In this document: positions 1 through 64,000 of the stretch, in pieces
How positions within the stretch are numbered: position 1 is the stretch's first letter
Layout of the letters: every line of letters starts with the position of its first letter
Virus record (IMG/VR): IMGVR_UViG_3300033149_001657
Coordinates: 1 to 64,000 of that record
DNA from: a virus
Lineage: Duplodnaviria; Heunggongvirae; Uroviricota; Caudoviricetes
DNA: 64,000 nt
Reading direction: 5' to 3' (one strand)
The notes under the pieces: model-generated
The model's database searches: none
What the model saw: only the letters and a program-made list of their open reading frames with translations
Told to the model about the DNA's origin: nothing
Position numbers and translations under genes: made by a program

Positions 1-99
1 ATATTCCATATTCACCTCCTAATCTTATCATATCAAAACAGATATGACCATAATCAAATCTCATCATATCAGAATCCATATTAGACATCTTATCCGAGC

Positions 100-978
100 T
101 TATGTCTTAAGAAGATTAATCTGTTCTTTATAAGTCTTCTCTTCTTGTTCCCTGAGATATTGTTTGAAATTGAAAATAGTTTCTTCTAGTTCCTCAAATC
201 TGAATGGAGGATAGTATAGAAGAAGATCGTTGTTTATCCGTATATTTCCAAATCTGTCTTGAAATGTAATAACTACAGCTCCGATATCTGGTAACCATGC
301 ATCTGGATGCTTCAACTCTCCATATCTATCTATCAACTTGAAGCATGGACACCACATTGATCCAATAGTCTCAAACATAGCTCCAGCTGCTCTGTGATTG
401 TGAAACTCATAGCTAAAATCGTATTTCGGTGTCTTGCCCAGACTATATTCTATTAGATTGAACTTGATCTGTCTCTCATTTGCACTTGACAAGTATACAA
501 AAGCTCCAGATGTACCGTGTCTGAATCTAAGCGTCTTCCCAAAATATGATCTAATAAACTGGGTTCCTATCAATATTTTCTTATCTGGATGAAGTATCTT
601 TAGATCCTTAGCTAACAGATCTTCAAATCTGATTTCTTTCATTCCATGATATCTATGAGCATAGACTATTAGAACTTCCTTAGTATTTTCACCTATCCAC
701 TCACTTATGAGCTCAGCTCCCATCATAGATTGTTTCTCGTAATCTGGTAGCCAGATATCTTCACAGAACTCTAGTCTATTCTGTCCCTCTCCTACTTCTC
801 CACCTATAACTAGCACATCTGGATAGGTCTCAGGTATTCCCACAGCTGATTTGGCTTTTTCCCAAGCTTCATTTCTCAACCACACTTGGAATCTATTTTG
901 TTCTTTCCCTTTGGTTGTCATTCCAAATATAGATCCTACTCCTAAATGTCCTAACAAAACAATCTTAAAATTGTACAT
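100..978 (-). CDS. hypothetical protein (292 aa)
   Basis: Long ORF; ATG at 978 preceded by AAGTTAGGAGGTGATATA (strong SD, 5-nt spacer). No confident family match. Confidence 0.55.
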   Translation of the reverse strand: MYNFKIVLLGHLGVGSIFGMTTKGKEQNRFQVWLRNEAWEKAKSAVGIPETYPDVLVIGGEVGEGQNRLEFCEDIWLPDYEKQSMMGAELISEWIGENTKEVLIVYAHRYHGMKEIRFEDLLAKDLKILHPDKKILIGTQFIRSYFGKTLRFRHGTSGAFVYLSSANERQIKFNLIEYSLGKTPKYDFSYEFHNHRAAGAMFETIGSMWCPCFKLIDRYGELKHPDAWLPDIGAVVITFQDRFGNIRINNDLLLYYPPFRFEELEETIFNFKQYLREQEEKTYKEQINLLKT

Positions 979-1100
979 TATATCACCTCCTAACTTATCT
1001 TATCAGATACACATCCTATCTTATACTATCACATCGAAACTTATTCTTAGCTTAGAATATTAGATGTAATTATGATACTTATGAAAAACAGATAGTCTTT

Positions 1101-1198
1101 AGCTAAACTTAGCTAAACCAAGCGTGTTAAAACATGGAACATCTAAACCAAGCAGATCGTAAACAAAACCGAACTAATCAAAGCGAAGCTAATCAAAT
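1101..1198. repeat. iteron-like short direct repeats in 320-bp non-coding region
   Basis: AGCTAAACTT / AGCTAAACCAAGC / ATCTAAACCAAGC (1101, 1111, 1141) and CTAATCAAA x2 (1172, 1190). Confidence 0.3.
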
Positions 1199-1384
1199 AA
1201 ATTTCAGTATGTTGTCTTAAGCCAGCTTAACATATCTCAAAACATCCCGTCTTAGTCCTAGTAGAGCCTATCGGACCTTAGCATAACCTATTCTTGAAGA
1301 TCTACCTAGCTTAACTCATCGGACCAAATCACAGCCCATTTCTAACGTATACTAATATATCATAACGCATCTTATCAAATAATC

Positions 1385-2122
1385 CTAATAAAATTCATTA
1401 AACTCAGTCGGATTGGGACATGCCTTTGCATAACTATTTCTTTTAAATATCAAATAATATCCATGTGCAGTCTGAGAGTGTCTATTGTTTCTAAACACTC
1501 CAACCAAAGTTCTAATATAAACTATAACATCTATCAATTCAAAGTTCTTGAAAGCATCTATTATAATACTGTGATTTAGAATTAGTTCTCCCTTGTATCT
1601 TGTGTCCATTATCTTAACTATCAAAAGTCCATTTGGATTCAGAACCATTGGTAGTATTTTGTTAAGTATCTTAGCTGATTCCATTTGATCATTGATACTC
1701 CATTTGGTCTTGTTAGATGACCAGTCATAGTCTGGTCTCTTGAATAATATAAAGCTAGGTTCGTTGTACTTATATGGTGGATCATATATCACACAATCAA
1801 ATTTGCCATATTCATCTACTAAACTAGGAAGATCATCAAAAGGTAAGTGATGTTTAGCTGGACTGTCTGGATCTATATCGTTACCTATAATAGTATATTC
1901 ATCAAAGTTTACATACCCTGAAGCCTGATACAGCTTTCCATGACCATAAGTAATGTCTAGTATACTAGATCCTTTGGGTAGGTAGAACTCTAGGATCTGC
2001 TTCAATATCTCTGGTTGTTCTCCAATCAGTACTGATAGCAACCTTACTCCTCTTCCATCTCGTTTATGACATATGCATCCAGAAGAGACTGGAGTACTAT
2101 CTTGTACGTCAGAGTATGCCAC
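1385..2122 (-). CDS. DNA methyltransferase (N6-A/N4-C type), GTG start
   Basis: DPPY motif (VIYDPPYKYN) preceded by SAM-binding-like ILDITYGHG. GTG start; 5' end overlapped out of frame by a 53-aa ORF with a strong SD. Confidence 0.6.
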   Translation of the reverse strand: MAYSDVQDSTPVSSGCICHKRDGRGVRLLSVLIGEQPEILKQILEFYLPKGSSILDITYGHGKLYQASGYVNFDEYTIIGNDIDPDSPAKHHLPFDDLPSLVDEYGKFDCVIYDPPYKYNEPSFILFKRPDYDWSSNKTKWSINDQMESAKILNKILPMVLNPNGLLIVKIMDTRYKGELILNHSIIIDAFKNFELIDVIVYIRTLVGVFRNNRHSQTAHGYYLIFKRNSYAKACPNPTEFNEFY

Positions 2123-2370
2123 TCTTCAGGAGCTTTTCTAGCTGCCTCTAATGAAACCTCCACTATGTCCTCTAAGTCTCTTTTCACCATTTCTTTCTCC
2201 TTCATACATACACACCTCCTCATTCAATGATCTCAAATTTATATTCAACATTACAATCCAAACCTCCTACCAAAACATCATTTCTTTATAATCTCACAAA
2301 AGTCTGATTGATTTCTATACTAATACAGTTTCGTTTAATGTCCTGAGCAGCTTTCATGATTCATGTTTCC

Positions 2371-2742
2371 TCATTCTGATAGAGCTGAATTGGAAATGTC
2401 TGGTACTTCATCTATAGAATAGAAGATCCTCAATCCAAGTTCCTTAGCCTTCTCTAGTTCTTTATCTGCTCCTTTACTCGGAGCAAGATAGAGAAGAGCT
2501 TCAGCCCACATCTCTAGAAACGTCATATCATACTCATACCACCATTCTCCATAGTCTCTAGGACAGGATGGATGAATATGAATATAATGTGTTAAATGTG
2601 GTACGAATGGATAGTGTCCTCTCTCTATCAATGTTATTGCAGCTTCTACAGCTCTATACACATTTTTAGCAGCTATCTGAATAGCTTCATGTTTGTTCTT
2701 TGCATTGACTGGATTGTATGGACCAGCTATATAGATTCTCAT
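2371..2742 (-). CDS. nucleoside 2-deoxyribosyltransferase-like / DUF4406-like protein (tentative)
   Basis: N-terminus MRIYIAGPY..N..FxxAAxxL..G..PFVPH resembles the NDT-fold family. SD GGAGGTGG upstream. Confidence 0.3.
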   Translation of the reverse strand: MRIYIAGPYNPVNAKNKHEAIQIAAKNVYRAVEAAITLIERGHYPFVPHLTHYIHIHPSCPRDYGEWWYEYDMTFLEMWAEALLYLAPSKGADKELEKAKELGLRIFYSIDEVPDISNSALSE

Positions 2743-2955
2743 TTAATTTTCCACCTCCAAGATTAATTTAGTCAGATATCCAGCTTCGAGTATAAGAGTA
2801 GCTTTTCTAACGTTCCTTAATTCTTCATAGCCAAATCTGTTTCTCACTAATACCTTTGATGATACCCAATCTCTCCCTATCTCTAACTTGAAGTGTCTTC
2901 CATTATAGTATCCATGAACTTCTCCAAGTATTATTCGTTTAGACACTAGAATCAC
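2743..2955 (-). CDS. hypothetical protein (70 aa)
   Basis: ORF in the minus-strand gene chain; overlaps the next gene by 17 nt. Confidence 0.35.
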   Translation of the reverse strand: MILVSKRIILGEVHGYYNGRHFKLEIGRDWVSSKVLVRNRFGYEELRNVRKATLILEAGYLTKLILEVEN

Positions 2956-3280
2956 CTCTATTGGATATCATTCTGTCATAGAGGACTTTGAGCTTTTTAC
3001 TAGCTATCTCTTGAAACTTGTCTACTGAGATTCCTATTGATTCAAGAAGTAGTACAAGATACACTATAATGTCAAATGCCTCTTCTCCTATGTCTTCGAT
3101 AGTAACTATCTCTAAGTTAGTACCTCCACCGTATAGCTTCTTTAGCTTATTGCAGAGTTCTCCTGTCTCACCAGCTAGAGCTACAGCAAAGAACATAGGT
3201 CCTTTTCTGAATCTCCAGTATGGATAGTAAATATCGTTGAACTTTACTATATCTTTCCAGATTTTCTTCATATAGATCAC
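2939..3280 (-). CDS. MazG-like nucleotide pyrophosphohydrolase
   Basis: Motifs LAGETGELCNKLKK and EEAFDIIVYLVLLLE are typical EExxE/ExxD MazG helices. GTG start 12 nt after a GATAGTGACTA motif. Confidence 0.55.
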   Translation of the reverse strand: MIYMKKIWKDIVKFNDIYYPYWRFRKGPMFFAVALAGETGELCNKLKKLYGGGTNLEIVTIEDIGEEAFDIIVYLVLLLESIGISVDKFQEIASKKLKVLYDRMISNRGDSSV

Positions 3281-3289
3281 CAGATAATT

Positions 3290-3559
3290 TTAGTCACTAT
3301 CTTTAAAACTTTTGACCAAAGAGCTTATGATACTCTTAAAGAATCCACTTACAAATCCCAGAAAAGCTCCAAGTTCCCATAGCTCACATTCTATCTCAGT
3401 AAGATTCATCCATATTTTAATCACAGCCTGTCCTAAAGGAGTCATTCCTACAACCCATCCTACAAAAGCTCCGATAGCTGTAGCAGCTATAGCTACTACA
3501 AAAAATGCAGTTACCACTAATACTCCAACTATTATTACAGCAAGTCCTTCATCTGTCAT
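3290..3559 (-). CDS. small membrane protein (2 predicted TM helices), holin-like candidate
   Basis: Hydrophobic stretches VIIVGVLVVTAFFVVAIAATAIGAFVGWVVG. Ends ..DSD* encoded by the GATAGTGACTAA motif. Confidence 0.4.
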   Translation of the reverse strand: MTDEGLAVIIVGVLVVTAFFVVAIAATAIGAFVGWVVGMTPLGQAVIKIWMNLTEIECELWELGAFLGFVSGFFKSIISSLVKSFKDSD

Positions 3560-3697
3560 GAATCATACCTCCTCTAGTAACTATCATCTCTGACAGTATC
3601 AAATAAATCATCTATATTATCTTCATTAGTATTTCTTTCCTTAACAGATTCTTTTTCTATATCGTCATATAGTAAGAGTATAGCACATAGAACAATC

Positions 3698-3937
3698 TCA
3701 TCTATCATTGACATCTCTCCAGATCCAGTATGCCACTCTTAAAATAGTCCATAGTAAGAATATAACAGAGAATATTTCATGAATAGATGAAAGAACAGTT
3801 CCTATCGATAGCCATAGTATTGCTTCTGATACTCCCATTATAGCTGGATCTATTTCTCCATTCTTTATTCTACTTGGAATAGTCTTTGTAGCTCTATATA
3901 TCATTTTTAGAAATGCTCTAAAGGATGTATCTTTCAT
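3698..3937 (-). CDS. small membrane protein
   Basis: 79-aa ORF with hydrophobic segments. Confidence 0.35.
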   Translation of the reverse strand: MKDTSFRAFLKMIYRATKTIPSRIKNGEIDPAIMGVSEAILWLSIGTVLSSIHEIFSVIFLLWTILRVAYWIWRDVNDR

Positions 3938-3939
3938 AC

Positions 3940-4197
3940 TTACCTCCTCAAATATATTGTTCTTTTGAGTCTCTCAGCTTCAGAATACCAGTAATCAGCA
4001 TCGTACTGAAGCTCCTTTAGTTTCTTCCTAAGCTCATCTATTTCTCTACGTAATCTACTTGTCTCTTCCTCAGTATAATATAAATCGTATTCAAGATTGT
4101 CATAACACTCTGAACATACTACTTTAGATAGATCCTCTATTTTGTTGTTACATTTGGAACAAACTAGCTGTCCTAGTTTACTCTCCTCATTATTCAA
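3940..4197 (-). CDS. zinc-ribbon / coiled-coil small protein
   Basis: Motifs CSKCNNK..CSECYD followed by a charged coiled-coil region. Confidence 0.4.
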   Translation of the reverse strand: MNNEESKLGQLVCSKCNNKIEDLSKVVCSECYDNLEYDLYYTEEETSRLRREIDELRKKLKELQYDADYWYSEAERLKRTIYLRR

Positions 4198-4291
4198 ACG
4201 TAAATTCCTCCTCTAATATTATCTGAATTATTCCCTCTGACTTTATCATGATCCCTGATATCTATACCTTGTGAGTCATGCTCTATCACGA

Positions 4292-4516
4292 CTATTCCTC
4301 ATCTTCAACTGGTTCTCCAATATAGGGGTTTCTAGAAAGCTTGTCGAGAATCTTCATTATCTCTTCATAGCTTTCTGAATCAGTCTTTTTTATTTTCTCA
4401 AGTTCTTGTCTAGCATGAAGAGTAAACATCACTTCACATCTGTCTCTAGTAACTAAGTATCTCAATTCAGCATAAAGCCACTTGAGCTTGTTTTCCAGAT
4501 ACTTAAGATAGTTCAT
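4292..4516 (-). CDS. hypothetical protein (74 aa)
   Basis: ORF in the gene chain. Confidence 0.35.
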   Translation of the reverse strand: MNYLKYLENKLKWLYAELRYLVTRDRCEVMFTLHARQELEKIKKTDSESYEEIMKILDKLSRNPYIGEPVEDEE

Positions 4517-4534
4517 GAGATATCCCTTCTATTC

Positions 4535-4771
4535 TTAGATCTTCCCAACAACAAAGTACAGCCATAGATCTTTCTTTCTTATCTGGATACTTCGAGCTCC
4601 ATAATAAGTACCTTCCACTGGAATGTTTAGTTCTCTACTGAGAAGATCTAGGTCTTTATTATCTACAAAGATACGAATCCATAGCGGTTGATTCTCTAAT
4701 CTTGGTAGATCTATTCTCACATCTGTTTCATCCAGTGTAACAACCTTACCAGTACCTTCTCTATACTTCAT
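4535..4771 (-). CDS. hypothetical protein (78 aa)
   Basis: ORF in the gene chain; 4-nt overlap with the upstream gene. Confidence 0.35.
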   Translation of the reverse strand: MKYREGTGKVVTLDETDVRIDLPRLENQPLWIRIFVDNKDLDLLSRELNIPVEGTYYGARSIQIRKKDLWLYFVVGKI

Positions 4772-5238
4772 TTCCTATCACCCAACTTTAGAAGATAATC
4801 CCACACAGCTAGAGTAGCTGCACAAGCTACATTAAGACATCTAACCTTGCCATTCATAGGCAGCTTTATTATGTCATCAGAGATAGATATGATCTCTTCA
4901 GGTACATTACCATCTTCTGGACCAACCACTATACATGGATCACTTTTCCACTGAAATGAAGGTATGTCATGTGCTCTTGGATGCAACTCCATGGATACCA
5001 GATATTCATTGTTGACATAGTCTACAAAATCACCAATAGAATCCATCATAGTGATGATGCTCCATGGTTCTCTTTTAGATAGTATCTTACGTTCCAGCCT
5101 CGATCTAACTAGGTCTCTCGGAGATACAACGATGAACTCTTCTGTTCCAACACCATCAGCTAATCTTAGAACATTATAGACGTTGATATATCGCTTTGGA
5201 GATATCATACAAATCTTCATTCTACTCATCAACTTCAA
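4768..5238 (-). CDS. SpoU/TrmH-family (SPOUT) RNA 2'-O-methyltransferase-like protein
   Basis: Motif 2/3 signature: IVVGPEDGNVP ... IKLPMNGKVRCLNVACAATLAVWDYL. Confidence 0.6.
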   Translation of the reverse strand: MKLMSRMKICMISPKRYINVYNVLRLADGVGTEEFIVVSPRDLVRSRLERKILSKREPWSIITMMDSIGDFVDYVNNEYLVSMELHPRAHDIPSFQWKSDPCIVVGPEDGNVPEEIISISDDIIKLPMNGKVRCLNVACAATLAVWDYLLKLGDRK

Positions 5239-5881
5239 ATCTGTATTCTACCTCATGATCTAGGAATTGTCTACCAAAACATCTTTCCTTAATAATCATA
5301 CAGTATTTTGGATCAATCTCAATACCAATACAAGATCTGTTTAGATCCTGACAGACTTTCATAGTAGTTCCACCACCAAGAAATGGATCAAGCACAACAT
5401 CACCTTCATCAGTTAACAATTCCACGATCTTCTTTACAAATCCTTCATGTTGACCCCACTTGTGGTATCTCTTATCCTTTCTCTCTGACTCATGTACATT
5501 ACACATCCATTCTGTTCTATAGGGTTTGCCCTTGGTAAAAGCAAGGACAGGTTTTGATCTAATCATCAGCTTCTTGTACCATACTCTGGGATTACCACCT
5601 CTGTGTAAAATTTCATATAACCAGAACCAATCTAAGTATGGAGTCATTAGCTGAAGTACATCTGGTAAGAACTGAGCTCCACAATAAGCAAATAGGTATC
5701 GTCCATCCTTGAGGAGTCTTTTCCCCTCTCTAGCTAGAGGCTCATATAGACAAATTCCTTCCTTTGTGTAAGGTGGATCTGTGATTATTAGATCGATGCT
5801 CTGGTCTTTCAGCTTGGGTAAGATCTTACAAGCATCTCCCTGAATTAACCAATAGAAATTCTTCATTACTATCTTCCACAC
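5222..5881 (-). CDS. DNA methyltransferase (N4-C/N6-A, beta-class order DPPY then FxGxG)
   Basis: Motifs LIITDPPYTKEG and VLDPFLGGGTTMKVCQDLNRSCIGIEIDPKYC. GTG start 13 nt after a GATAGTGACTA motif. Confidence 0.8.
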   Translation of the reverse strand: MWKIVMKNFYWLIQGDACKILPKLKDQSIDLIITDPPYTKEGICLYEPLAREGKRLLKDGRYLFAYCGAQFLPDVLQLMTPYLDWFWLYEILHRGGNPRVWYKKLMIRSKPVLAFTKGKPYRTEWMCNVHESERKDKRYHKWGQHEGFVKKIVELLTDEGDVVLDPFLGGGTTMKVCQDLNRSCIGIEIDPKYCMIIKERCFGRQFLDHEVEYRFEVDE

Positions 5882-5893
5882 TTTCTTTTTACT

Positions 5894-6358
5894 TTAGTCA
5901 CTATCATCTTCTATATCCATAACAGCTACGTATTCATAGTCTCCATAGACATAAGCACTGATAGTAACTATCGTTCCATCCTTAAGTCTTAGAGTAATTG
6001 AGCTCAATCCATCGTCAAAATAGTATTCATCATGAACACTCAAATCAATAACAGTAGCTCCTAGCAATTTCTTCTTCAGTTTCTCTTCCGTAGCTTTCAT
6101 CCTTCTCTTGTCTTGACACGTAGAACATATAGGTTCTTTCCATGGACATCTTCCCAGAAATATTTTACCACAGTCCTGACATTTCCAATATTTGTTTGGA
6201 TTCTCTTCATAGAGAGCTTCTTTAAGAGATTCATTTAACTCAGCTATTCTTGATTTTATATCAAGATATTCAGATCGTAGTTTGTACTCTGACTTATCAA
6301 TACTATCTAGTCTCTCCTGAAGCTCCTTAATCTGTCTACGAATTTCTTCACTTTTCAT
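5894..6358 (-). CDS. coiled-coil protein with C4 zinc finger
   Basis: Motifs CQDCGK..CPWKEPICSTCQD; N-terminal charged coiled coil. Confidence 0.4.
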   Translation of the reverse strand: MKSEEIRRQIKELQERLDSIDKSEYKLRSEYLDIKSRIAELNESLKEALYEENPNKYWKCQDCGKIFLGRCPWKEPICSTCQDKRRMKATEEKLKKKLLGATVIDLSVHDEYYFDDGLSSITLRLKDGTIVTISAYVYGDYEYVAVMDIEDDSD

Positions 6359-6369
6359 AATATCACCTC

Positions 6370-6753
6370 TTAAAGATCTATAGCTAAAAGTGCTCTGATA
6401 AATCTCTCAGCTTCATACTTGTCTGGATTATAAATCAGTATCCAATCGTTTATTTTCTTTGATGATATAACCTTACGGTTATAGGTTCCTAGAATGACAC
6501 ATAATTCTTTTACCATATCGTGATATGTGTTATCAAACAAAAATCTGATGATTTCTGATGATCCTTCTAATGAAAGGAGCTCATCAGAGATATTCATTGA
6601 TAAGACAATTCTAGGTCTGAGATAGATAACAGTATCATTGTGTGTTGGTCTATGTTCTAGATGAACATCAACATCTATACCTTTCTCTCTAAAAAACTCT
6701 CTTATTTTCTCACGAGTAATAATAACTTCTTTCTCCACTAGAACCCTCTCCAC
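6370..6753 (-). CDS. hypothetical protein (127 aa)
   Basis: ORF in the gene chain. Confidence 0.35.
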   Translation of the reverse strand: MERVLVEKEVIITREKIREFFREKGIDVDVHLEHRPTHNDTVIYLRPRIVLSMNISDELLSLEGSSEIIRFLFDNTYHDMVKELCVILGTYNRKVISSKKINDWILIYNPDKYEAERFIRALLAIDL

Positions 6754-7022
6754 AATCCTTTCTCCTTAAGATATTCGATAGCTTTTAGTCTATTCTCATC
6801 TTCGTTAGCTTTTATTTTCTCTAAGTTTTCCTTACGTTCTTTAATTTCTTTATGCCATTCATCAAACGTAAGAATCCACCAATAGGAGGCATGTATATCT
6901 GATCTCTTAACTTCACACTGTCCACATATAACACATATTCTATAATCTGGTGTCTCATAGTGCCACTTGTGTAGATCAAGAGATTCACACATGAAACGTC
7001 TTATCTTACTAATTATTCTCAA
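6738..7022 (-). CDS. hypothetical protein with CxxC..C motif
   Basis: Motif CVICGQCEV; 94 aa. Confidence 0.35.
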   Translation of the reverse strand: MRIISKIRRFMCESLDLHKWHYETPDYRICVICGQCEVKRSDIHASYWWILTFDEWHKEIKERKENLEKIKANEDENRLKAIEYLKEKGLWRGF

Positions 7023-7034
7023 GTCTAACTCACC

Positions 7035-7790
7035 TCATATTAATATTCTAACATAATGTACAGTTCCATTCTCTTTAAAATACAAAGTACCTGGTACTGG
7101 TTCCTGTGCATCACGTTGAATCTCTAGTCCATATTTTGCATATTTGAGACCTAACTTCTGCATTATTTTCTCTTGTCCATAAAATACTCTAGCATCTTTC
7201 TCATCACTTAAATCTAAGACAATATGGTATCCTCTAGATGTCTCTGTTACCATGAATATAGGAAGCATTGATACTTCATTAAGTATCGTATCAAGTAAGT
7301 TCTTATCAAGCACATCAATGTCTAGAGTAACATAGTGATATCCAGCTATTTTGTGTCTATGAAGCTTACTAAAGAATCTAACATCCTGTTTAGTAAGCTG
7401 ATAAATAGAGCTGTCATCTCTTTGAAGCATATAGCTAACATTCTCTTTCATAAGATCTCCTATGGCATGATATACACTTCTTGGACTTAATGTGGCATAG
7501 ATAGCTCTAGCAACTATTGGAATGTCCTTGTCTCTAAATTGATACTTACCATAGTGTTGTAGAAGAGAAAGTCTCTGTACTTTGTTGAAATAGAAGTCTC
7601 TCCAATTATCTTTAGGTCTAATTATCTCTCTTGATATCAATAAATCTCTAATTTTGATTCCTAAGAGCTTTTTAGAAATTCTACTTCTAACAGCTAACAT
7701 CAAAAGATGAGTCGTAGGTGGATTTAATGTGAGCTCTGGTAATCTTTTGATAAATTCTCTTACATCTTCTTCAATAAACAAGTCTACCAT
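7035..7790 (-). CDS. hypothetical protein (251 aa)
   Basis: Long ORF; no recognisable motif. Confidence 0.45.
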   Translation of the reverse strand: MVDLFIEEDVREFIKRLPELTLNPPTTHLLMLAVRSRISKKLLGIKIRDLLISREIIRPKDNWRDFYFNKVQRLSLLQHYGKYQFRDKDIPIVARAIYATLSPRSVYHAIGDLMKENVSYMLQRDDSSIYQLTKQDVRFFSKLHRHKIAGYHYVTLDIDVLDKNLLDTILNEVSMLPIFMVTETSRGYHIVLDLSDEKDARVFYGQEKIMQKLGLKYAKYGLEIQRDAQEPVPGTLYFKENGTVHYVRILI

Positions 7791-7793
7791 ATT

Positions 7794-8393
7794 TCATTCC
7801 TTCATTTGACATTTTCTGAATATTGACACCATTCTAAATCTATGATTTGTACTCCCACTTATTCCTATCATACCAACAAGTTCTAGTTCATCTTTTCTAA
7901 ACATTGGAAGTACTTGATCTAACCAACATATGAATCCATTAGGTTTTGTGATTTTGACACATTCCTTAATTACTTTGTTTCTATTTACCATTGGATGTCC
8001 ATAATGTAGAGCATCTTCTTCACTGTATGGAGGATCAGCCAAAATAAGATCAAAGTAATCTTTGTCAAAATACTCTGATAGATTATGTGCATCACCTACT
8101 ATATCTGGATGAAGATCTGGATTAATATCAAATCTAATCTCTACTGGATAACCTATCAAATCATCTTCTGTTAAAGATCCAGAAAATAGATGGAGTACAG
8201 TCTCACAGTCTGGAAACAGAGCTGAAATCCTCTTAAGATATGAAGGTGGATATTCTCCATAGTATCCATGTTTTCTCTTGTAGTAGTTACCAATTATCCA
8301 TACTCCATGTACCCATCCTTTATCGTATATAAGTCTAGGATAGTTTGGAAAACATCTTGAATAGTTTCTAACTCTTTCTTCAAGTGATATCAC
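7794..8393 (-). CDS. DNA methyltransferase-like protein (DPPY motif)
   Basis: Motif LILADPPYSEED with upstream SGSL and downstream PNGFICWLD. Confidence 0.5.
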   Translation of the reverse strand: MISLEERVRNYSRCFPNYPRLIYDKGWVHGVWIIGNYYKRKHGYYGEYPPSYLKRISALFPDCETVLHLFSGSLTEDDLIGYPVEIRFDINPDLHPDIVGDAHNLSEYFDKDYFDLILADPPYSEEDALHYGHPMVNRNKVIKECVKITKPNGFICWLDQVLPMFRKDELELVGMIGISGSTNHRFRMVSIFRKCQMKE

Positions 8394-8466
8394 ATTTAAT
8401 TCCTCCTTTTCTTGTATTCGTAAATATCTCCTATATCATACTTGATATAGTCACTAAAGGATACTT

Positions 8467-8721
8467 CTACTGTATCACCATTATCCATAACAAAGTAGTA
8501 GTGATGATGAAATATTGGAATAAGAACTTACCAACTGGAATAAATATCGGTACAGTTCTCTCATATTTCTTAACAATCCTAGCTCGTACAGCTATCCATT
8601 CACCAGTAAAATGATAAATGATAATTCCTACAACAAGTCCTACTGCTAGTAATATAATTCCAGTAACAACTAAAAATTCTTTATCCATGCTCACTCTACC
8701 TTTATGATAGCTACTTTTCAT
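8467..8721 (-). CDS. small membrane protein
   Basis: Two hydrophobic helices (VVTGIILLAVGLVVGIIIY; FIITTTLLWIMVI). Confidence 0.35.
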   Translation of the reverse strand: MKSSYHKGRVSMDKEFLVVTGIILLAVGLVVGIIIYHFTGEWIAVRARIVKKYERTVPIFIPVGKFLFQYFIITTTLLWIMVIQ

Positions 8722-8728
8722 ATTCCGC

Positions 8729-9235
8729 TTATAAGCTGCTTCCTATTCTTATTATCTTGTCAGGCACGAAGCTTAGAGCATATTCAAACTTAGTAACTAG
8801 ATAATTTCTATACTCCTCATCAATACTTCTAAATCCATCTTCTACAAGTGGTAGTGGTTCACAGTAAAATATTATCTTCTTACCAGACATCTGATAATAT
8901 ATTTCTTTAGATCTAGATACTAGCTCATCACATTCTTCTTTAGTCATTCTGCCTTTATCATATAAATAAAGAGTATATGGAATGGTATCAATACTGCATC
9001 TATCCATGACAATATAATCAGCATTAAGCTCTACAAAATCTCTTTTAGCATAGAACTCTACTACCCACTTTTGAGATTTATATGTACCCATCTCATTAAT
9101 AGGATATGGACAATTTCGTATACCTTCCTCTCTGTATTCAACTTTGAATCCTAGGGACTTTAATAGAAGGTATGTAAATCTTGATCTAGTGGTCTTTCCA
9201 CTACACTGTACTCCAGAGAATATCAGACGTATCAT
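8729..9235 (-). CDS. P-loop NTPase / nucleotide-kinase-like protein
   Basis: Walker A FSGVQCSGKTT near the N-terminus; about 168 aa, the size of dNMP/polynucleotide kinases. Confidence 0.45.
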   Translation of the reverse strand: MIRLIFSGVQCSGKTTRSRFTYLLLKSLGFKVEYREEGIRNCPYPINEMGTYKSQKWVVEFYAKRDFVELNADYIVMDRCSIDTIPYTLYLYDKGRMTKEECDELVSRSKEIYYQMSGKKIIFYCEPLPLVEDGFRSIDEEYRNYLVTKFEYALSFVPDKIIRIGSSL

Positions 9236-9603
9236 TCCTCAACATCACCAAATTCGTGAGCTACAAGCTGTAAGATAGTAACTATTATAGACATAGGATC
9301 AGGATTCTCATCTATCTTCTCTTCTACTATAGTATCGTATACTTGAAGCACATATTCTCTAAGTCGATTGATGAACATATCAGCTAGATCTGAACTATAT
9401 CCATCCTCATCAGAGAACTCAAATGTATACTGAGTTATCTCACCTTCATAATTAGTTGCAAATGATATTTTGTGTTTTTCCTCTATGAATTGATGTATTT
9501 CTCCAAGTGCTTTGTCAAGCTCTTCGATAAATTCATCCTTATTCAAGACATCACCTCCTATGTGTAGAAATAAGCCAGTTGATTCTATGCATAACCATTC
9601 CAC
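9232..9603 (-). CDS. hypothetical acidic protein
   Basis: ORF in the gene chain. Confidence 0.35.
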   Translation of the reverse strand: MEWLCIESTGLFLHIGGDVLNKDEFIEELDKALGEIHQFIEEKHKISFATNYEGEITQYTFEFSDEDGYSSDLADMFINRLREYVLQVYDTIVEEKIDENPDPMSIIVTILQLVAHEFGDVEE

Positions 9604-9644
9604 ATTTCACACATTTCTCTATCTCTCATCCATCCCTTATTTCA

Positions 9645-9974
9645 TCAATCATTCAATACAATTCCCTTTGTACTAGATGTTTCTTCAAACTTCTCTTCTT
9701 CCAACACTATGCTACCATCCTCCTTAATTATCAAATACCCAAACCAATCATCCTTTTGATGTTTTCTATGAACAGCAAATCTCATCAGTTCACCTCTTCT
9801 ACACTCTGCCTCCCATATAGGCTCAAAAGGATCTTCCCTAAATAAAAACTCTAGTTCATGACAATCCAGTATAGGTTTAATAATTGTCTCTACAGCATTG
9901 AGCAGAGAGTATGCTTGATTGTATTTCTGAATAGCTTCATGAACAGAATTAAGATCTATCTTTCCTACCTGCAT
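9645..9974 (-). CDS. hypothetical protein
   Basis: ORF in the gene chain. Confidence 0.35.
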   Translation of the reverse strand: MQVGKIDLNSVHEAIQKYNQAYSLLNAVETIIKPILDCHELEFLFREDPFEPIWEAECRRGELMRFAVHRKHQKDDWFGYLIIKEDGSIVLEEEKFEETSSTKGIVLND

Positions 9975-10341
9975 TTTCTTTCTCTCTCAATTGTTTTCTA
10001 AGCTTCTTTATTTCTTTCTTTAACTCTTTATTTTCATTCTCTAGCTTTAAGACGTCTTTCCAGTATTGTGGTTGAAACATTAAATCCACTTCTACTATTG
10101 GTATGACTTCTCCCTCCTCTTTTCTTAGAGAAGATAGAAAATCTACCTGAATGTCATTGATGTCTAGCTGATCCAAAAACCTAGTAACTATTTCTGGATC
10201 ACATTCTACTATTATCTCATATATATGAGATATTTTTCTATACTTAATGAGTGCATCTGAGTCTGAGCATCCAACAGCTGCTCTTAGAAACCTCTCAAGT
10301 ATCTGAATCTTCTCTTTGTCAGAGATCTTTCCAATAGACAT
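9949..10341 (-). CDS. hypothetical protein with C-terminal coiled coil
   Basis: C-terminal segment KELKKEIKKLRKQLREKE. Confidence 0.35.
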   Translation of the reverse strand: MSIGKISDKEKIQILERFLRAAVGCSDSDALIKYRKISHIYEIIVECDPEIVTRFLDQLDINDIQVDFLSSLRKEEGEVIPIVEVDLMFQPQYWKDVLKLENENKELKKEIKKLRKQLREKENAGRKDRS

Positions 10342-10414
10342 ATCTAATCACCTCTCCAAACTTAATTTATTTGTGTAAAAGACGATTAAACGATAGTATC
10401 AATAAGTTACGAAC

Positions 10415-10756
10415 CTACAAAAGAGCTGGTAGAACCCTAATTATCTCAATGATGATTCCACTAACTCCAGTTATGAGAGCTGTGTACAGAGCTATTCTCT
10501 CCTTTCTGCTCATACTGTTTCCATTACAATGAGGCATACTCTCAAGTCTATGTACAGCTTCACCTAAAACGTCCAGTTTAGTGATAATCTTGTTATTCTG
10601 TTCGTAATAGTCTTTCTTAAAGTTCTTATAACTTAGCACTAGTTCTTTTGTGTCTTCAGACAGATTGTCAAGTCTTGTCTCAACACGTGTGAGTCTCTGT
10701 ACCACATCCAGTCTCCAATCATTCTTCTTATTTCCAGAGTTCATATGAAGCACCAT
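10415..10756 (-). CDS. hypothetical protein with C-terminal TM helix
   Basis: C-terminal hydrophobic segment ALITGVSGIIIEIIRVLPALL. Confidence 0.35.
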   Translation of the reverse strand: MVLHMNSGNKKNDWRLDVVQRLTRVETRLDNLSEDTKELVLSYKNFKKDYYEQNNKIITKLDVLGEAVHRLESMPHCNGNSMSRKERIALYTALITGVSGIIIEIIRVLPALL

Positions 10757-10787
10757 TAGAATAAAGGAAACCAGTAGTTATAAATGT

Positions 10788-11048
10788 TTAAGGAAAATCC
10801 CAGTCATCCTCCAGCATTCTCTTTATCATATCCCAAATATTTACTCCTCTTACGTATCCTCTATATTTTCTCCAAGCCCTGTCCATTGGCTCTATGAGCC
10901 ATGTTCCTCTTCCTTCCCAGTCTCTTAGATCAGCCAATAACTGACCAATAAAGAAATCACATCTGTCTTTCTCTTTTTCTCTATTAGATTTATCCTTTCT
11001 CAACATTAACCTTCTTATGTTCTCTCTTATTATCTCTCTATATTCCAT
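10788..11048 (-). CDS. hypothetical protein
   Basis: ORF in the gene chain. Confidence 0.35.
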   Translation of the reverse strand: MEYREIIRENIRRLMLRKDKSNREKEKDRCDFFIGQLLADLRDWEGRGTWLIEPMDRAWRKYRGYVRGVNIWDMIKRMLEDDWDFP

Positions 11049-11068
11049 AATATATCACTACCAATGTT

Positions 11069-11251
11069 CTAATGTATTTGGTTATAGATCTCTTCAATGA
11101 TGAGCTCATCTGTCTCTGTATCTCCAATACCTGCATCTGGATATCTATTCTTTATTTGCTTCAGTCCAGAGCTAAATTGTCTAATTAGATCCAATATTTC
11201 CTTTTCAGTTCTCTGCCATTCTTTGTTTAAGAGAGCAAATCTACCACTCAT
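11069..11251 (-). CDS. hypothetical small protein
   Basis: 60-aa ORF. Confidence 0.3.
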   Translation of the reverse strand: MSGRFALLNKEWQRTEKEILDLIRQFSSGLKQIKNRYPDAGIGDTETDELIIEEIYNQIH

Positions 11252-11291
11252 TTCTCTACCTCAATGATGGATAATTCTCTATATTCTGTAA

Positions 11292-11660
11292 TTATGCCAC
11301 CACCACTATTAAGATAGATGCCTCATAAAACACTACAACTGTCAATATAGTTACTAATGTTATTCCAATAATAGAAGAGTATTTAAAATATTCTTTACCA
11401 AGAGCAAACGGATTCTTCTGTATTCGTTCATCATATATAAGTTGAATTCCAATTCCAGTTAGAATGTAATTAACTGGGTATGTAAATAGAAATGATGTTA
11501 TTATCAGAATAAGACCATGATGATAATGTTCCAGTATTTCCAGATAGTTGCTAAGTCTGTATATCTTACAGAAGTATCCATCAAAGTAATAGTCCCATAC
11601 AGAGCTAATTAGAGCTCCTATTAGAAATCCTAGTATCAGGAACCGAATCATTGCTCTCAC
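11292..11660 (-). CDS. multi-pass membrane protein
   Basis: Three or four hydrophobic helices. Confidence 0.4.
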   Translation of the reverse strand: MRAMIRFLILGFLIGALISSVWDYYFDGYFCKIYRLSNYLEILEHYHHGLILIITSFLFTYPVNYILTGIGIQLIYDERIQKNPFALGKEYFKYSSIIGITLVTILTVVVFYEASILIVVVA

Positions 11661-11814
11661 CTATAGGTTCAGCTTTCTCACATAAAGTTTCGTATCCTTC
11701 AGATCCACATATTACTTCTTCATCTGGAAATAGACCACACAATGTAAATGGATTTTCTTTTTTCCTATATTGATATTTACATGGAAAACCTATACTTCCC
11801 ATTTTATATCTCAC
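11605..11814 (-). CDS. small Cys-containing protein (uncertain)
   Basis: 69-aa ORF overlapping both neighbours; possibly real with the downstream gene starting at an internal Met. Confidence 0.2.
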   Translation of the reverse strand: MRYKMGSIGFPCKYQYRKKENPFTLCGLFPDEEVICGSEGYETLCEKAEPIGESNDSVPDTRISNRSSN

Positions 11815-12103
11815 CTGCTAGTAAGACTGAACCAAAATGTTTCACTGTCTTTAATAACCATTTCTTAGCTTGTTTATGATCAGGAATTCTAGTAACTATC
11901 CTAGCTTCACAATCTGATGAGAATATCTTACCCGTGATGTTTATTATGAACTCAAACTTATCACCATAATAATCAATCTCTACAGTAATACCACTATTAC
12001 TCCTGAACTTTATCTTACAAGAAGAATTGTAATTCACAATATATATGTCATTATGTTCTCTTACCAATTCATTCACGAACCTAGTCAGAGTATCTATAGG
12101 CAT
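11804..12103 (-). CDS. paralog-family small protein (cluster 1)
   Basis: Roughly 100 aa; conserved C-terminus ..SVLLAGEI*; homologous to the 12419 ORF. Confidence 0.5.
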   Translation of the reverse strand: MPIDTLTRFVNELVREHNDIYIVNYNSSCKIKFRSNSGITVEIDYYGDKFEFIINITGKIFSSDCEARIVTRIPDHKQAKKWLLKTVKHFGSVLLAGEI

Positions 12104-12106
12104 AAA

Positions 12107-12418
12107 TCACACCTCACTAGCTAAGAGTAGTGGTTTAAGAAGTTCAACAATAGACCTAATCCATCTAATTATTTTATCTGGATCAGATTCAAATACTCTG
12201 AATCTTACAAATGTACTTAAACCAACTTTTTCGATACGTAAACAGATAGAGACTATCAGATCATAATCATGTTCCAATTTATGAATATCTACTGAGAATT
12301 TATCACTACTATAAACTACTGAGTTTAAAGATTTTCCTTCAATCTTAATAGCATAGTTCTTTACAATATATTTTTCTATCTTCCTAACACGTTCATCGAT
12401 TTGAGATAATGAATACAC
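12107..12418 (-). CDS. paralog-family small protein (cluster 1)
   Basis: C-terminus ..LLLASEV*. Confidence 0.5.
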   Translation of the reverse strand: MYSLSQIDERVRKIEKYIVKNYAIKIEGKSLNSVVYSSDKFSVDIHKLEHDYDLIVSICLRIEKVGLSTFVRFRVFESDPDKIIRWIRSIVELLKPLLLASEV

Positions 12419-12721
12419 TTAGAGCTCACCAGCTAAAAGTACCTTGTTTACATATTCAATTACAGTTAGAATCCATTGTTTAGCCCTATCTTCATCTTCA
12501 ACTGAAGAAGAAATAGTAAGCAATGAATCCTCCATAAACATATTTCCCTTAGCCTGTATCTTTATATTAAAGCCATTTCTCCAGCTGGTGATTTTAATTA
12601 CTATATGTTCATTATTAGCGATCTTAATAGTACACTCAGTATCGAAATGTACAACATAGAACTCATCAATCTCTTTTATAATCTTATTTACAAACTTAGA
12701 TAATGGACTAATAATCATCAT
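12419..12721 (-). CDS. paralog-family small protein (cluster 1)
   Basis: C-terminus ..KVLLAGEL*; N-terminus aligns with the 11804 ORF. Confidence 0.5.
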   Translation of the reverse strand: MMIISPLSKFVNKIIKEIDEFYVVHFDTECTIKIANNEHIVIKITSWRNGFNIKIQAKGNMFMEDSLLTISSSVEDEDRAKQWILTVIEYVNKVLLAGEL

Positions 12722-12722
12722 C

Positions 12723-13088
12723 TTATAGCTCCTTAGATAATTTTACTGAGGATAGAATAGCAATGGTATCATCCAACCATTTCTCTAAGGAGGATAGATT
12801 TACTTCATATGTAGAAACACTTAGATACGTATTGTTTTGGTTAAGATAAATGGTTGCTACAGCTGATATTTTACTTGGTATCAATCCAGAGGACATTATT
12901 ATTATATAACATCCATTTTCTAGGAAACATTCAAAAGTACTGTAATCTTTACTGTGATTTTCTTCTCTTATCTTATATTTGGATAGCAGGATCTGTTTTA
13001 TCTGTTTATAGAATGACAATCTTACTTTCTGTAAGAGAGCATCATAGGTCTCATTATCTTTTATATCAAAATAATGTTCAGAAGTCAA
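12723..13088 (-). CDS. paralog-family small protein (cluster 1, divergent)
   Basis: C-terminus ..SVKLSKEL*. Confidence 0.45.
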   Translation of the reverse strand: MTSEHYFDIKDNETYDALLQKVRLSFYKQIKQILLSKYKIREENHSKDYSTFECFLENGCYIIIMSSGLIPSKISAVATIYLNQNNTYLSVSTYEVNLSSLEKWLDDTIAILSSVKLSKEL

Positions 13089-13098
13089 GATTCTTCCC

Positions 13099-13443
13099 TT
13101 ATAGTTTCTGAGACAATAGAATTGAATCCAAGATATTCCTACATTTATTTATCCATCTCTTAATGTAGTCAACATCAAAATGAACTGTATAAAGTGATAC
13201 AAACGTAGCTCCCAAATAAGATGTCTCATAGAAATGTGCTATCAATCCGACATTTATTAGTCTCATCTGATTGTATGATACAGTAACAAAGTACGAATTA
13301 TGTAGCTTAAAAAATACTGAAGTAGTGTCCTCATCTACTCTCTCCTCATCTATACCATATTTTTCATCCAAATATTCCTTGATAGCGATTACTCTCTCAT
13401 CATTTAATAAATCATCTAAAGTAAGATTAGTCATAGACCTCAC
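13099..13443 (-). CDS. paralog-family small protein (cluster 1, divergent)
   Basis: C-terminus ..SILLSQKL*. Confidence 0.45.
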   Translation of the reverse strand: MRSMTNLTLDDLLNDERVIAIKEYLDEKYGIDEERVDEDTTSVFFKLHNSYFVTVSYNQMRLINVGLIAHFYETSYLGATFVSLYTVHFDVDYIKRWINKCRNILDSILLSQKL

Positions 13444-13782
13444 CTACAAGCTTTTAGCTATTCTTCTAAGATGATCTTTGTAATTCTGCCATTCTATATA
13501 AAGATAGATAAATATCCAAGCAACCCATGTATACTGAACTATTCTGCACAATTGTATGAACGTAACTCCAAGATCCTTCTCCAACGGTAAAACATAAGAT
13601 CCTAGTCCAATTAATCCAAGTCCAAACTGCCCAAGAATAGCTAGAAGTATAGAGTAAGATATAATCTCTTCCTTGATATCATCCCATTCTATATTTTTGA
13701 ATCTAAGATGTATTGATGTATAGTACTTATTTAACAAATACCACACAAAGTATAAATAAATCTTGTATCTTTTTGAATACAT
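13444..13782 (-). CDS. membrane protein
   Basis: Hydrophobic segments. Confidence 0.4.
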   Translation of the reverse strand: MYSKRYKIYLYFVWYLLNKYYTSIHLRFKNIEWDDIKEEIISYSILLAILGQFGLGLIGLGSYVLPLEKDLGVTFIQLCRIVQYTWVAWIFIYLYIEWQNYKDHLRRIAKSL

Positions 13783-13925
13783 TGTCTATCATCTCCAACT
13801 AATACACAGATCAGATGGATCTACAATCTTCCTGTGTAATCTACAATAATAAAATGATTCCATAATTTTACTACTAGTTACCAGAACAGAGTACTTGCAG
13901 GTCAGACATGATCTAGCTACCAGTT

Positions 13926-14759
13926 TCATTCTTCATCAATCCTCCTAATAATATATGGACACTTAGAATAGCTCTTCATAGGATAGTAACTATCTATTAC
14001 ATTTAATATCTCATATGGCTCTTCAATTTTAGCTATTGAGGAAGAAAATGAGCATGGAGATATAGAGCCGTCTGGAAATACTGATATTATCTTTCTACCA
14101 CAACCACACTCTTCTATCTTTCCAATTTCAAGAGCTATACTTTCATCTACATATAAGTCAAATAGCACACTTGAAATTTTAATTGTTCTCTTTAACTCAC
14201 TAGCTCCATAATTTAGCTCATAGAACTTAGGTTGTAAAGCATAGAATTTTAGTCCTTCTGTTTTTAAATAGTTAAAGACTAAAGGCATAATTCCAAGAGC
14301 TATCTTATCCAGTATAAGGTAGTTTACTCCTACTTCAAAGTTAGACAAATTAGATAAGCTATCTATTGTACTAGATATGTTCCGTATTGAACCGTTAGAC
14401 TTAACCTTATGATGATCTACTGATACTGATACTAAGTCTACGTATTCCAATGATTCAATTACTTCTGAGTTTATTATTGAACCATTGGTAGTGAGAGACA
14501 CATTCATATCACAGTGTTTAGCTGTTTTAGCTAGTTTAGTTACTATCTTTGGAAATAATAGTGGCTCTCCACCACCTATGGCTATCTGTGGAATATTATA
14601 TTCACTAGCTGCCTTTATTAGATCACAGAACCAATCCACATCTTTCTCTACAGTAGATTTGTGAATATAGCAGAATGGACAATCGAAATTACATTTGGTA
14701 GTAAAGTGTATCGATAATACTTCAATCATCATATCCATTATTTCTGCACCATTCTTCAA
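13926..14759 (-). CDS. radical SAM enzyme (CxxxCxxC), possible C-terminal auxiliary Cys cluster
   Basis: Motifs CNFDCPFCY, GGGEPLL, and C-terminal CGCGRK..SPCSF. Confidence 0.7.
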   Translation of the reverse strand: MKNGAEIMDMMIEVLSIHFTTKCNFDCPFCYIHKSTVEKDVDWFCDLIKAASEYNIPQIAIGGGEPLLFPKIVTKLAKTAKHCDMNVSLTTNGSIINSEVIESLEYVDLVSVSVDHHKVKSNGSIRNISSTIDSLSNLSNFEVGVNYLILDKIALGIMPLVFNYLKTEGLKFYALQPKFYELNYGASELKRTIKISSVLFDLYVDESIALEIGKIEECGCGRKIISVFPDGSISPCSFSSSIAKIEEPYEILNVIDSYYPMKSYSKCPYIIRRIDEE

Positions 14760-15246
14760 ACATACCTAATGAACCACCACTAGAATATGGAAATGATGAA
14801 CATATTCTACATATCTTAGCAAAAGCCTCATACGAGTTAATATCTCCATCACTTATCCAGAGCTTTAAACACTCATCTGTATATGACATAAAAATCTGAC
14901 CCTTAGATTTCTTATCTATTAGACGTACTGTTGTATAATTACCACAAGATGACCAAGATGAGATCGTCCTTCTAGCTTTCTCTGGTAACTTATTTATTTT
15001 TACTCCTATTGCTTTATCACCACAGTGATTAAATATCTCTATATCATCTGGAGATACTTCACTTACTACCTCTATTATACGTCTTGTCTTGCATAACGGT
15101 ATCTCAGAATATGTTAAACATGAAGCTCTAATAATTAGAGCAAGATTAGTCTCTTCAATAATTTGTTTAAGTAAGCTCTTTATCTCTTCAATACCTCTAA
15201 CTCCAGTACGTACCACTATCTCTGAACAATTAGGATGTATCATCAC
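14722..15246 (-). CDS. HPNCSE-motif protein, paralog A
   Basis: Starts MMIHPNCSEIVV; ends SSGGSLGMFEEWCRNNGYDD. Paralogous to the next gene. Confidence 0.45.
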   Translation of the reverse strand: MMIHPNCSEIVVRTGVRGIEEIKSLLKQIIEETNLALIIRASCLTYSEIPLCKTRRIIEVVSEVSPDDIEIFNHCGDKAIGVKINKLPEKARRTISSWSSCGNYTTVRLIDKKSKGQIFMSYTDECLKLWISDGDINSYEAFAKICRICSSFPYSSGGSLGMFEEWCRNNGYDD

Positions 15247-15793
15247 TGTAACCCCAATGCAAACAATCCTTTACTATGTCTTCATATCCATTCTTCCTAC
15301 ACCATCTCAGAAAATATGTGAGAGATCCCCCACCGTTTGGAAATGGTGAAGTCTCAAGTGCTCTAGATATGTCTGCAAATATATTGAAAGAATCCTCATC
15401 TCCATCTCCAATATTGAACTCTACAAAATCATCATCCAAACTAAGAAACACAGATCCATTCCCTCTAGACACATAGACAGATACATAATCATTATTCATC
15501 AACCATGATGGTAACTTCCTGACCAAGCTGTGAGGCAGCTTATCTTTGTGAATTCCAATATGTCTTACACCATAAGTATCTGCTATAGTCACATCATCAA
15601 GATCAATTTCTTGATATATATGTTCTCTATCGTAAAGTATTGATAGAGGAGTCTTAGAGTACGAGGTTATCCATTCATCCACAGCCACTGCAGAACTGGT
15701 CTTTTCTAGTACTGATCTTATCAGACTTTTTAGATCATCTAAATCTTCAAATTCAACCTTGATCACGAGTTCTGAACAGTTAGGATGAATCAT
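15230..15793 (-). CDS. HPNCSE-motif protein, paralog B
   Basis: Starts MIHPNCSELVI; contains NGGGSLTYFLRWCRKNGYED. Confidence 0.45.
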   Translation of the reverse strand: MIHPNCSELVIKVEFEDLDDLKSLIRSVLEKTSSAVAVDEWITSYSKTPLSILYDREHIYQEIDLDDVTIADTYGVRHIGIHKDKLPHSLVRKLPSWLMNNDYVSVYVSRGNGSVFLSLDDDFVEFNIGDGDEDSFNIFADISRALETSPFPNGGGSLTYFLRWCRKNGYEDIVKDCLHWGYSDDTS

Positions 15794-15802
15794 TTAAACA
15801 CC

Positions 15803-16033
15803 TCAGATCAACACCATCATTTTGTATTCATCAGATTCATGTTTCCAACACTGAGCACTTAACAATCTCTCAATATCAAAATCCGATAGATTATTTAAAC
15901 CTTCTTTCTCTATGAAACACTTGAAACACAGAGGTTCACAACCTTCTTCACATGAAAAATTTTCTCTTATGATTGGTTCACACTTCCATTCTCTACCACA
16001 TTTCTTGCATCTTCTCGTAATCATGGATATCAT
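15803..16033 (-). CDS. zinc-ribbon small protein
   Basis: Motifs CKKCGREWKCEP...CEEGCEPLCFKC. Confidence 0.4.
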   Translation of the reverse strand: MISMITRRCKKCGREWKCEPIIRENFSCEEGCEPLCFKCFIEKEGLNNLSDFDIERLLSAQCWKHESDEYKMMVLI

Positions 16034-16034
16034 C

Positions 16035-16772
16035 TCAAACGTAAATAGCTAGTCTCTTAAGCTTTGATGCCATATCATTGGTAAGCTTCTTTCTCTTATC
16101 TATTACATTCATAATAAAGTTTTCTTTAGATGGTGATAGATATAGAATAGCTCTTTTACCTGTTCTTATATAGTATGGAGTGAAACTCTTTAATCGTGGA
16201 GTGTTGTCAGATAGCTCCTCTATTACCCTCAAGTCTTCTACTCCATCATCTCCAATGTACTGTTTTATGATGTTATTGTCATATGGATTGAGTGACATAC
16301 TCTTGACCAATACAGCATTGGCTCCACTACGGATCTCCTTACTTATAGACATGAATCTATGCACTGAAAATACACTCATGATATAACCACGAGTAATCTT
16401 GTACTGAGCCTTCCAAATATGCCTTGATCTAAAGTACTGTTTGAGAATCCATTCAGGAGTATTATCTAGAGTGAAGTCATCAGCTATCTGAATCTGAACT
16501 GGTTTACTGTCATATCCCCAACTTAATAGATTAAGAAGTGAATCTCCTCTGTGTGATATAACTGCATTAACATTCTCCTCACCATAAAGCTCAACAGCTT
16601 TAGCTACTAAAGACCTAAAGAGAATCGACTTACCAGAACCCTGATCTCCAAATACTATTATTTTCTTATGAACTATTGGATTGTCATTTTCGTCTATAGG
16701 AGTGGGTAGTGATTCAAGCTTTGGAAATATATATGAAAAGAAATAGTCATTGTCAATATCCAGATTAAACAT
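16035..16772 (-). CDS. P-loop ATPase
   Basis: Walker A VFGDQGSGKS; Walker-B-like hydrophobic-D/E run later. Confidence 0.5.
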   Translation of the reverse strand: MFNLDIDNDYFFSYIFPKLESLPTPIDENDNPIVHKKIIVFGDQGSGKSILFRSLVAKAVELYGEENVNAVISHRGDSLLNLLSWGYDSKPVQIQIADDFTLDNTPEWILKQYFRSRHIWKAQYKITRGYIMSVFSVHRFMSISKEIRSGANAVLVKSMSLNPYDNNIIKQYIGDDGVEDLRVIEELSDNTPRLKSFTPYYIRTGKRAILYLSPSKENFIMNVIDKRKKLTNDMASKLKRLAIYV

Positions 16773-16781
16773 CTAGACACC

Positions 16782-17510
16782 TCATAACATGACAGCTAGA
16801 CCTATAGCAGCTACTATTCGATTTAAAGTTTTGTATAAATGGACTTTGGTTCTCATGTCGATGTCATTACTCCAAATCCGTCTAACTATAAGCTCGTACA
16901 TATCCTTAATAGAATATTCTGAATTGAAATAGACATATTCAAGACATCCTTCTCTGTATTTCTTTGGTAAGATAGATACCATGTCCTTGAGAGAGTCTAC
17001 GTAGTCTTTGACCTTATAATTACTAAGATTTTCAAACCATCCCTTGAACTCTTTTGAGGTTTCGAGTACTCTTGGAACAATATCATAAAGCTCAGAAATG
17101 TCAAGAGCTCTACTATGCTTTCTATTGATATTAGTTACATATCCAGAAGGTAAAATAGCTGTGTCATTTGAAAAGAACAGAGCTTCACATTTAAGAGACT
17201 CTGTACCATCCACACTGTTAATGATCAATACTCCAATATCATGATCTCTAAGAAAACAATAAAGTCTCCATTGGTATGTTAAATAGAATAGCTTAAGATC
17301 CATAGCCTCACTAATCTCCTTAACAATATCCAAGACCTGCTCATTTGGTATTAGCTTGTATCTCTTACCAAGAATAGCAACTAAGTCACCATCCTTGATT
17401 ATAGCTTTATATTTAGATGGATTGTCTCTGTACTGAATTATCTTCTCTTGATATCCATATGGTCTTTCAATAGTCTCAATCACATTAAATTCAACTCTCA
17501 GACTTGACAT
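16782..17510 (-). CDS. hypothetical protein (242 aa)
   Basis: Long ORF adjacent to the ATPase. Confidence 0.45.
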   Translation of the reverse strand: MSSLRVEFNVIETIERPYGYQEKIIQYRDNPSKYKAIIKDGDLVAILGKRYKLIPNEQVLDIVKEISEAMDLKLFYLTYQWRLYCFLRDHDIGVLIINSVDGTESLKCEALFFSNDTAILPSGYVTNINRKHSRALDISELYDIVPRVLETSKEFKGWFENLSNYKVKDYVDSLKDMVSILPKKYREGCLEYVYFNSEYSIKDMYELIVRRIWSNDIDMRTKVHLYKTLNRIVAAIGLAVML

Positions 17511-17521
17511 ATACTCACCTC

Positions 17522-17821
17522 TTAGAGTTTAAGCATTAATAGAAGCCTTTCAATCTTTTCATTGAATGACTTTAATTCAAAAGAATATAGAACAGGATAA
17601 GGTAATGACTCTGATAATACAGAAAGAGCTTTTCCATCTGTCATTTTCTTCTTATCTATCATCTCTCTGATAACTTTCTTGAGATAAAGAAGGTTCCCTA
17701 ATAGAATCTCATCAAGTGTCTCAAGTCGTATTAAGCGTTTATTAAAATACTTAATTAATAGAACATATAGAACGTGTGCAGTCAATCCATCAACATATGA
17801 TTCAGCTCCATACACGTTCAT
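17522..17821 (-). CDS. hypothetical protein
   Basis: 99-aa ORF with a 4-nt overlap. Confidence 0.35.
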   Translation of the reverse strand: MNVYGAESYVDGLTAHVLYVLLIKYFNKRLIRLETLDEILLGNLLYLKKVIREMIDKKKMTDGKALSVLSESLPYPVLYSFELKSFNEKIERLLLMLKL

Positions 17822-18327
17822 TTAATCCTCTCCTCTAGATCATTTGAAAATACAAGATAGTAACTATTGAAGTCATTTAGCCTTGACATAACCACAAGAT
17901 TTCTCCGTTTATATCGGGAGTTCATTAGCTCTTTAAATGTAACTATAGCATAGATCTCAGGTCTTAATCCTAGCATTTCAGCTTTCTCAAGATAATTACG
18001 AATGGTAGATGATACCTCAGAAATTGTTAAGTAAACTTTCATGAGATACCTATCTTTGGATAGAGGAATAGCATTACGTTCTATTCTCGGTGTTGTTATA
18101 ATAAAGAAAAGAAAAGATACCAATGAAGTGACTAGAATACAGATACAGACTTCATAAATTGAGATATCTGAATACCAATACATTATCATCCATAGTAAAG
18201 TACTAATTACTGTAGATAATCCAGATCCAAATAGTATCAGTCTTACATCTATAGTCTCGAATGTTTTTTCATTTCCCAGTAACAAATACATTTTAAGTTC
18301 ACCATAAAAAAATGTAGGGGTAGCCAT
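17818..18327 (-). CDS. membrane protein, possible NfeD-like partner of SPFH protein
   Basis: Two TM helices plus a soluble domain; lies immediately downstream of the SPFH gene. Confidence 0.35.
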   Translation of the reverse strand: MATPTFFYGELKMYLLLGNEKTFETIDVRLILFGSGLSTVISTLLWMIMYWYSDISIYEVCICILVTSLVSFLFFIITTPRIERNAIPLSKDRYLMKVYLTISEVSSTIRNYLEKAEMLGLRPEIYAIVTFKELMNSRYKRRNLVVMSRLNDFNSYYLVFSNDLEERIK

Positions 18328-18344
18328 ACTAAGTATTAGTACCC

Positions 18345-19292
18345 CTACTCATCGGATTTTGGTAAAGAGTATATCATTGGATTTCCTTGTTCATCCGTAG
18401 ACACTATTAGAACATCAACATTCGGTGCTATCTCTTTAAGAGCTTCTAAATATAGATATAATTTTGCTAAGTCCTCTGCATCATCGATACCAGCTGCTCT
18501 AGCTATCATCTCTATAGATTCTCTAGTAGCATTAGCAACTATCAATCTAGTCTCAGCTTCAGCTTGAGCTATTCGTATCTTCTGTTGTGCCTCTGCATCA
18601 GCCAGAACCAATATACGTTCTCTCTCAAACTCTGCTTGTATTTTCTGTTGTTCAGCTACCATCTTATCTTCGATAGCCTGCATGTATTTCTCTGGTAATG
18701 CTATATTCCTTAAATCAAATTCCAAGTGTATTAGAGCTCCTTTAAGAGACTCTGTGTTACGTAGAGCATCGAATACAGCTTCTTGAATAGCATACGCTAC
18801 TTCCTCTCTCCTAGTTATCATCTGTGTAGCTGTAAAGTTCTTAGTAACAAATCTGATAGTCTCTCTTACTGTAGAAGCTATAGCTCTGTCTTCCCAGTCT
18901 AAGTTTGGATACGATAGGTAAAGATCTTTGAGTTTTTCTGGACATAGACTCCATCGTACCATAATGTCTATAGTAGCTTCTAGCTGATCAGACGTAAAGC
19001 ACTTAACAGCAGGGTATTCTGCATAAATATCAGTTCCGTCTCCCCACATCCCCACAGATTCTGTAGCATAGTAAATGTATACTGTTCTATACCATGGCAT
19101 CTTTACAAACCACGTAGGTCCAAGTATTGGACCAGATATTGTACCAGTCATTGGATCCACTAACAATACACCATATCCTGTATCCACTGATCTAAACATG
19201 GTACCAAAGAATATACCTAGAGATGCACCAGCTACTATACCAATCACTAGTAGTATTTTTAGGAGTCTATTTGATCTATCATTCTCCCACAT
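18345..19292 (-). CDS. SPFH/band-7 (prohibitin/HflK-stomatin) family membrane protein
   Basis: N-terminal TM helix; Ala/Glu/Gln-rich coiled region QKIQAEFERERILVLADAEAQQKIRIAQAEAETRLIVANATRESIEMIARAAG typical of band-7 proteins. Confidence 0.75.
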   Translation of the reverse strand: MWENDRSNRLLKILLVIGIVAGASLGIFFGTMFRSVDTGYGVLLVDPMTGTISGPILGPTWFVKMPWYRTVYIYYATESVGMWGDGTDIYAEYPAVKCFTSDQLEATIDIMVRWSLCPEKLKDLYLSYPNLDWEDRAIASTVRETIRFVTKNFTATQMITRREEVAYAIQEAVFDALRNTESLKGALIHLEFDLRNIALPEKYMQAIEDKMVAEQQKIQAEFERERILVLADAEAQQKIRIAQAEAETRLIVANATRESIEMIARAAGIDDAEDLAKLYLYLEALKEIAPNVDVLIVSTDEQGNPMIYSLPKSDE

Positions 19293-19294
19293 TT

Positions 19295-19537
19295 TTATTC
19301 CTCCTGTGACCCTGAAGATTTATTGTTTATTGCCCATTTGCCTTCAGCTACCAACATGTAAACTTCCTTACCTTCATATGTTCTTAGAAGTTCTAGAGTG
19401 GTATCTCTGCTTGTACGTTTAGATAATCCTATAACTATATTTCCCTCTGCATCCATAGAGATATATTCTATTCTAGCATAGATTCTAATATTTGGTAGTC
19501 TTATATCCATAAATTCAATCCTCCTCATAAAGCACAT
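19295..19537 (-). CDS. small protein, possible OB-fold NfeD C-domain-like
   Basis: 80 aa; beta-rich segment GNIVIGL...GKEVYMLVAEGKW. Confidence 0.3.
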   Translation of the reverse strand: MCFMRRIEFMDIRLPNIRIYARIEYISMDAEGNIVIGLSKRTSRDTTLELLRTYEGKEVYMLVAEGKWAINNKSSGSQEE

Positions 19538-19926
19538 TTAAGAGCTAATGGCTCTATTTTCTTTCTCAGATCTTGTGGTATCTTGTTGAAAAGATACTGA
19601 AGGGATTCATCCCATGTGCCACGAGCTAATAATATGAGACGTAGAGCATCCAACAACAGTCTCCTATTAAAGTACATTTCTGTAGCTGTTTCATCGGAAA
19701 AGAAATTGGTAGCATGATCAATAAACTCACAGTAATCCTTGTATTCTTCATATACCTTAAACTTATGAAGGTATTTTCTTACTGGATCATTCTCCGATAT
19801 CGTTATTTTCACTACTACATTAGATTTTTCACTTGGTAAAACAAAAGAAACTAGGTTTTCAAGATAGCTTATTGGTGAAATGATTTTGCTATTGACTTTG
19901 TACACAGACAAGAATACTAGTCTCAT
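19525..19926 (-). CDS. hypothetical protein
   Basis: 133-aa ORF. Confidence 0.4.
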   Translation of the reverse strand: MRLVFLSVYKVNSKIISPISYLENLVSFVLPSEKSNVVVKITISENDPVRKYLHKFKVYEEYKDYCEFIDHATNFFSDETATEMYFNRRLLLDALRLILLARGTWDESLQYLFNKIPQDLRKKIEPLALKCAL

Positions 19927-21191
19927 TTTATCTTCACTACCAGATCAAAGTAGTCTGGTACTCTTCTTTCATCACCATTTCTGGTAATAACCCATATCAC
20001 AGTCATGTCTGGATTTATCATGTCCTGTGTAGGAAACACTCCATACCCATCAGTGATATAAATCAACAGATCAACGTCATCTCCATCCTCCTGAATCTTC
20101 TGAAATATAGGTCTAAAATCTGTACCTCCTCCACCTTTAAGATGTAATGTGTTTAAGTCGTATTCTGACGTAATGGTTTGAGCTTCATAAAGCATTGCAT
20201 CAGAACTATAGATAGTGAGTTCTGCATTAGGTACTTCTCTGAATATCCCTATTATCTGTGATAATCCATCTCTTAGATCTTCCATACTCATGGAGCCAGA
20301 TGTATCTATAACTACTACTCCCTTTATCCCTGACTTTAGCACACTTGGTAAGTAATATCCAGCAGCTATCGATTTCTTAGAAGGTCTAGAGTAAGTATAG
20401 TCATAAGGCATATGTCTCACAATCAACTGAGGTAAATACTCCAACCAATTGATCTGTGGTTCTATCAAATCTTCTATCAATCTCTCTATACCCAATGGAG
20501 CTTTACCCATCGAGCTGGCATGATGCCATGCATCTTTTAATACCTTTCTCCAGTTAACAGTCTCTTTGTCATCTAATGCACCTTTTGGTATTCCCAGTTT
20601 ATCTAAATCAGACTTTGATATAATACCATCCTCTACTTTTTTCTTAGCTTCCTCTATATCTCTTCTGGTTATATGTTTATCTAAGCTACCACGTTTTTTA
20701 CATACTACAATTACTGAAGGAATACCACTATATCCATTAGGGTTCTTCTGTTTAAATGGACAGTTATCACAGTCACCATTGCATTCATATCTTTTAAGAT
20801 CTGGTAACTTGTCATATATTTCTTCCCATGCCATATCTTCGTACTCTCTCATGTATAAAGCTCCCAATGGAAGTTGAAATGTTTGTAGTATCAATGGATT
20901 TATAGCTAAGTCTTGAGCCATATTAGCTTTAAAATGATCTCTTCCTTCTTCTCTCTCCAGATGTCTAAGAGCCACATGCATCACTTCATGACATATTAAC
21001 CCCTTAACCTGTTCAATACTTAATTTCTTTATGTAATCTGGATTGTAATATACAACTCCATAAGGAGTAACAGCTGCTGTGTCTTCATTGGGATCTGGTT
21101 TGAATCTTAATGACATACATAGTACTCCAAAGAATGGCTGTTTAGATATCATCTGAACTCTAGCTTTAGTGATCTTCTCTTCTGGAGACAT
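19923..21191 (-). CDS. VWA-domain protein with N-terminal HExxH metallopeptidase-like domain (MoxR partner)
   Basis: HExxH motif in LICHEVMHVALRHLE; MIDAS-like motif VVVIDTSGSMS in the C-terminal half; immediately downstream of a MoxR ATPase with a 3-nt gap. Confidence 0.7.
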   Translation of the reverse strand: MSPEEKITKARVQMISKQPFFGVLCMSLRFKPDPNEDTAAVTPYGVVYYNPDYIKKLSIEQVKGLICHEVMHVALRHLEREEGRDHFKANMAQDLAINPLILQTFQLPLGALYMREYEDMAWEEIYDKLPDLKRYECNGDCDNCPFKQKNPNGYSGIPSVIVVCKKRGSLDKHITRRDIEEAKKKVEDGIISKSDLDKLGIPKGALDDKETVNWRKVLKDAWHHASSMGKAPLGIERLIEDLIEPQINWLEYLPQLIVRHMPYDYTYSRPSKKSIAAGYYLPSVLKSGIKGVVVIDTSGSMSMEDLRDGLSQIIGIFREVPNAELTIYSSDAMLYEAQTITSEYDLNTLHLKGGGGTDFRPIFQKIQEDGDDVDLLIYITDGYGVFPTQDMINPDMTVIWVITRNGDERRVPDYFDLVVKIK

Positions 21192-21193
21192 GT

Positions 21194-22450
21194 TTACTCA
21201 TCCTCATCTTCTCTTTCCATAGATAAAATATATTTCCCTATTGTTGGAACAAATAGACTCCATTCTTTAAGCTTCAGTACGTTTCTATCGAAGAAATCAG
21301 GCATCATGCTCTTTATCATCTTTAGCATGAATGCACAATATTCTCTAGGCATTCTGTCTCCAATTATAAATATCCTCCTTAGAACCTCTCTAGCTTTGTC
21401 TTCAGGTTTGTTCTTTACATAATAATAGAGATACTCTGTAAGATTGGTACATAGAGCATACAGTAGATCGTTATCTTTAGGCATCTCTATTTTATCTGGG
21501 TTCTTGATGAATTTTTCTGGAGGAGCCAATCTGTCTCTTATTCTTAGAAACGATACAAATTCCTGAGCTACATAAGATCCTACTCTACCACTAGCATATA
21601 CAAATACTCTGTCTATATCTTCAACTCCTTTAATCATATCGCTTACTTTTTCCCATGTTCTAGGTGTAGCAAAAGCTTTCTCCTTACTCTTTGGATTGAA
21701 TGTGTAGATATTAGATGTTTTCACCCTTAGAAACGATATTATTCTAGGATCTATATCGTTGTTTACTGCCCATAAAGTCCATTCCTCTACTGTAGGAGTA
21801 GCTAATTCATACCATGCAAATCTATTGCATAATGGAGCTTCAAATCGAAATTCTGGACATCCATCTATATGTCCTCTATTACCAGCTGCTACTACTATCC
21901 ATCCATCTGGTAATTCATAGTCTCCTAGAGCTCTATCGTTGATTAGCTCCCATATTGCATTTCTAACCAGTGGTGGAGCTAATGGTAGCTCATCTGCAAA
22001 TATGATTCCTCTGCCTTCTCTAGGAAACCACACTGGAGCTGTCCACTTGGTTGTGTAGTCTATTATCTGATAGTCTCCTTTCCACTTAGCTGTAAAGATA
22101 TCAAAGTGTTTTATCGGTACTAGTTCCATATGTCCATTGTATTTTACTATTGCATAGTCTTCTGGTAGTCCTAGTACTTCACCAGCATCTTTCTGAGAGA
22201 ATCTCTGATCTACTAGACAGAATTTATCTGGATGAAGTATAGGAGCTTTCGTCTCAAGAAACTCAAGTGAATATTCACTAGCTAATCTTCTGGCAGCTTC
22301 TCTTACTGAACAACTTTTACCGATTCCTATTGCTCCTTGTATAAATAGAGATCCTTTTACTTCATATGTTCTCTTTATAATATCTATTAGCTGTTTATGA
22401 TTTACTACATATATTGGTCTCTCCAAGTCTTGTATCATTTTCTCAGACAT
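21194..22450 (-). CDS. MoxR-like AAA+ ATPase (AAA_5 type)
   Basis: Walker A GAIGIGKSCS; Walker B IIFADELPLAPP; sensor VVAAGN. SD GGAGGTAATTGGT before ATG. Confidence 0.7.
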   Translation of the reverse strand: MSEKMIQDLERPIYVVNHKQLIDIIKRTYEVKGSLFIQGAIGIGKSCSVREAARRLASEYSLEFLETKAPILHPDKFCLVDQRFSQKDAGEVLGLPEDYAIVKYNGHMELVPIKHFDIFTAKWKGDYQIIDYTTKWTAPVWFPREGRGIIFADELPLAPPLVRNAIWELINDRALGDYELPDGWIVVAAGNRGHIDGCPEFRFEAPLCNRFAWYELATPTVEEWTLWAVNNDIDPRIISFLRVKTSNIYTFNPKSKEKAFATPRTWEKVSDMIKGVEDIDRVFVYASGRVGSYVAQEFVSFLRIRDRLAPPEKFIKNPDKIEMPKDNDLLYALCTNLTEYLYYYVKNKPEDKAREVLRRIFIIGDRMPREYCAFMLKMIKSMMPDFFDRNVLKLKEWSLFVPTIGKYILSMEREDEDE

Positions 22451-22474
22451 ACCAATTACCTCCGATCACCTTAA

Positions 22475-22487
22475 GATAGTAACTAAA
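22475..22487. promoter_or_regulatory. GATAGTAACTA(TC) junction motif
   Basis: gatagtaactaaa, 26 nt before the MoxR gene ATG; overlaps the upstream gene stop. Confidence 0.3.
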
Positions 22488-22926
22488 TTTTCTTTGATAG
22501 GATTACTCTTTTGATTCTCTCAACAAGTTCAGCATATCGTTTCTCACTAATAAGAGTAAATATTTGTAAATACTCTAGAATATAAACTATATCAGTAATT
22601 TCTGAATTTAGGGATCCTTCTAAAGAAAAATAATTCTTATAGAACCACTCATCAAAATCTAACAAACTCATTAAGAGTTCATATTCTTCATCAGACAAAT
22701 CTAAGATAAGTTTAGAATCATTTATTTTGATGAATGGTTTTTTATTAGATATCTTAACAAGATAAAACTTAATTGAATTGAGAATATACTCTTTCACTGC
22801 ATAATGAAGTGATGATTTAGGCTCAGCTATTTTTAATACTCTATCATTTTCAAATCTACTACCATTTTTCCTCAGAATTACAAGTGTCATTAGATGATTC
22901 AGATCTATAAATATCTTGTAACTCAT
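22483..22926 (-). CDS. paralog-family protein (cluster 2, long form)
   Basis: 147 aa; ends ..RVILSKKI*; aligns with the 23861 ORF. Confidence 0.45.
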   Translation of the reverse strand: MSYKIFIDLNHLMTLVILRKNGSRFENDRVLKIAEPKSSLHYAVKEYILNSIKFYLVKISNKKPFIKINDSKLILDLSDEEYELLMSLLDFDEWFYKNYFSLEGSLNSEITDIVYILEYLQIFTLISEKRYAELVERIKRVILSKKI

Positions 22927-23222
22927 ATCTCTTTCACCAATACAGCTCGATTAAATACATCTATTTCCTCATCGATAAGATCTGTAATGTCATCTATAGA
23001 GATATGAAATGGAATGTATCTTACAGTAAGAAGCTGGAAATCAAGACTACCCATAAATGCTCTTTTATTATACTCAAGCTCAATTACCAAATATGTAGAT
23101 TCTTTGTAAACATACATATTAAATCTGTTTAATTTTAATACTACAAATGATTCTTTTCTAGAATATATAGTAGCTTTATGTTCCTTAACCACGTATTCTG
23201 CAATATTATCTATTATCTGCAT
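22923..23222 (-). CDS. paralog-family small protein (cluster 2)
   Basis: Ends ..RAVLVKEI*. Confidence 0.45.
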   Translation of the reverse strand: MQIIDNIAEYVVKEHKATIYSRKESFVVLKLNRFNMYVYKESTYLVIELEYNKRAFMGSLDFQLLTVRYIPFHISIDDITDLIDEEIDVFNRAVLVKEI

Positions 23223-23530
23223 AATTCTCTCCTTGAATCTAATAATCCGTTGAAGAAGACTATCTCTTTGTCAATTAAGTGTTTAAGCTTTTGAATGGTA
23301 GTATTTGTTGTAAATCCCCATATACTTGCACTTATAACAGAACCAGATTGTTCATCTTTTCTAGTATCAAAAAATAACTTGATTATTATTCCAAAATCTC
23401 CTATCCTATCTACTATGACTTTAAATTTGTCTAGTTGAATCTCAGTAATATTCTCTCTTGAGAAAACTATCTTGCCATTATATTTCTCTTGTAAATACTT
23501 AATCAAACACACTTCGATATCTTGATCCAT
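23213..23530 (-). CDS. paralog-family small protein (cluster 2, divergent)
   Basis: Similar size and layout; ends ..LLDSRRELCR*. Confidence 0.4.
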   Translation of the reverse strand: MDQDIEVCLIKYLQEKYNGKIVFSRENITEIQLDKFKVIVDRIGDFGIIIKLFFDTRKDEQSGSVISASIWGFTTNTTIQKLKHLIDKEIVFFNGLLDSRRELCR

Positions 23531-23568
23531 ATTATTTCACGATTTATGACTTACTAAACAATTTATCA

Positions 23569-23859
23569 TTATAATTCTTTAGATAATAGAACTTCCTGCA
23601 TGTAATCAATAGCTTCATAAATACTATTCATAATATCTCTACTATCTCTATCTTCTTCCATAGTCATGCATAAAGTCCACTCAGTAGATAATTTAACCTT
23701 AGATAATATTGCTATTCTATAACAGCTCCAGACATCCCCTCTCATTATCTCTATTTTGAGCTTACCAAGATCAATAAAAGAATCATTATCACTTAGCTTC
23801 CTTATCTTGCAGAAATCATATTTACGTAGAATCTTATTAGCTATTTCATATATTTCCAT
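23569..23859 (-). CDS. paralog-family small protein (cluster 2)
   Basis: Ends ..EVLLSKEL*. Confidence 0.45.
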   Translation of the reverse strand: MEIYEIANKILRKYDFCKIRKLSDNDSFIDLGKLKIEIMRGDVWSCYRIAILSKVKLSTEWTLCMTMEEDRDSRDIMNSIYEAIDYMQEVLLSKEL

Positions 23860-23860
23860 T

Positions 23861-24304
23861 CTAAATTCTCTCCCTTAGAAGATATTCGTTTATTCGTCTC
23901 TTGAGCTCATCAAATTTACCTTCTCTGATAAGAGTTAAAGGTTGTAAATACTCAATTAGCAATAGAATTTCTATGCCAGCTTGAGTCTTAGAGTCTTTAT
24001 CTAACCACTTCAAAGATATCTCTCTCAATATCTCTCCTAAAGCAGTAAACAGATCGTAATCCTCTTGAGTAAGCTCATACCACTCCCATCCTGATATGAC
24101 TCTTCCATGATACGGACTTTGTACTTCATTCCTCATCTTTCTTATATTCTCAGCATACCATCTAGCTATCAGATCAAAATAATCAAAGAATACTGTTACT
24201 GGATCTTTAAACACTCTTCTATATGTCCTAGACAAAGAATGTTCATTGTCTTTATGAATAACAATGAAGTTGTCTTCACTTATAGCTGCTGTGTATTTAG
24301 GCAT
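23861..24304 (-). CDS. paralog-family protein (cluster 2, long form)
   Basis: 147 aa; ends ..EYLLRERI*. Confidence 0.45.
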   Translation of the reverse strand: MPKYTAAISEDNFIVIHKDNEHSLSRTYRRVFKDPVTVFFDYFDLIARWYAENIRKMRNEVQSPYHGRVISGWEWYELTQEDYDLFTALGEILREISLKWLDKDSKTQAGIEILLLIEYLQPLTLIREGKFDELKRRINEYLLRERI

Positions 24305-24643
24305 CTATATGCTCTCCATTAGTAGCAATCTTTTAACGAACTCTACACGTGATTTTATTATATTAAAAGCTCTATGTATATCACGAGGAAGATACTTAGC
24401 GTATAATAAAGTCATATCTTCAAGATCCATGCAGGTTTCTATTACAAATTCATAGAAATATTCCCAGTCACTCACTTTGATATAGTAGAAACCACAATCT
24501 ATTGTTAGAGATTCATTGTCTTCATCTATTTTACCATCACTAAACTCTTTCTTAAGTAACTCTTTCAATTCATCGAATGTCATTAGATTCACTCTGGATC
24601 TGAGATTGAATGTATTTCGGTATCCATCTAATAAATTTGTCAC
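24305..24643 (-). CDS. paralog-family small protein (cluster 2)
   Basis: Ends ..RLLLMESI*. Confidence 0.45.
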   Translation of the reverse strand: MTNLLDGYRNTFNLRSRVNLMTFDELKELLKKEFSDGKIDEDNESLTIDCGFYYIKVSDWEYFYEFVIETCMDLEDMTLLYAKYLPRDIHRAFNIIKSRVEFVKRLLLMESI

Positions 24644-24681
24644 ATGTCAATACACATAGTTCACTATTGGATTTACAATTG

Positions 24682-25101
24682 TCACATGGAGTCTCCATCT
24701 TCTTCATTAACCTCATTCTCCTTATCTGATATCCTAGTGTATAGAGCACTAATGAACTCAGATGAGAGTTTGTAAAGTCTAGGAGTAGTTCTACGATTTA
24801 TCTCTAACATTCCTGTTGGTTCAAGTATTTTATTGCTTGTAAGAGTCTTTAGAAATCTCTCTGCATTCCTAATATTTCTATCAGATATCCATGCCAGTGT
24901 ACTTGAAGTTATTGGTATTCCTATTCTAGACATAGATATTACAAGACATAGCAATCTGTGATTAATTAGATTTCCCCAGTGTACTCTTGAATACTGTTTG
25001 ATGAATTCTCTGAACCTATAGTAGTACCTACCAGTTTCCCAGTTCATTAGAACTCTCTTATATTCATCTAGTACCTTCTCCTTTATCTCCTCCATATACA
25101 T
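24682..25101 (-). CDS. hypothetical protein
   Basis: 139-aa ORF. Confidence 0.4.
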   Translation of the reverse strand: MYMEEIKEKVLDEYKRVLMNWETGRYYYRFREFIKQYSRVHWGNLINHRLLCLVISMSRIGIPITSSTLAWISDRNIRNAERFLKTLTSNKILEPTGMLEINRRTTPRLYKLSSEFISALYTRISDKENEVNEEDGDSM

Positions 25102-25126
25102 TTAATTTCAACTCCTTCTATTACTT

Positions 25127-25480
25127 CTAAAATAAGAGAGCTATCTCAAGATTACGATATCTTATTCTGTCCAGTGCCTCAGACAGTTCTCTATCATTCC
25201 AATTTACTGAAAACAAATGATGTAGATACTCATGTGAGAGAGTATGAGATAGAATTTCTATTGAAGGTTCTGTATCATCACCTAATACTATTTCATGATA
25301 AAAGTAGTCGTAATATGAACCTCTTACTCCTTTGAAAGCTTCATTAAACTCTTGAGTAAGCTGTCTTGGTACTATGTTTCTTAGACATCTCCATGAATAG
25401 TAGTAATCTCTCGAAATAACAGTAACTTTAGGTTCAGAACTATCCTTCATATTCCATCTCCTGAGTAATCCAGCAAGCAA
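25127..25480 (-). CDS. hypothetical protein
   Basis: 117-aa ORF. Confidence 0.4.
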   Translation of the reverse strand: MLAGLLRRWNMKDSSEPKVTVISRDYYYSWRCLRNIVPRQLTQEFNEAFKGVRGSYYDYFYHEIVLGDDTEPSIEILSHTLSHEYLHHLFSVNWNDRELSEALDRIRYRNLEIALLF

Positions 25481-25559
25481 GTTGTATTTTCAGATAGAAC
25501 AAATAATACAATATTAGTGAGAGAACTTGTAAATTGTAAGTGAATAGAACAATAGCTTC

Positions 25560-26009
25560 TCATGGTCGAATCCAGTCATTCGTCATGGTTTCGTTAATAG
25601 TTGGAAGATAAGGTAGATGTATGATAAAAGAAGTTTCATTATGTATATGCATTGGATAGAGAAACCAGAATTTACCCATATGTACCGTAGTAATCTTCTC
25701 TAATCTGAACGAACCATCAACAATGATGCTTACATCCCTAGCATCCATAATTTCAGTTTTCAAGAATCGTCCATCGAAATATTTGATTACGTAAGATTCC
25801 TTTAGATCAAGATTGAATTCTGCAGCTAGAAGGAATACGGAACCTGAACCACTAGTATGCCATACGCCAAATGGACAGGTTACCCGATAGAGATCATAAT
25901 ACATGATATCAACAACTGAATATTCTGTCACTATAGCCACTATACATCCTCCGAATAAGCAAATCACTCCTATAAGGAATGAGACACAAACGAGAACACC
26001 TATATCCAT
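25560..26009 (-). CDS. membrane protein (N-terminal TM)
   Basis: N-terminal segment VLVCVSFLIGVICLFGGCIVAIV. Confidence 0.4.
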   Translation of the reverse strand: MDIGVLVCVSFLIGVICLFGGCIVAIVTEYSVVDIMYYDLYRVTCPFGVWHTSGSGSVFLLAAEFNLDLKESYVIKYFDGRFLKTEIMDARDVSIIVDGSFRLEKITTVHMGKFWFLYPMHIHNETSFIIHLPYLPTINETMTNDWIRP

Positions 26010-26399
26010 TCAAACTTCCTCCGTAATCATCTCAACAATTCTTTTGGTCTCCATGTACCATGAAAAAATAGAAACGATAGTTCTAACAGAATCACTGTAA
26101 TCCATTGATGATAGAACTCCAAGTGTCTTGACTGGAAATTTATCAAACTGATCTCGTATCTGTCTGAAATATTTTCTACAGTCATCAAGTCTGTCAGCAT
26201 AAGCAATATCATCCTCCGTTAGATCTGAGATATAGTCTTTCAGTATTTGTATCTCTTCTTGAGCATCCTTAAGTCTCACCCACTTCTCTTTTGCACATGG
26301 TTTCTGACATGACTGACATTTGGACATAAAGTCCTTACAACGAGATGCATTCTCAGACAACATCTCAACAAATGTCTTTGACTTATCTTCTAAGCTCAT
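26010..26399 (-). CDS. hypothetical protein
   Basis: 129-aa ORF with a CxxC pair. Confidence 0.4.
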   Translation of the reverse strand: MSLEDKSKTFVEMLSENASRCKDFMSKCQSCQKPCAKEKWVRLKDAQEEIQILKDYISDLTEDDIAYADRLDDCRKYFRQIRDQFDKFPVKTLGVLSSMDYSDSVRTIVSIFSWYMETKRIVEMITEEV

Positions 26400-26414
26400 T
26401 AGATCATTCCTCTA

Positions 26415-27032
26415 CTATAAGCTAGATTTATCTCTTCCACGTATCTTACTATACTTATAATTATTTATAGCTTTCAGAATCTCATTGATGTCTACTGGAC
26501 AGTAGTTCCACACATCAACACCGACATTTACTAGATACGTTCTAGATGTCTTCTTTACTTTCCATCTATCATGAACATGTCCTACTAGATTGATAGGATA
26601 GTCTGGATTGTGATCAATGGGATTGTGAGTACAGTAGATATCATTGCCACCTATTCTGAGAACAAGAGACTGGATAGGAGTGTTAAGTGAGTTGTTGTGA
26701 TCATGATTACCTTTCAGCAGAACAATATTGCCATTGAGCTGGTCAAGATAGTAACTAGGCTTATGGAGCTTCTTGTAAAACATGAAGTCTCCTAGATGAA
26801 TAACAATATCATGTTTATCTACTCTGGAGTTCCATAGCTGAATCAGTCTTATATCCATGTGATCAGCTGACTTGAATGGTCTATTACAATACTTTATAAT
26901 ATTCTCATGGCTAGCTACTAAATAGTAGCTAACTTTCATGACCAAAGTGTGTATCCGATGTAAACCAAGTCTTGATATCTCATCCCTCCCAGAATTAGAT
27001 ACTATCCTCCAGTTCGTATAAACACTGAACAT
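26415..27032 (-). CDS. calcineurin-like metallophosphoesterase
   Basis: Motifs HLGDF, LKGNHDH and GHVHD (the GDxHG / GNHE / GHxH set). Confidence 0.65.
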   Translation of the reverse strand: MFSVYTNWRIVSNSGRDEISRLGLHRIHTLVMKVSYYLVASHENIIKYCNRPFKSADHMDIRLIQLWNSRVDKHDIVIHLGDFMFYKKLHKPSYYLDQLNGNIVLLKGNHDHNNSLNTPIQSLVLRIGGNDIYCTHNPIDHNPDYPINLVGHVHDRWKVKKTSRTYLVNVGVDVWNYCPVDINEILKAINNYKYSKIRGRDKSSL

Positions 27033-28293
27033 ACACTCTGTAGAGAAGTGAACCAGATATATCTCCTAGACTAGCAGCTAAAGAGGATAGAACCTCAGCT
27101 TTCTTTGACAAGTCCATACCTTTATTCCTTAGTTTAACCATATGAGATCTAACTACCTCTTTAAGATCCTTTGGTGTTGGAGCCAATCTGTGTCTGATGA
27201 TAGAACGTATCTTATTCTCTGATTGTTCTATCAGATCTGATTCTATATCCTCAGCAAGCTCCTCCTTTACTATCGGATAGAGTTGTTCTGGTGTAGAGTA
27301 ATGTGGATAATTCTCCTTAGCTTTACGTACAGCTTTGTATATGATAGATACTGGTATCCCTTTAGATGCTATCTTCCATGACTTCTCTTTTATCTCATCA
27401 CATTTTAGCTTACAGAAATGAACATCCATATCAATATTTGAGAAATGTTTAGCTACAAACCCTTCGTATCCATCCTCTCCAAGATACTCCTTAGCTTCAT
27501 ACTCTATACGTTCTATCTGCTTACGAGTAAGAATACCAGACCACATCTCTTCTACGAATGGAATGTCATACTCTTGACAGAGATCTCTTGACTTTATAGG
27601 ATTAAGAAACTTAAGAGTACAAGTATCTACCACATCAAATACTTTGAAAGCTATAGGTATAGAATACTGTATGAACTCTCCTCTATTCAGATATCCGTAT
27701 AGTTCTCCAAATACTAAGTAATCATCTTTACATACTCTCTCTATTTTCTTAAGTAGCTCTCCATTATCTATCTTAGTAAACAGCTCTTTCCAGTGTGATA
27801 CTTGTCTCTTCATAGCCTGTAGAGATTGAACGTCCCATCTAGGCATCAATCTCGTTTTGCCCATTATTTCTCCATTAGGTAAAAGAAACAATCCAATATT
27901 AGTACCATCATATTTAGCTTGAACTATCACTTCTTTATCTATTACTTTTGTATCTAATGAGTAACGAATTTTTGGATAGCCTCTGATAACAAATGACTTA
28001 CTATCAAATAGTGAGAATATAGATCCCATAAGAGAGTTTCTTTTAAGATATATTACTCCAGTCCAGTCATGTCCATTCATTTTAAAGTGAAAGCTTCTTA
28101 TCTCACTAGGCTTACACTTTAGATGTTTAGTTACTATCGTTCTTATATTCTGTAATCCCTTTGTATGTTTTAGATCTTCTCTGATATTAGATAGTCGTTC
28201 AGATAACTCACTCATCATCATCCTTGCTCCAGATATTACGAAACTCTCCTCTTTCATCATTATCAATGATATGCCATAAAGTACAATAGTCAT
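26995..28293 (-). CDS. ATP-dependent RNA ligase (Rnl2-like nucleotidyltransferase); true start probably at an internal Met
   Basis: Motif I AKYDGTN, motif III FGELYG, motif IV EGFVAKH, motif V CKLKCDE. The N-terminus overlaps the upstream ORF 28208-28486. Confidence 0.6.
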   Translation of the reverse strand: MTIVLYGISLIMMKEESFVISGARMMMSELSERLSNIREDLKHTKGLQNIRTIVTKHLKCKPSEIRSFHFKMNGHDWTGVIYLKRNSLMGSIFSLFDSKSFVIRGYPKIRYSLDTKVIDKEVIVQAKYDGTNIGLFLLPNGEIMGKTRLMPRWDVQSLQAMKRQVSHWKELFTKIDNGELLKKIERVCKDDYLVFGELYGYLNRGEFIQYSIPIAFKVFDVVDTCTLKFLNPIKSRDLCQEYDIPFVEEMWSGILTRKQIERIEYEAKEYLGEDGYEGFVAKHFSNIDMDVHFCKLKCDEIKEKSWKIASKGIPVSIIYKAVRKAKENYPHYSTPEQLYPIVKEELAEDIESDLIEQSENKIRSIIRHRLAPTPKDLKEVVRSHMVKLRNKGMDLSKKAEVLSSLAASLGDISGSLLYRVYVQCLYELEDSI

Positions 28294-28486
28294 AAAACTC
28301 CTTCTCTAGTTTTCTAAGACTTTCTAAGATACTATCTATTCTCTTTTCTAACTCTTCAAGCTTGTCATACACATAGTAGAGAGATTTCCAGATGTTATTA
28401 ACTGATGGTATTAGTCCTATTGTGTCTGATGGATCATATTTCTCTATATGTTTCATATGAGATTTTTCAGACTCTTTCTTCAACAA
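28208..28486 (-). CDS. hypothetical small protein (overlaps ligase 5' end)
   Basis: 92-aa ORF; the 86-nt overlap suggests one of the two starts is mis-set. Confidence 0.3.
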   Translation of the reverse strand: MLKKESEKSHMKHIEKYDPSDTIGLIPSVNNIWKSLYYVYDKLEELEKRIDSILESLRKLEKEFYDYCTLWHIIDNDERGEFRNIWSKDDDE

Positions 28487-28548
28487 GATTTCCCTCCATC
28501 TTCTTGAAATTAATCTGTCTCTTTCATCTGGTACTTCTATAAAGTCTT

Positions 28549-28776
28549 CTAGTGAATGTCAAGTCCAAGAATCTCTCTAATACAAATCCTACAATCATTA
28601 TAGCACTCTGGATAAAGCTTACACGGACTAGCATAATTTGTTAGTAATCGTTTGAGTTCTTTTTTCCATTTCTGAAAATCCTCAAGGTACTTCTGTTCAT
28701 TAAATCGTTCCTGTAAATCTCTAACATCATAATACCAATATCTACTATCTTCAGGATCTGGTACTCTTATCTTCAT
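28549..28776 (-). CDS. hypothetical Cys-containing small protein
   Basis: ATG 18 nt after GATAGTAACTAT; SD-like GGTGTGAG. Confidence 0.4.
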   Translation of the reverse strand: MKIRVPDPEDSRYWYYDVRDLQERFNEQKYLEDFQKWKKELKRLLTNYASPCKLYPECYNDCRICIREILGLDIH

Positions 28777-28793
28777 TTCTCACACCGAAAAAA

Positions 28794-28805
28794 TAGTTAC
28801 TATCT
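28794..28805. promoter_or_regulatory. GATAGTAACTATC junction motif
   Basis: atagttactatc, 18 nt before the ATG of gene 28549-28776. Confidence 0.3.
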
Positions 28806-30699
28806 ATCCAGTTAACAGAGAAATTATCTTATTTCTTTCAAGCTTGTTTGGAGATAGATCTATATCAGCATCTTCTTCACTATCAACAAGTTTACATCCA
28901 GCTCTAACAAGAACATCAGATAGAGTAATCGGATTAGTAAACTTAGTAACTAGATAGTCTCTAGTCATAATACTTACCTTACCAATACGTGATGTTATAG
29001 CATTTCCTAACGTACATTCAGAGAAATAGAATCTTGACTCAGAAGGAGATATAGTAACTATACCAAGTACTTTCTGTCTAGAACCGATATTAGAAGTTGT
29101 GATACATTTAACGTTATTAGGATCAACCATGTAATTTTGTTCTAGAGCATTTAGATGTTCTTTAGCTACAAGTATCTTATAAGGTACAGAAATATCTATA
29201 GAATAATTGTAATAATTGAGAAATACGATAGATTTTCTACTAGATTCTATTCTCTTGACATAGAATAGCTCCGATGCTCCATTCGGAGCATCAGTCACAT
29301 CACCAGAAAACAATATCTCGTCTCCTAGCTTATATCTACTGTCCCATCCTATCTTACCAAACTCAGTATCTATTAATGATAGGTCTAGATCGATTCTATT
29401 ATCTCTTACATTGTTCCAGTGTACACCAAATACCATATCAGAGTCTATCTTAACGTAACTTCCAGAAGGAATATCACCAGTAAACTGTTTCTCAGTAGTG
29501 GGTAGAGCATATACCATGTAATCTGGAATATATACACTCTTATCCTTCAAGTAACTTAGATCAGAAACTATAGAGCTCATAACTATATCATAGACTCTTT
29601 TAGCTTCTTCTATGTTGTTGAATGAATACTCCTTGACATATGCCTTACCATTTCTTATCTTGAATAGATTGACACTAGGATTGTTCATCCTATATTGTAG
29701 AGCATAAGCTAGTCTAGTCTTTCTAAAGACGTTAGCTTTGCTGAGTTCTGACTGAAGATAGTTACTATCTATTATTTCTCCTCTGTTGATTCTAGCAGTT
29801 ATAGTATCCAGATACGAGAGTGTCATTGGTCTGTGGTAACGTTTAGCTAGCTTTCTTATCTTGTTTGTGTACCTACGTAGTTCTGGATTTGTTCTAAATG
29901 CAAGAAATATTGGCTTGAATCTATAGAATATAGAACCAAGAGACTCAAGACCATGCTTCAGCTCATATTGTTTCAGAGACCTCAAGACATTAAGGTTCTG
30001 GCTTGAATGTATTTGTAAACACAAATCAGTATTCTTGATTAGAAGAGAGCTACCTGTCGACTCATACACCATTAATCGTAGCATCTCAACTGGATTTCTA
30101 GGTACTAAACCAAGATATTCATAAGATAGACATCTAACTTCTCTATTTTTGATTAATTCTAGAAAACTCTCATCAATTACACCTTTAGAGATTAGATAGA
30201 GAATGACATTCATAGCATCTCTTACTGTATCTTCTTTCAAAGCTATTCCAGACGATAAGAGAGAAAGTAGCTTATCTTTTATCTCTTCAGGTGTATATCC
30301 TTTGATAACAGTAAGATACACTCCATCCTTAAGAGAAGGAATATCCAACTCTTCAGCTGGTATGAAGACTCTATCAGATTCATATATACCTAGCATTTCA
30401 TATCCATAAGTAGTAATGTAATGTACTATTTGCTCTAATACAAGATGAAACATAGGAGTATCTCTGACTTTTCTCCATGATTTATGAAATGATGAATTCA
30501 TGTCTTTTGGAGATAGTCCTATTAAGTGTCTGATTCTATCGATCTTTCTTAGCAAGTCTTCTTCCGAATAGTTGTAGATAACTTCTTCTGAAAAGATAAT
30601 GCCATTACTGATACAAGCTTCAAGAAGTCTTGAGCTCGGCTTAGCTTTCTTCTTCTCTTCTATAGGTAGAGCTTTAAAGAGTTTAACGATAGATTCCAT
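28804..30699 (-). CDS. large hypothetical protein (631 aa)
   Basis: Long uninterrupted ORF; preceded by a structured tandem inverted-repeat element (30720-30912). Confidence 0.5.
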   Translation of the reverse strand: MESIVKLFKALPIEEKKKAKPSSRLLEACISNGIIFSEEVIYNYSEEDLLRKIDRIRHLIGLSPKDMNSSFHKSWRKVRDTPMFHLVLEQIVHYITTYGYEMLGIYESDRVFIPAEELDIPSLKDGVYLTVIKGYTPEEIKDKLLSLLSSGIALKEDTVRDAMNVILYLISKGVIDESFLELIKNREVRCLSYEYLGLVPRNPVEMLRLMVYESTGSSLLIKNTDLCLQIHSSQNLNVLRSLKQYELKHGLESLGSIFYRFKPIFLAFRTNPELRRYTNKIRKLAKRYHRPMTLSYLDTITARINRGEIIDSNYLQSELSKANVFRKTRLAYALQYRMNNPSVNLFKIRNGKAYVKEYSFNNIEEAKRVYDIVMSSIVSDLSYLKDKSVYIPDYMVYALPTTEKQFTGDIPSGSYVKIDSDMVFGVHWNNVRDNRIDLDLSLIDTEFGKIGWDSRYKLGDEILFSGDVTDAPNGASELFYVKRIESSRKSIVFLNYYNYSIDISVPYKILVAKEHLNALEQNYMVDPNNVKCITTSNIGSRQKVLGIVTISPSESRFYFSECTLGNAITSRIGKVSIMTRDYLVTKFTNPITLSDVLVRAGCKLVDSEEDADIDLSPNKLERNKIISLLTG

Positions 30700-30719
30700 C
30701 TTTAATCATCTCTATTATT

Positions 30720-30912
30720 GCTTAGAGACGAGGAGTAAAAGCCCAGCTGCTTGATAGGAACTCCATATGTCTCTAAGCAGTTACTCCTAAACCACTATTG
30801 TATATAAAGGTTTAGGAGCTTTCCCGACAGAGAGCTTAGATAGAACGAGGAGTAGAACCCTAAAGGCAGGTTAAGTAGGAACTCCATATGCCCTATCTTT
30901 CTGCTCTCTGTC
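30720..30912. ncRNA. tandem pair of inverted-repeat-bounded elements (candidate structured RNA or protein-binding leader)
   Basis: GCTTAGAGAC...GTCTCTAAGC (30720-30778) and GACAGAGAGC...GCTCTCTGTC (30826-30912), each enclosing ACGAGGAGTA.AA.CC....TAGGAACTCCATATG. Lies upstream of the 631-aa gene. Confidence 0.3.
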
Positions 30913-31242
30913 TCTAGGACTCCTTTGTAACCCTCTTAAGACTATATAAAAGAATAACCCTGATATTATAAATGGTATTGAGAGAATCCATAGACTCATG
31001 TAAACTAAATGAAATGTAAATACTATAGACAATCCTAATCCAATTTTAGCTATAATTATAGTTAGTCTTCTTCTGGTTTTTTCATTGATATGAATCCACC
31101 AAGAGAAGATAACAGGCAGAATAGATGACAAGATTCCGTAATAAAACATAGGATGTATAAGGTATCCTAGAATTGCAGATACCAAAGATGTTAAACCTAA
31201 TGCTGTAAGACAGACTTTACAATCTCTGTCCATAAACCACAC
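30871..31242 (-). CDS. multi-pass membrane protein
   Basis: Four hydrophobic helices. Confidence 0.45.
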   Translation of the reverse strand: MWFMDRDCKVCLTALGLTSLVSAILGYLIHPMFYYGILSSILPVIFSWWIHINEKTRRRLTIIIAKIGLGLSIVFTFHLVYMSLWILSIPFIISGLFFYIVLRGLQRSPRDREQKDRAYGVPT

Positions 31243-31650
31243 TCAAAGATTATTGTTTTCCCATTTCTCAATCTCGTCTTTAAGTCTTGAAAAGACCTTC
31301 CTTCTCTCTTCTGAAGTCATAGCATAGAATAAAGATTCCCATCCTCCCTCATTCTTTATGTATATCTGTAACCTATCTTCTGGATCATACTCTAGGTCTT
31401 TTATTTTACCTGTAGTCTTAAACTCTTCAATCCATTTCTCAGCTAATATGATAGCTTTATCTGAAGGATAATCCTCTCCCATTTCATCTGAAAAACGAGC
31501 TATCTCTTGACAGAAATCTTTATTGTATTTCTCATTAAATCCGAGCTTTATTATTTCATCTTGAAGTCTCATAAGCTTTGAAGTATTAGGATGATACTTC
31601 TTCATTTTAAAACACTCTAATTGTTTGTATAAAGAATAACTAACAGTCAT
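31243..31650 (-). CDS. hypothetical protein
   Basis: 135-aa ORF. Confidence 0.4.
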   Translation of the reverse strand: MTVSYSLYKQLECFKMKKYHPNTSKLMRLQDEIIKLGFNEKYNKDFCQEIARFSDEMGEDYPSDKAIILAEKWIEEFKTTGKIKDLEYDPEDRLQIYIKNEGGWESLFYAMTSEERRKVFSRLKDEIEKWENNNL

Positions 31651-32007
31651 TCATAAACTTCTGTCTATAACGTTCACTAGCTGGCATGTGTTCAAATAGA
31701 TCTGGATTACGAATAACATCAACTAAGACTATCATCATTGAAATAATCAAGAGAGCTATAGGCATATCTATCATCCTTGCTTAGAAATCTTATTGAGATA
31801 TTCTAGAAATGGCTTTGCATCTTTTTTAAATGTTTCATACGACATGCTATATTTTATTTCTGGATAGAATCCAAATTTACATCTGCAATTATCAACAGTA
31901 CACCTACAATCACTGCCTTGTCCCTTATGTAAGATGATATGATGTCCACATTCACAAATCTCTGAACATCATTATTTATCACTCCACTTCCTCTGGAGCT
32001 ATCTTTG

Positions 32008-32898
32008 CTACCCAACTCTTTCCAGTGTCTCAATATCATCCTTTATTTCTTTAAGCTCTGCTTTGGTGAGCTTCTCTGATAGAAGTTCATCCGTAATATC
32101 GATACCTTTCTTGATGCAATATCCAATATTCACACACCATGCATCTTCTCTATCCATAGCCCACATACACTTCTCATCAAATATTCTACATTTAGCATCA
32201 TCAGATATTTTCTCGTCTGTAAAACCTATTACTATCTCATCATCTTCATATTTGGAGTGTTTGTTCATTTCTTTATTTCTAAAGTTACAATATCCATAGT
32301 CAGAATATGCTTTGTAATATTGTTTCTCCTCAATCTTCTTTCCTGTGTCCTCTAGAAACTTCTCTATTTCACCAGTAAGTAATATGCTTACTTTACCATC
32401 TCCAGTCAATATACTTCCACATGGCACCTCTACAGAAATCTTAGCTTTAAAATCAAAGTCATTATCCACTACTATTGAAAATGGATGATTACAATTTACG
32501 TATTCTTCATCTGTACTAGAATGCCATGCACCATTCTTGAAAGGATGATAATGTATCACACCTTTACCTACTCCTATGTCAGGATCAGATACTGATACTG
32601 ATGAGCTAGTAACTTTCTGTTCTGGTATAATCATATCCTTGACTATGAATCCTCTATCTGTTTCTTCATAGTCTAGATAAGCTAACCATTCTGTAGAATA
32701 CTGTTTCACTAACAATAATATTTTAGAAAATATGTCCCATGGGATCTCTATCTCTTTAGAGTTTTTGTATGGACAGTATGTATGTCTATTACCGTCAGAC
32801 CATACTGTATTCTTGTAGCTCGTATATCTTGTTATCTTATTCTGATTCTTGCTCTTCTTCAATTCCTTTGATCCTCCATACTCTTTCATTCTTATCAC
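32008..32898 (-). CDS. JAB/MPN (JAMM) metalloprotease-domain protein, deubiquitinase-like
   Basis: Motif E70..H116-Y-H118-PFKNGAWH-SSTD fits E-x(n)-HxH-x(7-8)-S-xx-D. Overlaps the E1 gene by 62 nt, so operonic. Confidence 0.5.
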   Translation of the reverse strand: MIRMKEYGGSKELKKSKNQNKITRYTSYKNTVWSDGNRHTYCPYKNSKEIEIPWDIFSKILLLVKQYSTEWLAYLDYEETDRGFIVKDMIIPEQKVTSSSVSVSDPDIGVGKGVIHYHPFKNGAWHSSTDEEYVNCNHPFSIVVDNDFDFKAKISVEVPCGSILTGDGKVSILLTGEIEKFLEDTGKKIEEKQYYKAYSDYGYCNFRNKEMNKHSKYEDDEIVIGFTDEKISDDAKCRIFDEKCMWAMDREDAWCVNIGYCIKKGIDITDELLSEKLTKAELKEIKDDIETLERVG

Positions 32899-33523
32899 CT
32901 ATGACTTTAGTTACTATCTCCATCATCTCCTTATTTGATAGAAATGAACTTGGAGATCTATCAGAATATGCTAACCAACATGCTATCTGAGCTATGAAAC
33001 TAGCTGGAATAACCCAGCTAGGAACTATATTATATCCTTCTTGATCATCACCCCACGTTACTTCAGATAGCTTATAATTTTTAGATATTGTAACATGTTC
33101 TCCATCGTAGGAAGCTCTAATGAGAGTAAAATGCATTCTTCTCCAGATCCTCTCAATTATTTTATGAGCTTTTGAGTTATCAGTAGTATCAAAAACTATA
33201 TCACATTGACCAAGAAGATCAGCTGTTTCTTCAACAATCCTTCTCTCTATAGCAAATACTGTAGCATCTGGTCTAATCGAAATAATGAAGCTCCTTAAAA
33301 CCTTAGATTTCTTTTTTCCTATTACATCTTTAGGATATGGTAGTCTGTTTAAGTTAGTTACATCCACAAAGTCATCATCAAACAAATAGATAGTGTCTAC
33401 TCCAGACATAGCTGAATAGATACCTACCCATGTTCCTATTCCACCACATCCTATTATTCCTATCTTATGTGGAATATGCAATTTTAACTCACTCTGCCTT
33501 GAATACATCTTCACACACTCCAA
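32837..33523 (-). CDS. ThiF/MoeB/E1-like adenylyltransferase
   Basis: Motifs IGIIGCGGIGTWVG (GxGxxG), DDDFVDVTNLNRL and DIVFDTTDNSKAH. Confidence 0.8.
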   Translation of the reverse strand: MECVKMYSRQSELKLHIPHKIGIIGCGGIGTWVGIYSAMSGVDTIYLFDDDFVDVTNLNRLPYPKDVIGKKKSKVLRSFIISIRPDATVFAIERRIVEETADLLGQCDIVFDTTDNSKAHKIIERIWRRMHFTLIRASYDGEHVTISKNYKLSEVTWGDDQEGYNIVPSWVIPASFIAQIACWLAYSDRSPSSFLSNKEMMEIVTKVIGDKNERVWRIKGIEEEQESE

Positions 33524-34638
33524 GCTGTTCTGAGATCATGAGATTCCTTTGAAAATGAATAATCACCACGACTAATCATCTCTGTTATTACATTAATCCA
33601 ATAAAGATCACTTCTATATCTATCATCATTGTTAGCTGTACCTAGTATTTCAATCACATGATCAAATATTGGTACCAACTCTTTCATTGATCTAACTATT
33701 CTGCCTCTAGCTGGATCATTTACTCCTAAACAGACACTACCTTCTGAATTGAGGTTACAATGTGGAATAGGAGAGAATCTAGCATTAAAGAATTCATCAG
33801 CTCTAACACATAATACTTCCTCTATTCTGTATCCATCTCTAGTCTTATCAAGATAAAATATAACAAATGCATCTATTTTCTCAACCCAGTCATCTTCTAG
33901 ATAATAGATTCTACTGTTATGGATTAGTTTAGAAATCTTAAACTTATAACGTCTAGCTACAGCTATCTGATTTTTACTTGCATATTTAATTCGCCAGATC
34001 ACTAGTCCCTTAGCTGCTTCTTCAAATGTAAAGTCTGGAAACTCTAATACTCTATCCAACTTGCTTCTAACTTCTTCAAGCTTACGTTCATACTCTTCAT
34101 GAATAGACAAAATTATACTTCTAACCTCTCTTTTGAGACAATTGACTTTGTTTGATACACGTCTCTTAATATATGTTCCAAGATCAGTATTCTCTTTGAC
34201 CAGTTTACCCTCAAATATTTTATTTCCTATGGATAGATAGACTGGTTGATCTATGTCTACTATTAGATCAAACTCTGGAACTCTACTACTTAGTGAAATT
34301 CCATACTCTTCAGTCTGTTTGGAAGCTTCAAGTTCTCTAGAAAGATAGTTACTAACCGTTCTTACAAGCTCTCTCCTATCATCTTTCTTACTTATGTCTA
34401 ATCCAGCTTCTTCAAGAATTTCCCATGATGTGTCTGTTTCACCAACAAATGGTCTAAATTCATAGCATGTAACTCCCAGAGCCTTAGCTATCAAATTCGT
34501 TGATAAAACTATTTCATTGTTCCAAAAGTAGTATCCATTAGTAGATATCATTCCGATTAAATTCTTCTCATCTTCAGTATCAAGCTTAAATCTAAATCTT
34601 GGTTTACCATCTTTTCGTTTACCAAATATGAATCTCAC
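33511..34638 (-). CDS. E2 (UBC-like) ubiquitin-conjugating-domain protein with N-terminal unknown domain
   Basis: C-terminal region FSPIPHCNLNSEGSVCLGVN aligns residue-for-residue with the UBC active site HPNINSNGSICLDIL (H293..C303). Confidence 0.6.
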   Translation of the reverse strand: MRFIFGKRKDGKPRFRFKLDTEDEKNLIGMISTNGYYFWNNEIVLSTNLIAKALGVTCYEFRPFVGETDTSWEILEEAGLDISKKDDRRELVRTVSNYLSRELEASKQTEEYGISLSSRVPEFDLIVDIDQPVYLSIGNKIFEGKLVKENTDLGTYIKRRVSNKVNCLKREVRSIILSIHEEYERKLEEVRSKLDRVLEFPDFTFEEAAKGLVIWRIKYASKNQIAVARRYKFKISKLIHNSRIYYLEDDWVEKIDAFVIFYLDKTRDGYRIEEVLCVRADEFFNARFSPIPHCNLNSEGSVCLGVNDPARGRIVRSMKELVPIFDHVIEILGTANNDDRYRSDLYWINVITEMISRGDYSFSKESHDLRTAWSV

Positions 34639-34709
34639 TCTCTCATCCTCCCATAAGCATAAAAAAAAATATGGGATATTGGAGCAGAATAGAACTCAAA
34701 AAGTGAAGC

Positions 34710-34991
34710 TTATAACCCAGCTTCATCAATTGGTTCTATTCTCACTAGATAACCATTGAGATCCTCAAATGTCTCTGGAGCATCCTCTGGAGATATCTCT
34801 CGTCCATCCACTTTAACTACAAATTTACCGATACCATGTTCTCTAGCTAGAGATTTAATGGTATCGACAAAGTATTCCTCTGGATCTACTGTAACTTCTT
34901 TACCACCGATTACTATTGTAACAGGTTCTGATTCTTCTGAAGTCCATACATCTTCATTTTCGCTAGTCCATTCTCTTGGCATATCAATCAC
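34710..34991 (-). CDS. ubiquitin-like beta-grasp protein (ThiS/MoaD-like), C-terminus AGL not GG
   Basis: Motif VKVDGREIS..LNGYLVRIEPIDEAGL* resembles ThiS/MoaD VNGE..DGDEVxIIPPVSGG. First gene of the Ubl-E2-E1-JAB operon. Confidence 0.45.
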   Translation of the reverse strand: MIDMPREWTSENEDVWTSEESEPVTIVIGGKEVTVDPEEYFVDTIKSLAREHGIGKFVVKVDGREISPEDAPETFEDLNGYLVRIEPIDEAGL

Positions 34992-35052
34992 TTTGGGCTA
35001 AGCCCTTATAGCTAGCTAGCATAATATCTAGCTAGTCTACGGCTAATACGAT

Positions 35053-35583
35053 TTAAATAATATTCTCCAAAATATCCTCAAGTATCTTGATCATTGGTTT
35101 GAATCGTGGATCATTAGCAATCTCATCTTTACTCATAGATCTTATCTCCTTGACAATGCCATCAAACCTTTCGGATACAGTGAGTGGAGAGCAACCCTGA
35201 ATCTCATACAGTATTTTAGCTATCTCCTTATATTTCTCAGGAACCCTGAATAAGAAATAGGCATAGGTAGGATCAAAGTCATCATCCCAGTCTCTGACAT
35301 AGTATGGATGCTTTGGTAAGATAACACAAGCTCTAGCTGGACATGTATATGCATCCCAGAAGAGACATCCACTACAGTTCTCTATCTCCATGTCATTCTT
35401 CATTTCTACACATTCTCTGTTACCAGCTCCATTTCTAGTGTAGAGAATAATAGTGTTCTCATCCTTAAGGAATAAGTCTCTATATCTTCCAGAACTCCAC
35501 TCTCCAAACTCATCCAGCTCCAACATAATCTTAAGTATCCTAGCTATCTTGTTTTCACCAAATAATAAATTATATAAGCTCAT
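35053..35583 (-). CDS. Cys-rich hypothetical protein
   Basis: Motif CSGCLFWDAYTCPARAC. Confidence 0.4.
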   Translation of the reverse strand: MSLYNLLFGENKIARILKIMLELDEFGEWSSGRYRDLFLKDENTIILYTRNGAGNRECVEMKNDMEIENCSGCLFWDAYTCPARACVILPKHPYYVRDWDDDFDPTYAYFLFRVPEKYKEIAKILYEIQGCSPLTVSERFDGIVKEIRSMSKDEIANDPRFKPMIKILEDILENII

Positions 35584-35780
35584 GTATGTCCCTTCAAGAA
35601 TCTAATAGCTCTCTCTTTACTATTGAAGAGAGTACTTTTACACAGTGGACATCTATACAAAACACTCTCACTATACGATGAGATCAAGTTCTTACTTGAG
35701 TAGATCTTTACAACTTTCTTAGCAACATTAATTTCCTCTATGTAACTAATTTCCTTACAACATCTCGGACATCTAGGCAT
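35580..35780 (-). CDS. zinc-ribbon small protein
   Basis: Motifs CPRCCKE..CPLCKS. Confidence 0.4.
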   Translation of the reverse strand: MPRCPRCCKEISYIEEINVAKKVVKIYSSKNLISSYSESVLYRCPLCKSTLFNSKERAIRFLKGHT

Positions 35781-35786
35781 TAAAGA

Positions 35787-36230
35787 TCACCAAATAAAAT
35801 CCTCTAGATTCTTAGTGTTCTTTTGATTAGGAGGAAAAGTAGTATTAGATACTACTAATACGATACAATGTTTTGAAACAAACATAGCCTTTCCAGATGC
35901 ATTATTAACATAGACGTCAAAGTCAGCTGATCCTAATACGTCAAGTGCAGTTACTATATCACCAGCAAGAAATGATGTTCTATCGATTCTGATATATTCA
36001 ATAACGTATTGTCTTAATAACCGTTTTATACGAGACACTGCCACCTTGTCTATATGTCTAAAGAAGCATCTTTCATGTATCTTCTTTATTTCTTTTCTAA
36101 AGTCCTCTCTTACTACATTGAATTTCTCTTTTGTATTCTCAATGACTCCTACCGTATCTTCCCAATTTACATAAAAACCACGTCTTTCATCATAGTAGAA
36201 ATTAGTGCTTAGTGAAATCAACACTATCAC
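35787..36230 (-). CDS. hypothetical protein
   Basis: 147 aa; GTG start. Confidence 0.4.
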   Translation of the reverse strand: MIVLISLSTNFYYDERRGFYVNWEDTVGVIENTKEKFNVVREDFRKEIKKIHERCFFRHIDKVAVSRIKRLLRQYVIEYIRIDRTSFLAGDIVTALDVLGSADFDVYVNNASGKAMFVSKHCIVLVVSNTTFPPNQKNTKNLEDFIW

Positions 36231-36368
36231 CTATAAACCTAGATTCTTCTCTATCCTAGAAAGATAGCTACCGATAGTAACTATCAATGGTTGATCTCTC
36301 TCAAAATAACTCATTAGATCATGACAAGAGAACATTTCATCTCTATCAGCTATGTCTTTCAAAGCCAT
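36231..36368 (-). CDS. small ORF (45 aa) found by manual translation
   Basis: ATG 9 nt after a TATAGTAACTAAAATATTT motif copy; below the 60-aa cutoff of the ORF track. Confidence 0.25.
   Translation of the reverse strand: MALKDIADRDEMFSCHDLMSYFERDQPLIVTIGSYLSRIEKNLGL
36273..36285. promoter_or_regulatory. GATAGTAACTATC junction motif (perfect)
   Basis: Perfect 13-bp palindrome. Confidence 0.3.
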
Positions 36369-36511
36369 AAATATTTTAGTTACTATAAATGGATGTTTAC
36401 CTTTATTCCATGTTTCTCAAGATACTTTCGTAAATACTTTTTTTCTGCAAATGGATCACCATACTTTATCCAAGATAATAGATAACTATCAGAATAGTCT
36501 CTTAAGTTGGA

Positions 36512-36757
36512 TCAGGAAATCTGGACACTTCGATATATCACAAATTTATCAATACGATTAATTATCTTTTTAGCGGTTTTTTCAGACAATTCTTTTAGTA
36601 TCACATCAGTCTTGTCATCTTGATACTTTTTATGGTATGTCTCATGAAGTAATGAATTTATTTCGTGTGAGATCATAGCAAGAACCTTTAGTTTGTTTTT
36701 TCTAATTATACTGAAATCTGGAACATGCAATTCATCGTCTCTTATTCTTAAGCTCAT
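36512..36757 (-). CDS. hypothetical small protein
   Basis: 81-aa ORF. Confidence 0.35.
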   Translation of the reverse strand: MSLRIRDDELHVPDFSIIRKNKLKVLAMISHEINSLLHETYHKKYQDDKTDVILKELSEKTAKKIINRIDKFVIYRSVQIS

Positions 36758-36879
36758 CTCACTTCAGACTCCTTATCACCTACTAGTCTAGCCCTAGTGA
36801 ATTGTAGTACTTGTGTCTCACCTTCTTCCTGAGATATCTCCAGCATCTTATAGACAATATCGCCAAATCTCCAAAGAAT

Positions 36880-37332
36880 CTATTCTTCAAGAAAGAATGG
36901 AGATGGAATGTCATCCAGTGTCCTGATTTGCTTAATGTACTTTAACTTCCTAATAGCTTCAAATCCAACATCCCAACAGGAGTTCTCCATTGCATCGTTT
37001 CTAGCTATCTGTTCAGCTTTATCAGCACTACTAGCTTTTATTATCTTGTGTAGAATAATAGTGGTGTCTCCAATTCTCTCTTCAAAAGTAGCTAGATAGT
37101 AAGACATATGGTTCTCTCCATGCTTGATAACAGTGATGTCTCTTTTTATTTCCTTCTTCTCTTTAAACTCACACTTACAATTGGGACAGTAGTAATATTC
37201 CACTACCTCCGAACTTCCATTATTACCTATCTTAACAATAGGTGGATGATAGTCACGTTCAGCTGTGAATCCACATTCTGGACATTGAACCATCTTTACA
37301 TACTCTCCTTCTATCTGATGGTTCTTATCCAT
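36880..37332 (-). CDS. zinc-ribbon protein
   Basis: Motifs CPECGF..CPNCKCEF. Confidence 0.45.
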   Translation of the reverse strand: MDKNHQIEGEYVKMVQCPECGFTAERDYHPPIVKIGNNGSSEVVEYYYCPNCKCEFKEKKEIKRDITVIKHGENHMSYYLATFEERIGDTTIILHKIIKASSADKAEQIARNDAMENSCWDVGFEAIRKLKYIKQIRTLDDIPSPFFLEE

Positions 37333-37430
37333 CCAAACCTATCTAAGAGCTTCTCTACTACCTTATCTCCGTCTCTCATCCTAATCGCATTCCATCATCT
37401 TCAATTCTCAAACATATCGATCTGTTTTAA

Positions 37431-37475
37431 TAGGGGAGAATTAGAGTTTAACTCTGTCATCCCATTTCTCCCCTA
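37431..37475. other. GC-rich nested hairpin in 230-bp spacer
   Basis: TAGGGGAGAA-[25 nt containing AGAGTTTAACTCT]-TTCTCCCCTA; a perfect 10-bp stem that is unusually GC-rich for this genome. Confidence 0.3.
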
Positions 37476-37563
37476 TGCAATTTAAGGCATTCTTGAATAT
37501 GGATATGCCTTTACATTGCCAACAATACTGAGGGATGACCATGATATAGTATCTGAACTAATT

Positions 37564-37773
37564 TTATATTCTTTTCAGTCTATAAGCATCATGGGATGAA
37601 TCTATTTCTTTGATGATTCTTCTCCATCCATCCTCATGAACCATGTACTGCTTACCATCTTCAGTCATAAAACAGACATACTCTATCTTGTTCTTAGTGT
37701 CTCTCCATTTCCACTTCTCTATTACCTTAATCATTGATCCCGCTTCCATAGATAGTAAAACATTCATCACCAC
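37564..37773 (-). CDS. hypothetical small protein
   Basis: 69-aa ORF. Confidence 0.35.
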   Translation of the reverse strand: MVMNVLLSMEAGSMIKVIEKWKWRDTKNKIEYVCFMTEDGKQYMVHEDGWRRIIKEIDSSHDAYRLKRI

Positions 37774-37899
37774 ATCAGTGGTTCATGTTTCCCTATCATC
37801 CTCTCACTTTCCTCTAATCTATAAATGAAGGAGGTGAGAACAGTGATATAGAATCTATCCATAATAAGATAAACAATCATCTCCAATAAGCTCTTGAAA

Positions 37900-37912
37900 G
37901 ATAGTTACTATC
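37900..37912. promoter_or_regulatory. GATAGTTACTATC junction motif (perfect)
   Basis: Overlaps the stop of gene 37912-38211. Confidence 0.3.
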
Positions 37913-38211
37913 TATATTCCATCAACATAAGGAGAAACTTTATCGTAATCATGTGATATGAAATTTGAAACATTACGACTAATAGCTATATGTATCGATT
38001 CATGCTCTAATAATCTTAATACTAACGAGAATAAGTCCTCTTCAATAAGCTCTCCTCTCATTCTGACTATAACAGTATCATCATCTACCATGTTCTGTTC
38101 AGGAATGAACAGATAGATATTGTGTTTATCAGATTCAGCTACTGAATCAGAAATCATATCTCCAATGATGAGATTAACTGAAGCTTTTTCATCAATAGTA
38201 TACTTTGACAT
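37912..38211 (-). CDS. hypothetical acidic protein
   Basis: 99-aa ORF. Confidence 0.4.
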   Translation of the reverse strand: MSKYTIDEKASVNLIIGDMISDSVAESDKHNIYLFIPEQNMVDDDTVIVRMRGELIEEDLFSLVLRLLEHESIHIAISRNVSNFISHDYDKVSPYVDGI

Positions 38212-38388
38212 CTATGGTCTCCATATACCTTTATCAAGAATTCATTTCTTCAACATCTAATGATAGATTCTTACCACACTTCACACATTTGAAGATAAAC
38301 TTCTTCTTCTCCTTGTCATGCTTGTAGAATCTAAAGACATGAATGCAAGACATAAACAATCCCTTCTTAAATAGATAAAGAAAAAGGA

Positions 38389-38955
38389 TTATCCAAGTTT
38401 ACATACTACCTTTGGTATCTTATCATGGATAAGCTTGATGTGATGTTTGCAAAACTTACATCTATCAACACTGATATAGTCCTTGTGCTTAGGACATGGA
38501 ATAGCTAAGGTAAATACAGAATCAATAAGTCTATGTTTAGCTGTTAAAAGTAGATTGACTGGTTCAGATACATTATCAATGAGCTTGTTAGAAATGTAAG
38601 TTAGTATTCTTTTCACATAAAGAGGAATCTTATAATTGTCATCATAAGCTTTCTCTAGCATTTCCTTGTGAGAATATGAAATAACTAAGTCTCTCTTTAC
38701 ATTAGTAATCTTGACATACATTACAGTAGAACTACCTAAAGCCCTAATGTTCCAGTCCTTAATGCTATATCCTCTCTCAGAGAATACTGAATCTAGTGGA
38801 ATAGGAGTAGGTTTATAACGTCTAGTTTCTGTATAGACTTGAAATGTGTTGTTCTCTCTATCTATCAAAATAGCATTCATTCCATTCTTACCTTTAGCAA
38901 AGCTGACTTCTTTATTGTTAATAACAATAGGCATAAACATCACACACCCATACAT
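38389..38955 (-). CDS. hypothetical protein with C-terminal Cys/His cluster
   Basis: Motif CPKHKDY..CKFCKHH. Confidence 0.4.
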   Translation of the reverse strand: MYGCVMFMPIVINNKEVSFAKGKNGMNAILIDRENNTFQVYTETRRYKPTPIPLDSVFSERGYSIKDWNIRALGSSTVMYVKITNVKRDLVISYSHKEMLEKAYDDNYKIPLYVKRILTYISNKLIDNVSEPVNLLLTAKHRLIDSVFTLAIPCPKHKDYISVDRCKFCKHHIKLIHDKIPKVVCKLG

Positions 38956-38982
38956 AAAAAAAAAGAGGGAGATTGTGTATAT

Positions 38983-39309
38983 CTACGGTTCATAAGTGAT
39001 AGCTATTGTCTTAACTCCGTTTTCATTCTCTTCAGCATTTTCCAACTGATCGCATAATACTATTAGAAATTGACGTATTCCCTGAGCCATAGTCTTACGT
39101 GCTTGGTTATTGGTCTTTGGTATTTCCTTACCATCTTTTCTCTCAGTGTATACTATGTTACCATCTTCGTCTCTAACGAATTTCTCTGTATACTGAATAT
39201 CTAGAAAACGACAAAGCTTCTTTACTTGGGGTTCTGGAATCCTGACAGGTAGAAATTCCTCTGGAGACTTCTCGACATCAACCCTTCGGTTTCCAATGGT
39301 CATGGGCAT
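38983..39309 (-). CDS. hypothetical protein
   Basis: 108-aa ORF; a 300-bp regulatory-looking spacer lies upstream. Confidence 0.4.
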   Translation of the reverse strand: MPMTIGNRRVDVEKSPEEFLPVRIPEPQVKKLCRFLDIQYTEKFVRDEDGNIVYTERKDGKEIPKTNNQARKTMAQGIRQFLIVLCDQLENAEENENGVKTIAITYEP

Positions 39310-39622
39310 TTCTGCTTCATCTCTCCGTTTTTCCGAAAGTGAGAAACCATAAGCTAGAGTAGTATATAAATGTTTCTGTTTCTGCGATAATCTAAAGCTT
39401 TAGTTACTATCTTTTAAGCTTGAAAAGACAGTTTTCGTTTCTTCTCCCTTCTTATCCCAAATGGAAAGCTCCGATCATGGAGATTTTACGGTTTTTCTCT
39501 TCTTTACGATAACAACAACAGAATCCATACATTCCATTCTCCTAATCCCAAAGAAAGAAGCTACTATATTATATTAAGAAGTTCATGTTCTAGAGATGCT
39601 TATTCTCTTTATAAAAAAAAGA

Positions 39623-39850
39623 TTAGGGGTGTTTGAGTAGAGCTTTCAGAGTTCTTATTCGTTCTCTCCAGATTCTAAAGGCGTTGTTCTCTAGAGATCT
39701 CTGATGATTGACCATAGATTTGAACTCTCCAGATGTTTCATAAAGTATTGAATATCTCCTTATCATCTCATTGCTTATCCTGTTTTTCCCTAGATGTTGA
39801 ATGTCTTGATATACTCTCTGAATTTCTCTCTTAATGTCCTCTACGTTCAT
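39623..39850 (-). CDS. early-region small protein
   Basis: Preceded by palindrome copy a. Confidence 0.4.
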   Translation of the reverse strand: MNVEDIKREIQRVYQDIQHLGKNRISNEMIRRYSILYETSGEFKSMVNHQRSLENNAFRIWRERIRTLKALLKHP

Positions 39851-39912
39851 ACTCCGTTATCTCCCAAAGGTGTTCTAGAATAAGAAGTATCGGCTTATAA
39901 AGATTTGGATAA

Positions 39913-39942
39913 TTCAACAATCTTAGTAAGCTTATTGCATAA
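39913..39942. promoter_or_regulatory. early palindromic promoter/operator motif, copy a
   Basis: ttcaacaatcTTAGTAAGcttattgcataa followed by an A-run; upstream of gene 39623-39850. Confidence 0.4.
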
Positions 39943-39983
39943 TCAATTAAAAAAATGGTAACTAACGATAGTAACTAAACTCT

Positions 39984-40235
39984 CTACTTCGATGAACTAA
40001 CCTTCTTTCTCCAGCTCCAATATTTGGATCCTCTTAGCTTTTCAACATTAGATAAGGCACTGTTGAGAGCTTCACTGACATCCTTGAATCCATCTCCATA
40101 TACTCTAAACTCCCAAATAGCTATGGCATATTCCCTTTCATCATTTCTCCTACTAACATCAGCTATCTCAATAAGATACTCTCCATCTGAAACTCTTAAT
40201 GGACTAACAAACTCTCTCTTACTCATTCTCATCAT
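39984..40235 (-). CDS. early-region small protein
   Basis: Preceded by palindrome copy b plus a GATAGTAACTA motif. Confidence 0.4.
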   Translation of the reverse strand: MMRMSKREFVSPLRVSDGEYLIEIADVSRRNDEREYAIAIWEFRVYGDGFKDVSEALNSALSNVEKLRGSKYWSWRKKVSSSK

Positions 40236-40286
40236 CTCCTAGTGTTTGAAAGGGATAGTAACTAAAAGTATTAATAAGCTTTGGGA

Positions 40287-40316
40287 TTATGCAACAATCT
40301 TACTAAGCATATTGTA
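40287..40316. promoter_or_regulatory. early palindromic motif, copy b
   Basis: ttaTGCAACAatCTTACTAAGcatattgta plus A9. Confidence 0.45.
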
Positions 40317-40323
40317 AAAAAAA

Positions 40324-40336
40324 AGATAGTAACTAT
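40324..40336. promoter_or_regulatory. GATAGTAACTATC junction motif (perfect) followed by a 9-nt A/T run
   Basis: Between the stop of 40339-40755 and palindrome copy b. In the transcript the 5-bp-stem hairpin plus U9 looks like a weak terminator. Confidence 0.3.
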
Positions 40337-40338
40337 CT

Positions 40339-40755
40339 CTAGTTATCCTCTAGATAGATATGGAAGTAACAATAGAACATTGGTAGCTCATATATGTCAT
40401 CCTCATCTGTCTCTATTTCTTCAATAGGTTCAAAGAAATCATCATCCATCCTTATTCCATCCTCAAGAGCATCCTTGAAAGCTTTGACAAAGTCTTCCTC
40501 TGTAAGGTTCCTTATCTCATCTTCATATTGCTTGAACAAATCCTCGTTTATAGGAACATAGTCACTAGCTCTTAGCTCTTCCTCTAGTATATCTATTATG
40601 TCGGATACTGTCTCTCTATAGTCTATTGGAAAGCCAACTGGTAGACAGGCTACTAGATTCTCCTCTGCAAAGGCATGTCCATGTCCTTGAAAAAAGCTTG
40701 GATCTCCATTATACGTTTCATCTAGCTCTATTACGAATCTAACCATCTGGATCAC
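40339..40755 (-). CDS. early-region acidic protein (GTG start)
   Basis: Preceded by palindrome copy c and the TAGTAACTAT motif 9 nt before GTG. Confidence 0.4.
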   Translation of the reverse strand: MIQMVRFVIELDETYNGDPSFFQGHGHAFAEENLVACLPVGFPIDYRETVSDIIDILEEELRASDYVPINEDLFKQYEDEIRNLTEEDFVKAFKDALEDGIRMDDDFFEPIEEIETDEDDIYELPMFYCYFHIYLEDN

Positions 40756-40797
40756 CAGAACATAGTTACTAACCTAATTGATATTTAAATCTATATG

Positions 40798-40827
40798 TTA
40801 TGCAACAATCTTAGTAAGAGTGTTGTA
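40798..40827. promoter_or_regulatory. early palindromic motif, copy c
   Basis: ttaTGCAACAatCTTAGTAAGagTGTTGTA plus A11. Confidence 0.45.
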
Positions 40828-40847
40828 AAAAAAAAAAGAAAAGAGAA

Positions 40848-41213
40848 TTATGTTGTATTCGATTGAATCATGTCTAGTAGAGTATCAACAAAGTTCTCAT
40901 TGTAAGGAATATACTCATTTGATCCTCCACTGTAATCTTTGAAATCTCTAGCTCTCCTAATCAACATTGAATTCATCAACTTGTATCTAACATCTCCAGT
41001 ACTAAAGTAGAAGACTCTACCATCATTGACTTCAAAGAATCCACTTATAAAGAAGTGTCCTTTATGAAACTCAATCCTCTTTATGTAAGGCTTCAAGATC
41101 CTCCGTATGTCTTTGGTAAAGGTTCTGTAGAATCTTCTAAATTGTTCTGTCTCTCTAGCACTACTCTCAAATCCATCTTCCAACATGTCAAGACTCTTTA
41201 GCTTCATCTTCAA
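40848..41213 (-). CDS. early-region protein
   Basis: Preceded by palindrome copy d. Confidence 0.4.
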   Translation of the reverse strand: MKMKLKSLDMLEDGFESSARETEQFRRFYRTFTKDIRRILKPYIKRIEFHKGHFFISGFFEVNDGRVFYFSTGDVRYKLMNSMLIRRARDFKDYSGGSNEYIPYNENFVDTLLDMIQSNTT

Positions 41214-41258
41214 TTACCCTGAACAAGGATTATTACTGTCTCTTTATAAGACTTTACG

Positions 41259-41288
41259 TTATGCAACATACTTAGTAAGGATGTAGTA
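41259..41288. promoter_or_regulatory. early palindromic motif, copy d
   Basis: ttaTGCAACAtaCTTAGTAAGgatgtagta. Confidence 0.4.
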
Positions 41289-41308
41289 AAATACGAATCA
41301 TAAAAAAG

Positions 41309-41743
41309 CTAGGAAGCTTCTGTATCCTGTTCAGAAGCTTCACTAGACGATGTATCTAGTTCGTTCTCTGGTTCTGATGTCCATAAAAAATTTGGTGGTA
41401 AAGGGAGTTTAGGTCTTCCTACCTTCTCATCAAGAGCTTCCCTAGTTATCTTTAGGAAACTATCTAGATCAACTCCATACTCAATCATTAGATCGTTTAT
41501 CTTTTCTAGTATAGATCTTAGCTTCACTAGCTCATCAATCTGAGCTGTTTTCCTTCCAGCAAAGTGTAGAGCTTCCTCCACACTATCGAATCCTGTATAT
41601 TTCCACTCTTTTCTTATCAGTACATCGATTGTTTCTGAATCAGTTGATTCCTTTACTTCAACCTCTAGACCTCTAACATAGAATTTCCTGATGTTCTCTG
41701 CTCTTATCTGTTTCATCAGATCCATCAAACTTGAACCAAACAT
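41309..41743 (-). CDS. early-region protein
   Basis: Preceded by palindrome copy e. Confidence 0.4.
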   Translation of the reverse strand: MFGSSLMDLMKQIRAENIRKFYVRGLEVEVKESTDSETIDVLIRKEWKYTGFDSVEEALHFAGRKTAQIDELVKLRSILEKINDLMIEYGVDLDSFLKITREALDEKVGRPKLPLPPNFLWTSEPENELDTSSSEASEQDTEAS

Positions 41744-41793
41744 TTCAATTCCTTCCGAACCAAAGTCAGTATCTAGACTTATAAAGATTAAGG

Positions 41794-41825
41794 TTATGCA
41801 ACGAGCTTACTAAGGTTGTTGCATT
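41794..41825. promoter_or_regulatory. early palindromic motif, copy e (perfect arms ATGCAAC / GTTGCAT)
   Basis: ttATGCAACgagCTTACTAAGgttGTTGCATt plus A9. Confidence 0.45.
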
Positions 41826-41841
41826 AAAAAAAAAGGAAAGA

Positions 41842-42408
41842 TTACATGTAGTCGATATTGTTAGCTTGTAGATTGATTATGTCCCATCCAGTTACTCCTA
41901 ATAGATTCACTGCTCTATCAAGATAGAACCCTACTAGACCAAACAGAGCTTGAGCATTATGCTTATAGACTGTTTTGGCATATCTAAGAGCATCAGCTAC
42001 TGATCTAAAGTATCTAATCTTGATTTCTCCATAGAGTCCATGATTACGAGTCCTAACCTCAGAATCCACATCACAAGTCATAGATCCCTTAATAGATTCC
42101 ATGTTTACAGGAACTCCTCCACAGTATCGATATGATACATAGATCTTCATCTCATCAGAGTCCAGACTCATGTTCTCATACTCATTAGCTGATCTGAGAT
42201 AGTCACTATTTAGAGATCTAGGAGATACTACGATCTCAGTCTCCATCACCACTGGGTATGGATCATTGTCATATTTTTCATCTAGTTCCCTCATGTCTAT
42301 AGCTTCACATATCAGACCCAGATAGATATCCTTATCGTCATCCAGTTGACACTTGAATGATTCATCGTCTATGTAGATAACGTTCTCATCCAGTTCCAAT
42401 ATCCTCAC
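41842..42408 (-). CDS. early-region protein (188 aa)
   Basis: Preceded by palindrome copy f, a CTTATATTT box, the TAGTAACTAAGG motif and an AGGTGAT SD. Confidence 0.4.
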   Translation of the reverse strand: MRILELDENVIYIDDESFKCQLDDDKDIYLGLICEAIDMRELDEKYDNDPYPVVMETEIVVSPRSLNSDYLRSANEYENMSLDSDEMKIYVSYRYCGGVPVNMESIKGSMTCDVDSEVRTRNHGLYGEIKIRYFRSVADALRYAKTVYKHNAQALFGLVGFYLDRAVNLLGVTGWDIINLQANNIDYM

Positions 42409-42462
42409 GTCAAATCACCTAGACCTTAGTTACTAGACCTTACAAATATAAGCCTAGTGGTT

Positions 42463-42490
42463 TTGCAACAGTCTTAGTAAGGATGTTGTA
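42463..42490. promoter_or_regulatory. early palindromic motif, copy f
   Basis: tTGCAACAgtCTTAGTAAGgaTGTTGTA. Confidence 0.45.
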
Positions 42491-42639
42491 TTACTTAGAT
42501 CTCAATGCTGGCTGAATAATAAGCATAGCAACTAAAGATCTAGCTTGGTTCTCTGGAAAGTGTTGAAAGAAATATTTGATCTTCTCCTCATCAGTCATGT
42601 CTTTTGTTCTTCGATAGATTTCTCCTAAAGTCATCTTCA

Positions 42640-42915
42640 TTACTTATTACCTCTTGGTTTTCTAAAGAATAAGGTTATTCTCAAGACATCATTGCCTAAT
42701 GCAGTTGGTTTCAGCTTAGTGGACCTGAAATATTCATACCCTAAACCTTTCATCTTCTTCTTTATCTCATCCATTTTCCTATTGATTAAATCCCGATCTC
42801 CATAAACTCCAATGCTAGCTCTGATGTATTCACCTTTGTAATAAACCGAAGGATGAGTTACCCAATAGCTATTACAGCAAGTCTGATCTACTCTCCACCA
42901 CTCAGTTGAGCTCAT
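42640..42915 (-). CDS. early-region basic protein
   Basis: Preceded by degenerate palindrome copy g and a GATAGTGACTAT motif. Confidence 0.4.
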   Translation of the reverse strand: MSSTEWWRVDQTCCNSYWVTHPSVYYKGEYIRASIGVYGDRDLINRKMDEIKKKMKGLGYEYFRSTKLKPTALGNDVLRITLFFRKPRGNK

Positions 42916-42963
42916 ATCGAATCACCGACACATAGTCACTATCTCTGCTTTTAAGACTTAGGT

Positions 42964-42990
42964 TTATGCAACATATTTGTGTGAATAGAC
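42964..42990. promoter_or_regulatory. early palindromic motif, copy g (degenerate right arm)
   Basis: ttaTGCAACAtatttgtgtgaatagac. Confidence 0.25.
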
Positions 42991-43016
42991 TTATACTTGT
43001 TTATCACTGTTCATAT

Positions 43017-43184
43017 TCATATTCTCTCTGTCCTGACTGACATCCAATCCACTGGATTATCTCCACACGAAATAGCTGAAGCTAAGTCTTCTTCAAAAAA
43101 TTCGATAGCTTCAGATTCAGCTTCTTCTTCATTATCAGCTTCCAACTCACATTCCCACGAAATTCTAACTCTGTACTTTGGCAC
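43017..43184 (-). CDS. small acidic protein (55 aa, GTG start) found by manual translation
   Basis: Downstream of palindrome copy h; GGTGAT SD 7 nt before GTG; below the ORF-track size cutoff. Confidence 0.3.
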   Translation of the reverse strand: MPKYRVRISWECELEADNEEEAESEAIEFFEEDLASAISCGDNPVDWMSVRTERI

Positions 43185-43233
43185 TTAAATCACCAGAACC
43201 TAGATAAGCATATCACTATATAAGATTAAGGGT

Positions 43234-43263
43234 TTTGCAACACACTTAGTAAGACTGTTGCAT
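43234..43263. promoter_or_regulatory. early palindromic motif, copy h
   Basis: ttTGCAACAcaCTTAGTAAGacTGTTGCAt. Confidence 0.45.
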
Positions 43264-43431
43264 CAGATCATCTAGCACTTTGATATATTCTTCTAACCAT
43301 CTCAGGTACATGTTTCTTGATAAAGTTGTAATCTGGTTTGATATTGTGTTTTTCACAGCTTTCAATGTATTTCTTTACCCATTTGATACCGATGTCCCAA
43401 GATTTGTGTAGAGTAATCAAAGTCATCATCT

Positions 43432-43746
43432 CTATTGAAGTTTATAGCAACATTCAGAGCATTCTAAGTTTACATGATAGGTATCTTTTCCACATCTAAG
43501 ACATGGAGCAAAACACTGACAGCTACCAAACTGCCAATAGTATAGACAGTTATTTTCTCTACAGAAATCTGGAATCTCATCTCTATAGACAGCTCTAAGA
43601 AACTTTGTCTTATCAAATCTGGGATTATCCAGCTCAAAGTATCTACATAGTCGCCTTACTATCTCCTCTTTGTTTGGTGAAACCCTCAATATCCCAGCTA
43701 TATCCTTATAGTATTTCTTGCTCAACATTTTAATCACAATTCTCAA
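43432..43746 (-). CDS. Cys-rich protein
   Basis: Motifs CQCFAPCLRCGKDTYHVNLECSECC; preceded by palindrome copy i. Confidence 0.4.
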   Translation of the reverse strand: MRIVIKMLSKKYYKDIAGILRVSPNKEEIVRRLCRYFELDNPRFDKTKFLRAVYRDEIPDFCRENNCLYYWQFGSCQCFAPCLRCGKDTYHVNLECSECCYKLQ

Positions 43747-43775
43747 CTAGACAAATCTCTTTAAAAGCATTAGGG

Positions 43776-43838
43776 TTATGCAACATCTTTATTAAGCTAA
43801 TTGCATAATTCAACATGCTTATATAATCATGTTGAAGA
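43776..43838. promoter_or_regulatory. double palindromic motif, copies i and i2
   Basis: ttATGCAACAtctttattaagctaaTTGCATaa followed by tTCAACATGcttatataatCATGTTGAag, a palindrome centred on a TATAAT-like box. Sits between divergent genes 43432-43746(-) and 43935-44681(+). Confidence 0.45.
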
Positions 43839-43934
43839 TACATAATCAGCTTAAGATTATTCCGATAATACCCAAAATCTTAAATATACCTTATTATCTA
43901 TGGATAAGCAAAAACGTAAAGGTGAAACGTAGAA

Positions 43935-44681
43935 ATGGTTAGACCGAGAAAAATCCATATAAGCAAAGAACAGATGAGAATTTGGTTAGAAAATGGAATG
44001 AGCTATAGAGAAATAACACGAGAAATTAAAAAGCTCTATGGCTTAAAATTTGACCCCTCAACGATATATAGGCATACCGTAAGACTCGGACTAAAAGACA
44101 AAAATATACACAAACAATATAAAGACTTTTGTAGAGAACACAAGAAAAAAGTTAAGAGAATCAATACACATTTAGCGACTAAAGCTAATTGCTATATGGA
44201 CATCACAGAGATAAGCTTTAGATCACAAAAGGGCAAACATAAGAGATCAGTTAAACGATATTTTGTGAGCTTAAAGGTAGAGAAAAAACTATATCTTTAT
44301 TACATCAAAGATCAAACAAAAGCTTCAATCCTAACAGCTATGATACATCTAAAGGAATTTATGCCAGCAAATCCGATTTGTTTAGTTGATACACAATTTA
44401 ACCCAAAGCTTCCCGAAAGATCAGAGATAACATTTTGTAACACAGAGAAATGGCATCCAATTAAAAATATGGTTGAAAAACATCACGGATTCAAGACAAA
44501 TATATACGCTAAATTCTGGAAGTTCAAGACCGTATCTTACTCAAAGATGAACGATGAATCTAAAAGACAGCTCCTAAGGATATACATTGAAACGATAGAA
44601 CGTAATGAACACATTGAGATAATCAACAAGGATGAAATGATAACAGAGATATGTAGATTAGCCGAAGCTCAACAACTATAA
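43935..44681 (+). CDS. basic HTH-domain protein, candidate transcriptional regulator (alternatively transposase-like)
   Basis: N-terminal helix-turn-helix MSYREITREIKKLYGLK..STIYRH. The only plus-strand gene in the early region; flanked by inverted copies of the palindromic motif (43809-43838 and 44701-44731). Confidence 0.45.
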   Translation: MVRPRKIHISKEQMRIWLENGMSYREITREIKKLYGLKFDPSTIYRHTVRLGLKDKNIHKQYKDFCREHKKKVKRINTHLATKANCYMDITEISFRSQKGKHKRSVKRYFVSLKVEKKLYLYYIKDQTKASILTAMIHLKEFMPANPICLVDTQFNPKLPERSEITFCNTEKWHPIKNMVEKHHGFKTNIYAKFWKFKTVSYSKMNDESKRQLLRIYIETIERNEHIEIINKDEMITEICRLAEAQQL

Positions 44682-44700
44682 ATCCAAACTCTTTTTTTTT

Positions 44701-44731
44701 TATGCAACAGAATTATATAAGCATGTTGAAA
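44701..44731. promoter_or_regulatory. palindromic motif, copy j (inverted copy of i2) after HTH gene
   Basis: tatgcaacagaattatataagcatgttgaaa; its reverse complement matches 43809-43838 at about 25 of 28 positions. Confidence 0.4.
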
Positions 44732-44976
44732 TAAACGAATAAGAAACGGAGGAGGAGAGATGAGAAATAGATACCTGGACTTAAAATGTACAAGTAAAAT
44801 GTACAAGTAATATCTCTGACTCTATAAAATTTTTAGGAGCTTAAGTTACTATCTTCTAAAAATCTTTTAAATCTGGACAATAAAAACATTACATCATGAG
44901 CAGTGCCTACTGAGATAAAAATAAACGAATCTGATTTGCTTAGCTTCCTCATAAGAATTTTCAGAGTTCTCTCTAA

Positions 44977-44989
44977 GATAGTAACTATC
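44977..44989. promoter_or_regulatory. GATAGTAACTATC junction motif (perfect) just downstream of terL
   Basis: Perfect palindrome 7 nt after the terL stop. Confidence 0.3.
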
Positions 44990-44995
44990 TCATCT

Positions 44996-46399
44996 CTAGA
45001 ATAGGACAAGTGGTTTTCTCCTTGTTCTAGCTACCTTGTAATAGATATCAGCAGTTTGTCTGTTCTCTTCTATATCCCTAAGAGAAAGCATCAATGCAGT
45101 TACTCTATCATCTCCCTTTCTCTTATCCCATGTATAGAGTCTAAGCTCATTTAATAGTGGTTGAAATTCCTCTGGTACTAAGACTTTCTCTTTTTCAAAC
45201 AAAGTCTTCATTCTAACCTGTAGTGTTCCAAGTTCCTTAGCTAGATCAACAGCTTCAGTCATTATTCCTCTCATCCGTAGTCTATCCACTGTTCTCTGAG
45301 ATTCTCCTTTAGGATTCAAATCCACAAATACATAGTCTGGTCTATATCTCAAGGCATAAGCTTCTATCCAATCCTGTATGTTCTCATATTTGATTCTATT
45401 CCATTCAACTACATCAATGATTCTATACATATCGTCGACCTTGTTAGCAACTACAATAACAGACAGATCTCTATATCCGTAGTCTATACCAAATATGATC
45501 TTACCATTTTTCATCTCAGAATCATATCTAAACTTATGTATTCCAATAGAACACTTTCTAATGTCATCTATTGGAACCACAGTATTGGTAACTGGGTATG
45601 GAATACCCTCCCAGAACACTCTGAACTGTTCCTCAGTAAGATTTCTCTTAGCCTCTTCTATCTCCTCTTCTGTAAATCTAGGACAGTCCATAGCTGACCA
45701 TGAGAATCTAGCCCATGTAGTAGGTTTCCTCTGATCTTCAGATAGATCAAAATAATCTGGATATGTCTTCTTGTCCATCCACATCTCAACAAACTTTGAC
45801 GTGTATTCCATTGGAGTACCACTGAGAATGATTAAAGAATCATCGAATCCACCAACAATACGATAAGTATCGTTTATAGTGAAGTCATCTACTAATGCAG
45901 CTTCATCTATTATAACAGCTGGCACATGTTTACCCTGAATAGATTTGAGTGACAGAGGAAGAGCTCTAACTACGGACTTGGTCTTAAATCTTGTAATAGT
46001 CTTTAGAACGTCACCATCTATCACTTCACCAAATATCTCATTCTCTTTGAGAGGAACAGCTGAATACTCATATAGTGATCTAGACTGCTCAGCTGATCCA
46101 GACACTATAACTACATCAAATTTCTTCCTATGATAGTAACTATAAACCAAAGCTAACCACAAAGCTATGCATGCCAGTAGTTTACTCTTTCCAGTGCCTC
46201 CTGCCGAAACTATCATGATTCTTCTTAGTTTTAATTCTGGAAGATATGACATCACTCTAGCTTGATATGGAAATGGCTCTTGATGATATAAGTCTCTGAA
46301 AAAAGAAGAGGGATCTTTGTACCACTGAACTATCTTTAGTTGTATTGGTATTGTCATAAGTCTATCCTTCTGAGAATACTTCTTCCCATCTCTCCACAA
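44996..46399 (-). CDS. terL: terminase large subunit (TTG start, overlaps small subunit)
   Basis: Walker A SAGGTGKSK; Walker B AVIIDEAALV; C-terminal nuclease-like acidic motifs (IDYGYRD, D..D). Confidence 0.8.
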   Translation of the reverse strand: MWRDGKKYSQKDRLMTIPIQLKIVQWYKDPSSFFRDLYHQEPFPYQARVMSYLPELKLRRIMIVSAGGTGKSKLLACIALWLALVYSYYHRKKFDVVIVSGSAEQSRSLYEYSAVPLKENEIFGEVIDGDVLKTITRFKTKSVVRALPLSLKSIQGKHVPAVIIDEAALVDDFTINDTYRIVGGFDDSLIILSGTPMEYTSKFVEMWMDKKTYPDYFDLSEDQRKPTTWARFSWSAMDCPRFTEEEIEEAKRNLTEEQFRVFWEGIPYPVTNTVVPIDDIRKCSIGIHKFRYDSEMKNGKIIFGIDYGYRDLSVIVVANKVDDMYRIIDVVEWNRIKYENIQDWIEAYALRYRPDYVFVDLNPKGESQRTVDRLRMRGIMTEAVDLAKELGTLQVRMKTLFEKEKVLVPEEFQPLLNELRLYTWDKRKGDDRVTALMLSLRDIEENRQTADIYYKVARTRRKPLVLF

Positions 46400-46889
46400 A
46401 CTTATTGATTAGATCTGGAGGAAAGTCTCTTATGCATAGCATTATCTTTTCGTATATCTCAGATTGTGTAACAGAATCAGTTTTAAACTTATCCTCAAAT
46501 CTGAACATTAGTTCCACTAGCTCTCTGGTAGATCTCATTATTTCTCTAGCTTCTTTTCTAGCATTTGGATCATTCATACGATCAACTACGTGTCTCAACT
46601 GTTGTTCTAGTATCTCCATTTGCTCTCTTATAGACTTAGCAGCTTTTACTATAGCATTTATCTGTTCTTTAATATATCTAAGCCTGAATCTATCAGCTTG
46701 GAGAGAAGCTTTGTAATATTCCTCAACATGTTTAGTAAAGTGTCTACTAAGTGATGAGATAGCTATGTCTTCTCCATATTTGTTCTTGATAATCTGTTTA
46801 ATATCTATGTACCTTAACTTCTTCTTTAGTCTAAGTTCCTCTATCTCAACTCTGTGAGGAGAAACACATACTTTGCATTGGCGTCCCAT
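46362..46889 (-). CDS. terminase small subunit-like HTH protein
   Basis: Directly upstream of and overlapping terL; N-terminal CxxC plus HTH, C-terminal coiled coil. Confidence 0.45.
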   Translation of the reverse strand: MGRQCKVCVSPHRVEIEELRLKKKLRYIDIKQIIKNKYGEDIAISSLSRHFTKHVEEYYKASLQADRFRLRYIKEQINAIVKAAKSIREQMEILEQQLRHVVDRMNDPNARKEAREIMRSTRELVELMFRFEDKFKTDSVTQSEIYEKIMLCIRDFPPDLINKFVERWEEVFSEG

Positions 46890-46901
46890 CCTAAATCACC
46901 T

Positions 46902-47639
46902 CTATTGAAATTCAAAATCCATTATAACACTTATAGCTTGATTCTCTCCAACTACCACTGTTGATCCAGTAAACTCATGGAACTTAATGTCTCCAGGAGA
47001 AGAAATGTATCCTTCAGTTATAGCACTGAAATTAGTGTAGGTTCCAGGAACTTCAATTCCAGTTCCTGTTTGCATTACACGTAAGGTAGTTTCATTTATT
47101 ATGGTATTAGCTGTCAACACCATAATAGTTGAAGACCCATCTACTGTAGCACCAATGTATGCAATATAAGTATCATAGTCGTCACCTATAGCTCCTAGTC
47201 TAGATGCACATATTACATTGCCATCTTCATTGAGACCTGAAAAAGCAAACTTGACTTCTAGTATAAGATCCTGATCCGAACCTAATACTATAGTGGCATT
47301 AATCGAATTGTGATATTCACTAGGAGAGTTAGAACTACCACACATTACAATCGAATATGATCCAGGAGTAGATATAGTAGTCGATGTAATCACCAGTGTG
47401 TTATTGTTTCTTGTAGGAGTCTCTATATCTATAGTGGTTAATGAACCATCTTTAATAACTCTCATTTCATCTATTGGATAGTATCCAGTAATTCCACCCA
47501 CTAGACCAGCTACTTGTTTCTTACCCCAAGTAGTTACTGTCTGAGATGGTTCAATTGTACATCCTATGGTACAGTCAAGCTTTCTATCAATTATGTAGTA
47601 TTCAAACATTTCATCTATTTTAATAGGTATATTTACCAT
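46902..47639 (-). CDS. Ser/Thr-rich beta-structured virion-associated-like protein (paralog of 47652-48107)
   Basis: Shared segment GKKQVAGLVGGITGYYPIDE vs GKEQIAKLLGGIGAYSINQ. Confidence 0.4.
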   Translation of the reverse strand: MVNIPIKIDEMFEYYIIDRKLDCTIGCTIEPSQTVTTWGKKQVAGLVGGITGYYPIDEMRVIKDGSLTTIDIETPTRNNNTLVITSTTISTPGSYSIVMCGSSNSPSEYHNSINATIVLGSDQDLILEVKFAFSGLNEDGNVICASRLGAIGDDYDTYIAYIGATVDGSSTIMVLTANTIINETTLRVMQTGTGIEVPGTYTNFSAITEGYISSPGDIKFHEFTGSTVVVGENQAISVIMDFEFQ

Positions 47640-47651
47640 ACTATATCACTC

Positions 47652-48107
47652 CTAAGTTACTTGGAAATCTACATCAGCCCACCATTGTTGACCAGATGAA
47701 ATAGTTATATCTATACTAATAGAATTGTGAACATTAACTGTGTCTCCAGAATTTCTACACTTAATCCAGGTGTATTGTCCAGCTGTGGTCCAAGGATTTA
47801 GAGAGTTACTTACTCTCAGAGTACCCGTAGCTATGTAAGATGTAGAAGCACTTTTCCATCCTCCAGTATCAGTACCTATCTGGTTAATTGAATAAGCACC
47901 TATCCCTCCAAGTAGTTTAGCTATCTGCTCTTTGCCCCAATCTGTTAATGAAGCATGACACTCCTTTCCAACTATTTTACAAAGAAACTGTTTCCATAAT
48001 GGAACTTTCACATCTATTCTTTCATCACGTACTATCCTTCCTGTCTCTTTGTCAACTACAACTATTCTAAGAGATTCCTTAATTTTAAGTGATTCTCTCA
48101 TATACAT
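47652..48107 (-). CDS. paralogous Ser/Thr-rich protein; start trimmed to internal Met
   Basis: The track ORF extends to 48224 through a hydrophobic junk N-terminus overlapping the plus-strand rSAM start. The internal ATG (MYMRESL, or MRESL at 48101) has a GGAGTG SD. Confidence 0.4.
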   Translation of the reverse strand: MYMRESLKIKESLRIVVVDKETGRIVRDERIDVKVPLWKQFLCKIVGKECHASLTDWGKEQIAKLLGGIGAYSINQIGTDTGGWKSASTSYIATGTLRVSNSLNPWTTAGQYTWIKCRNSGDTVNVHNSISIDITISSGQQWWADVDFQVT

Positions 48108-48207
48108 CACTCCAGTTATCTTAATAAATAATCCTCCATTCAGATAAATCTTTTTATAAGAAGAAATATAAACAATAACGAAAATAACAATACAAAGAGG
48201 TGATTGA

Positions 48208-49455
48208 ATGCCTATACTAATCAAAATGAATCTTGGATGTAATTTTGAGTGTGAGTATTGTTATCAGAAACCAATTAGAAAGCTAAAAGATAAAGAATGG
48301 AATCTTAAAAGAGTTAAAGAGACAATTAGAAATCTAATATTAACCATGCCAAGAGGATCTAATCAACAGATAGTTGTTCATGGAGGAGAACCATTAACTA
48401 TGCCAATAAATATACTTGAACAGTTACTAGCTCTTTCTTACGAGCTTACTGGTAAATCTAGTATACAAACAAATGGATATCTAATAACTGATAAACATAT
48501 TGAACTATTTAAGAAATACAAGACTAGCGTAGGAATATCAGTAGATGGTCCATTTCAATGTAATGTTTTACGTGGTAAAGGAAACTTGAAAGATAGAAAG
48601 AAACAAACAGAGAGAGTACTTAAGAACTTAAACAATCTTGTAGAAGCTGGTGTTTCTACTTCAGTAATAACAGTAGTACATAAGAAAAATGCAATTGGAA
48701 TAAATAGAGACTTATTAAAGAGTTTTATTTTGGATCTTCATAAGAAAGGTATCCATGGAAGACTGAATCCATGTGGAACAGATGATCCAGAGATCTCTCT
48801 TACTATTGAAGAAGCTATAGATTTCTATACTGACATGTACAAGTTTATGGAAGAGAATGGAATCTATGGATGGTCACCATTCATCGATATATTAAATTCA
48901 CTACAGAGAAAATCATGTGTATGTACATTTAGTGGTTGTGATCCATACTGTACGCCATCAGCTATTTCAGTACTCCATGATGGATCTCTTGGAGTATGCC
49001 TTAGATTATACAATGATGGTAAAGTCTATCTAAGAGATACTACACCTACTTCAATGAGAACACAACTCCTTAAAGAGACAGAATGTAAAGGTTGTAAATG
49101 GTTTGATTATTGTAAGGGAGGATGTAGTGGACTTAGTATAAATTCAGATTGGAGACACAAGGATAGATTCTGTGAAGTATACAAAGCTCTATTTGAATTA
49201 GCACATAACACTCTAAAGTTTGTTGGAATACACCCCCCATCCGTATCACAAATCTCAAGATCAAGATACGAACATTTAGATCATGGTATTAGACACCTTG
49301 ACAGTGATATTGAAAACGATCATACGGATGGAATCAAGCACTCAGACACTGGAACCACTCACCTAGATAGTAACTTCTACTCAAAGTCTGATCATTCGGA
49401 TGGAGAAAGACATGTAGATGGACCAATAGAACATTTAGATAGTAATTGGAGGTGA
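48208..49455 (+). CDS. radical SAM / SPASM-domain enzyme with C-terminal His/Asp-repeat tail
   Basis: Motifs CNFECEYCY; GGEPL; SPASM-like CKGCKWFDYCKGGCSG; roughly 60-aa tail with repeats HLDxG/HLDSN/HSDG/HTDG. Confidence 0.7.
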   Translation: MPILIKMNLGCNFECEYCYQKPIRKLKDKEWNLKRVKETIRNLILTMPRGSNQQIVVHGGEPLTMPINILEQLLALSYELTGKSSIQTNGYLITDKHIELFKKYKTSVGISVDGPFQCNVLRGKGNLKDRKKQTERVLKNLNNLVEAGVSTSVITVVHKKNAIGINRDLLKSFILDLHKKGIHGRLNPCGTDDPEISLTIEEAIDFYTDMYKFMEENGIYGWSPFIDILNSLQRKSCVCTFSGCDPYCTPSAISVLHDGSLGVCLRLYNDGKVYLRDTTPTSMRTQLLKETECKGCKWFDYCKGGCSGLSINSDWRHKDRFCEVYKALFELAHNTLKFVGIHPPSVSQISRSRYEHLDHGIRHLDSDIENDHTDGIKHSDTGTTHLDSNFYSKSDHSDGERHVDGPIEHLDSNWR

Positions 49456-49460
49456 AATAA

Positions 49461-50234
49461 ATGGAGCCTTTTACTAGAATATTATGGTTTGATCAGAAGA
49501 CAAAGCAGATATGGAAAAGACAAATTGAACAAGCTAGAAGACTCTATGAAGCTGTAGAGTTTGCTACTTTTGAAGCTGGTATGAGAGATGTCTATGTTAT
49601 GCACATATATCCAGAGAAGATATCTCAGCAACTAGAAATGATAGCTAAAGGTAAGTATGTTTTTCTTCCTATTCTGAAGAGTAAACGCTATTCTGGATTC
49701 TCTCACAGACATATACCACCAAAACCTGGTGATCCATATTTCATTTACGGAGTAGTAGCCAGAAATCTGGAGGATGCTGAGAGGTTCAAGGAATGTTCCA
49801 TTGGAAACAAGGTAGATCATGTAGAGATTGGAAGATTACTTGGATATCCTGAATGTTGTACAGAATTCTTTGATAAAGTCTGGAATAAGAAAAGCATAGA
49901 TCCAATCTATGAAGCTTATGGTTCAGAGACTTCTATTCATCCATTCTGCAATCAAGCTTTAAGATACTTTGGCATTAGACTAACACCTCATCTTGTTTGC
50001 TCTCCAACATGCAAGAGAACTATTGAAATGGGTAAGAAGTGGTTCAAAGTAGCTGAATCAATAGACTATGGATCTGCTCATACTCTTTTGAAGTTACTAT
50101 CCATGCCGTTTAAATGGTCATGTCTAAATGGATGTGCAATTATAGACACTGAACTATTTAGAGGTGTAACTAATTCGGATAAATGTTCAGAGGAAAAGGT
50201 TGTGATAAATCATGGATGGAACAAAGAACTTTAG
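49461..50234 (+). CDS. Cys-rich protein (GYPECC motif), probable partner of the rSAM enzyme
   Basis: SD GGAGGTGA then ATG; motifs LLGYPECCTEFF, CSPTCKR, CLNGC. Confidence 0.45.
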   Translation: MEPFTRILWFDQKTKQIWKRQIEQARRLYEAVEFATFEAGMRDVYVMHIYPEKISQQLEMIAKGKYVFLPILKSKRYSGFSHRHIPPKPGDPYFIYGVVARNLEDAERFKECSIGNKVDHVEIGRLLGYPECCTEFFDKVWNKKSIDPIYEAYGSETSIHPFCNQALRYFGIRLTPHLVCSPTCKRTIEMGKKWFKVAESIDYGSAHTLLKLLSMPFKWSCLNGCAIIDTELFRGVTNSDKCSEEKVVINHGWNKEL

Positions 50235-50874
50235 ATATTGTGTAGCAACTCTTGTTGGGAGACACAAGATCTATAGTACGAAAGATTTTATAGAACATTT
50301 AGAAAGAGTTACTGTACAGCCAGAGGTTATCGTTGTTTCATCCATACCAGAGATACATGAGATATTCTTCAGATATCAAAAGAATATACCAGTAGTTGGA
50401 ATAACTGGAGATCATGATGAAGGAAGAAATAGAATAGTAGACACTACTTCTGCTAGGGAATCTCTTAGACAATATATTATAAAGAATAACTATGAATGGT
50501 CACTATGGTTGGATAATGACATACTAGTACCATCCAATATAACTGAAAAATTCTTATCGTATCTAAGAAATAATCCTGAAGTTAAAATGGTTCATTCATA
50601 TCATCCAGCTAGACAGTATGGAGAGGAACTTAGACATGGAATCGGTAGTTCTTTTATTCACAAAGATCTTCTAGAAGCTTATCCATTTACTTATGCAGAA
50701 ATTAAAGGTCATTATTTAGGCGATGACCAGATTTGGTTACTAGTGATTAACCAATTAACTAGTATATATTATCCAAGATCCATCATAAGAGGAACACTAT
50801 TTGATCTTAAACATAAACGTGAAGATGGTACAGTAGCTTCCTTATCTGACAAATATAGAGATCAATTACTTTAG
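50212..50874 (+). CDS. DxD-motif nucleotide-sugar-transferase-like protein (GT-A-like, tentative), paralog 1
   Basis: Motif NYEWSLWLDNDILVP; paralogous to the next gene. Confidence 0.35.
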   Translation: MDGTKNFRYCVATLVGRHKIYSTKDFIEHLERVTVQPEVIVVSSIPEIHEIFFRYQKNIPVVGITGDHDEGRNRIVDTTSARESLRQYIIKNNYEWSLWLDNDILVPSNITEKFLSYLRNNPEVKMVHSYHPARQYGEELRHGIGSSFIHKDLLEAYPFTYAEIKGHYLGDDQIWLLVINQLTSIYYPRSIIRGTLFDLKHKREDGTVASLSDKYRDQLL

Positions 50875-50883
50875 TGACTAGAA

Positions 50884-51504
50884 ATGGAACCTTATATAGT
50901 TCTTACTCCATTTGGAGACCACAAACATTATGCTCTTAAAGAGTTTATTAGATCATTGAATAAACTTAGACCTCAACCAGAAATGAAGATTATATGTGCA
51001 GACTTGGACACAAAATACAAAGATGAATTAGAAAGTTACGATCTAGTAGTATATTACAGTCCAGAGATCTTCTCCCCTCCATCTTACCTGGAACGAATAT
51101 GTATGTCAAGAGAAATCCTAAGAAAGAAGTTCATTTATTCCAACTATGAATGGTCATTATGGATAGATTCTGATATTATAGTACCTCCAGATACTCCAAG
51201 AATTCTATATAAAATAGCTAAAGATAGTAACTGTCTGGTAGTCTCAAATGGATATCCAGGAAGCTACGGTCATGAACATGAGATCTGGCATGGATCTGGT
51301 GTTATGTTAACTAACAAGCTAGCTTGTACTGGTTCTAGATTTTGGGTAGCAGATTTCAATGGCAAGCACTTAAGTGAAGACTTTGTATTTCTAAGTATTT
51401 TAGATCAAGGTAGTTATTTTATAGAACAATATACTGGAAGAAAAGCCAGAATAGTGGGAGAATTCGTGAAAGTCAAACATCTAAGCCATAAACATAGTCA
51501 CTAA
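50884..51504 (+). CDS. DxD-motif transferase-like protein, paralog 2
   Basis: Motif NYEWSLWIDSDIIVPP; convergent overlap with the repeat-protein stop. Confidence 0.35.
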   Translation: MEPYIVLTPFGDHKHYALKEFIRSLNKLRPQPEMKIICADLDTKYKDELESYDLVVYYSPEIFSPPSYLERICMSREILRKKFIYSNYEWSLWIDSDIIVPPDTPRILYKIAKDSNCLVVSNGYPGSYGHEHEIWHGSGVMLTNKLACTGSRFWVADFNGKHLSEDFVFLSILDQGSYFIEQYTGRKARIVGEFVKVKHLSHKHSH

Positions 51505-52544
51505 GCTGTGTGTATATCACTCCAATCCTGATGAGGGTTAGCTCCATCTTGATGATCAGTCCAATCCTGATAGCTATCTGTCCAGTCTAGATGTGGTACT
51601 CCGTCATCACTATATACTACATTACTCCAATCTTCATGAGGAACACTATCTGTCCAGTCTTGATGTGGAGCTCCTCCACCACCTGCATCATTATGATCAG
51701 TCCAGTCCAGATGAGGAGGACCTGAATCTGAGTATGTTGCATCCGACCAGTCGCTATGAGCTACAGAATCTGTCCAGTCTGAATGTATACCATCTGTCCA
51801 GTCCTGATAGTCAGAGTGATATGGTGGTACATCTGAATAATCAAACCAATCAGTGTGGATACCATCAGACCAGTCATTATGACTATCAGTATGTGGTACA
51901 TTTGAATGACTGGTATCCGACCAATCAGTGTGTGGTCCAGAATCCGTATAGTCAGACCAGTCACTATGCACGTCAGACCAATCACTATGACTGTCAGTAT
52001 GAGGAGTATCTGAATGAGAACTATCCGACCAGTCTGTATGTGGTCCAGAATCAGAGTGTCCAGTATCCATATGATCACTCCAGTCCTGATACGTATCAGT
52101 CCAGTCACTGTAGAATGTCCAGTTCAAACCATCTGTTGTCTGCACAGACTCAGGTGCCAGAAACATCATCTTTACTTCATCTGTTGTGTGGAATGCCTCA
52201 AGTATTGAAGACTTCGATTTGAAGCTACCTACTGTCTGGATAGACTCATCTTTGAATAATGAAGTTAACAACCTATCATCTAAAGATACATCATGCTCTG
52301 TCAGGAATTTGTCTCCCCATGCAACAGCCCATATACTCCCATTATGGTATACTCTTACTGGACTAGCTAGTGGTGAAATAGTAGATACAAGTCTGAGACT
52401 GATGGTCTCTCCTCCAGTAAAGATTTTGACAAATGTACCTTCGGTAATGTCTTTCTCCCATGATAGAACTTTCCATCTAAGAACACGAGACTTTCCTTTG
52501 TATCCCACTCTTACCTTAGACCAATCAGTGCTCATCTTCATCAC
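51501..52544 (-). CDS. DW[ST]D / PH-repeat protein (347 aa) with globular N-terminal domain
   Basis: About 18 repeats of DWSD/DWTD separated by ..PH[TSLQ]. Overlapping shadow ORFs in other frames are side effects of the DNA repeats. Confidence 0.5.
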   Translation of the reverse strand: MMKMSTDWSKVRVGYKGKSRVLRWKVLSWEKDITEGTFVKIFTGGETISLRLVSTISPLASPVRVYHNGSIWAVAWGDKFLTEHDVSLDDRLLTSLFKDESIQTVGSFKSKSSILEAFHTTDEVKMMFLAPESVQTTDGLNWTFYSDWTDTYQDWSDHMDTGHSDSGPHTDWSDSSHSDTPHTDSHSDWSDVHSDWSDYTDSGPHTDWSDTSHSNVPHTDSHNDWSDGIHTDWFDYSDVPPYHSDYQDWTDGIHSDWTDSVAHSDWSDATYSDSGPPHLDWTDHNDAGGGGAPHQDWTDSVPHEDWSNVVYSDDGVPHLDWTDSYQDWTDHQDGANPHQDWSDIHTA

Positions 52545-55500
52545 TAAAGATCAGTTCTAATCCATATTTGCCCTTCAGCTGGTGACGATGGATCTGATGT
52601 TCGATTCTCCAGTCTCAGACCTATTGCCTGACCAGCTAGAAAGAGATCCTTCCATCTGTAAGTTGAGGTTCCCAAGTCGTAAGTATTGTCTGTAGATGGC
52701 AGTAACGACACATTAAGATTTAGATTCGTAGTTGTTAGTCTTAACAACTCTGAGAGAGAAGTATTCAATATTCTGAACTTATCCGATACAACTATGCTCC
52801 TTGAATATCTTGATTTACCAGCCAGGTATAGAGCCCTTATTTCCTCTTCAGTTAAGGCTCGGTTGTAAATGCGAATATCGTCAGCAACTCCATCTAATCG
52901 CCATCCTACACAGTTACCAACAACTAATTTAAGGTTGTTATCAATACTACCAGTTACGGATGAAATATCTAAATATCCAGACTGCTGAACACCATCGATA
53001 AATGCATAACATTGGCCCAAAGCTCTGTTAAATACCACTGCAATATGAACCCATTTATTACGCCAATCAAGCGGTCGAGAACCTACATCACAAGGTACAA
53101 CATCAAAAACAGTATTCCCTTCGACGTCTCTAATTGCACATTTAATACCGTTTGATACATACCCATGCCCTATTTGAAATCCAGGATGTGGGTTTACTCC
53201 ACCATGAGCGTTTCCATGCCAGATACAACATGTCGTTTTTGGGTAGGTATAATCTCGGTGATAGAACCATCCAATCACAGTAAAACTGTTGGTTCCAAAA
53301 TCTAAACTTGAAGATGGACTACATTCTAGCTGGTCATTCTTACCGTCGAAACTTAAAGCTTTACCAAACTTCCCATCACACCAGTTGTCGCTGTAAACCG
53401 TAGTACCTTCCCCTTCATCGAAGCGTAGGCAAAGAACACGACCTCCGCCGACATCTTCGCCTTGATAAAGTTGCTGGATTTCCTCTTCGTTTAAGACTCT
53501 GTTGTATATGCGAACCTCATCAATAAGGCCATCCCAAGAGTCCATTGTCCTGTACCTTCCTACTTTGAGTGTGTTATCAGGTGAAATCCTTGGGTTGATA
53601 GTTCGTGGTGTGGAATCTCCCAAACTTCCATCCACATAGAGTAGTATCTGGTCAGATGTCACCACAAAGACAACATGATGCCATTCGCCGTCCGAAGTTC
53701 CGCTTACAGTAACATATTTACTAGCTGATCCGTCTGCTATTCGTCCACGAATTGCATTAGAATTCGGTAGGTATATCATGTAGCTTATATTATTGTCAAC
53801 GGTTTCGTCATCGTAACTGACCAACCCTCTATAACCGCTTACGACTGTAGTCTTAAACCATGCACTAATGGTGAATTCGGCTGACAGGTCTAATGAATCA
53901 TCATGAGGTACTTTGACATAGTCACTTACGTCGAAGCTCAACGCCTTCCCATATTTCCCATCGACCCAAGAAGCCCCGTAAACTGTTCCCGAAAGAGTAC
54001 CATAAACAGTTCCATCATTCCCATAAGGAGATTCGTCATAGACCGAAGTTCCAGTTCCTTCTTCAAATGGTAAGTAAAGCACAAGTCCATAGTCACTTGA
54101 ATAAGCATCGATGTATGGATTGTCCAGAATACCACTTATGAAGGCATCTCCACCAATATAGATATCTCTAGAGAGTCTTAAGTCTTGCCATCTATAGCTT
54201 GCTGAGCCGAGGTCTCTAGAAGCATCAACATCAGGAATTAAATCTTGGGCAAAAGAAGCAATGTTTTTTAGAATTTTTGAAGCATCTATAACTTCGGTTC
54301 CGCCTATCTTGAGGGAGCCTAAATCTCCAATACCCGCTAAGTAAAGGTCTTTCCACTTATAGCTTGATGATCCGAGGTCGTAGGCATTATCTCTCGAAGG
54401 AATAAGAGAGTAGGATGGAATAGGAATCATTACAAGCCAGTCTATGTAGACTCTTCCTGGAATATATTCGGGGTCGTCTCCTCCATGAAACCCATCGTCG
54501 TTGTTAGTTGCATTACTCCCAAAGTGGAACCGAACATCATCTTCTGGGTCCCAATCTGCATTTACTATTCCAGCATCAATTATTTGATAGCTTGTAGTTA
54601 ATTTATTTAAGATATCTACAGAGAATTCGGTTGTAGCATCTGTCCAATTATAGATAAGGATCCTTGCATCTCCAAGGCTTCCAGACATTTTAGCTCTGAG
54701 AAGAAGCATATATTTTCTGCCTGTCATGAAGCCTTCCATATTTCTAATAGAAAGAGAACCAGTCCACCCCTCCCAGTAGGTAAATGCTCGACCAAAGTTA
54801 GCTTCTACATCATCTACATACTCGCTTCCTGAATCTAAGCTAGCATTCCACAAGTCATTTTTACCAGCAACACATGAAAGCATATCATGAATGAATCCGA
54901 ACCCTACAACGTGATCTAAGAAAGCCCTTCCACCTACATATAGATCTTTCCACCGATAGCTTGATGAACCTAGATCTCTTGAATTATCTGCATCAGGGAG
55001 CAGGGTCTGAGCTACTGAGACAATATTCTGCAAGATTCTTCCGCTTGTAAGAACTTCGGTTCCAGCGACTTTGAGAGAGCCGAGATCGATTGCTCCAGCA
55101 AAATAGCCATCCTTCCACTTATAACTTGAACTACCGATATTATAAGCATTATTTGCTCCAGGTAATATCTGACCAGTATCCCCTCTTAACACTATTGTTT
55201 TAGTCCCGTCTGAGTTTCTTACATCAAGGTAATGTCCGTCAGGACTTCCCCAAACCTCAACTCTCTGAGCAATTCTTAGAACCAAATCCGCCCAGATGGC
55301 AGGATAGTTGCCAGCTCTTCCCTCTTCATCTATCGTTTCGAATTTTCCTATTTTAATCGGATGAGCTCCACAATAGAATTGTGATGGTTCACCAGTAGTC
55401 ACTATAGTTAATATGTTCTTCAATCTTCTAGTAGAGTCAATAACTTCGGTTCCACCTATTCTTAGAGATCCTATGTCAGCGTATCCGCTGAGAAAGGCGT

Positions 55501-55735
55501 TAAGCCACTTATATGTTGAAGATCCTAACGAGTATGTTCCACTAGTCTTAGGATAAATGTTTCCAGCATTCTGGATTGGATTACCATCCATATCTATATA
55601 TGTTGGTCTAAGATAGATAGAGTGATCTCCAATCTTGAATCCTTTCTTTAGTATATTCTTAACAAGAGATTCTAACCTATCTGAATCTAAAAGAAAGAGA
55701 TTACCAGATTCAATGTCATACTTAAAGTCTATCAT
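52544..55735 (-). CDS. tail fibre / receptor-binding protein with two LamG (ConA-like) domains
   Basis: Six repeats of the [YR][DN]LGSS[ST]Y[KR]WKDLYLAG type at the N-terminus; LamG-like blocks (TISAWFKTT..EWHHVVFVV..LYVDGSL and TVIGWFYHRD..WVHIAVVFN..FIDGVQQ). Confidence 0.6.
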   Translation of the reverse strand: MIDFKYDIESGNLFLLDSDRLESLVKNILKKGFKIGDHSIYLRPTYIDMDGNPIQNAGNIYPKTSGTYSLGSSTYKWLNAFLSGYADIGSLRIGGTEVIDSTRRLKNILTIVTTGEPSQFYCGAHPIKIGKFETIDEEGRAGNYPAIWADLVLRIAQRVEVWGSPDGHYLDVRNSDGTKTIVLRGDTGQILPGANNAYNIGSSSYKWKDGYFAGAIDLGSLKVAGTEVLTSGRILQNIVSVAQTLLPDADNSRDLGSSSYRWKDLYVGGRAFLDHVVGFGFIHDMLSCVAGKNDLWNASLDSGSEYVDDVEANFGRAFTYWEGWTGSLSIRNMEGFMTGRKYMLLLRAKMSGSLGDARILIYNWTDATTEFSVDILNKLTTSYQIIDAGIVNADWDPEDDVRFHFGSNATNNDDGFHGGDDPEYIPGRVYIDWLVMIPIPSYSLIPSRDNAYDLGSSSYKWKDLYLAGIGDLGSLKIGGTEVIDASKILKNIASFAQDLIPDVDASRDLGSASYRWQDLRLSRDIYIGGDAFISGILDNPYIDAYSSDYGLVLYLPFEEGTGTSVYDESPYGNDGTVYGTLSGTVYGASWVDGKYGKALSFDVSDYVKVPHDDSLDLSAEFTISAWFKTTVVSGYRGLVSYDDETVDNNISYMIYLPNSNAIRGRIADGSASKYVTVSGTSDGEWHHVVFVVTSDQILLYVDGSLGDSTPRTINPRISPDNTLKVGRYRTMDSWDGLIDEVRIYNRVLNEEEIQQLYQGEDVGGGRVLCLRFDEGEGTTVYSDNWCDGKFGKALSFDGKNDQLECSPSSSLDFGTNSFTVIGWFYHRDYTYPKTTCCIWHGNAHGGVNPHPGFQIGHGYVSNGIKCAIRDVEGNTVFDVVPCDVGSRPLDWRNKWVHIAVVFNRALGQCYAFIDGVQQSGYLDISSVTGSIDNNLKLVVGNCVGWRLDGVADDIRIYNRALTEEEIRALYLAGKSRYSRSIVVSDKFRILNTSLSELLRLTTTNLNLNVSLLPSTDNTYDLGTSTYRWKDLFLAGQAIGLRLENRTSDPSSPAEGQIWIRTDL

Positions 55736-55923
55736 TGTTTCTTCTCCTTGGTCTCTTTCTTATCCTCTTTCATCTTAGTCTCTTGTAATTGTCTATTCAA
55801 CTCAGCAATTTTTACACCTAGTCTTGAAAGATCTTCAATAGCATTCTGAAGAATCCATATAGTGGACTGAAGGTTCCTAGCCATCTTCTCGATCAAGATA
55901 GTTATTTCTTGATTAGTACTCAC
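55732..55923 (-). CDS. small coiled-coil protein
   Basis: 63-aa Lys/Glu-rich ORF. Confidence 0.35.
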   Translation of the reverse strand: MSTNQEITILIEKMARNLQSTIWILQNAIEDLSRLGVKIAELNRQLQETKMKEDKKETKEKKQ

Positions 55924-56213
55924 TTAGATTCACCTCCATTGTTTTTAATTTTTATTTTCTTTCCTATTAAATGTTTAACTGAGTCTTTCTTGCTTTTATT
56001 GTTTTCTTTCTCTTTCTCTATAGTTGCTAGCTGCTCGGATCGTTCCTTAACCTTGGATTCTAGAAATGTATCTAACTCAGACTCTGTCATCTCTACTAAC
56101 TCCAAGTATGGGATTGATATTCCAAATCCATCATCATCAGATACAAGTACTATAAGAGCTGTGTCTCCTTCAACCTCGACTCCATCTATCCTATATTCTT
56201 TCAAGATGTTCAC
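55920..56213 (-). CDS. hypothetical acidic protein (GTG start)
   Basis: GTG 14 nt after an AGTTACTATATC motif. Confidence 0.4.
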   Translation of the reverse strand: MNILKEYRIDGVEVEGDTALIVLVSDDDGFGISIPYLELVEMTESELDTFLESKVKERSEQLATIEKEKENNKSKKDSVKHLIGKKIKIKNNGGESK

Positions 56214-56221
56214 CTCATATT

Positions 56222-57364
56222 TTAAGATATAGTAACTTCCCCATAAGTTTTAACCTCAGTACTTGTTATGTCTAATGATGGAAATGTCTTGCTTGGGTAA
56301 CCTTCAACTATGTCAAGTGAATATACATATGGATACATTTCGTAGTAAAGAGAATCTGACGTATATATTGTCTTAGGAAAAATAGTTACTATCTTTGAAA
56401 TCTTATCGGATAAAGTTATAGGTACTTCTCTCAGGTTAATATGTTTAATTAACACTCCAGATACTTCAACAATTTCTCTGGTCTTCATACGGATTCTGTA
56501 TAAAACATCAGATAAAGAGACAGTTCTCTTGAATCTAGCATAGATAGTAACTATCTCATTTAGAATTACATGTTCAAAAGATAATAATTTTGACGTAATA
56601 AATGGTGCTAAAGAAGTAGTCTCTTTCCATAGTACCTTGAACATGGACTTATCTATCGACGGAACAGCTGCAATTAGATTTAAGTAAACTTGTGCAAACA
56701 AACTGAATACAATATGTTGTATCAATGCTATCTTTACTCTAATTATATGCACAATAGATACAATTTCATTTCCTATAAGCTTAAGTACAAATCTGTCTAT
56801 CAATGAAATAATCATATCCAACTTTAGATGAAACACAGATAAGATACTTATCATTATATGATCAAGTAATCTCAGTTCAGATTTAATTGAAGATAGAATG
56901 GAAATGACTTCTTTCCCAAAATGTTCAAGAAGCAACCTATCTAGTGTCAAAGCAGTTTCAACTAGCTTAAAATAAATCCGAGTAAAGATGCTTACTATAA
57001 TATCTTCTAGTAATGTTAGCTTAATCCTAATATAGGATAGTACAGGGTTGATTTCATTACCAATAAACTTAATCAGTAACTTATCGACTGTTGAAAGACT
57101 TATAAATAACCTCAGATGAATAATAGTAAAAACTTTCAATAAAACTGTCTCTATCTTTTTTACATAGAGAAACATAGTTGATATGATAGTGACGAGATAC
57201 AAGCGAATAAAATGTATTTTAAACAGTTCTGACACTAACACATTTATCCTTTCAAAGCCCAATTTAACTGATATTCGTTCATATAGTGAAATAGCTTCTC
57301 CAAATATACGATGGACTGATCTTGCAATTATTTTTATAACTCTAACTGGAATTGCTATTGACAA
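56222..57364 (-). CDS. tandem 42-aa-repeat hydrophobic protein in tail module
   Basis: Five or six repeats of the [LI]D[KR]x[LF]hxK[FL]IGNEIxxhhSxI[RK]x[KE]LxLL..I..SIF type. Confidence 0.45.
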   Translation of the reverse strand: MSIAIPVRVIKIIARSVHRIFGEAISLYERISVKLGFERINVLVSELFKIHFIRLYLVTIISTMFLYVKKIETVLLKVFTIIHLRLFISLSTVDKLLIKFIGNEINPVLSYIRIKLTLLEDIIVSIFTRIYFKLVETALTLDRLLLEHFGKEVISILSSIKSELRLLDHIMISILSVFHLKLDMIISLIDRFVLKLIGNEIVSIVHIIRVKIALIQHIVFSLFAQVYLNLIAAVPSIDKSMFKVLWKETTSLAPFITSKLLSFEHVILNEIVTIYARFKRTVSLSDVLYRIRMKTREIVEVSGVLIKHINLREVPITLSDKISKIVTIFPKTIYTSDSLYYEMYPYVYSLDIVEGYPSKTFPSLDITSTEVKTYGEVTIS

Positions 57365-57602
57365 AGATACTCCTCCTCTTTAAAGATCGGTATTTAATTT
57401 TGAGATCTTCACTTAGCTTGTCCTCTTCTACTGTTCTTACTGTCCATTCATCTCCAAGAAGAGCCTCCAGAGACTTCATAGATACTTTCCTCATCTTCTC
57501 AATCGGCTCAAGTATCATGGTATCGGAAGACATGAAGACTACTCTAAACCCAAGTTCTTTTAACCTTTCTATCATTGATTTTTTCTTAGCTATAATCACC
57601 AT
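57342..57602 (-). CDS. hypothetical small protein
   Basis: 86-aa ORF between tail genes. Confidence 0.35.
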   Translation of the reverse strand: MVIIAKKKSMIERLKELGFRVVFMSSDTMILEPIEKMRKVSMKSLEALLGDEWTVRTVEEDKLSEDLKIKYRSLKRRSIFVNSNSS

Positions 57603-60325
57603 GCCTGAGCCACCTGATAACCGAGTATTTCAACCTCTATACTTCCAGATCCACCAGCAGTAGCACCTGTTAAAACAAATGGTTTGAGATCAAATGTAAG
57701 TATTGTATTAGCTGTTCCCATAAATTCTTCATCCAAAAATACCTCAACATACCCTTTGTTGGGATCTATAATAGACCAACAATCATAAGTATTGCCTGTA
57801 GTGAATTCTCCTAGACCAACAATCTTATAGTCATCAATCGTTCCAGCTGCAAAATACATGGTTCCTGATATAGAATTACCTTCGTAAGATCTAAACACGA
57901 AATAATATCCAACATTTGCTTCACTCTGAATACCAACACTTATTGCTCTCACTCCAACAGTACATTCTAGAAGATTTGGTACAGCTTTGAATCTAAACTG
58001 GATCTTATTTGAGCCCTTAATATTACTGGACTTAGCTTCTATTCCCGCTTTATATGCAGAAGTATCTTTCACCCTTAACCGATAGTATCCACCACCTCCA
58101 ATCTCTACAGTCGAGATATAGCTTGAATTTATTTGATTATAGTTACCAACATGATCACCAAGTGAAACTTGGAAATTAGAACTTACAAGAGCTGCTCTAG
58201 GAAATTCCAGATCGGTTTCCCAGAATTCTATTTCCTCTGATCTAGTAGGAATAATGTTTGTTGGTTGTTTGGCATTCTTCCAAGCTTCAATATCCCATCC
58301 GTAAGCTCGAAGTTGTTTCTTAGTAATTGCTAACAATTTCTCTGGAGATGGTATGTATCTTTTAGAGAATGTAAGATATGTATTGAAGTCCATCCCTCTA
58401 ACTTCATGTCTAATGTTTCTAAGAATCAATGGAATGCTCTCCATTTCTAGAAGAGATATTGTATATTCATATCCTGGTTTAAAGTCAAATCCACGTAATG
58501 TTTTCACATCGGTAGCTGATCTGATTGGATCTTTATAGACATTTACCATTATAGAACCAATTGCATCGATCTTCTGATAAGTATCAAGTCCTGGATCAGG
58601 ACCTATTGGAATGCCCTCTCTACGTCCATATTTACTAATAGACTCATCATCTGTCTTTATTGTCGAAATGTAAACTTCTTTAATATAGAAATTGTCTAAC
58701 CATGCAACAGCTTCCAGAGAAGGAATTGGATTTAAAACTTCAATCCTTATAGTGTTGATGTTTGTCCAGTCAATTGTAGATCCACTTGTATCTGGAGGTG
58801 TGTTAGACTTGTAGTTAAATGGAATCTCGAACACTGCAAATGGATAGTACCAGAACAAGTAATCATCGCCTGGATATTCTGAATATGGAACACCATCATA
58901 TCGTTCTATGCTACGTCTGGACTTTAATCCTCCAGAAGATTCAACAGTAACACTAAATGTACCTGTAGGACTGATGAACTCATTCAGAGTTTTAATTTTC
59001 TGTGTACCAGTAATTGATGACATCCTGGATTTTATCTGAAGAGCATAGGTCAGGACTCCTCCTAAAGATAAATCTTCACCATTGAATGAACGTTCAAACC
59101 AAATAGTTCCTCCAGATGGAAGAGAGTTTCTTAGTGAGTATGCACCTTCACCATATACAATCTGACTATCTAAAGAAAGACTACCACTTGCATTCCAATT
59201 ATCCAACTGATCAGACCATTCTAGATCACTACCTATAACACCAGTATCAGCTCCTATTACCTGTTGATAATTAATTACTGATTCGATATCCTCTTCGTAT
59301 GGAAACTCAGCTGTCTCATCAACATCAATATTGTCATCACTCTCAAGAGATCCTCTCTTGAAAAAATATAGGTCACCACCTAGATCAACATAGAAATCAT
59401 AATCATACTTATCAGCTAATTCTTCCAATGCATCAGATACATACTTATTCTGTCTAGCTGTATAATGAAGAAGCTCCGAAGTAGAATAAACATGATGAGT
59501 AGTTATCTTGCCTTCATTGACTAAGTCCTCAACCAGTCCACGTACAACAGAATCAGCAGTTCCAGACAAAGACTTCCCTATCTTGAATACTTTCTTTCTC
59601 ATATAAGAGCCATATCCATTTGCTCTCAGTTCTAAATCACGAGGTTCGTGTCCCTCTACATTCTTCGTAATATGCTCAACTATTCCAGTGAACACTTTCT
59701 TGTAATTGGAAGATGCAATTATAGAATCCTTAGCTAGCCATATCTTGACATGTGAACCAAGAAAATCGTAGTTACTATAGTCAAGATAGTCTAGCTCGAT
59801 TTGAGCAGTGTCTACCTCATCAGTTATAGCTCTATTAATATCCATCTCTAATGGAGTAAGTATTAAACAGGCTGGGGTTGTGTCTCCACAGAATACAAAA
59901 TAATCAGCCTCTACAGTTCCTTCTACATTCAATAGGAAAGATCTGATCGGTTTGTCAGCTGACAATCTTAGTGAATTAGTTTGCCATGAGTCATTATCGT
60001 AATACGGAGAATTCATTATGCTATAATCATAATATACTACACCAAAATTGTACTGTGATCCTGTCTCTTTGATTCTCCCTCTAAAGAACAGATTTGGAAA
60101 TGAAGATGATAATAAAGAAATAGCAGATGGTATTGTAGAATAAAATGTAATTGTACCAGATGCTACTTTAATAGTAGCTATATCACCATCACTACTCCAT
60201 CCAGACGTAGGATAGAATCCCCATGGAGACTTAACCTCGTCATAAGCATACATATTATCATTTGTGTATCCTACTTGAAAGAATGCTTCCACTGAAGACC
60301 TTGAATGAAGAGCTGGATTTGTCAT
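57596..60325 (-). CDS. large tail/baseplate-associated protein (909 aa)
   Basis: Beta-rich; immediately downstream of the tape-measure protein, the position occupied by Dit/Tal-like proteins. Confidence 0.45.
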   Translation of the reverse strand: MTNPALHSRSSVEAFFQVGYTNDNMYAYDEVKSPWGFYPTSGWSSDGDIATIKVASGTITFYSTIPSAISLLSSSFPNLFFRGRIKETGSQYNFGVVYYDYSIMNSPYYDNDSWQTNSLRLSADKPIRSFLLNVEGTVEADYFVFCGDTTPACLILTPLEMDINRAITDEVDTAQIELDYLDYSNYDFLGSHVKIWLAKDSIIASSNYKKVFTGIVEHITKNVEGHEPRDLELRANGYGSYMRKKVFKIGKSLSGTADSVVRGLVEDLVNEGKITTHHVYSTSELLHYTARQNKYVSDALEELADKYDYDFYVDLGGDLYFFKRGSLESDDNIDVDETAEFPYEEDIESVINYQQVIGADTGVIGSDLEWSDQLDNWNASGSLSLDSQIVYGEGAYSLRNSLPSGGTIWFERSFNGEDLSLGGVLTYALQIKSRMSSITGTQKIKTLNEFISPTGTFSVTVESSGGLKSRRSIERYDGVPYSEYPGDDYLFWYYPFAVFEIPFNYKSNTPPDTSGSTIDWTNINTIRIEVLNPIPSLEAVAWLDNFYIKEVYISTIKTDDESISKYGRREGIPIGPDPGLDTYQKIDAIGSIMVNVYKDPIRSATDVKTLRGFDFKPGYEYTISLLEMESIPLILRNIRHEVRGMDFNTYLTFSKRYIPSPEKLLAITKKQLRAYGWDIEAWKNAKQPTNIIPTRSEEIEFWETDLEFPRAALVSSNFQVSLGDHVGNYNQINSSYISTVEIGGGGYYRLRVKDTSAYKAGIEAKSSNIKGSNKIQFRFKAVPNLLECTVGVRAISVGIQSEANVGYYFVFRSYEGNSISGTMYFAAGTIDDYKIVGLGEFTTGNTYDCWSIIDPNKGYVEVFLDEEFMGTANTILTFDLKPFVLTGATAGGSGSIEVEILGYQVAQAW

Positions 60326-61971
60326 GTCAACATCACTCCTCCAACCCTACTTCTTACTCCTCTGGTAAGAGATTTCTTAACAGCTTTAGCTATCTTCTGC
60401 ACATCAGCTTCCTCTCTGATGTAGAATGGACCATTAACAGTCACTCCTACCTGAACGTTGGTAGATGTGACAGATAACCTTCTACCCAAACCAACATCTA
60501 TATCTTCCAAAACTCCCAGATTAGCCCATCCATACTGTGTCTTGATTTCCAATGGTGAGTGTGATCTCAGAGGAAGCCTAGTGAATTCTTCATTCAGCTT
60601 TCTCATCTCTTCTCTTGTTCTAATCAGAGAATCAACAACTGAATGTCCAGTCAATGTATCTTCAAGCTTTTGATAAGACTCAGTATTTGCTTCAGTCATA
60701 GCTAAATTCATTTGTTGCTGCATATAAAGATAGCCAAGTACTCCAATAAGAGCTCCTATCCCAACTGTAGCAATCGAGGTAACTATAGCCAATTTGCTAG
60801 TTGCTAGAGTCTGAGCTTTTGTCAAGGCTATAGCCATTGTTCTCACTGGTTTACCAGCTACTTCAACAGCTAAGTGTTGCATTTCGGACTGAGTCATCTG
60901 ATCAGTAACTCTAGTAGCTAAATATTTAGTAACTATTATTTTAGTAAGAATATCGTATAGTGAGATACCAGCTCTGATGAAAGTAGGTATTGTTCCAAAC
61001 ACAAACATTAGAATTGAATTAATGTAGTTTTCCTGAGCTTCTCTTACTCTAATTTGAGACATCCTTACGGCTTCTTGAGCATCTCTCACTCTGAGATAAG
61101 CCATTCTAGCTTCCTGTGATCCAGGTCCAAACTCAAACAAAGTCCTTGTGTATTCTTCCTGAGCTAGTTTCAAGTCTTCTTGTGCTCTTGTCACACTCCT
61201 AGCTGCTATCGTAATCGAGTACAATGCTCTGTTGACCCTCTGTATAGACATCACCATGAACATAAGTCCAAGTCCCAACCAGAATACAGTACCTCCAAGT
61301 TCTCTCATAGTCTGTCCTAACAATCCTTGTCTATATCTCAAAGACTGAGCTGACACTGCAGCTATTCGTTGTTGCCTAGCCATCTGTTGATATGAAGATA
61401 CCCATTGTCTGACATCTCTCTGAGTTCTTCCTATTTCCTTAGCATACATAGCTACAGCTGCATTCAGATCACGCTGCCTAGCTGTGCCAGAAGTAGCTAG
61501 TGTAGTAATGTCTCTCCACAACCTAGTAGCTCTTTGTTCCCTCTGAAGAGCTTGAAGAACTCTTACTTGTCTTCTAGCCTGAGTAACTGTGATCCCAGCT
61601 ATATCAGCATATTCATCAGCTAGTCTGTTTAAATCTGCTTGACTAACTGCTCCCATCTTGGTCATTCTAATAATGTCATTCCATACCTTTGAAGAAAGCT
61701 GCATCCTCTTTATCAAGTCAGCATTGGTCTCTACGAACTTGTCATATTCCTCTCTAATACTTCTTATAACTTCAGGTCTCATACTTCTAGCTCTTATTTC
61801 TCTGTCTCCTATCTTGACAGGAGCTCTAGTCCTTGCTAGGTTCTGAATATTCAGTCTTATGCCATTTATCTTCTGTTGTAGTTGATTCAGATTCTGTATT
61901 ACCTTATTGTAAGCATCTGGATCTACATATAACCTTAGTGCTATTCCTATATGTTCATCTGGAGCTGACAA
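60322..61971 (-). CDS. tail tape-measure protein (TTG start)
   Basis: 549 aa; long helical/coiled segments rich in A/Q/R/L; central hydrophobic TM-like segments; sits between a chaperone-like ORF and tail proteins. SD AAGGAGG. Confidence 0.55.
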   Translation of the reverse strand: MSAPDEHIGIALRLYVDPDAYNKVIQNLNQLQQKINGIRLNIQNLARTRAPVKIGDREIRARSMRPEVIRSIREEYDKFVETNADLIKRMQLSSKVWNDIIRMTKMGAVSQADLNRLADEYADIAGITVTQARRQVRVLQALQREQRATRLWRDITTLATSGTARQRDLNAAVAMYAKEIGRTQRDVRQWVSSYQQMARQQRIAAVSAQSLRYRQGLLGQTMRELGGTVFWLGLGLMFMVMSIQRVNRALYSITIAARSVTRAQEDLKLAQEEYTRTLFEFGPGSQEARMAYLRVRDAQEAVRMSQIRVREAQENYINSILMFVFGTIPTFIRAGISLYDILTKIIVTKYLATRVTDQMTQSEMQHLAVEVAGKPVRTMAIALTKAQTLATSKLAIVTSIATVGIGALIGVLGYLYMQQQMNLAMTEANTESYQKLEDTLTGHSVVDSLIRTREEMRKLNEEFTRLPLRSHSPLEIKTQYGWANLGVLEDIDVGLGRRLSVTSTNVQVGVTVNGPFYIREEADVQKIAKAVKKSLTRGVRSRVGGVMLT

Positions 61972-62145
61972 GTCACATCAACCTCCTTGACTTACCAAAT
62001 ACTTTAGCAGCTGTTCTATGTAAGGACTCATTCTTCTTCTGTTTTCTCATCTCCATATCTATCATCTCTGATAGCCATAACCTCTGAATATCGGTGAGAT
62101 CTCTAAAGATCCTTGAAGCTCTCTGGAAATCATAGTTATTCTCTT

Positions 62146-62562
62146 TTAGAATGTAGTAGAATTCAACACTAAGCTTTCCTTCGTTAGTTCTAAAAAATCC
62201 TTGATCTGTTTCTTTCTCTTCTCTCTGTATCTGAGATATCTAGTGTTGTAATCAGTCCACACAGCATCCATTATATTTCCAAGGGAAATTACAGAAGACT
62301 TGTAGTACTGGTCTTTTGACACCTTAGGTTCTACCAACATCTTCAATACCACAAAGTCAGATATCAAAGAGAGTCTCTGAGCCTCATCCAGATGCTCCCA
62401 TCTTGGATCCTCTTTAGCTTCTTTCACTGCATCCAGTCTATCACCCATCGTTGGATCTACATATTTTACCTTTCCAAAGCCAGGTACACTGATAGTATGC
62501 ACTGGTCTACCTATCACATCATCTATAGTCACTATCTTATCCTCTCTAGTCACTATTCTCAC
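62146..62562 (-). CDS. tail assembly chaperone-like protein
   Basis: 138 aa between the major tail protein and the tape-measure protein. Confidence 0.35.
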   Translation of the reverse strand: MRIVTREDKIVTIDDVIGRPVHTISVPGFGKVKYVDPTMGDRLDAVKEAKEDPRWEHLDEAQRLSLISDFVVLKMLVEPKVSKDQYYKSSVISLGNIMDAVWTDYNTRYLRYREKRKKQIKDFLELTKESLVLNSTTF

Positions 62563-62564
62563 CT

Positions 62565-63512
62565 CTAATATGGAAGATTAGCCCATGTACCACTGAAATC
62601 TTCAATCACCTTAATAGCATCATTTCCAGAGCTCGGTCTAGCTGAGAACGGGTACTCTCCCTCCACAGCATCAAGACCAGAGAGTTCATCTGGAAGCTCC
62701 CCAAACGTAACGTTGTTCAAAGTGATCTGTATTGTATGACTTGTCTTTATCAAATATACTTGTATAGTACATGTCTGTCTATTGATAACTATACTACTCA
62801 TTTGACCAAAGTTACCTCCAGTAGTCAGTCTTCCATTAACTTGAAGTCCTCCTTCCCTTATCTCAATTGGTCTATAGTCCTGAGCACCAGCTGACAGTCT
62901 AGCTTGAAGATTATTGTTAGTACTGATCTGAAGTCTAGTTATCATAGTAGCTGCAAACTGTCCATTTGGATGTATAACATCTATGCTTGAATGATAGAAT
63001 GAGAATGGTACAAGATTCATATTCAATGAAGGCTTGGATGATGCATTGGTAGGTATCGTTACTCCTCTACCAGCATAATTCAACTCTATCTGTACATCAG
63101 AACCTTGTTCAATAGTTATTTCAGCTGTATCTACTTTCATTCCATAGTATCCAAGACTGATGGTATTGCCATCCTCATCTGGATAGAGTCCTCTATAGAT
63201 GCTCATTGAAGGTAATGATGAAGCTGGAGAATACGTAACTGGAGTCGTAGAGGTATCAGTGGTAGATCCAAGAATATATTCAAATATTTTACCAGAAACC
63301 ATCTCTTGAGTCCATCTAGCAACTACTCCCTCTTCTAACCACGTAACTTTTCTCCAGTCTCTACTTCCACCAATCAGATCCTCTTCATTCCTATTTTCTG
63401 TAGTAGTAGCTGCCCAGTCTGTCAAGTAGTTAGGAAACGTGTTGGGAACAGTCCACTCTCCCCATGTATCCTCTTTTGCAAACTTAATCCACCTATCTGT
63501 GAAATAGCTCAT
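62565..63512 (-). CDS. putative major tail (tube) protein
   Basis: 315-aa beta-rich protein at the head of the tail module; SD GGTGGAGGAA; upstream 7-bp inverted repeat CCTAACA-CT-TGTTAGG. Confidence 0.4.
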   Translation of the reverse strand: MSYFTDRWIKFAKEDTWGEWTVPNTFPNYLTDWAATTTENRNEEDLIGGSRDWRKVTWLEEGVVARWTQEMVSGKIFEYILGSTTDTSTTPVTYSPASSLPSMSIYRGLYPDEDGNTISLGYYGMKVDTAEITIEQGSDVQIELNYAGRGVTIPTNASSKPSLNMNLVPFSFYHSSIDVIHPNGQFAATMITRLQISTNNNLQARLSAGAQDYRPIEIREGGLQVNGRLTTGGNFGQMSSIVINRQTCTIQVYLIKTSHTIQITLNNVTFGELPDELSGLDAVEGEYPFSARPSSGNDAIKVIEDFSGTWANLPY

Positions 63513-63608
63513 ATTCTTATTCCTCCACCTAACACTTGTTAGGTTCTATTTACAGAAGCTCCCTCTTGGGAGTCCCTAAATAAAAATAGTAGTTAAAGGT
63601 ATAAAAAC

Positions 63609-63989
63609 CTATAGTAGCTTAAATCTTATCTCGTAAAAAATCTTACAGTTTGGACTGGTACTAGACCAGCTTATTTCAATCGAGTCATCTATTTCTCCAT
63701 CAAGCTTTATTTCGGGTAAAGACAACATCGTATGAACAGCACAATAAAGCTTGGCAATTAGTTTACCAGAAGAGAATTTAGTCTCTATTTCTCCAGCTGT
63801 ACTATCAGTAAATAGATGGACAGCTCGTGTACTAACCTTGAAACCAGATGGTGGAACATAGACAGTAACTGGAGAAGAATCAGTATCAGTATCTATCTCT
63901 CCAGATATTCCAATTTCTGAAGCTAGGACATCAGACTGACCTACTGGTTTCTGTCTTTCACAATATACACTCAACACTGTTTCCCTCAT
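63609..63989 (-). CDS. hypothetical structural-module protein
   Basis: 126-aa ORF upstream of the tail genes. Confidence 0.35.
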   Translation of the reverse strand: MRETVLSVYCERQKPVGQSDVLASEIGISGEIDTDTDSSPVTVYVPPSGFKVSTRAVHLFTDSTAGEIETKFSSGKLIAKLYCAVHTMLSLPEIKLDGEIDDSIEISWSSTSPNCKIFYEIRFKLL

Positions 63990-64000
63990 ATTGTTTAAAG

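Follow-up and report, generated by a model that had tools for sequence, protein, structure and literature searches.

A 13-bp dyad-symmetric word, GATAGT-N-ACTATC (extended form aaAGATAGTnACTATCTtt), is repeated far above chance in the DNA of an uncultivated tailed virus. Selection acts on the word itself at the DNA level, even in the interiors of open reading frames (ORFs). The analysis covered a 64-kb window of its ~108-kb genome. This private word is most likely the putative binding site of a virus-specific DNA-binding protein. As our best explanation, we tentatively propose (probability approximately 0.45) that it may be an operator or roadblock site, dispersed along the genome, at which a virus-encoded dimer binds, similar to stoperators and KorB OB sites.

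The perfect form GATAGTAACTATC occurred nine times in the window, whereas dinucleotide shuffles predicted 0.00 copies. Strand-hits with two or fewer mismatches numbered 56 against 4.5 expected and represented 39 loci. The core TAGTNACTA was present 47 times (~0.7 per kb), and GATAGTAACTA ranked first among the over-represented 11-mers of the window (22 observed vs. 0.17 expected). The consensus was palindromic to about +/-9. The word is AT-rich in a genome of 34% G+C. The palindrome excess was confined to this word, with no general excess of palindromes in the window. An earlier sequence-only reading of this DNA listed four perfect copies, of which those at 36273, 37900, and 44977 were verified and the fourth lies at 40325 instead of 40324; five others (3098, 5960, 13982, 29757, and 56543) were overlooked. 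The variants it reported, located here at 3291, 5895, 22475, 28794, 36377, 39401, 39967, 40254, 40761/3, 42427, 42933, and 51495, all carry TAGTNACTA, and the weaker form AGTAACTTAGGAGTGA is present upstream of 47639. The variant at 56226/56230 is also present, but only as TAGTAACTT. The main sites and associated features are as follows.

3098..3110: perfect 13-mer, read in frame as IVTI, inside ORF 2939-3280
3289..3301: GATAGTGACTAAA (sense), includes the TAA stop of ORF 3290-3559; GGTGAT of the next gene 7 nt on
3573..3585: GATAGTTACTAGA (sense), abuts the GGAGG Shine-Dalgarno sequence (SD) of ORF 3290-3559
5893..5905: GATAGTGACTAAA, includes the stop of ORF 5894-6358
5960..5972: perfect 13-mer inside ORF 5894-6358, stop 66 nt further on
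13982..13994: perfect 13-mer, read in frame as DSYY, inside the radical-SAM ORF 13926-14759
14535-14547: second copy in the radical-SAM ORF 13926-14759
22475..22487: junction copy, its TAG the stop of ORF 22483-22926; GGTGATCGGAGG 4 nt later; kept in L128
28792..28804: junction copy directly 3' of the stop of the 631-aa ORF, then T6 and an SD; kept in L128
28942..29769: three copies inside the 631-aa ORF, namely two cores (28944 and 29052) and a perfect 13-mer (29757-29769)
32906..32918: GATAGTAACTAAA (sense) within the 3' end of a ThiF-like ORF; GGTGAT of ORF 32008-32898 6 nt on; kept in L128
36273..36387: 280-bp stretch of very small ORFs with a perfect copy (36273-36285) and a TATAGTAACTAAA copy (core 36377); both kept in L001
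37900..37912: perfect copy that overlaps the stop codon of ORF 37912-38211; kept in L001
39399..39411: GATAGTAACTAAA (sense), intergenic, with cTTAAAA ahead; kept in L001
39900..43830, - strand: early-region cassettes (nine repeats), 13-mers at 39967, 40254, 40325, 40761, 42425, and 42931
43935..44681, + strand: gene with an N-terminal three-helix helix-turn-helix (HTH), candidate DNA-binding partner
44977..44989: perfect copy 7 nt past the stop of the large terminase gene
46132..46144: TATAGTTACTATC (sense) inside the terminase gene; identical in L001 despite differing flanks
50870..50882: core TAGTGACTA, includes the stop of the + strand ORF 50212-50874 and precedes the start of 50884
51493..51505: core at the convergent junction of a + strand module (end 51504) and the - strand ORF 51501-52544
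56381-56393 (one mismatch) and 56543-56555 (perfect): two copies inside ORF 56222-57364, read in frame as IVTI
62524..62557: two cores 21 nt from each other, immediately 3' of the tail-tube gene (62565-63512) stop codon and covering the start of ORF 62146-62562

Intergenic DNA represents 8.75% of the window, yet held 36% of the loci (p=3e-6). For 43% of cores, a start codon followed within 100 nt, compared with 17% for random positions. The placement that the sequence-only reading described before SDs and at stop codons was borne out: junction copies were 4-8 nt ahead of GGTGAT or GGAGG, and 12 of the 47 cores overlapped a stop codon or were 15 nt or less downstream of one. However, copies extended beyond gene junctions, with 25 of the 39 loci and 31 of the 47 cores wholly within ORFs. 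A T-run 3' of the motif, also claimed, was found for a few copies (40325, 39967, and 28792), but was not general. Copy density was the highest in the early region and the lowest in the structural (late) region. Copies had no orientation relative to transcription; the asymmetric variant GATAGTAACTAAA was sense four times and antisense three times at equivalent junctions. The central base on the sense strand was G rather than C at a ratio of 10:1 (p=0.03), which hints at strand asymmetry.

The intragenic copies, approximately two thirds of the total, occurred in both orientations and two reading frames. Many encoded IVT(I) or DS(N/Y)Y, which, together with the AT-richness of the word, might suggest that the word has no function and simply follows from codon or dinucleotide bias or from a repeated peptide. 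We consider the probability of this explanation to be negligible. Counts of coding copies were 5, 15, 25, and 31 against 0.22, 2.0, 9.3, and 8.0, respectively, in synonymous-codon shuffles, a 3- to 20-fold excess, and the word was also found on either strand as well as between genes. Cores were retained in L001/L128 at 8 of 10 coding and 9 of 12 non-coding sites, whereas control 9-mers were retained at a frequency of 0.32 (p=0.002 and 0.003, respectively). The by-product explanation was, thus, refuted by both types of shuffle and by conservation in a relative; bias, which the sequence-only reading had named as the counter-explanation, failed, and the motif survives that test. The same reading attributed the copies in CDS 56222-57364 to a protein repeat, which was wrong: 16 of the 19 IVT tripeptides across the window were encoded as ATAGTNACT, and the shuffle excess was window-wide. 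The 631-aa protein is widely conserved, and lineage-specific residues coincide with two of its three sites. The copies at 28944 and 29757 encode YLVTKF (YLFDFY in the family) and DSNY, which depart from the family consensus and are common only to the closest homologue, while GIVTIS at 29052 is within the normal variation of the family. Intragenic sites in this gene appear to have been created by lineage-specific amino acid changes. Collectively, the shuffle excess, retention in L001/L128, and these residue changes indicate that the intragenic copies are no side effect of the encoded proteins.

The motif is conserved in position in the closest relative of the virus, with other private palindromes replacing it at corresponding places in more distant relatives: TCCAGCWGCTGGA in L122 (9 vs. 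0.36 expected), TGTAGTCCGGACTACA in L136 (13 vs. 0.07 expected), and TCCTAYWRTAGGA in L124/125. At the terminase-stop junction, a palindrome site was kept in L001, L122, L124/125, and L136, with a private word for each lineage. Such lineage-specific words at corresponding junctions point to a reader that co-evolves with them, and the replacement of one word by another at the same places is our reason for regarding the motif as a putative site of a virus-specific DNA-binding protein. L123/129/138 and L131 had no such word, and, thus, the system is dispensable. The words differed among relatives of differing G+C content, which possibly have different hosts.

A signal in RNA is an alternative that we regard as unlikely. 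The stem-loop GAUAG-UNA-CUAUC upstream of SDs may be recognized by a virus-specific RNA-binding protein (an intercistronic endoribonuclease or translational operator), or may be a 5'/3' stabilizer that splits or tunes long polycistronic transcripts. Junction copies close ahead of SDs and on or after stop codons are consistent with this, as are the distance to the SD in the early cassettes (4-13 nt), which was tighter than that to the promoter box (0-8 nt; 18-26 nt from TTGCAT), the scarcity of C at the sense-strand center, and stronger hairpins in the same arrangement in relatives (UGUAGU-CCGG-ACUACA, -4.0 kcal/mol, in L136; a 10-bp stem, -8.1 kcal/mol, in L002). The palindrome is, moreover, identical in either orientation. 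A few symmetric double changes were found (TATAGTAACTATA vs. CATAGTAACTATG in L128 and TCTAGCAGCTAGA in L122), which is what pairing would predict and is evidence against a DNA site. However, the hairpin of the motif is marginal (-1.5 kcal/mol) and is lost in the frequent junction variants GATAGTAACTAAA (0.0 kcal/mol) and TTTAGTTACTATC, which still keep the core. The two half-sites decayed independently; complementarity between halves at the outer positions was no higher than predicted by the marginals, no covariation was found among the copies compared, and G.U-compatible mismatches were not favored on the sense strand. There was no match in Rfam, and approximately 30 selected intra-ORF copies would imply cleavage or binding within coding sequences. 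The independent decay and marginal hairpin indicate that the signal is the sequence, not the structure; the motif is symmetric in sequence, not in pairing. The RNA-processing and hairpin-terminator interpretations of the sequence-only reading are, thus, weakened.

The word may also be a promoter or initiator of middle genes for virus machinery (an RNA polymerase, sigma/TFB-like factor, or N4-style extruded hairpin), with a private word for each lineage, as in T7/T3/SP6 phages. We consider this to be quite improbable. It fits a lineage-specific, conserved word just 5' of SDs, the T7/N4-like layout with all genes in one direction away from a probable genome end, and the lack of any other repeated candidate for middle promoters among enriched k-mers. 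A 5-bp stem with a 3-nt loop is also the geometry of N4 early promoters, which are similarly lineage-specific inverted repeats ahead of early genes used by the virion RNA polymerase (PMC4496689). However, N4 has three oriented promoters that depend on extrusion and maintain pairing, whereas this virus has ~47 directionless copies, many deep within ORFs, with asymmetric copies pointing both ways, pairing that is not conserved, and no giant polymerase in view. No recognizable RNA polymerase was found in the 64-kb window, the 631-aa ORF has no polymerase-like fold, no second element was found at a fixed distance, and the word in early cassettes is downstream of an already conserved promoter-like box. 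The late promoter suggested by the sequence-only reading, similar to T4 TATAAATA, is not supported, given the same lack of orientation and second element and the rarity of the word in the structural region. A genome-wide DNA-level role outside transcription is a further, unlikely possibility: a self-identity or protection mark, ParB/SMC-like or packaging loading, programmed priming, nicking or methyltransferase modification, or a copy of a host-factor site in the host genome. Selection regardless of coding status and orientation is consistent with this, as are the different words of relatives with other G+C contents, two encoded DNA methyltransferases (N6/N4), the 13-bp palindromes of KorB OB (PMC11790492), and a terminase that is distantly T5-like, since T5-like phages carry localized nicks (PMC3517423). 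However, priming, packaging, or identity marks would not be expected to cluster so strongly in intergenic DNA and the early region or at stop codons and promoter cassettes. Furthermore, known nick sites are asymmetric and restricted to a single strand (PMC3517423), and nicks in both strands of a palindrome would sever the genome. Methyltransferase targets are usually neutral or avoided rather than enriched, and no ParB domain was found in the scanned ORFs.

In the early region, a ~60-bp cassette, repeated nine times with TTGCAW boxes starting at 43783, 43240, 42971, 42468, 41801, 41266, 40805, 40294, and 39917 (- strand), contains a T-run, the palindrome CAACAnTCTTA[C/G]TAAGAnTGTTG, which overlaps TTGCATAAC, and a YTTATAAA box; the 13-mer or its degenerate remnant comes next, ahead of the SD and ATG. 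Promoters with a degenerate 13-mer in the window have a perfect 13-mer in L001. The cassette, not the 13-mer, resembles the promoter-early stem-loop (PeSL) modules that flank each small early ORF in T4-type phages as near-identical units of promoter and palindrome and could mediate modular shuffling (PMC2839356, PMC4122927); however, it has no sigma-70 geometry, and the 13-mer is also found far from cassettes. The host may be archaeal, in which case the order of box, 13-mer, and start site matches two known layouts: the promoters of the rudivirus SIRV, in which a virus-specific element follows the TATA box, and the operators of archaeal repressors, which are located between the TATA box and start site (PMC5569661). 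Archaeal viruses depend on the RNA polymerase of the host (PMC5569661). In contrast to the 13-bp palindrome, the rudiviral element is a 3-nt GTC, and no RHH or Lrp-type regulator was present among the scanned ORFs.

The dispersed arrangement resembles two known systems. The stoperators of Cluster A mycobacteriophages (L5, Bxb1, and TipsytheTRex) are also 13 bp, present in more than 20 copies genome-wide, and located at promoters and in short intergenic spaces, often at stop or start codons. Operators and stoperators are thought to block initiation and elongation, respectively, and their consensus varies between related phages along with the immunity repressor (PMC9283540, PMC6550527). However, stoperators are asymmetric, have one orientation, and are read by a two-domain monomer, whereas the present word is a palindrome without orientation preference and has approximately two thirds of its copies inside genes under selection. 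This virus is also unrelated to Cluster A, and the window showed no sign of a temperate lifestyle, such as a repressor homologue or an integrase. OB, the KorB operator of the plasmid RK2, is likewise a 13-bp palindrome of the 6-1-6 type (TTTAGCSGCTAAA) that recurs around a ~60-kb replicon, with some sites beside promoters and others distant. RK2 has 12 copies of OB, several-fold fewer than this virus. KorB, a ParB-family protein, loads at OB and silences at a distance (PMC11790492). A partition function is not implied for the virus, and no KorB/ParB-like or KorA-like protein was detected in the window. Pfam and NCBIfam scans of 72 small and 30 larger ORFs revealed no clear HTH, RHH, or ParB domain. 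The gene at 43935..44681, the sole + strand gene adjoining the early region, is a weak candidate for the DNA-binding partner of one repeated element; it is missing from some motif-bearing relatives in the DNA examined.

The dyad consensus, the occurrence of its asymmetric variants in both orientations at equivalent junctions, the independent decay of its halves, and its position between the TATA/-10-like box and SD favor the regulator site that was among the proposals of the sequence-only reading. We tentatively propose that the dispersed operator is a double-stranded site read half-site by half-site by a symmetric, virus-encoded dimer. At the nine early promoters, the site between the YTTATAAA box and SD lies on the expected transcription start or immediately 5' of it, and, thus, its occupancy would block initiation. 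Copies on stop codons, in cistron spacers, and in gene interiors may be extra landing sites along early and middle transcription units, acting as elongation roadblocks or as loading or nucleation points for silencing. Against this explanation, a repressor of promoters only would not need ~30 intragenic copies, and, thus, the latter roles are inferred. Through these sites, the early and middle units of the virus would be shut off or kept quiet en bloc.

The 13-bp palindrome is a real and strongly selected feature of this genome and is broader than the sequence-only reading described. The perfect 13-mer GATAGTAACTATC occurs nine times in the window, against 0.00 in dinucleotide shuffles. The enrichment check proposed in that reading, a count at two or fewer mismatches in intergenic and coding DNA, was run and returned 56 strand-hits (4.5 expected) at 39 loci in 64 kb. 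Intergenic DNA is 8.75% of the window, yet it holds 14 of the 39 loci (p=3e-6). An invariant core, the 9-bp palindrome TAGTNACTA, was found at 47 loci in the window, and the word recurs at approximately 0.7 per kb. The most over-represented 11-mer of the window was GATAGTAACTA (22 copies vs 0.17 expected). Palindromes of the 5-3-5 or 6-1-6 type showed no general excess in the window; the enrichment was confined to one word. Dinucleotide and codon biases are excluded as explanations because dinucleotide and synonymous-codon shuffles both fall short. The positions noted earlier were accurate to a base or two, and the weaker form reported before 47639 is present. In an exact 14-mer scan of viral_contigs, the matches listed were single chance matches in unrelated contigs only, and a full-text literature search for the sequence retrieved only primers and similar unrelated uses.

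Cores were located within 100 nt upstream of a start codon more often than random positions (43% vs 17%, p=3e-5), and 12 of the 47 overlapped a stop codon or started no more than 15 nt after one. The stop codons concerned include that of the tail-tube gene and those of the following genes:

44996-46399, large terminase
28804-30699, - strand, 631-aa ORF of a family of at least 1,453 homologues (620-645 aa, approximately 50% identical)

Junction copies have GGTGAT or GGAGG 4-8 nt downstream. Density was highest at 36-43 kb, and the structural region at 45-64 kb was sparse and weak (10 weak cores). Site clustering, 3'-end bias within genes and G.U wobble bias were not significant in informal checks.

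The motif had been described as an element of gene junctions. Copies at junctions were confirmed; however, the motif is not confined to them, and most copies are within ORFs. Twenty-five of the 39 loci (two or fewer mismatches) and 31 of the 47 cores were fully intragenic, in two frames (IVTI and DS[N/Y]Y) and both orientations. They include perfect copies that had not been listed:

3098, 5960, 13982, 29757 and 56543, perfect copies within ORFs

The encoded protein does not account for the intragenic copies, as had been suggested, because their counts exceed those of shuffles in which synonymous codons were permuted within each gene. Coding copies numbered 5, 15, 25 and 31 (perfect, one or fewer mismatches, two or fewer mismatches and core, respectively), against 0.22, 2.0, 9.3 and 8.0 after shuffling. 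IVT tripeptides were written as ATAGTNACT in 16 of 19 cases. In the closest relative, the contig IMGVR_UViG_3300033156_000141 (loci L001 and L128; 74-95% DNA identity over aligned blocks), 8 of 10 alignable coding cores were intact, against a fraction of 0.32 for control 9-mers drawn from the same alignments (p=0.002), as were 9 of 12 non-coding cores (p=0.003). Furthermore, two of the three motif sites in the 631-aa ORF fall on residues exclusive to this lineage: DSNY, at a variable position, and YLVTKF, in place of the family's YLFDFY. Based on the shuffle excess, the conservation in the relative and the lineage-only residues, we concluded that selection acts on the word as a nucleic acid, even where this carries some cost for the protein.

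The consensus in transcription orientation, aaAGATAGTnACTATCTtt, is symmetric to approximately +/-9 and alike for coding and intergenic copies. Its halves decay independently, with complementarity at +/-5 to +/-10 equal to the expectation from marginals. The common half variant GATAGTAACTAAA occurs four times in sense and three times in antisense at equivalent junctions, and TAGTAAC has 28 copies on the + strand and 18 on the - strand. As RNA, the 13-mer folds into a marginal hairpin of -1.5 kcal/mol; the 19-mer consensus reaches -4.9 and the half variant 0.0. The DNA hairpin of the motif reaches -0.7 kcal/mol. As caveats to a reading without pairing, two symmetric double substitutions were noted, at orthologous sites (TATAGTAACTATA vs CATAGTAACTATG) and in the relative L122 (TCTAGCAGCTAGA), and the centre base is mildly biased on the sense strand (G:C = 10:1, p=0.03). 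Since the halves are independent, the half variant occurs both ways and the hairpin is marginal, these results favour two half-sites on duplex DNA, read by a symmetric dimer, and argue against a hairpin with functionally required pairing. The word does not fit an intrinsic terminator: the stem is weak, T-runs follow only three copies, and a terminator scan of 36-45 kb gave 3 hits vs 2.9 expected, none at the motif. The hairpin-terminator likeness proposed earlier is thus weakened.

The window has a G+C content of 34%. Nearly all of its ORFs are on the - strand, the exceptions being the ORF at 43935-44681 and a four-gene module at 48208-51504. In addition to the terminase, the products include a tail-tube protein, large virion proteins, two radical-SAM proteins and many small ORFs without a known family. 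A set of accessory genes was also found:

1385-2122, 5222-5881, 26415-28293, 32837-33523 and 18345-22450, accessory genes (listed jointly): two N6/N4 DNA methyltransferases, a ThiF-like E1 enzyme, an SPFH/Band-7 protein, a metallophosphoesterase and an RNA ligase, and an ATPase adjoining a DUF2201 metallopeptidase-VWA protein

The metallophosphoesterase and RNA ligase may function in RNA repair. Neither tRNAs nor Rfam matches at gathering thresholds were found in the window. No cultured phage matched at the DNA level in a megablast of 12 kb, and the terminase is only approximately 25% identical to T5-like phage terminases (tblastn). A 107,896-bp contig on record encodes proteins identical or near-identical to window products.

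The module at 48208-51504 (+ strand; radical SAM, a DUF483-like protein and two unknowns) runs opposite to all of its surroundings, and a motif core is present at its right boundary (51495). In the relative L126, homologues of its first two genes (approximately 40% identical) share the strand of the terminase, and L123 has a radical-SAM gene of the same orientation. This points to an inversion or independent acquisition. All genes run away from a point at approximately 44000-44990, and three independent assemblies of relatives (L122, L124 and L126) stop 0.4-0.9 kb downstream of the terminase gene, which suggests that the terminase and the early region flank a physical end of the genome or a terminal repeat. 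Several terminase homologues of the clade (P0004, P0010, P0018, P0022, P0023 and P0026) are 727-806 aa, against the usual length of approximately 450 aa. These genes probably contain inteins, given the extra length and the intein/LAGLIDADG Pfam domains carried by one of them.

Relatives bear different words. L126 (terminase 86% identical) has the word unchanged. L122 (76%, 40% G+C) has TCCAGCWGCTGGA at 9 loci vs 0.36 expected, L124/L125 (53%) have TCCTAYWRTAGGA, and L002 (56%) has three copies of AACTATATCT-CTC-AGATATAGTT. In the 107-kb contig L136, the word TGTAGTCCGGACTACA occupies 13 loci vs 0.07 expected, mostly 2-8 nt before the SD or on a stop codon. The site just after the terminase stop is filled in the window, L001, L122 and L124/L125, each by the word of its own lineage. 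Because each genome has one word, the words differ between genomes and equivalent places are occupied, these patterns point to a genome-encoded reader, the specificity of which may co-evolve with its sites. No such word was found in L123/L129/L138 (a 113.9-kb genome) or L131/L132. L131/L132 instead carry seven near-identical canonical TTGACA-17-TGGTATAAT promoters (ATACTTGACAA-N-TGGTATAAT), and L135 has a dense direct repeat, GGAGTAGGAGTGGGAG (16 hits). Given this direct repeat and these promoters, the more distant members of the clade appear to use ordinary bacterial promoters and no palindromic word. The word system thus seems to be accessory, not universal.

In the early region, nine repeats of a cassette of approximately 60 bp precede nine small ORFs (- strand, 39900-43830). 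In each, a T-run comes first, then a 23-bp palindrome (CAACAnTCTTA[C/G]TAAGAnTGTTG) that overlaps TTGCATAAC, then a YTTATAAA box; 0-8 nt past the box is the 13-mer, followed by the SD and ATG. A good copy of the 13-mer is present in four cassettes and a degenerate copy in three. L001 has perfect AGATAGTAACTATCT at several promoters whose copies in the window are degenerate. Cassettes were also found in relatives:

L001 (closest relative), 12900-16500, early cassettes
L002 (a further relative), 12390-14200, early cassettes

Those of L002 retain the CTTA[C/G]TAAG core and have GTTAAAAAACC in place of TTGCATAAC. A sigma-70 promoter scan of the early region gave no more hits than expected from shuffles. 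They are comparable to the PeSL cassettes of T4-type phages but lack sigma-70 geometry.

The early cassette has a TATA-like box, not a -35/-10 geometry, and the SD of the window is GGTGAT. On the sense strand of the window there are eight T-runs of at least seven, against a single antisense run. All but one of the eight are intergenic and come directly after genes, with no (G+C-rich) hairpin before them:

34661-34669, 38956-38964, 39613-39620, 39949-39955, 40316-40324, 40827-40837 and 41826-41834, sense strand, T-runs of 7-11

The T-runs after early genes look like archaeal-type oligo-T termination signals. In the species-genome collection, the terminase has a single relative (92% identical), encoded by a 3.1-kb contig from a Candidatus Woesearchaeota MAG (L140, CAYTYH010000073.1). 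A homologue of the 631-aa protein was located on an 82-kb, virus-like contig belonging to a Methanophagales MAG (L141, JAPDIB010000105.1), together with genes for a family-B polymerase (PolB) and an S-layer-like protein. As a lead, an archaeal host is possible for this virus family. If so, the 13-mer is between the TATA box and the start site, where archaeal repressor operators are usually placed. Rudiviruses have a virus-specific element between the TATA box and the start site (PMC5569661). A bacterial host is also possible, since cultured homologues of the 631-aa protein are found in cyanophages S-CRM01 and S-CBWM1 and L131/L132 have bacterial promoters.

Thirty larger ORFs were scanned with Pfam, 72 small ones with Pfam and NCBIfam, and early ORFs with PHROGs; none of these 102 ORFs of the 64-kb window (of a genome of approximately 108 kb) showed a clear DNA-binding domain. 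The same ORFs did not include an immunity repressor (HTH and stoperator domain) or an integrase, and ParB/ParBc had no match in the window. A walk past the left end of the window led into a mosaic relative, in which only methyltransferases and an RNA ligase were found. There is a sole candidate for the reader of the word:

43935-44681, + strand, 248-aa ORF with an N-terminal HTH, divergent from the early genes

Its N-terminal three-helix HTH, of the resolvase/transposase type, is confidently predicted, and the rest is poorly modelled (AF2 pLDDT 56). Foldseek gave a weak, uninterpretable match to an IS transposase (TM 0.17). The family is very small (four homologues), with orthologues in L001 and L002 only. 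We regard this protein as an unproven candidate. The 631-aa ORF was rejected as a hidden RNA polymerase because its AF2 model (pLDDT 78) had no significant PDB fold match. The family has no Pfam domain. In the model, the N-terminal half is helical and the C-terminal half is a beta-sandwich. The conserved GDxT/DLD motifs of the protein may resemble TerD-like domains.

The reading we favour, at a probability of roughly 0.45, is that the word is a dispersed operator for a virus-encoded dimer and represents a new symmetric variant of genome-wide operator sites. At early promoters, the protein bound between the promoter box and SD would prevent initiation. Further positions for the same protein would be provided by the copies on stop codons, between cistrons and in genes; there it could halt elongation or spread. 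Any position in a transcription unit would then be tolerated, and intragenic copies would be under selection, though less dense than those in free intergenic DNA. Cluster A mycobacteriophages have more than 20 copies of a 13-bp operator/stoperator site in promoters and short intergenic spaces, and these sites block initiation and elongation (PMC9283540). The present word is similar in length and number (47 cores and 39 loci in 64 kb) and is also present in promoters and short intergenic spaces (14 of 39 loci), although it is mostly intragenic. However, stoperators are asymmetric, with an orientation that follows transcription, whereas this word is palindromic and unoriented. KorB loads at palindromic OB sites and silences at a distance (PMC11790492). 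Like the KorB/ParB OB sites, the word is a 13-bp 6-1-6 palindrome with many dispersed copies; in contrast to KorB, no ParB-like protein was found in the 64-kb window. The many selected intragenic copies in the window distinguish the word from both stoperators and OB sites.

Other readings are less probable. An RNA-level role, as an intercistronic processing site, translational operator or stabiliser, would explain the tight SD spacing and the stronger hairpins in L136 and L002; we consider it rather unlikely because of the half variants, lack of covariation and intragenic copies. Other DNA-level roles (identity mark, priming, modification or nicking) are unlikely as they leave the bias to junctions and promoters unexplained. 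Furthermore, the nick sites of T5, phiKMV and tf are asymmetric and on one strand only, whereas the word is palindromic and on both strands (PMC3517423). It is improbable, though conceivable, that each lineage of this possibly archaeal family has a private 13-16-bp palindromic genome word, at approximately 0.7 per kb and present even in conserved proteins at the expense of residue changes, read as a genome-wide code by a fast-co-evolving virus factor. The code could, for example, confer self-identity or silencing on the chromosome as a whole, or direct promotion or processing through hairpins; in either case its mechanism would differ from that of operators, stoperators and ParB sites.

A promoter for virus-specific transcription machinery appears very unlikely. 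It is consistent with a word private to each lineage and with genes laid out in one direction; however, the palindromic symmetry, mixed orientations and copies deep in ORFs are not, and neither a recognisable RNA polymerase in the window nor a polymerase-like fold in the 631-aa ORF was found. The earlier comparison with T4 late promoters (a -10 element like TATAAATA) is not supported, as the word has no orientation bias and is rarest in the structural region. The hairpin promoters of N4 share the geometry (5-bp stem and 3 nt), but not the number, orientation or pairing (PMC4496689). N4 has few oriented copies, maintained pairing and a giant virion RNA polymerase, whereas the present motif has 47 copies in both orientations and in ORFs, and its outer positions pair only at marginal expectation. 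REP/RAYT-like elements, Chi-like sites, uptake sequences and restriction sites were ruled out by length, symmetry, the direction of enrichment or placement. A likeness to Fur-family 7-1-7 boxes was weighed and set aside because the words of relatives are unrelated.

If the operator reading is correct, genome-wide dispersed operators would have arisen a second time, independently, in a large virus, here in symmetric rather than asymmetric form, and selection would fix codon choice (16 of 19 IVT tripeptides) and even alter residues of a family otherwise approximately 50% identical. Since close relatives bear different words at the same junctions, this family is a natural experiment in which DNA-binding specificity would co-evolve with dozens of scattered targets. 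The reading is directly testable, and a 15-bp duplex is a simple bait for the regulator. The word may be used to spot fragments of this lineage in metagenomes, and its placement marks transcription-unit boundaries in a genome almost without annotatable genes. Moreover, the oligo-T runs, the TATA-like box and the archaeal MAG labels would bear on the host of a group now filed with bacteriophages.

Follow-up and report, generated by a model that had tools for sequence, protein, structure and literature searches.

The window analysed here, the whole 64,000-nt stretch of viral DNA, carries two clusters of small genes on the minus strand (Table 1). Cluster 1 consists of five back-to-back ORFs at 11804-13443 that encode proteins of 99-121 aa, and both their coordinates and their C-termini are exactly as a sequence-only reading had given them. 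Cluster 2, at 22483-24643, consists of six minus-strand ORFs, all of which that reading had assigned to the same family as the cluster 1 proteins. The six ORFs are present, but only four of them (B2, B3, B4 and B6) are members of the ~100-aa family, while B1 and B5 differ. The genes form long, same-strand arrays in which stop and start codons meet or overlap and each ribosome-binding site lies inside the last codons of the preceding gene; therefore, they are probably co-transcribed and translationally coupled. For example, the tail codons GGT GAG of A1 provide the Shine-Dalgarno site for the gene that follows, which starts with an ATG 1 nt past the A1 stop, and the tail codons AAG GAG of A4 provide that for A3. 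A sigma-70 scan found fewer promoter-like sites than in shuffles, and no terminators were found flanking the clusters on the coding strand.

Table 1 Genes of the two clusters and neighbouring features in the window.
Feature	Position	Strand	Length	Assignment	C-terminal tail	Remarks
A1	11804..12103	(-)	99 aa	predicted alpha-beta5-alpha family, A1/A3 subgroup	VLLAGEI	
A2	12107..12418	(-)	103 aa	predicted alpha-beta5-alpha family	LLLASEV	
A3	12419..12721	(-)	100 aa	predicted alpha-beta5-alpha family	VLLAGEL	structure modelled
A4	12723..13088	(-)	121 aa	predicted alpha-beta5-alpha family	VKLSKEL	TTG start
A5	13099..13443	(-)	114 aa	predicted alpha-beta5-alpha family	ILLSQKL	111 aa if next ATG used
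Membrane protein	13444..13782	(-)	112 aa	predicted membrane protein		head of cluster 1 here
99-aa gene	17522..17821	(-)	99 aa		ERLLLMLKL	tail-like, outside clusters; top background gene by tail weight matrix
DUF2201 protein	19923..21191	(-)		HExxH metallopeptidase-like and VWA-like domains (PF13203 1.4e-38, PF09967 1.4e-16)		paired with ATPase
AAA+-type ATPase	21194..22450	(-)		phrog_1297 (PHROG E 4.9e-70)		immediately downstream of cluster 2
B1	22483..22926	(-)	147 aa	B1/B5-type family	VILSKKI	directly upstream of ATPase gene
B2	22923..23222	(-)	99 aa	~100-aa family, B2/B3 subgroup	AVLVKEI	
B3	23213..23530	(-)	105 aa	~100-aa family, B2/B3 subgroup	LLDSRRELCR	
B4	23569..23859	(-)	96 aa	~100-aa family	VLLSKEL	
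B5	23861..24304	(-)	147 aa	B1/B5-type, outside ~100-aa family	YLLRERI	
B6	24305..24643	(-)	112 aa from GTG 24643	~100-aa family	LLLMESI	

The true start of B6 is probably the ATG at 24583, giving a protein of 92 aa, rather than the GTG at 24643. The orthologs P0014 (90 aa) and P0015 (92 aa) start at the internal Met, and the stretch upstream of this ATG holds a conserved Cys-rich ORF in another frame (24570-24749; 618-782 in the relative L045).

The cluster 1 proteins are true homologs, with a similarity beyond composition in both blastp and profile-profile comparisons. Blastp linked A1 with A3 (E = 7.6e-22), A2 with A5 (1e-5) and A4 with A5 (1e-6). For the profile-profile comparison, seven ortholog-enriched subgroups (A1/A3, A2, A5, A4, B4, B6 and B2/B3) were left out one at a time, and all 7/7 matched the pooled others with 91-97% probability, E-values of 1e-6 to 1e-10 and 69-100 aligned columns. 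The individual probabilities were 96.8% for A1/A3, 95.5% for A2, 96.7% for A4, 96.9% for A5, 95.4% for B4, 91.2% for B6 and 96.6% for B2/B3 (E 6e-10, 93 columns), while six control groups (the cluster membrane protein and five sets of unrelated small proteins, of which two were tail-like) gave at most 8%. The similarity is not compositional only, and the C-terminal motif is real and specific. Outside the conserved parts, which comprise only the hydrophobic core and a C-terminal amphipathic helix of ~18 residues, the identity between paralogs falls to 11-32%, in agreement with the earlier description of a diversified tandem paralog family.

The size of that family had been put at 11 members. 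B1 and B5 match each other (blastp, 1.6e-5), but against the ~100-aa profile they reach only 7% over 15 C-terminal columns, and their predicted topology differs too. They thus constitute a separate 147-aa family, and the ~100-aa family has nine members rather than 11, accompanied by two genes of another family. What B1 has in common with the ~100-aa family is only the C-terminal helix and its tail.

An AlphaFold2 model of A3 (pLDDT 91.5, pTM 0.82) places a helix at residues 6-17, five consecutive strands at 21-74 and a second helix at 77-99, with the last 10 residues at a pLDDT of 87. From this model, a family member is predicted to be a small, soluble protein with a compact alpha-beta5-alpha two-layer sandwich. 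Foldseek against BFVD returned uncharacterised jumbo-phage proteins only (E 7e-3 or higher).

Judged by sequence comparison, the ~100-residue family is previously unknown and lineage-restricted. Among 1.84e9 representatives there were 14 matches, every one the protein itself or a close relative, and a word-indexed protein search returned the protein itself, two orthologs and almost nothing else. Searches of Pfam, PHROGs and PADLOC with family members gave nothing above noise, and a 23-member profile against PDB sequences gave chance-level matches only (E 0.15 or higher).

Within this lineage, the content of the locus varies among three related genomes, and the survey that the sequence-only reading had proposed revealed two to five members in cluster 1: five here, five in a rearranged order in L001, four in L044 and two in L002/L003. 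In L006 and L045, cluster 2 has additional B2/B3-like genes as well as zinc-ribbon genes. The ortholog of A1 is absent from L001, and blastp found no ortholog of B2 in the closest relative. The nearest relatives of A2 (L001 8988-9290 and 9302-9601) lie at another position of the locus, upstream of the membrane protein gene, which itself is located within the cluster in relatives rather than at its head. Orthologs were found for A4 (L001 10273-10713 and P0016), A5 (P0006 and P0007, 74% identity) and B4 (L006 8668-8958, P0012 and P0013).

Family orthologs are 49-78% identical with a dN of 0.11-0.40, against 76-93% and 0.04-0.15 for the flanking genes that were compared, so that the family dN is 1.2-10 times that of the flanking genes (median about 4 times). 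The family dN/dS of 0.12-0.39 ranges from A5 at the low end to A3 at the high end (64% identity to its ortholog P0010). These sequence comparisons show that the family evolves faster than its neighbours, yet under purifying selection.

The C-terminal helix ends in a tail with the consensus hydrophobic-L-L-(A/S)-x-(E/K)-hydrophobic-COOH, and the same helix and tail are also carried by the B1/B5 type here and by zinc-ribbon proteins in relatives. Hydrophobic residues at positions -17, -10, -5 and -1 are present in 10/11 cluster genes compared with 4/100 other ORFs of the window, and this register is identical across the protein classes. When a tail weight matrix trained on the ~100-aa family was tested against 151 background genes, all 10/10 B1/B5-type and zinc-ribbon proteins ranked high, and at most 5/151 background genes equalled their scores. 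The top-scoring background gene, which encodes the 99-aa protein at 17522..17821, is not homologous to the family (0.8% probability) and may represent an additional architecture that bears the tail. The C-terminus of the membrane protein is likewise tail-like (RRIAKSL here, RRLAEEI in L044), and this protein is not homologous either (0.2% against the family profile). The sequence-only reading had missed both the motif on non-homologous proteins and its overlap with ribosome-binding sites.

At the DNA level, five Leu codons are in use in the tail, codons are identical at only 39% of same-residue positions and no repeats were found at the gene 3' ends. The constraint on the tail is therefore at the protein level, not the DNA level. 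A DNA-level origin as a repeat or cassette junction, as in L013/L032, is ruled out here by the same free codons and missing 3' repeats. Codons -3/-2 often serve at the same time as the Shine-Dalgarno site (GGTGAG, AAGGAG, GAGGTG) of the translationally coupled gene that follows, and in several members that have no directly following gene, E at -2 is replaced by K or R. Thus, part of the motif is a by-product of translational coupling. The need for a Shine-Dalgarno site was rejected as the full cause of the tail since it covers -3/-2 only and other tightly packed genes of the window do not have the tail. The overlap of B3 with the B2 start has made the tail of B3 degenerate and extended; B4 has kept its tail with no coupled downstream gene (38-nt gap).

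The presence of one tail on different proteins suggests that it may serve as a common docking tag for a variable set of accessory proteins. In the explanation we lean toward, tentatively and at somewhat less than even odds, the variable surfaces of these binder or adaptor proteins would recognise different targets, and the common C-terminal helix would dock them onto one shared partner; the whole module would then be a fast-turnover host-interaction arsenal of the takeover or anti-defence type. The binding, the partner and the role in the host are all what we infer from the genes. The best candidate for the partner would be the pair of AAA+ ATPase and VWA/metallopeptidase protein directly downstream of cluster 2. 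The ATPase, ~26% identical to ATPases of N4-like and other phages, adjoins cluster 2 in 3/3 related genomes, and this fixed adjacency of cluster 2 and the ATPase/VWA pair speaks for docking. Against it, the regions upstream of distant ATPase homologues (L007-L036) contained no similar tail-bearing arrays, and cluster 1 is located about 8 kb away from the ATPase.

The sequence-only reading had regarded such paralogs as typical of anti-defence, immunity or host-takeover effectors. Rapid turnover and lineage restriction would be no more than circumstantial signs of a role of this kind. We found neither an association with an aca-like HTH gene nor a PADLOC match, and neither Pfam nor PHROG gave a match for the 139-aa gene upstream (24682-25101); this lowers the claim that the clusters belong to an anti-defence locus but does not make an anti-defence function itself less possible.

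The docking explanation is weakened because in the ~100-aa family the helix is integral to the predicted fold, and its conservation could be purely structural. The C-terminal helix of the B1 model (residues 131-146), like that of A3, lies within the confident core of the model. It is possible, if rather less than probable, that the proteins have no shared partner and are independent small accessory proteins, the tail being a fold-stabilising helix end combined with the ribosome-binding site of the next gene, and that the B1/B5-type and zinc-ribbon proteins acquired the 3' segment by recombination. Wherever the next gene directly adjoins, codons -3/-2 are taken up by Shine-Dalgarno-like hexamers, members with a downstream gap frequently have K or R at -2, and another phage lineage (L013/L032) displays clear sharing of 3' ends through DNA recombination. 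The tail could also spread to the B1/B5-type and zinc-ribbon proteins by recombination within the array with no common function, which counts against docking. However, the tail here shows no conservation at the DNA level, E at -2 is retained with no coupled gene in B4, r1_B1 and r2_B5, and the register is retained across three to four unrelated architectures, whereas just 4/100 other ORFs of the window have it, although these 100 are under the same coupling constraints.

By analogy with T4 internal proteins and encapsulin cargo, the tail could instead be a virion-targeting signal, in which case the proteins would be packaged in the procapsid and leave it together with the DNA at ejection; we consider this improbable. 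The T4 internal proteins are diverse anti-restriction effectors whose only common part is a conserved capsid-targeting sequence (PMC3012670), and the T-even IPI, IPII and IPIII resemble the proteins described here as small, diverse products of fast-changing, hypervariable loci in a tailed virus that have only a short terminal peptide in common. Non-homologous encapsulin cargo proteins dock to one partner of the HK97-type fold through a common short C-terminal peptide that loads them into the shell (PMC7925596). The window does belong to a tailed virus, as it contains genes for a large terminase, a tail tube and a fibre. However, both clusters belong to the half of the window that is non-structural and lie a long way from the genes for the terminase and tail, and neither a capsid or scaffold protein nor a prohead protease that could act as counterpart was identified in the window. 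The tail here is the C-terminal end of a structured helix. In contrast, T4 uses an N-terminal signal of about 10 residues that the prohead protease removes by cutting at (L/I)xE, and encapsulin peptides are flexible extensions with other consensus sequences. The T4 internal proteins have no sequence similarity to the family.

A YbjN/T3SS-chaperone-like fold had been offered as one possibility for the family. Homodimers wrapped around an extended partner peptide are typical of the class I chaperones of type III secretion (CesT/SycE-like) and of YbjN. Their connectivity is alpha-beta-beta-beta-alpha-beta-beta-(beta)-alpha with a central helix, and the A3 model does not contain this central helix, which defines that topology. 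In addition, Pfam matches to CesT (PF05932) or YbjN (PF10722) were not found at E up to 1 in the 10/11 cluster proteins scanned. The likeness to these chaperones is therefore at the fold level only, and frataxin, TriTu, Mediator subunits and other proteins show it too. The frataxin/CyaY fold gave lower structural scores and has no sequence relationship to the family. TriTu, the immunity protein of the Salmonella Rhs toxin TreTu (PDB 7zhm_D), is structurally similar at 11% identity; it pairs with an adjacent cognate toxin, whereas the family here is viral and has no sequence-level relationship to TriTu. We consider it quite improbable that the paralogs are chaperone-like assembly factors, each holding a specific unfolded or partly folded viral or host polypeptide and possibly passing it to the ATPase/VWA pair. 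The adjoining ATPase would fit such factors, but the connectivity differs, Mediator, frataxin and actin capping protein match equally well, and rapid turnover and changes in copy number are uncommon for dedicated assembly chaperones.

Very unlikely are TriTu-type, antitoxin-like immunity proteins, as no toxin-like gene (Rhs or ADP-ribosyltransferase) was found among the Pfam-scanned neighbours (radical SAM, SPFH, DUF2201/VWA, RNA ligase and methylases), or components of a single hetero-oligomer joined by their C-terminal helices, for which tandem coupled translation would favour equimolar co-assembly and the structural matches include the heterodimeric actin-capping alpha/beta subunits, but in which the copy number that varies between close relatives would be contrary to a fixed stoichiometry.

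The docking explanation can be extended to a portable address tag that would plug a fast-changing arsenal into one machine, either the ATPase/VWA-metallopeptidase pair or the procapsid; we hold this extension to be doubtful. At least three, and perhaps five, unrelated architectures would be putative carriers of such a tag. The five possible ones are the alpha-beta5-alpha protein, the 147-aa B1/B5 type, the zinc-ribbon protein, the membrane protein and the 99-aa helical protein.

The virus itself is an uncultivated and very divergent tailed virus. Its terminase is only 26% identical to those of T5-like phages, and no tRNAs were found. The host is possibly a DPANN archaeon (Woesearchaeota), as hinted by weak binning evidence, a 3.5-kb relative contig in a Woesearchaeota MAG, together with a DUF483 match and weak matches of fibre domains to archaeal viruses. 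A literature search on DUF2201 in phages and on Woesearchaeota viruses found nothing useful.

If the tail is only structural, the clusters add another ORFan paralog family specific to one lineage, which would be real but nothing unusual in a large viral genome. If it is a true docking tag, it would provide an experimental handle on the function of the AAA+ ATPase/VWA (DUF2201) pair, which is widespread in phages, and on the way in which viruses arrange rapidly evolving accessory proteins around a shared hub. The principle of T4 internal-protein targeting would then also have a C-terminal equivalent in a deeply divergent, possibly archaeal tailed virus.

Clusters 1 (A1–A5) and 2 (B1–B6) hold a nine-member, lineage-restricted family of small proteins with a predicted alpha-beta5-alpha fold, encoded in tandem and rapidly turning over, and its C-terminal helical tail is also carried by unrelated proteins encoded in the same clusters. 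The window is virus-like, has a G+C content of 34%, carries nearly all of its genes on the minus strand, and belongs to a tailed virus because a large terminase, a tail tube protein and a Laminin_G_3 fibre are encoded. The five ORFs that the sequence-only reading had placed in cluster 1 are all present at exactly those positions. The intergenic spacing within both arrays is −4 to +10 nt, the sole exception being a 38-nt gap after B4, and the tandem family genes are probably translationally coupled. No tRNAs were found in the window, and promoter and terminator scans of it were uninformative. One stretch of this otherwise minus-strand genome forms a plus-strand island, in which the GC skew is reversed and which encodes a second radical-SAM enzyme and a protein matching DUF483.

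Coordinates of features in the window and, where a locus is named, in related DNA
Feature	Coordinates	Strand	Remarks
A1	11804-12103	-	ORF, cluster 1
A2	12107-12418	-	ORF, cluster 1
A3	12419-12721	-	ORF, cluster 1
A4	12723-13088	-	ORF, cluster 1
A5	13099-13443	-	ORF, cluster 1
B1-B6	22483-24643	-	six further ORFs, cluster 2
Large terminase	44996-46399
Tail tube protein	62565-63512
Laminin_G_3 fibre	52544-55735
DUF2201/VWA gene	19923-21191		422 aa, no intein
DUF2201/VWA gene of close relative	L006:11260-13545		761 aa, intein
Plus-strand island	48208-51504	+
Second radical-SAM enzyme	48208-49455	+
Paralog of pair	14722-15246		174 aa
Paralog of pair	15230-15793		187 aa
Cys-containing ORF	13789-13929		46 aa
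Cys-rich ORF	24570-24749		conserved at L045:618-782
Membrane protein	13444-13782		head of cluster 1 (inside it in relatives); ends RRIAKSL, ortholog RRLAEEI
99-aa gene	17522-17821		ends ERLLLMLKL, ortholog LLLMFEL
Tail-like gene	6370-6753		ends RALLAIDL, ortholog VLLPLDL
LGENAE carrier	L013:7433-7735
LGENAE carrier	L013:8711-9124
LGENAE carrier	L032:2536-2991

Blastp paired A1 with A3 strongly (7.6e-22) and A2 with A5, A4 with A5 and B1 with B5 modestly, and an iterative HMM search of all window ORFs recruited A1–A5, B4 and B6, with B2 and B3 borderline. We then compared each subgroup, with orthologs from related genomes added, against the pooled profile of the remaining subgroups. All seven ~100-aa subgroups matched the rest (probability 91-97%, E 1e-6 to 1e-10, 69-100 aligned columns), whereas the control groups, made up of proteins from those same genomes, reached at most 8% and the 147-aa B1/B5 group reached 7%, aligning over its last 15 residues only. 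On these sequence profiles, the family in the window therefore comprises nine members (A1–A5, B2, B3, B4 and B6), and B1 and B5 belong to a family of their own; the paralogous family proposed earlier is real, but its count of eleven is not. The start of B6 is probably ATG 24583, because its orthologs are 90-92 aa long and a small, conserved Cys-rich ORF (CDNCKSNSELCVLTCDKF...) fills the upstream stretch in another frame, overlapping the annotated N-terminus. A second, different conserved Cys-rich mini-gene comes after cluster 1; the ATG near 11802 is its probable true start.

The ~100-aa family had no matches in Pfam, PHROGs, PADLOC or PDB sequences, and when 1.84 billion cluster representatives were scanned in full with HMMER, the 14 proteins returned were all the window's own or from close relatives. 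Three related genomes were examined: a 109,754-bp contig (L001/L006) whose ATPase is 93% identical to that of the window, a set of short contigs (L002-L005, L043), including one that is binned in a Woesearchaeota MAG, and a third relative (L044, L045). As the suggested copy-number survey showed, cluster 1 varies from two members (L002/L003) through four (L044) to five (window and L001). The window's five all follow the membrane protein; in L001 two A2-like genes precede it and no A1 or A2 follows A3. Cluster 2 content shifts as well, from one B2/B3-like and one zinc-ribbon gene in L006 to two B2/B3-like, three zinc-ribbon and two 147-aa genes in L045, within constant borders: a conserved 139-aa gene together with a Cys-rich mini-gene bounds the cluster at one end, and the ATPase bounds it at the other. 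Ortholog identity is 49-78% for cluster genes, B1/B5 included, against 76-93% for the flanking genes compared, and dN is 0.11-0.40 against 0.04-0.15. The dN/dS of the cluster genes is 0.12-0.39, and they are therefore genuine proteins; the selection on them is purifying, though relaxed or faster. The binned contig, L043 (CAYTYH010000064.1, 3.5 kb, from a 'Candidatus Woesearchaeota archaeon' MAG), encodes a radical-SAM protein, a family member, a membrane protein and an A5 ortholog, a weak hint of a DPANN archaeal host.

An AAA+-type ATPase (phrog_1297, E 4.9e-70) comes directly after cluster 2, and next to it a DUF2201 protein with HExxH metallopeptidase-like and VWA-like domains. This pair is common across phages, including N4-like phages, and we know of no role for it. 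In a close relative the DUF2201/VWA gene has an intein with Hint and Intein_splicing matches. Downstream of the pair come an SPFH/Band 7 protein, membrane proteins, a radical-SAM enzyme and cluster 1. The 46-aa ORF directly after the radical-SAM gene is kept in all relatives (45-47 aa) and could encode a peptide substrate or partner of that enzyme. Between the clusters lies a further tandem paralog pair, both starting MIHPNCSE, with one common ortholog in a relative (43% and 65% identity) and no informative family match.

The tail motif, hydrophobic-L-L-(A/S)-x-(E/K)-hydrophobic-COOH, ends an ~18-residue amphipathic helix in which positions -17, -10, -5 and -1 (the last residue) are hydrophobic in every class. 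The same register occurs on the 147-aa B1/B5 proteins and the relatives' zinc-ribbon proteins (VILSKKI, YLLRERI, KALAEEI, RALVKEL), which are otherwise unrelated to the family. The C-terminal eight residues of the ~100-aa family were turned into a weight matrix; by its scores, each of the ten such proteins was matched or beaten by at most 5 of 151 background genes, and the hydrophobic register is present in 10/11 cluster genes versus 4/100 other ORFs of the window. Three non-family genes (13444-13782, 17522-17821 and 6370-6753) have weaker tail-like C-termini and may be further carriers of the element. We infer, tentatively, that the family members are accessory binders or adaptors that the common tail may dock to one partner.

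The main rival, which we regard as somewhat less likely, takes the tail for a structural and coupling by-product without a shared partner. Codons at -3/-2 are Shine-Dalgarno-like (GGT GAG, AAG GAG, AGT GAG GTG, GAG AG) and lie 5-10 nt before the next start, and K or R is frequent at -2 in members with a downstream gap; the x-E preference thus arises in part because the ribosome-binding site of the next gene is encoded there. As a full explanation this leaves the upstream Leu positions and the motif-free, tightly packed genes unaccounted for. A DNA repeat or cassette junction was likewise rejected for the window, where the tails use five Leu codons, codons are identical at 39% of same-residue positions and 3'-end repeats are absent. 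In another marine phage lineage (L013, L032; ATPase homologue 29-30% identical), unrelated proteins upstream of the ATPase all end ...LGENAE, because an exact 29-nt DNA repeat (CTGGGAGAAAATGCGGAATGAAATCAACA) spans the stop codon and the next gene's start; this looks like a recombination or cassette junction. Virion targeting by the tail, by analogy with T4 internal proteins (PMC3012670) or encapsulin cargo (PMC7925596), would be less likely.

An AlphaFold2 model of A3, built from an alignment of 11 sequences, is confident (pLDDT 91.5, pTM 0.82) and predicts that a helix at the N-terminus is followed by five antiparallel strands in succession and then, at the C-terminus, by a helix of 23 residues. 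A chaperone role of the ~100-aa family is less likely: the proposed likeness to T3SS chaperones and YbjN holds at the fold level only, because the central helix of their connectivity is absent from A3 and CesT/YbjN profiles are unmatched. Foldseek against viral models gave only weak-scoring, uncharacterised jumbo-phage proteins. The B1 model differs (three strands, helix, two strands, four helices; pLDDT 81.7) and had no informative structural neighbours. An immunity role or a hetero-oligomeric complex is also less likely; the neighbouring genes showed neither a toxin nor an HTH regulator nor any domain related to defence.

If the tail does dock these adaptors to a common partner, the leading candidate would be the neighbouring ATPase/VWA-metallopeptidase pair, and the shared tail is the feature of this family most worth pursuing.

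Follow-up and report, generated by a model that had tools for sequence, protein, structure and literature searches.

The DNA analysed here (hereafter, the window) is the 64,000-nucleotide stretch at positions 1 to 64,000 of the IMG/VR virus record IMGVR_UViG_3300033149_001657, and it carries a radical SAM enzyme (rSAM) gene together with two paralogous genes, A and B, and several small neighbours (Table 1; compared loci are denoted by L and a number). The sequence-only reading described an rSAM gene followed by two paralogs. All three ORFs are present where it placed them, overlapping as described (A/B, 14 nt; B/rSAM, 17 nt), but all are minus-strand genes, which puts the paralogs upstream and not downstream of the rSAM, with transcription running from A through B to the rSAM. 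The rSAM gene further overlaps the following 46-aa gene by 4 nt (ATGA), and these overlaps indicate one translationally coupled operon. The TTG start given for the rSAM in the ORF list is probably too far upstream; we prefer the ATG, because it is preceded by GGTG, a Shine-Dalgarno-like motif, and because relatives open with M(I/M)MIEVLS.

Table 1 Features of the module and other genes referred to in the window.
Feature	Position	Strand	Remarks
46-aa Cys4 protein	13789–13929	−	Homologs only in L002, L003 and L060
Twitch-domain radical SAM enzyme, 270 aa from ATG 14738	13926–14738	−	ORF list: TTG 14759, 277 aa
Twitch (truncated SPASM) region, C-x12-G-x4-C-S-F ... C-P-Y, three invariant Cys	13959–14108	−	Alignment of 11 orthologs
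CX3CX2C motif CNFDCPFC, ligand of the radical-SAM [4Fe-4S] cluster	14670–14693	−	Invariant in all orthologs
Paralog B, 173 aa from ATG 15243	14722–15243	−	ORF list: GTG 15246
Paralog B tag P-N-C-S-E-I-V, codons 4–10	15214–15234	−	Translation verified
Paralog A, 187 aa, NCSE-tagged, undescribed ~180-aa acidic family	15230–15793	−	
Paralog A tag P-N-C-S-E-L-V, codons 4–10	15764–15784	−	Translation verified
Cys-rich 76-aa zinc-finger-like protein	15803–16033	−	Directly upstream of paralog A
P-loop NTPase, 245 aa	16035–16772	−	Opens conserved block; weak P-loop Pfam matches
Terminase large subunit	44996–46399		
Second rSAM, SPASM type, 415 aa	48208–49455	+	Unrelated to the Twitch enzyme

The genes around the trio differ in how widely they are retained. 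Orthologs of the P-loop NTPase occur in six loci (L001, L002, L005, L012, L013, L014), the window protein being 90% identical to the L002 copy. The Cys-rich protein is syntenic with the module across the core viral clade, with the P-loop ATPase on one side and a tagged protein or rSAM on the other in the window, L001, L002, L012, L014, L010, L015, L004, and L062. The 46-aa Cys4 protein, on the other hand, is lineage-specific and probably not core to the module. A small Cys-rich ORF that is ATGA-coupled to a Twitch rSAM is the classic arrangement of a RiPP precursor and its maturase, and this peptide could be the true substrate, with the paralogs as bystanders. However, beyond the window and its three homologs the peptide is absent beside all other orthologous rSAMs, including that of L004, which is 60% identical, and we regard this explanation as very improbable.

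The rSAM identity proposed from sequence agrees with its cluster-binding motif (Table 1) and with a PF04055 match (54 bits, cutoff 29.5; 2.8e-14), which place the protein in the radical SAM superfamily; the GGGEP sequence, a GGE-type SAM-binding motif, is invariant among orthologs. Exactly three C-terminal cysteines are invariant across the 11 aligned orthologs, and the equally invariant C-x12-G-x4-C hairpin aligns to that of CteB and SkfB. This spacing falls within the C-x9-15-G-x4-C pattern of SPASM/Twitch domains, whose C-terminal beta-hairpin binds an auxiliary Fe-S cluster. The full SPASM motif C-x2-C-x5-C-x3-C (at least 7 Cys) is absent. Because the hairpin is followed by just one more conserved Cys (C-P-Y), the enzyme is a Twitch-type (truncated SPASM) radical SAM protein and not a full SPASM enzyme. 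In the Pfam search, the window protein itself fell below the PF13186 (SPASM) gathering cutoff of 21.5 bits, which the distant orthologs in L013 and L029 passed (23.2 and 24.3 bits, profile positions 1–45 of 67). The full-length matches among PDB profiles were SkfB, SuiB, PqqE, CteB, and anSME, all of which modify peptides or proteins. The structure model of the rSAM is of low confidence (pLDDT 63). No RRE (peptide-recognition) domain was detected in the window enzyme, which starts directly at the rSAM core; the distant orthologs of L013, L027, and L029 are extended N-terminally by ~45 aa (PEGLVFYD..LNREE..KLG), a segment that had no Pfam match but resembles, by eye, the start of a SPASM peptide maturase. 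A Twitch domain is by definition a shortened SPASM domain with a single auxiliary cluster; ribosomal peptides are the substrates of most SPASM enzymes characterised so far, and small-molecule Twitch enzymes such as BtrN and MoaA exist as well (PMC9012708).

Three better-known identities were considered and rejected. Among named families, prokaryotic viperin (pVip) scores best (NF038283, 79 bits; PADLOC pVip, 84 bits; PDB 6b4c and 7n7i) and is of similar size (~270 aa), but only the N-terminal half aligns (residues 5–129), whereas the C-terminal half here is a three-Cys Twitch domain; we know of no viperin with such a domain. The NF038283 score (79.4 bits) compares with a cutoff of 180 and that of TIGR04278 (36.8 bits) with one of 450, both restricted to residues 14–129, and the PADLOC match spans only positions 5–120 of 257. 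MoaA (GTP 3',8-cyclase, also a Twitch enzyme) scored 56 bits against 325 (TIGR02668) and 47.6 against 284 (TIGR02666); its C-terminal Cys spacing differs from the C-x17-C-x30-C found here, and no Moco pathway genes lie nearby. Viperin and MoaA were thus rejected because of scores below the cutoffs together with the Twitch C-terminal domain. A glycyl-radical activase and its partner, an idea drawn from the conserved GG and Cys, would require a different activase clade (NrdG2, 43.5 bits vs. a cutoff of 131; PFL-AE, 30 bits in the PDB profile search) and a different partner fold: the partner has no RVxG(F/Y/W) glycyl loop, its GG sits in (H)DGGS, and its fold is not the glycyl-radical barrel.

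The two upstream proteins are paralogs (34% identical over their full length; BLASTP, E = 4e-40) with shared ends, both opening with M(M)IHPNCSE and closing with ...GGSLxxFxxWCRxNGY(D/E)D. They matched no family in Pfam, PHROG, NCBIfam, PADLOC, or PDB, and no known fold was recovered. They represent an undescribed family of ~180 aa, mostly acidic and fast-evolving, with no detectable fold relative. The model of a tagged protein is a well-folded globular domain (~pLDDT 90 outside the tail). Divergence is much greater than for the enzyme: between the window and L002, identity is 88% for the rSAM, 65% for paralog A, and 29–43% for paralog B. The ortholog of paralog B in L003 is 61% identical, whereas the syntenic L002 copy is only 29% identical. 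Copy number also varies, from one to five tagged proteins per enzyme locus (five in L062+L063 and four in L020, with one enzyme each), and the duplication in the window belongs to this variable array. Among ~60 family sequences, no enzyme-partner fusion was found.

The most constant part of these proteins is a short N-terminal tag with the consensus x-(P)-N-C-S-E-(L/I/A)-V, in which C6, S7, and E8 are conserved in at least 90% of the family. It is located on a flexible, predicted disordered tail (residues 1–5, pLDDT <50) that leads into the first beta-strand, which begins at E8. Across loci, the tag Ser is encoded by all six codons, both TCN and AGY, and the Cys, Glu, Asn, and Pro codons vary as well; this synonymous variation rules out a nucleotide-level explanation and points to selection on the protein. 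The tag also extends beyond the family. Proteins starting with NCSE that were missed by the family HMM were found in L027 (9382–10002), L029 (9014–9508), L008 (6581–7000), L020 (2527–2877, 5472–6014, and 7099–7707), and L024 (961–1311). When compared with the family using hhalign, their likeness was confined to the first 30 columns (Prob 95.5%, E = 1.4e-8), which run from the tag through beta1 into the beginning of alpha1. The seven-residue tag is the only feature common to several otherwise unrelated neighbours of the enzyme.

A second conserved patch (SDGD, SDCD, or EQHC, then (H)DGG(S/H)), in which Asp, His, and Cys interchange across subfamilies, suggests a metal or ligand site and raises the question of whether the tagged proteins are accessory subunits (a scaffold, specificity factor, metal or cluster carrier, or second enzyme) of an rSAM whose substrate is a nucleic acid or a small molecule, for instance a nucleotide, as with viperin and MoaA. 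This idea fits the globular partner model and the fact that, over its N-terminal half, the enzyme scores best against prokaryotic viperins and MoaA among named families. These matches, however, cover only the generic N-terminal half and stay far below the cutoffs (79 vs. 180 bits and 56 vs. 325 bits, respectively), and the GG patch is missing in some copies that keep the tag (L002 B' and P0013). In addition, one to five copies, divergence outside the tag, and unrelated tag bearers are ill-suited to a stoichiometric partner. We consider an accessory role unlikely, if a serious alternative.

To determine how far enzyme and tagged proteins occur together, we compared loci from other viruses, counting as orthologous those rSAMs that scored 110–400 bits on the subfamily HMM (the other rSAM of the window scores 38 bits). 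An orthologous rSAM lies adjacent to, or at most 6 kb from, a tagged protein in ~16 independent viral lineages (the window, L002, L003/L060, L062+L063, L014, L012, L010/11, L005-7, L008/9, L013, L019, L020/21, L023, L024, L027, and L029). Family members are absent from all 31 control IMG/VR phage loci of 20 kb with generic rSAMs (37–71 bits). The suggestion that the trio is an enzyme with a duplicated partner or substrate module thus gains support from co-occurrence elsewhere, and the profile searches returned no known family that would speak against it.

Most of the positive lineages fall in a single broad group of viruses, which also has the P-loop ATPase and Cys-rich proteins in common, so that inherited synteny could account for part of the linkage. 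In its strong form, this means that rSAM and tagged proteins function independently and merely share the early-gene block of one lineage. The recurrence of P-loop ATPase, Cys-rich protein, tagged protein, and rSAM as a block in the core clade fits such a history, as do separations of up to 4.7–5.4 kb in L013 and L023. Two loci count against strict coupling: the L061 locus, on a Thermoplasmatota MAG chromosome, has three tandem family members with no rSAM within 8 kb, and the 1.2-kb L004 contig lacks a tagged gene, the rSAM coming directly after the Cys-rich protein. Nevertheless, the pair persists while gene order, spacing, and neighbours change. The rSAM lies between two tagged genes in L008, a tagged gene lies two genes upstream of it in L020, and in L027 and L029 a tagged protein is directly upstream of the rSAM and the P-loop ATPase of the block was not detected. 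Distant loci retain only the tag of the tagged proteins. Independence of the two genes is, in our assessment, improbable. A gene in L027 resembles, by eye, a peptidoglycan amidase.

The window is viral: besides a terminase large subunit sharing ~26% identity with its counterparts in T5-like phages, it encodes a minor tail protein and a ConA/laminin-G protein of tail-fibre-like character. As had been noted from the sequence, it encodes a second, unrelated rSAM (Table 1). Neither the window region nor paralog A had a match among 50,697 phage genomes (blastn, tblastn), and the rSAM gave only weak N-terminal matches, to Campylobacter phage rSAMs. The viruses with the module form a clade of uncultivated tailed viruses whose hosts are probably archaea. 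A close viral relative is represented by a 3.5-kb contig binned in a Ca. Woesearchaeota MAG, and family members occur in the Thermoplasmatota MAG chromosome; this MAG evidence for archaeal hosts is suggestive and falls short of proof. One relative comes from a Guaymas Basin sediment metagenome (3300021469). Literature searches returned no description of this module.

The tag might instead have no connection with the rSAM and serve as a signal for targeting or cleavage, directing proteins to the capsid, where prohead protease would cut after Glu and the products would be packaged and injected. Prohead proteases recognise L/I-x-E in T4 and S/A/G-x-E in phiKZ; here, several unrelated proteins share a short N-terminal motif ending in Glu, 5–17 residues from the start, and the family evolves fast, as is often seen in injected effectors. 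The distribution of the tag, however, follows the rSAM and not virion genes. In the window it is N-terminal only in the two paralogs and on no structural protein, and three tagged genes occur in the cellular archaeal chromosome of L061. The invariant Asn-Cys-Ser also exceeds what protease positions P3–P1 need. A capsid signal is, on balance, quite unlikely.

Since the pairing is kept in related viruses, the enzyme may well modify the tag chemically. Linkage, the control loci, the tracking of the enzyme by the tag, codon variation, the disordered tail, copy number, evolutionary rates, and enzyme class all argue for tagged proteins as substrates, and the reading we favour, to which we give nearly an even chance, is that one enzyme modifies many such proteins. 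The module comprises one small Twitch rSAM and one to five fast-evolving tagged proteins, the trio in the window being its local form. In the proposed mechanism, the tagged tail would enter the rSAM active site and the thiolate of the invariant tag Cys would bind the auxiliary cluster at the iron that its three Cys leave free, as has reportedly been suggested for CteB and SkfB, both sactisynthases. A hydrogen would be taken from Cys6, Ser7, or Glu8 of the tag by the 5'-deoxyadenosyl radical, giving either a thioether cross-link or an oxidised Cys or Ser (formylglycine-like), and the modified proteins might then serve as viral effectors. What the analysis shows is the gene linkage, the class of the enzyme, conservation of the tag at protein level, and a new fold in the partner; modification at the tag and the type of reaction are inferred.

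Characterised systems offer partial parallels for such tag modification. SkfB and CteB, which form Cys-S to C-alpha thioethers in ribosomal peptides, share the rSAM core and C-terminal C-x12-G-x4-C beta-hairpin, SkfB also having a single truncated (Twitch) auxiliary-cluster domain, and a Cys-containing partner is encoded alongside, often in multiple copies here. Unlike leader-core peptides, the partners here are folded ~180-aa proteins with a short N-terminal tag; no RRE domain was detected, there is no protease or exporter, the context is viral, and scores are far below the family cutoffs. The anSME profile aligns through the first SPASM hairpin (positions 12–229), and the proposed rSAM target would likewise be a short Cys/Ser motif near the N-terminus of a full-size protein. 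In contrast, the SPASM domain of anSME is complete and carries two auxiliary clusters, whereas only three C-terminal Cys are conserved here; the sulfatase motif C/S-x-P/A-x-R is absent, the tag being N-C-S-E, and the partner does not have a sulfatase fold. QhpD, which forms Cys-to-Asp/Glu thioethers in the protein subunit QhpC, and PapB-type ranthipeptide maturases (weak NCBIfam match to PapB, 5.4e-12; 45.6 bits vs. a cutoff of 340) resemble our case in having a Cys near an acidic residue (C-S-E). Their spacing pattern is C-x3-D/E, however, not Cys-x-Glu as here, and the module has no amine dehydrogenase context.

A broader formulation, which we offer tentatively as having somewhat less than an even chance, is that the portable N-C-S-E tag marks diverse fast-evolving proteins, mostly viral and a few archaeal, for covalent modification by a dedicated Twitch rSAM. 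This would amount to a RiPP-like maturation of full-size folded proteins, with which viruses that probably infect archaea may arm an expandable effector array. In such effectors, the copy number and rapid divergence would suggest conflict with the host. To our knowledge, few rSAMs modify proteins rather than short peptides (the main examples are anSME, QhpD, and the glycyl-radical activases), and virus-encoded protein-modifying rSAMs are essentially uncharacterised. The small 270-aa enzyme should be tractable in vitro. Even if modification does not occur at the tag, the module is a clean and testable association of two genes, conserved in a viral group about which little is known. If it does, the module would represent a new radical SAM reaction on proteins with a possible minimal tagging handle, and it would reveal a class of viral effectors.

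The two paralogs (A and B) and the radical SAM (rSAM) gene singled out by the sequence-only reading form a real trio of overlapping ORFs, as ORF calling confirmed, and the CNFDCPFC motif together with a score above the PF04055 cutoff identifies the enzyme. The overlaps measure 14 nt (A/B), 17 nt (B/rSAM), and 4 nt (ATGA, between the rSAM gene and a 46-aa Cys4 ORF). The rSAM start was placed at the ATG: this is where relatives open (M(I/M)MIEVLS), and it is preceded by a GGTG motif. A and B are indeed paralogs with matching ends: their full-length identity is 34% (BLASTP, E=4e-40), and both have an N-terminal MIHPNCSE and a C-terminal GGSLxxFxxWCRxNGY(D/E)D. Adjacency and overlap held, but the paralogs do not follow the enzyme, contrary to the earlier description: because all three ORFs lie on the minus strand, transcription runs from A through B to the rSAM gene.

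Neither paralog matched Pfam, PHROGs, NCBIfam or PADLOC. In a word-indexed search across 5.8 billion proteins, the query and a single 65% relative were the only matches. An exhaustive profile scan against 1.84 billion representatives recovered 35 family clusters, nearly all of 170-215 aa, and a further profile search gave 27 clusters at 90% identity; none from either profile search carried an informative name or Pfam domain. The family is mostly acidic (median pI 4.9), and about 60 sequences included no fusion with the rSAM. Positions conserved at >=90% are C6, S7, and E8 in x-P-N-C-S-E-L-V (hereafter, the tag), G155 and G156 in (H)DGG(S/H), and F161 and W164 in F-x-x-W-C; an additional patch alternates by subfamily (SDGD, SDCD or EQHC). 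Upstream of paralog A, two relatives (L001 and L002) encode a 97-102-aa protein corresponding to the family N-terminal lobe only (family HMM: 37.0 and 41.5 bits, respectively), which has lost Cys-Ser-Glu and has no counterpart in the window.

We fetched 63 related loci (L001-L063), called their ORFs, and scanned them with family and rSAM subfamily HMMs; orthologous rSAMs scored 110-400 bits on the latter and the window's other rSAM 38 bits. The order A, B, rSAM (overlapping in the window) is also found in L003/L060, with an N-domain fragment, A, B', and rSAM in L002/L025, and a family member, a Cys-rich protein, and rSAM in L014. The overlapping contigs L062 and L063 (GCA_029935795.1), once joined, read P-loop ATPase, Cys-rich protein, five tandem family paralogs (the first with a degenerate tag, APDLLSL), and rSAM. 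Family member and rSAM are adjacent in L005-L007 and are separated by about 1 kb (L012/L026), 1.1 kb (L019), 1.6-2.2 kb (L010/L011/L018), 4.7 kb (L013) or 5.4 kb (L022/L023) in other loci. Elsewhere, a tagged protein, rSAM, and a family member follow one another in that order (L008/L009), a tagged gene lies two genes upstream of rSAM with three more 1.4-3 kb downstream (L020/L021), or a tagged protein overlaps rSAM immediately upstream (L027) or precedes it by 370 nt (L029); in L024 both are present, each cut by contig ends. Tagged copies number one to five per locus. Flanks in L015-L017 (2-2.6-kb contigs) are too short for a co-occurrence call. The reverse scan (rSAM against IMG/VR) brought up 31 more phage loci, whose rSAMs are generic (37-71 bits), and 0/31 contain a family member. 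There are two exceptions to the pairing: a 60%-identical rSAM directly after a Cys-rich protein on a 1.2-kb contig (L004) without a tagged gene, and three tandem tagged family genes in L061 (one encoding 412 aa, with an additional region at its C-terminus), for which an 8-kb neighbourhood contains no rSAM. The L061 segment is genuinely chromosomal, from a Thermoplasmatota MAG (intein-bearing ribonucleotide reductase, proteasome alpha subunit, FtsZ, histidine kinases), and its genes are a cellular version of the family. Given these arrangements, synteny alone is an unlikely explanation of the pairing, and the proposal of an enzyme with a duplicated partner or substrate is supported when put to the refuting test named for it, as the paralogs match no known family and co-occur with rSAM elsewhere. 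One end of L003 translates as ...MCIRDR..., the signature of a Nextera adapter; the public record here contains an artefact of assembly rather than biology.

Scanning 5,570 ORFs for CSE[LIVAFM] within the first 45 residues recovered every family member, with only three apparent chance matches, and added proteins beside rSAM that the family HMM had missed (L008, L020 [three], L024, L027, and L029). These align with one another at M1 and C-S-E only, and their alignment with the family is limited to 30 columns that take in the tag, beta1, and the beginning of alpha1 (hhalign Prob 95.5%, E=1.4e-8). The tag Ser is encoded by six different codons, TCN as well as AGY, and codon choice also varies for Pro, Asn, Cys, and Glu; therefore, the tag is conserved at the protein level. 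Within the window, N-terminal CSE occurs in the two paralogs only. By sequence, the tag is the conserved link between the rSAM and its neighbours, and a targeting or cleavage signal independent of the rSAM is improbable. The 109-kb relative L002 shares with the window 88% identity in the rSAM, 90% in the neighbouring P-loop ATPase, 65% in paralog A, and 29% in syntenic paralog B (43% to its best match).

The window is a tailed-virus genome (terminase, minor tail protein, ConA-like fibre protein) of about 34% GC, with nearly all genes on one strand; cultured phages include no close relative of it. Guaymas Basin hydrothermal sediment (metagenome 3300021469) yielded one relative, and part of a closely related virus is binned in a Ca. 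Woesearchaeota MAG; together with the Thermoplasmatota family genes and an ERCC4/HhH nuclease gene in L005, this suggests archaeal hosts. L027 may be a bacteriophage because one of its genes resembles, by eye only, a peptidoglycan amidase. The second rSAM is unrelated to that of the trio and best matches AmcB, DynA, and anSME-like peptide maturases; with the three unannotated ORFs that come after it (257, 220, and 206 aa) it makes up most of the main plus-strand block, where GC skew turns positive. Like the window, L005, L008, and L010 have DUF2201 or MoxR/VWA and Band-7 genes, there close to the module. The raised GC over the tail-fibre-like gene may reflect horizontal acquisition of the receptor-binding module. 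Five further tandem paralogs (pairwise identity 15-25%) share the C-terminus ...W(I/L)xK....LL(A/S)x(E/K)(L/I/V) and evolve fast between relatives.

Features of the window and related loci
Sequence	Feature	Positions	Strand	Remarks
Window	Five tandem paralogs	11804-13443	-	about 100-120 aa
Window	Radical SAM gene	13926-14738	-	ATG at 14738; ORF list has TTG 14759
Window	Paralog B	14722-15243	-	173 aa counted from ATG
Window	Paralog A	15230-15793	-	187 aa
Window	Cys-rich zinc-finger-like protein	15803-16033	-	76 aa; between P-loop ATPase and tagged genes
Window	SPFH/Band-7 protein	18345-19292	-	grouped with next two (18345-22450)
Window	DUF2201 metallopeptidase, VWA-like domain	19923-21191	-	
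Window	MoxR-like ATPase	21194-22450	-	
Window	RNA ligase domain protein	26995-28293	-	432 aa; PF09414, 1.2e-13
Window	Isolated ORF	43935-44681	+	
Window	Second rSAM, full SPASM	48208-49455	+	415 aa
Window	Second rSAM and three ORFs	48208-51504	+	
Window	High-GC region	52001-56000		GC 0.39-0.42 (about 0.34 elsewhere); spans 1063-aa ConA/laminin-G tail-fibre-like gene
L001	N-terminal-lobe gene	1264-1557		
L002	N-terminal-lobe gene	9696-10004		
L002	Family of window 11804-13443	12017-14046		
L003	Adapter-like end	1-110		
L012	Family of window 11804-13443	4564-4863, 6721-7020		
L012	Cys-rich zinc-finger-like family	100-5854		>10 copies; much expanded in relatives
L013	rSAM N-terminal extension	11295-11440		
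L027	rSAM N-terminal extension	9881-10010		
L029	rSAM N-terminal extension	9875-10010		
L061	Three tandem family genes	7986-10542		
L062	Joined contig	528-2203		
L063	Joined contig	3-1219		

The best named matches of the trio's rSAM are prokaryotic viperins and MoaA, through the generic N-terminal half only. Both identities were rejected, with 79 bits against a cutoff of 180 (NF038283) and 56 bits against 325 (TIGR02668), each match covering that half alone. That the tagged proteins are accessory subunits in small-molecule or nucleotide chemistry is somewhat unlikely. For an eight-ortholog profile, alignment to SkfB, SuiB, PqqE, anSME, and TigE extends through the C-terminal region. Exactly three Cys are invariant there in 11 orthologs (C-x12-G-x4-C-S-F ... 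C-P-Y), the C-x12-G-x4-C hairpin aligns to those of CteB and SkfB, and two distant orthologs score above the Pfam SPASM cutoff, but over the first two-thirds of the model only. Twitch is a truncated SPASM domain holding one auxiliary cluster (PMC9012708), and these three features therefore make the rSAM Twitch-type, with sactisynthases as its closest full-length structural relatives. Three Cys ligands would leave one auxiliary-cluster iron without a conserved Cys ligand. Distant orthologs also carry an N-terminal extension of ~45 aa (PEGLVFYD...LNREE..KLG), missing from the window enzyme, that by eye resembles the start of SPASM-maturase peptide-binding domains and has no Pfam match.

The enzyme is conserved, its partners diverge fast and vary in number, and even unrelated neighbours share a short invariant motif on a flexible terminus. 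Taken together, this best fits a single enzyme that serves many substrates, as in RiPP maturases with their precursor families and anSME with sulfatases. This pattern favours modification of the tag, and we tentatively propose, as a possibility short of probable, that the Twitch rSAM modifies N-C-S-E. By analogy with sactisynthases, the thiolate of the tag Cys may coordinate the auxiliary cluster and the 5'-deoxyadenosyl radical may attack a neighbouring carbon, which would give a thioether or an oxidised residue. It is very improbable that the true substrate is the downstream 46-aa peptide, which is restricted to the closest relatives. Our literature search found no description of this module. 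The enzyme class is already known, and what is new is the partner family, the tag, and their association; the module would be an rSAM maturase with protein substrates.
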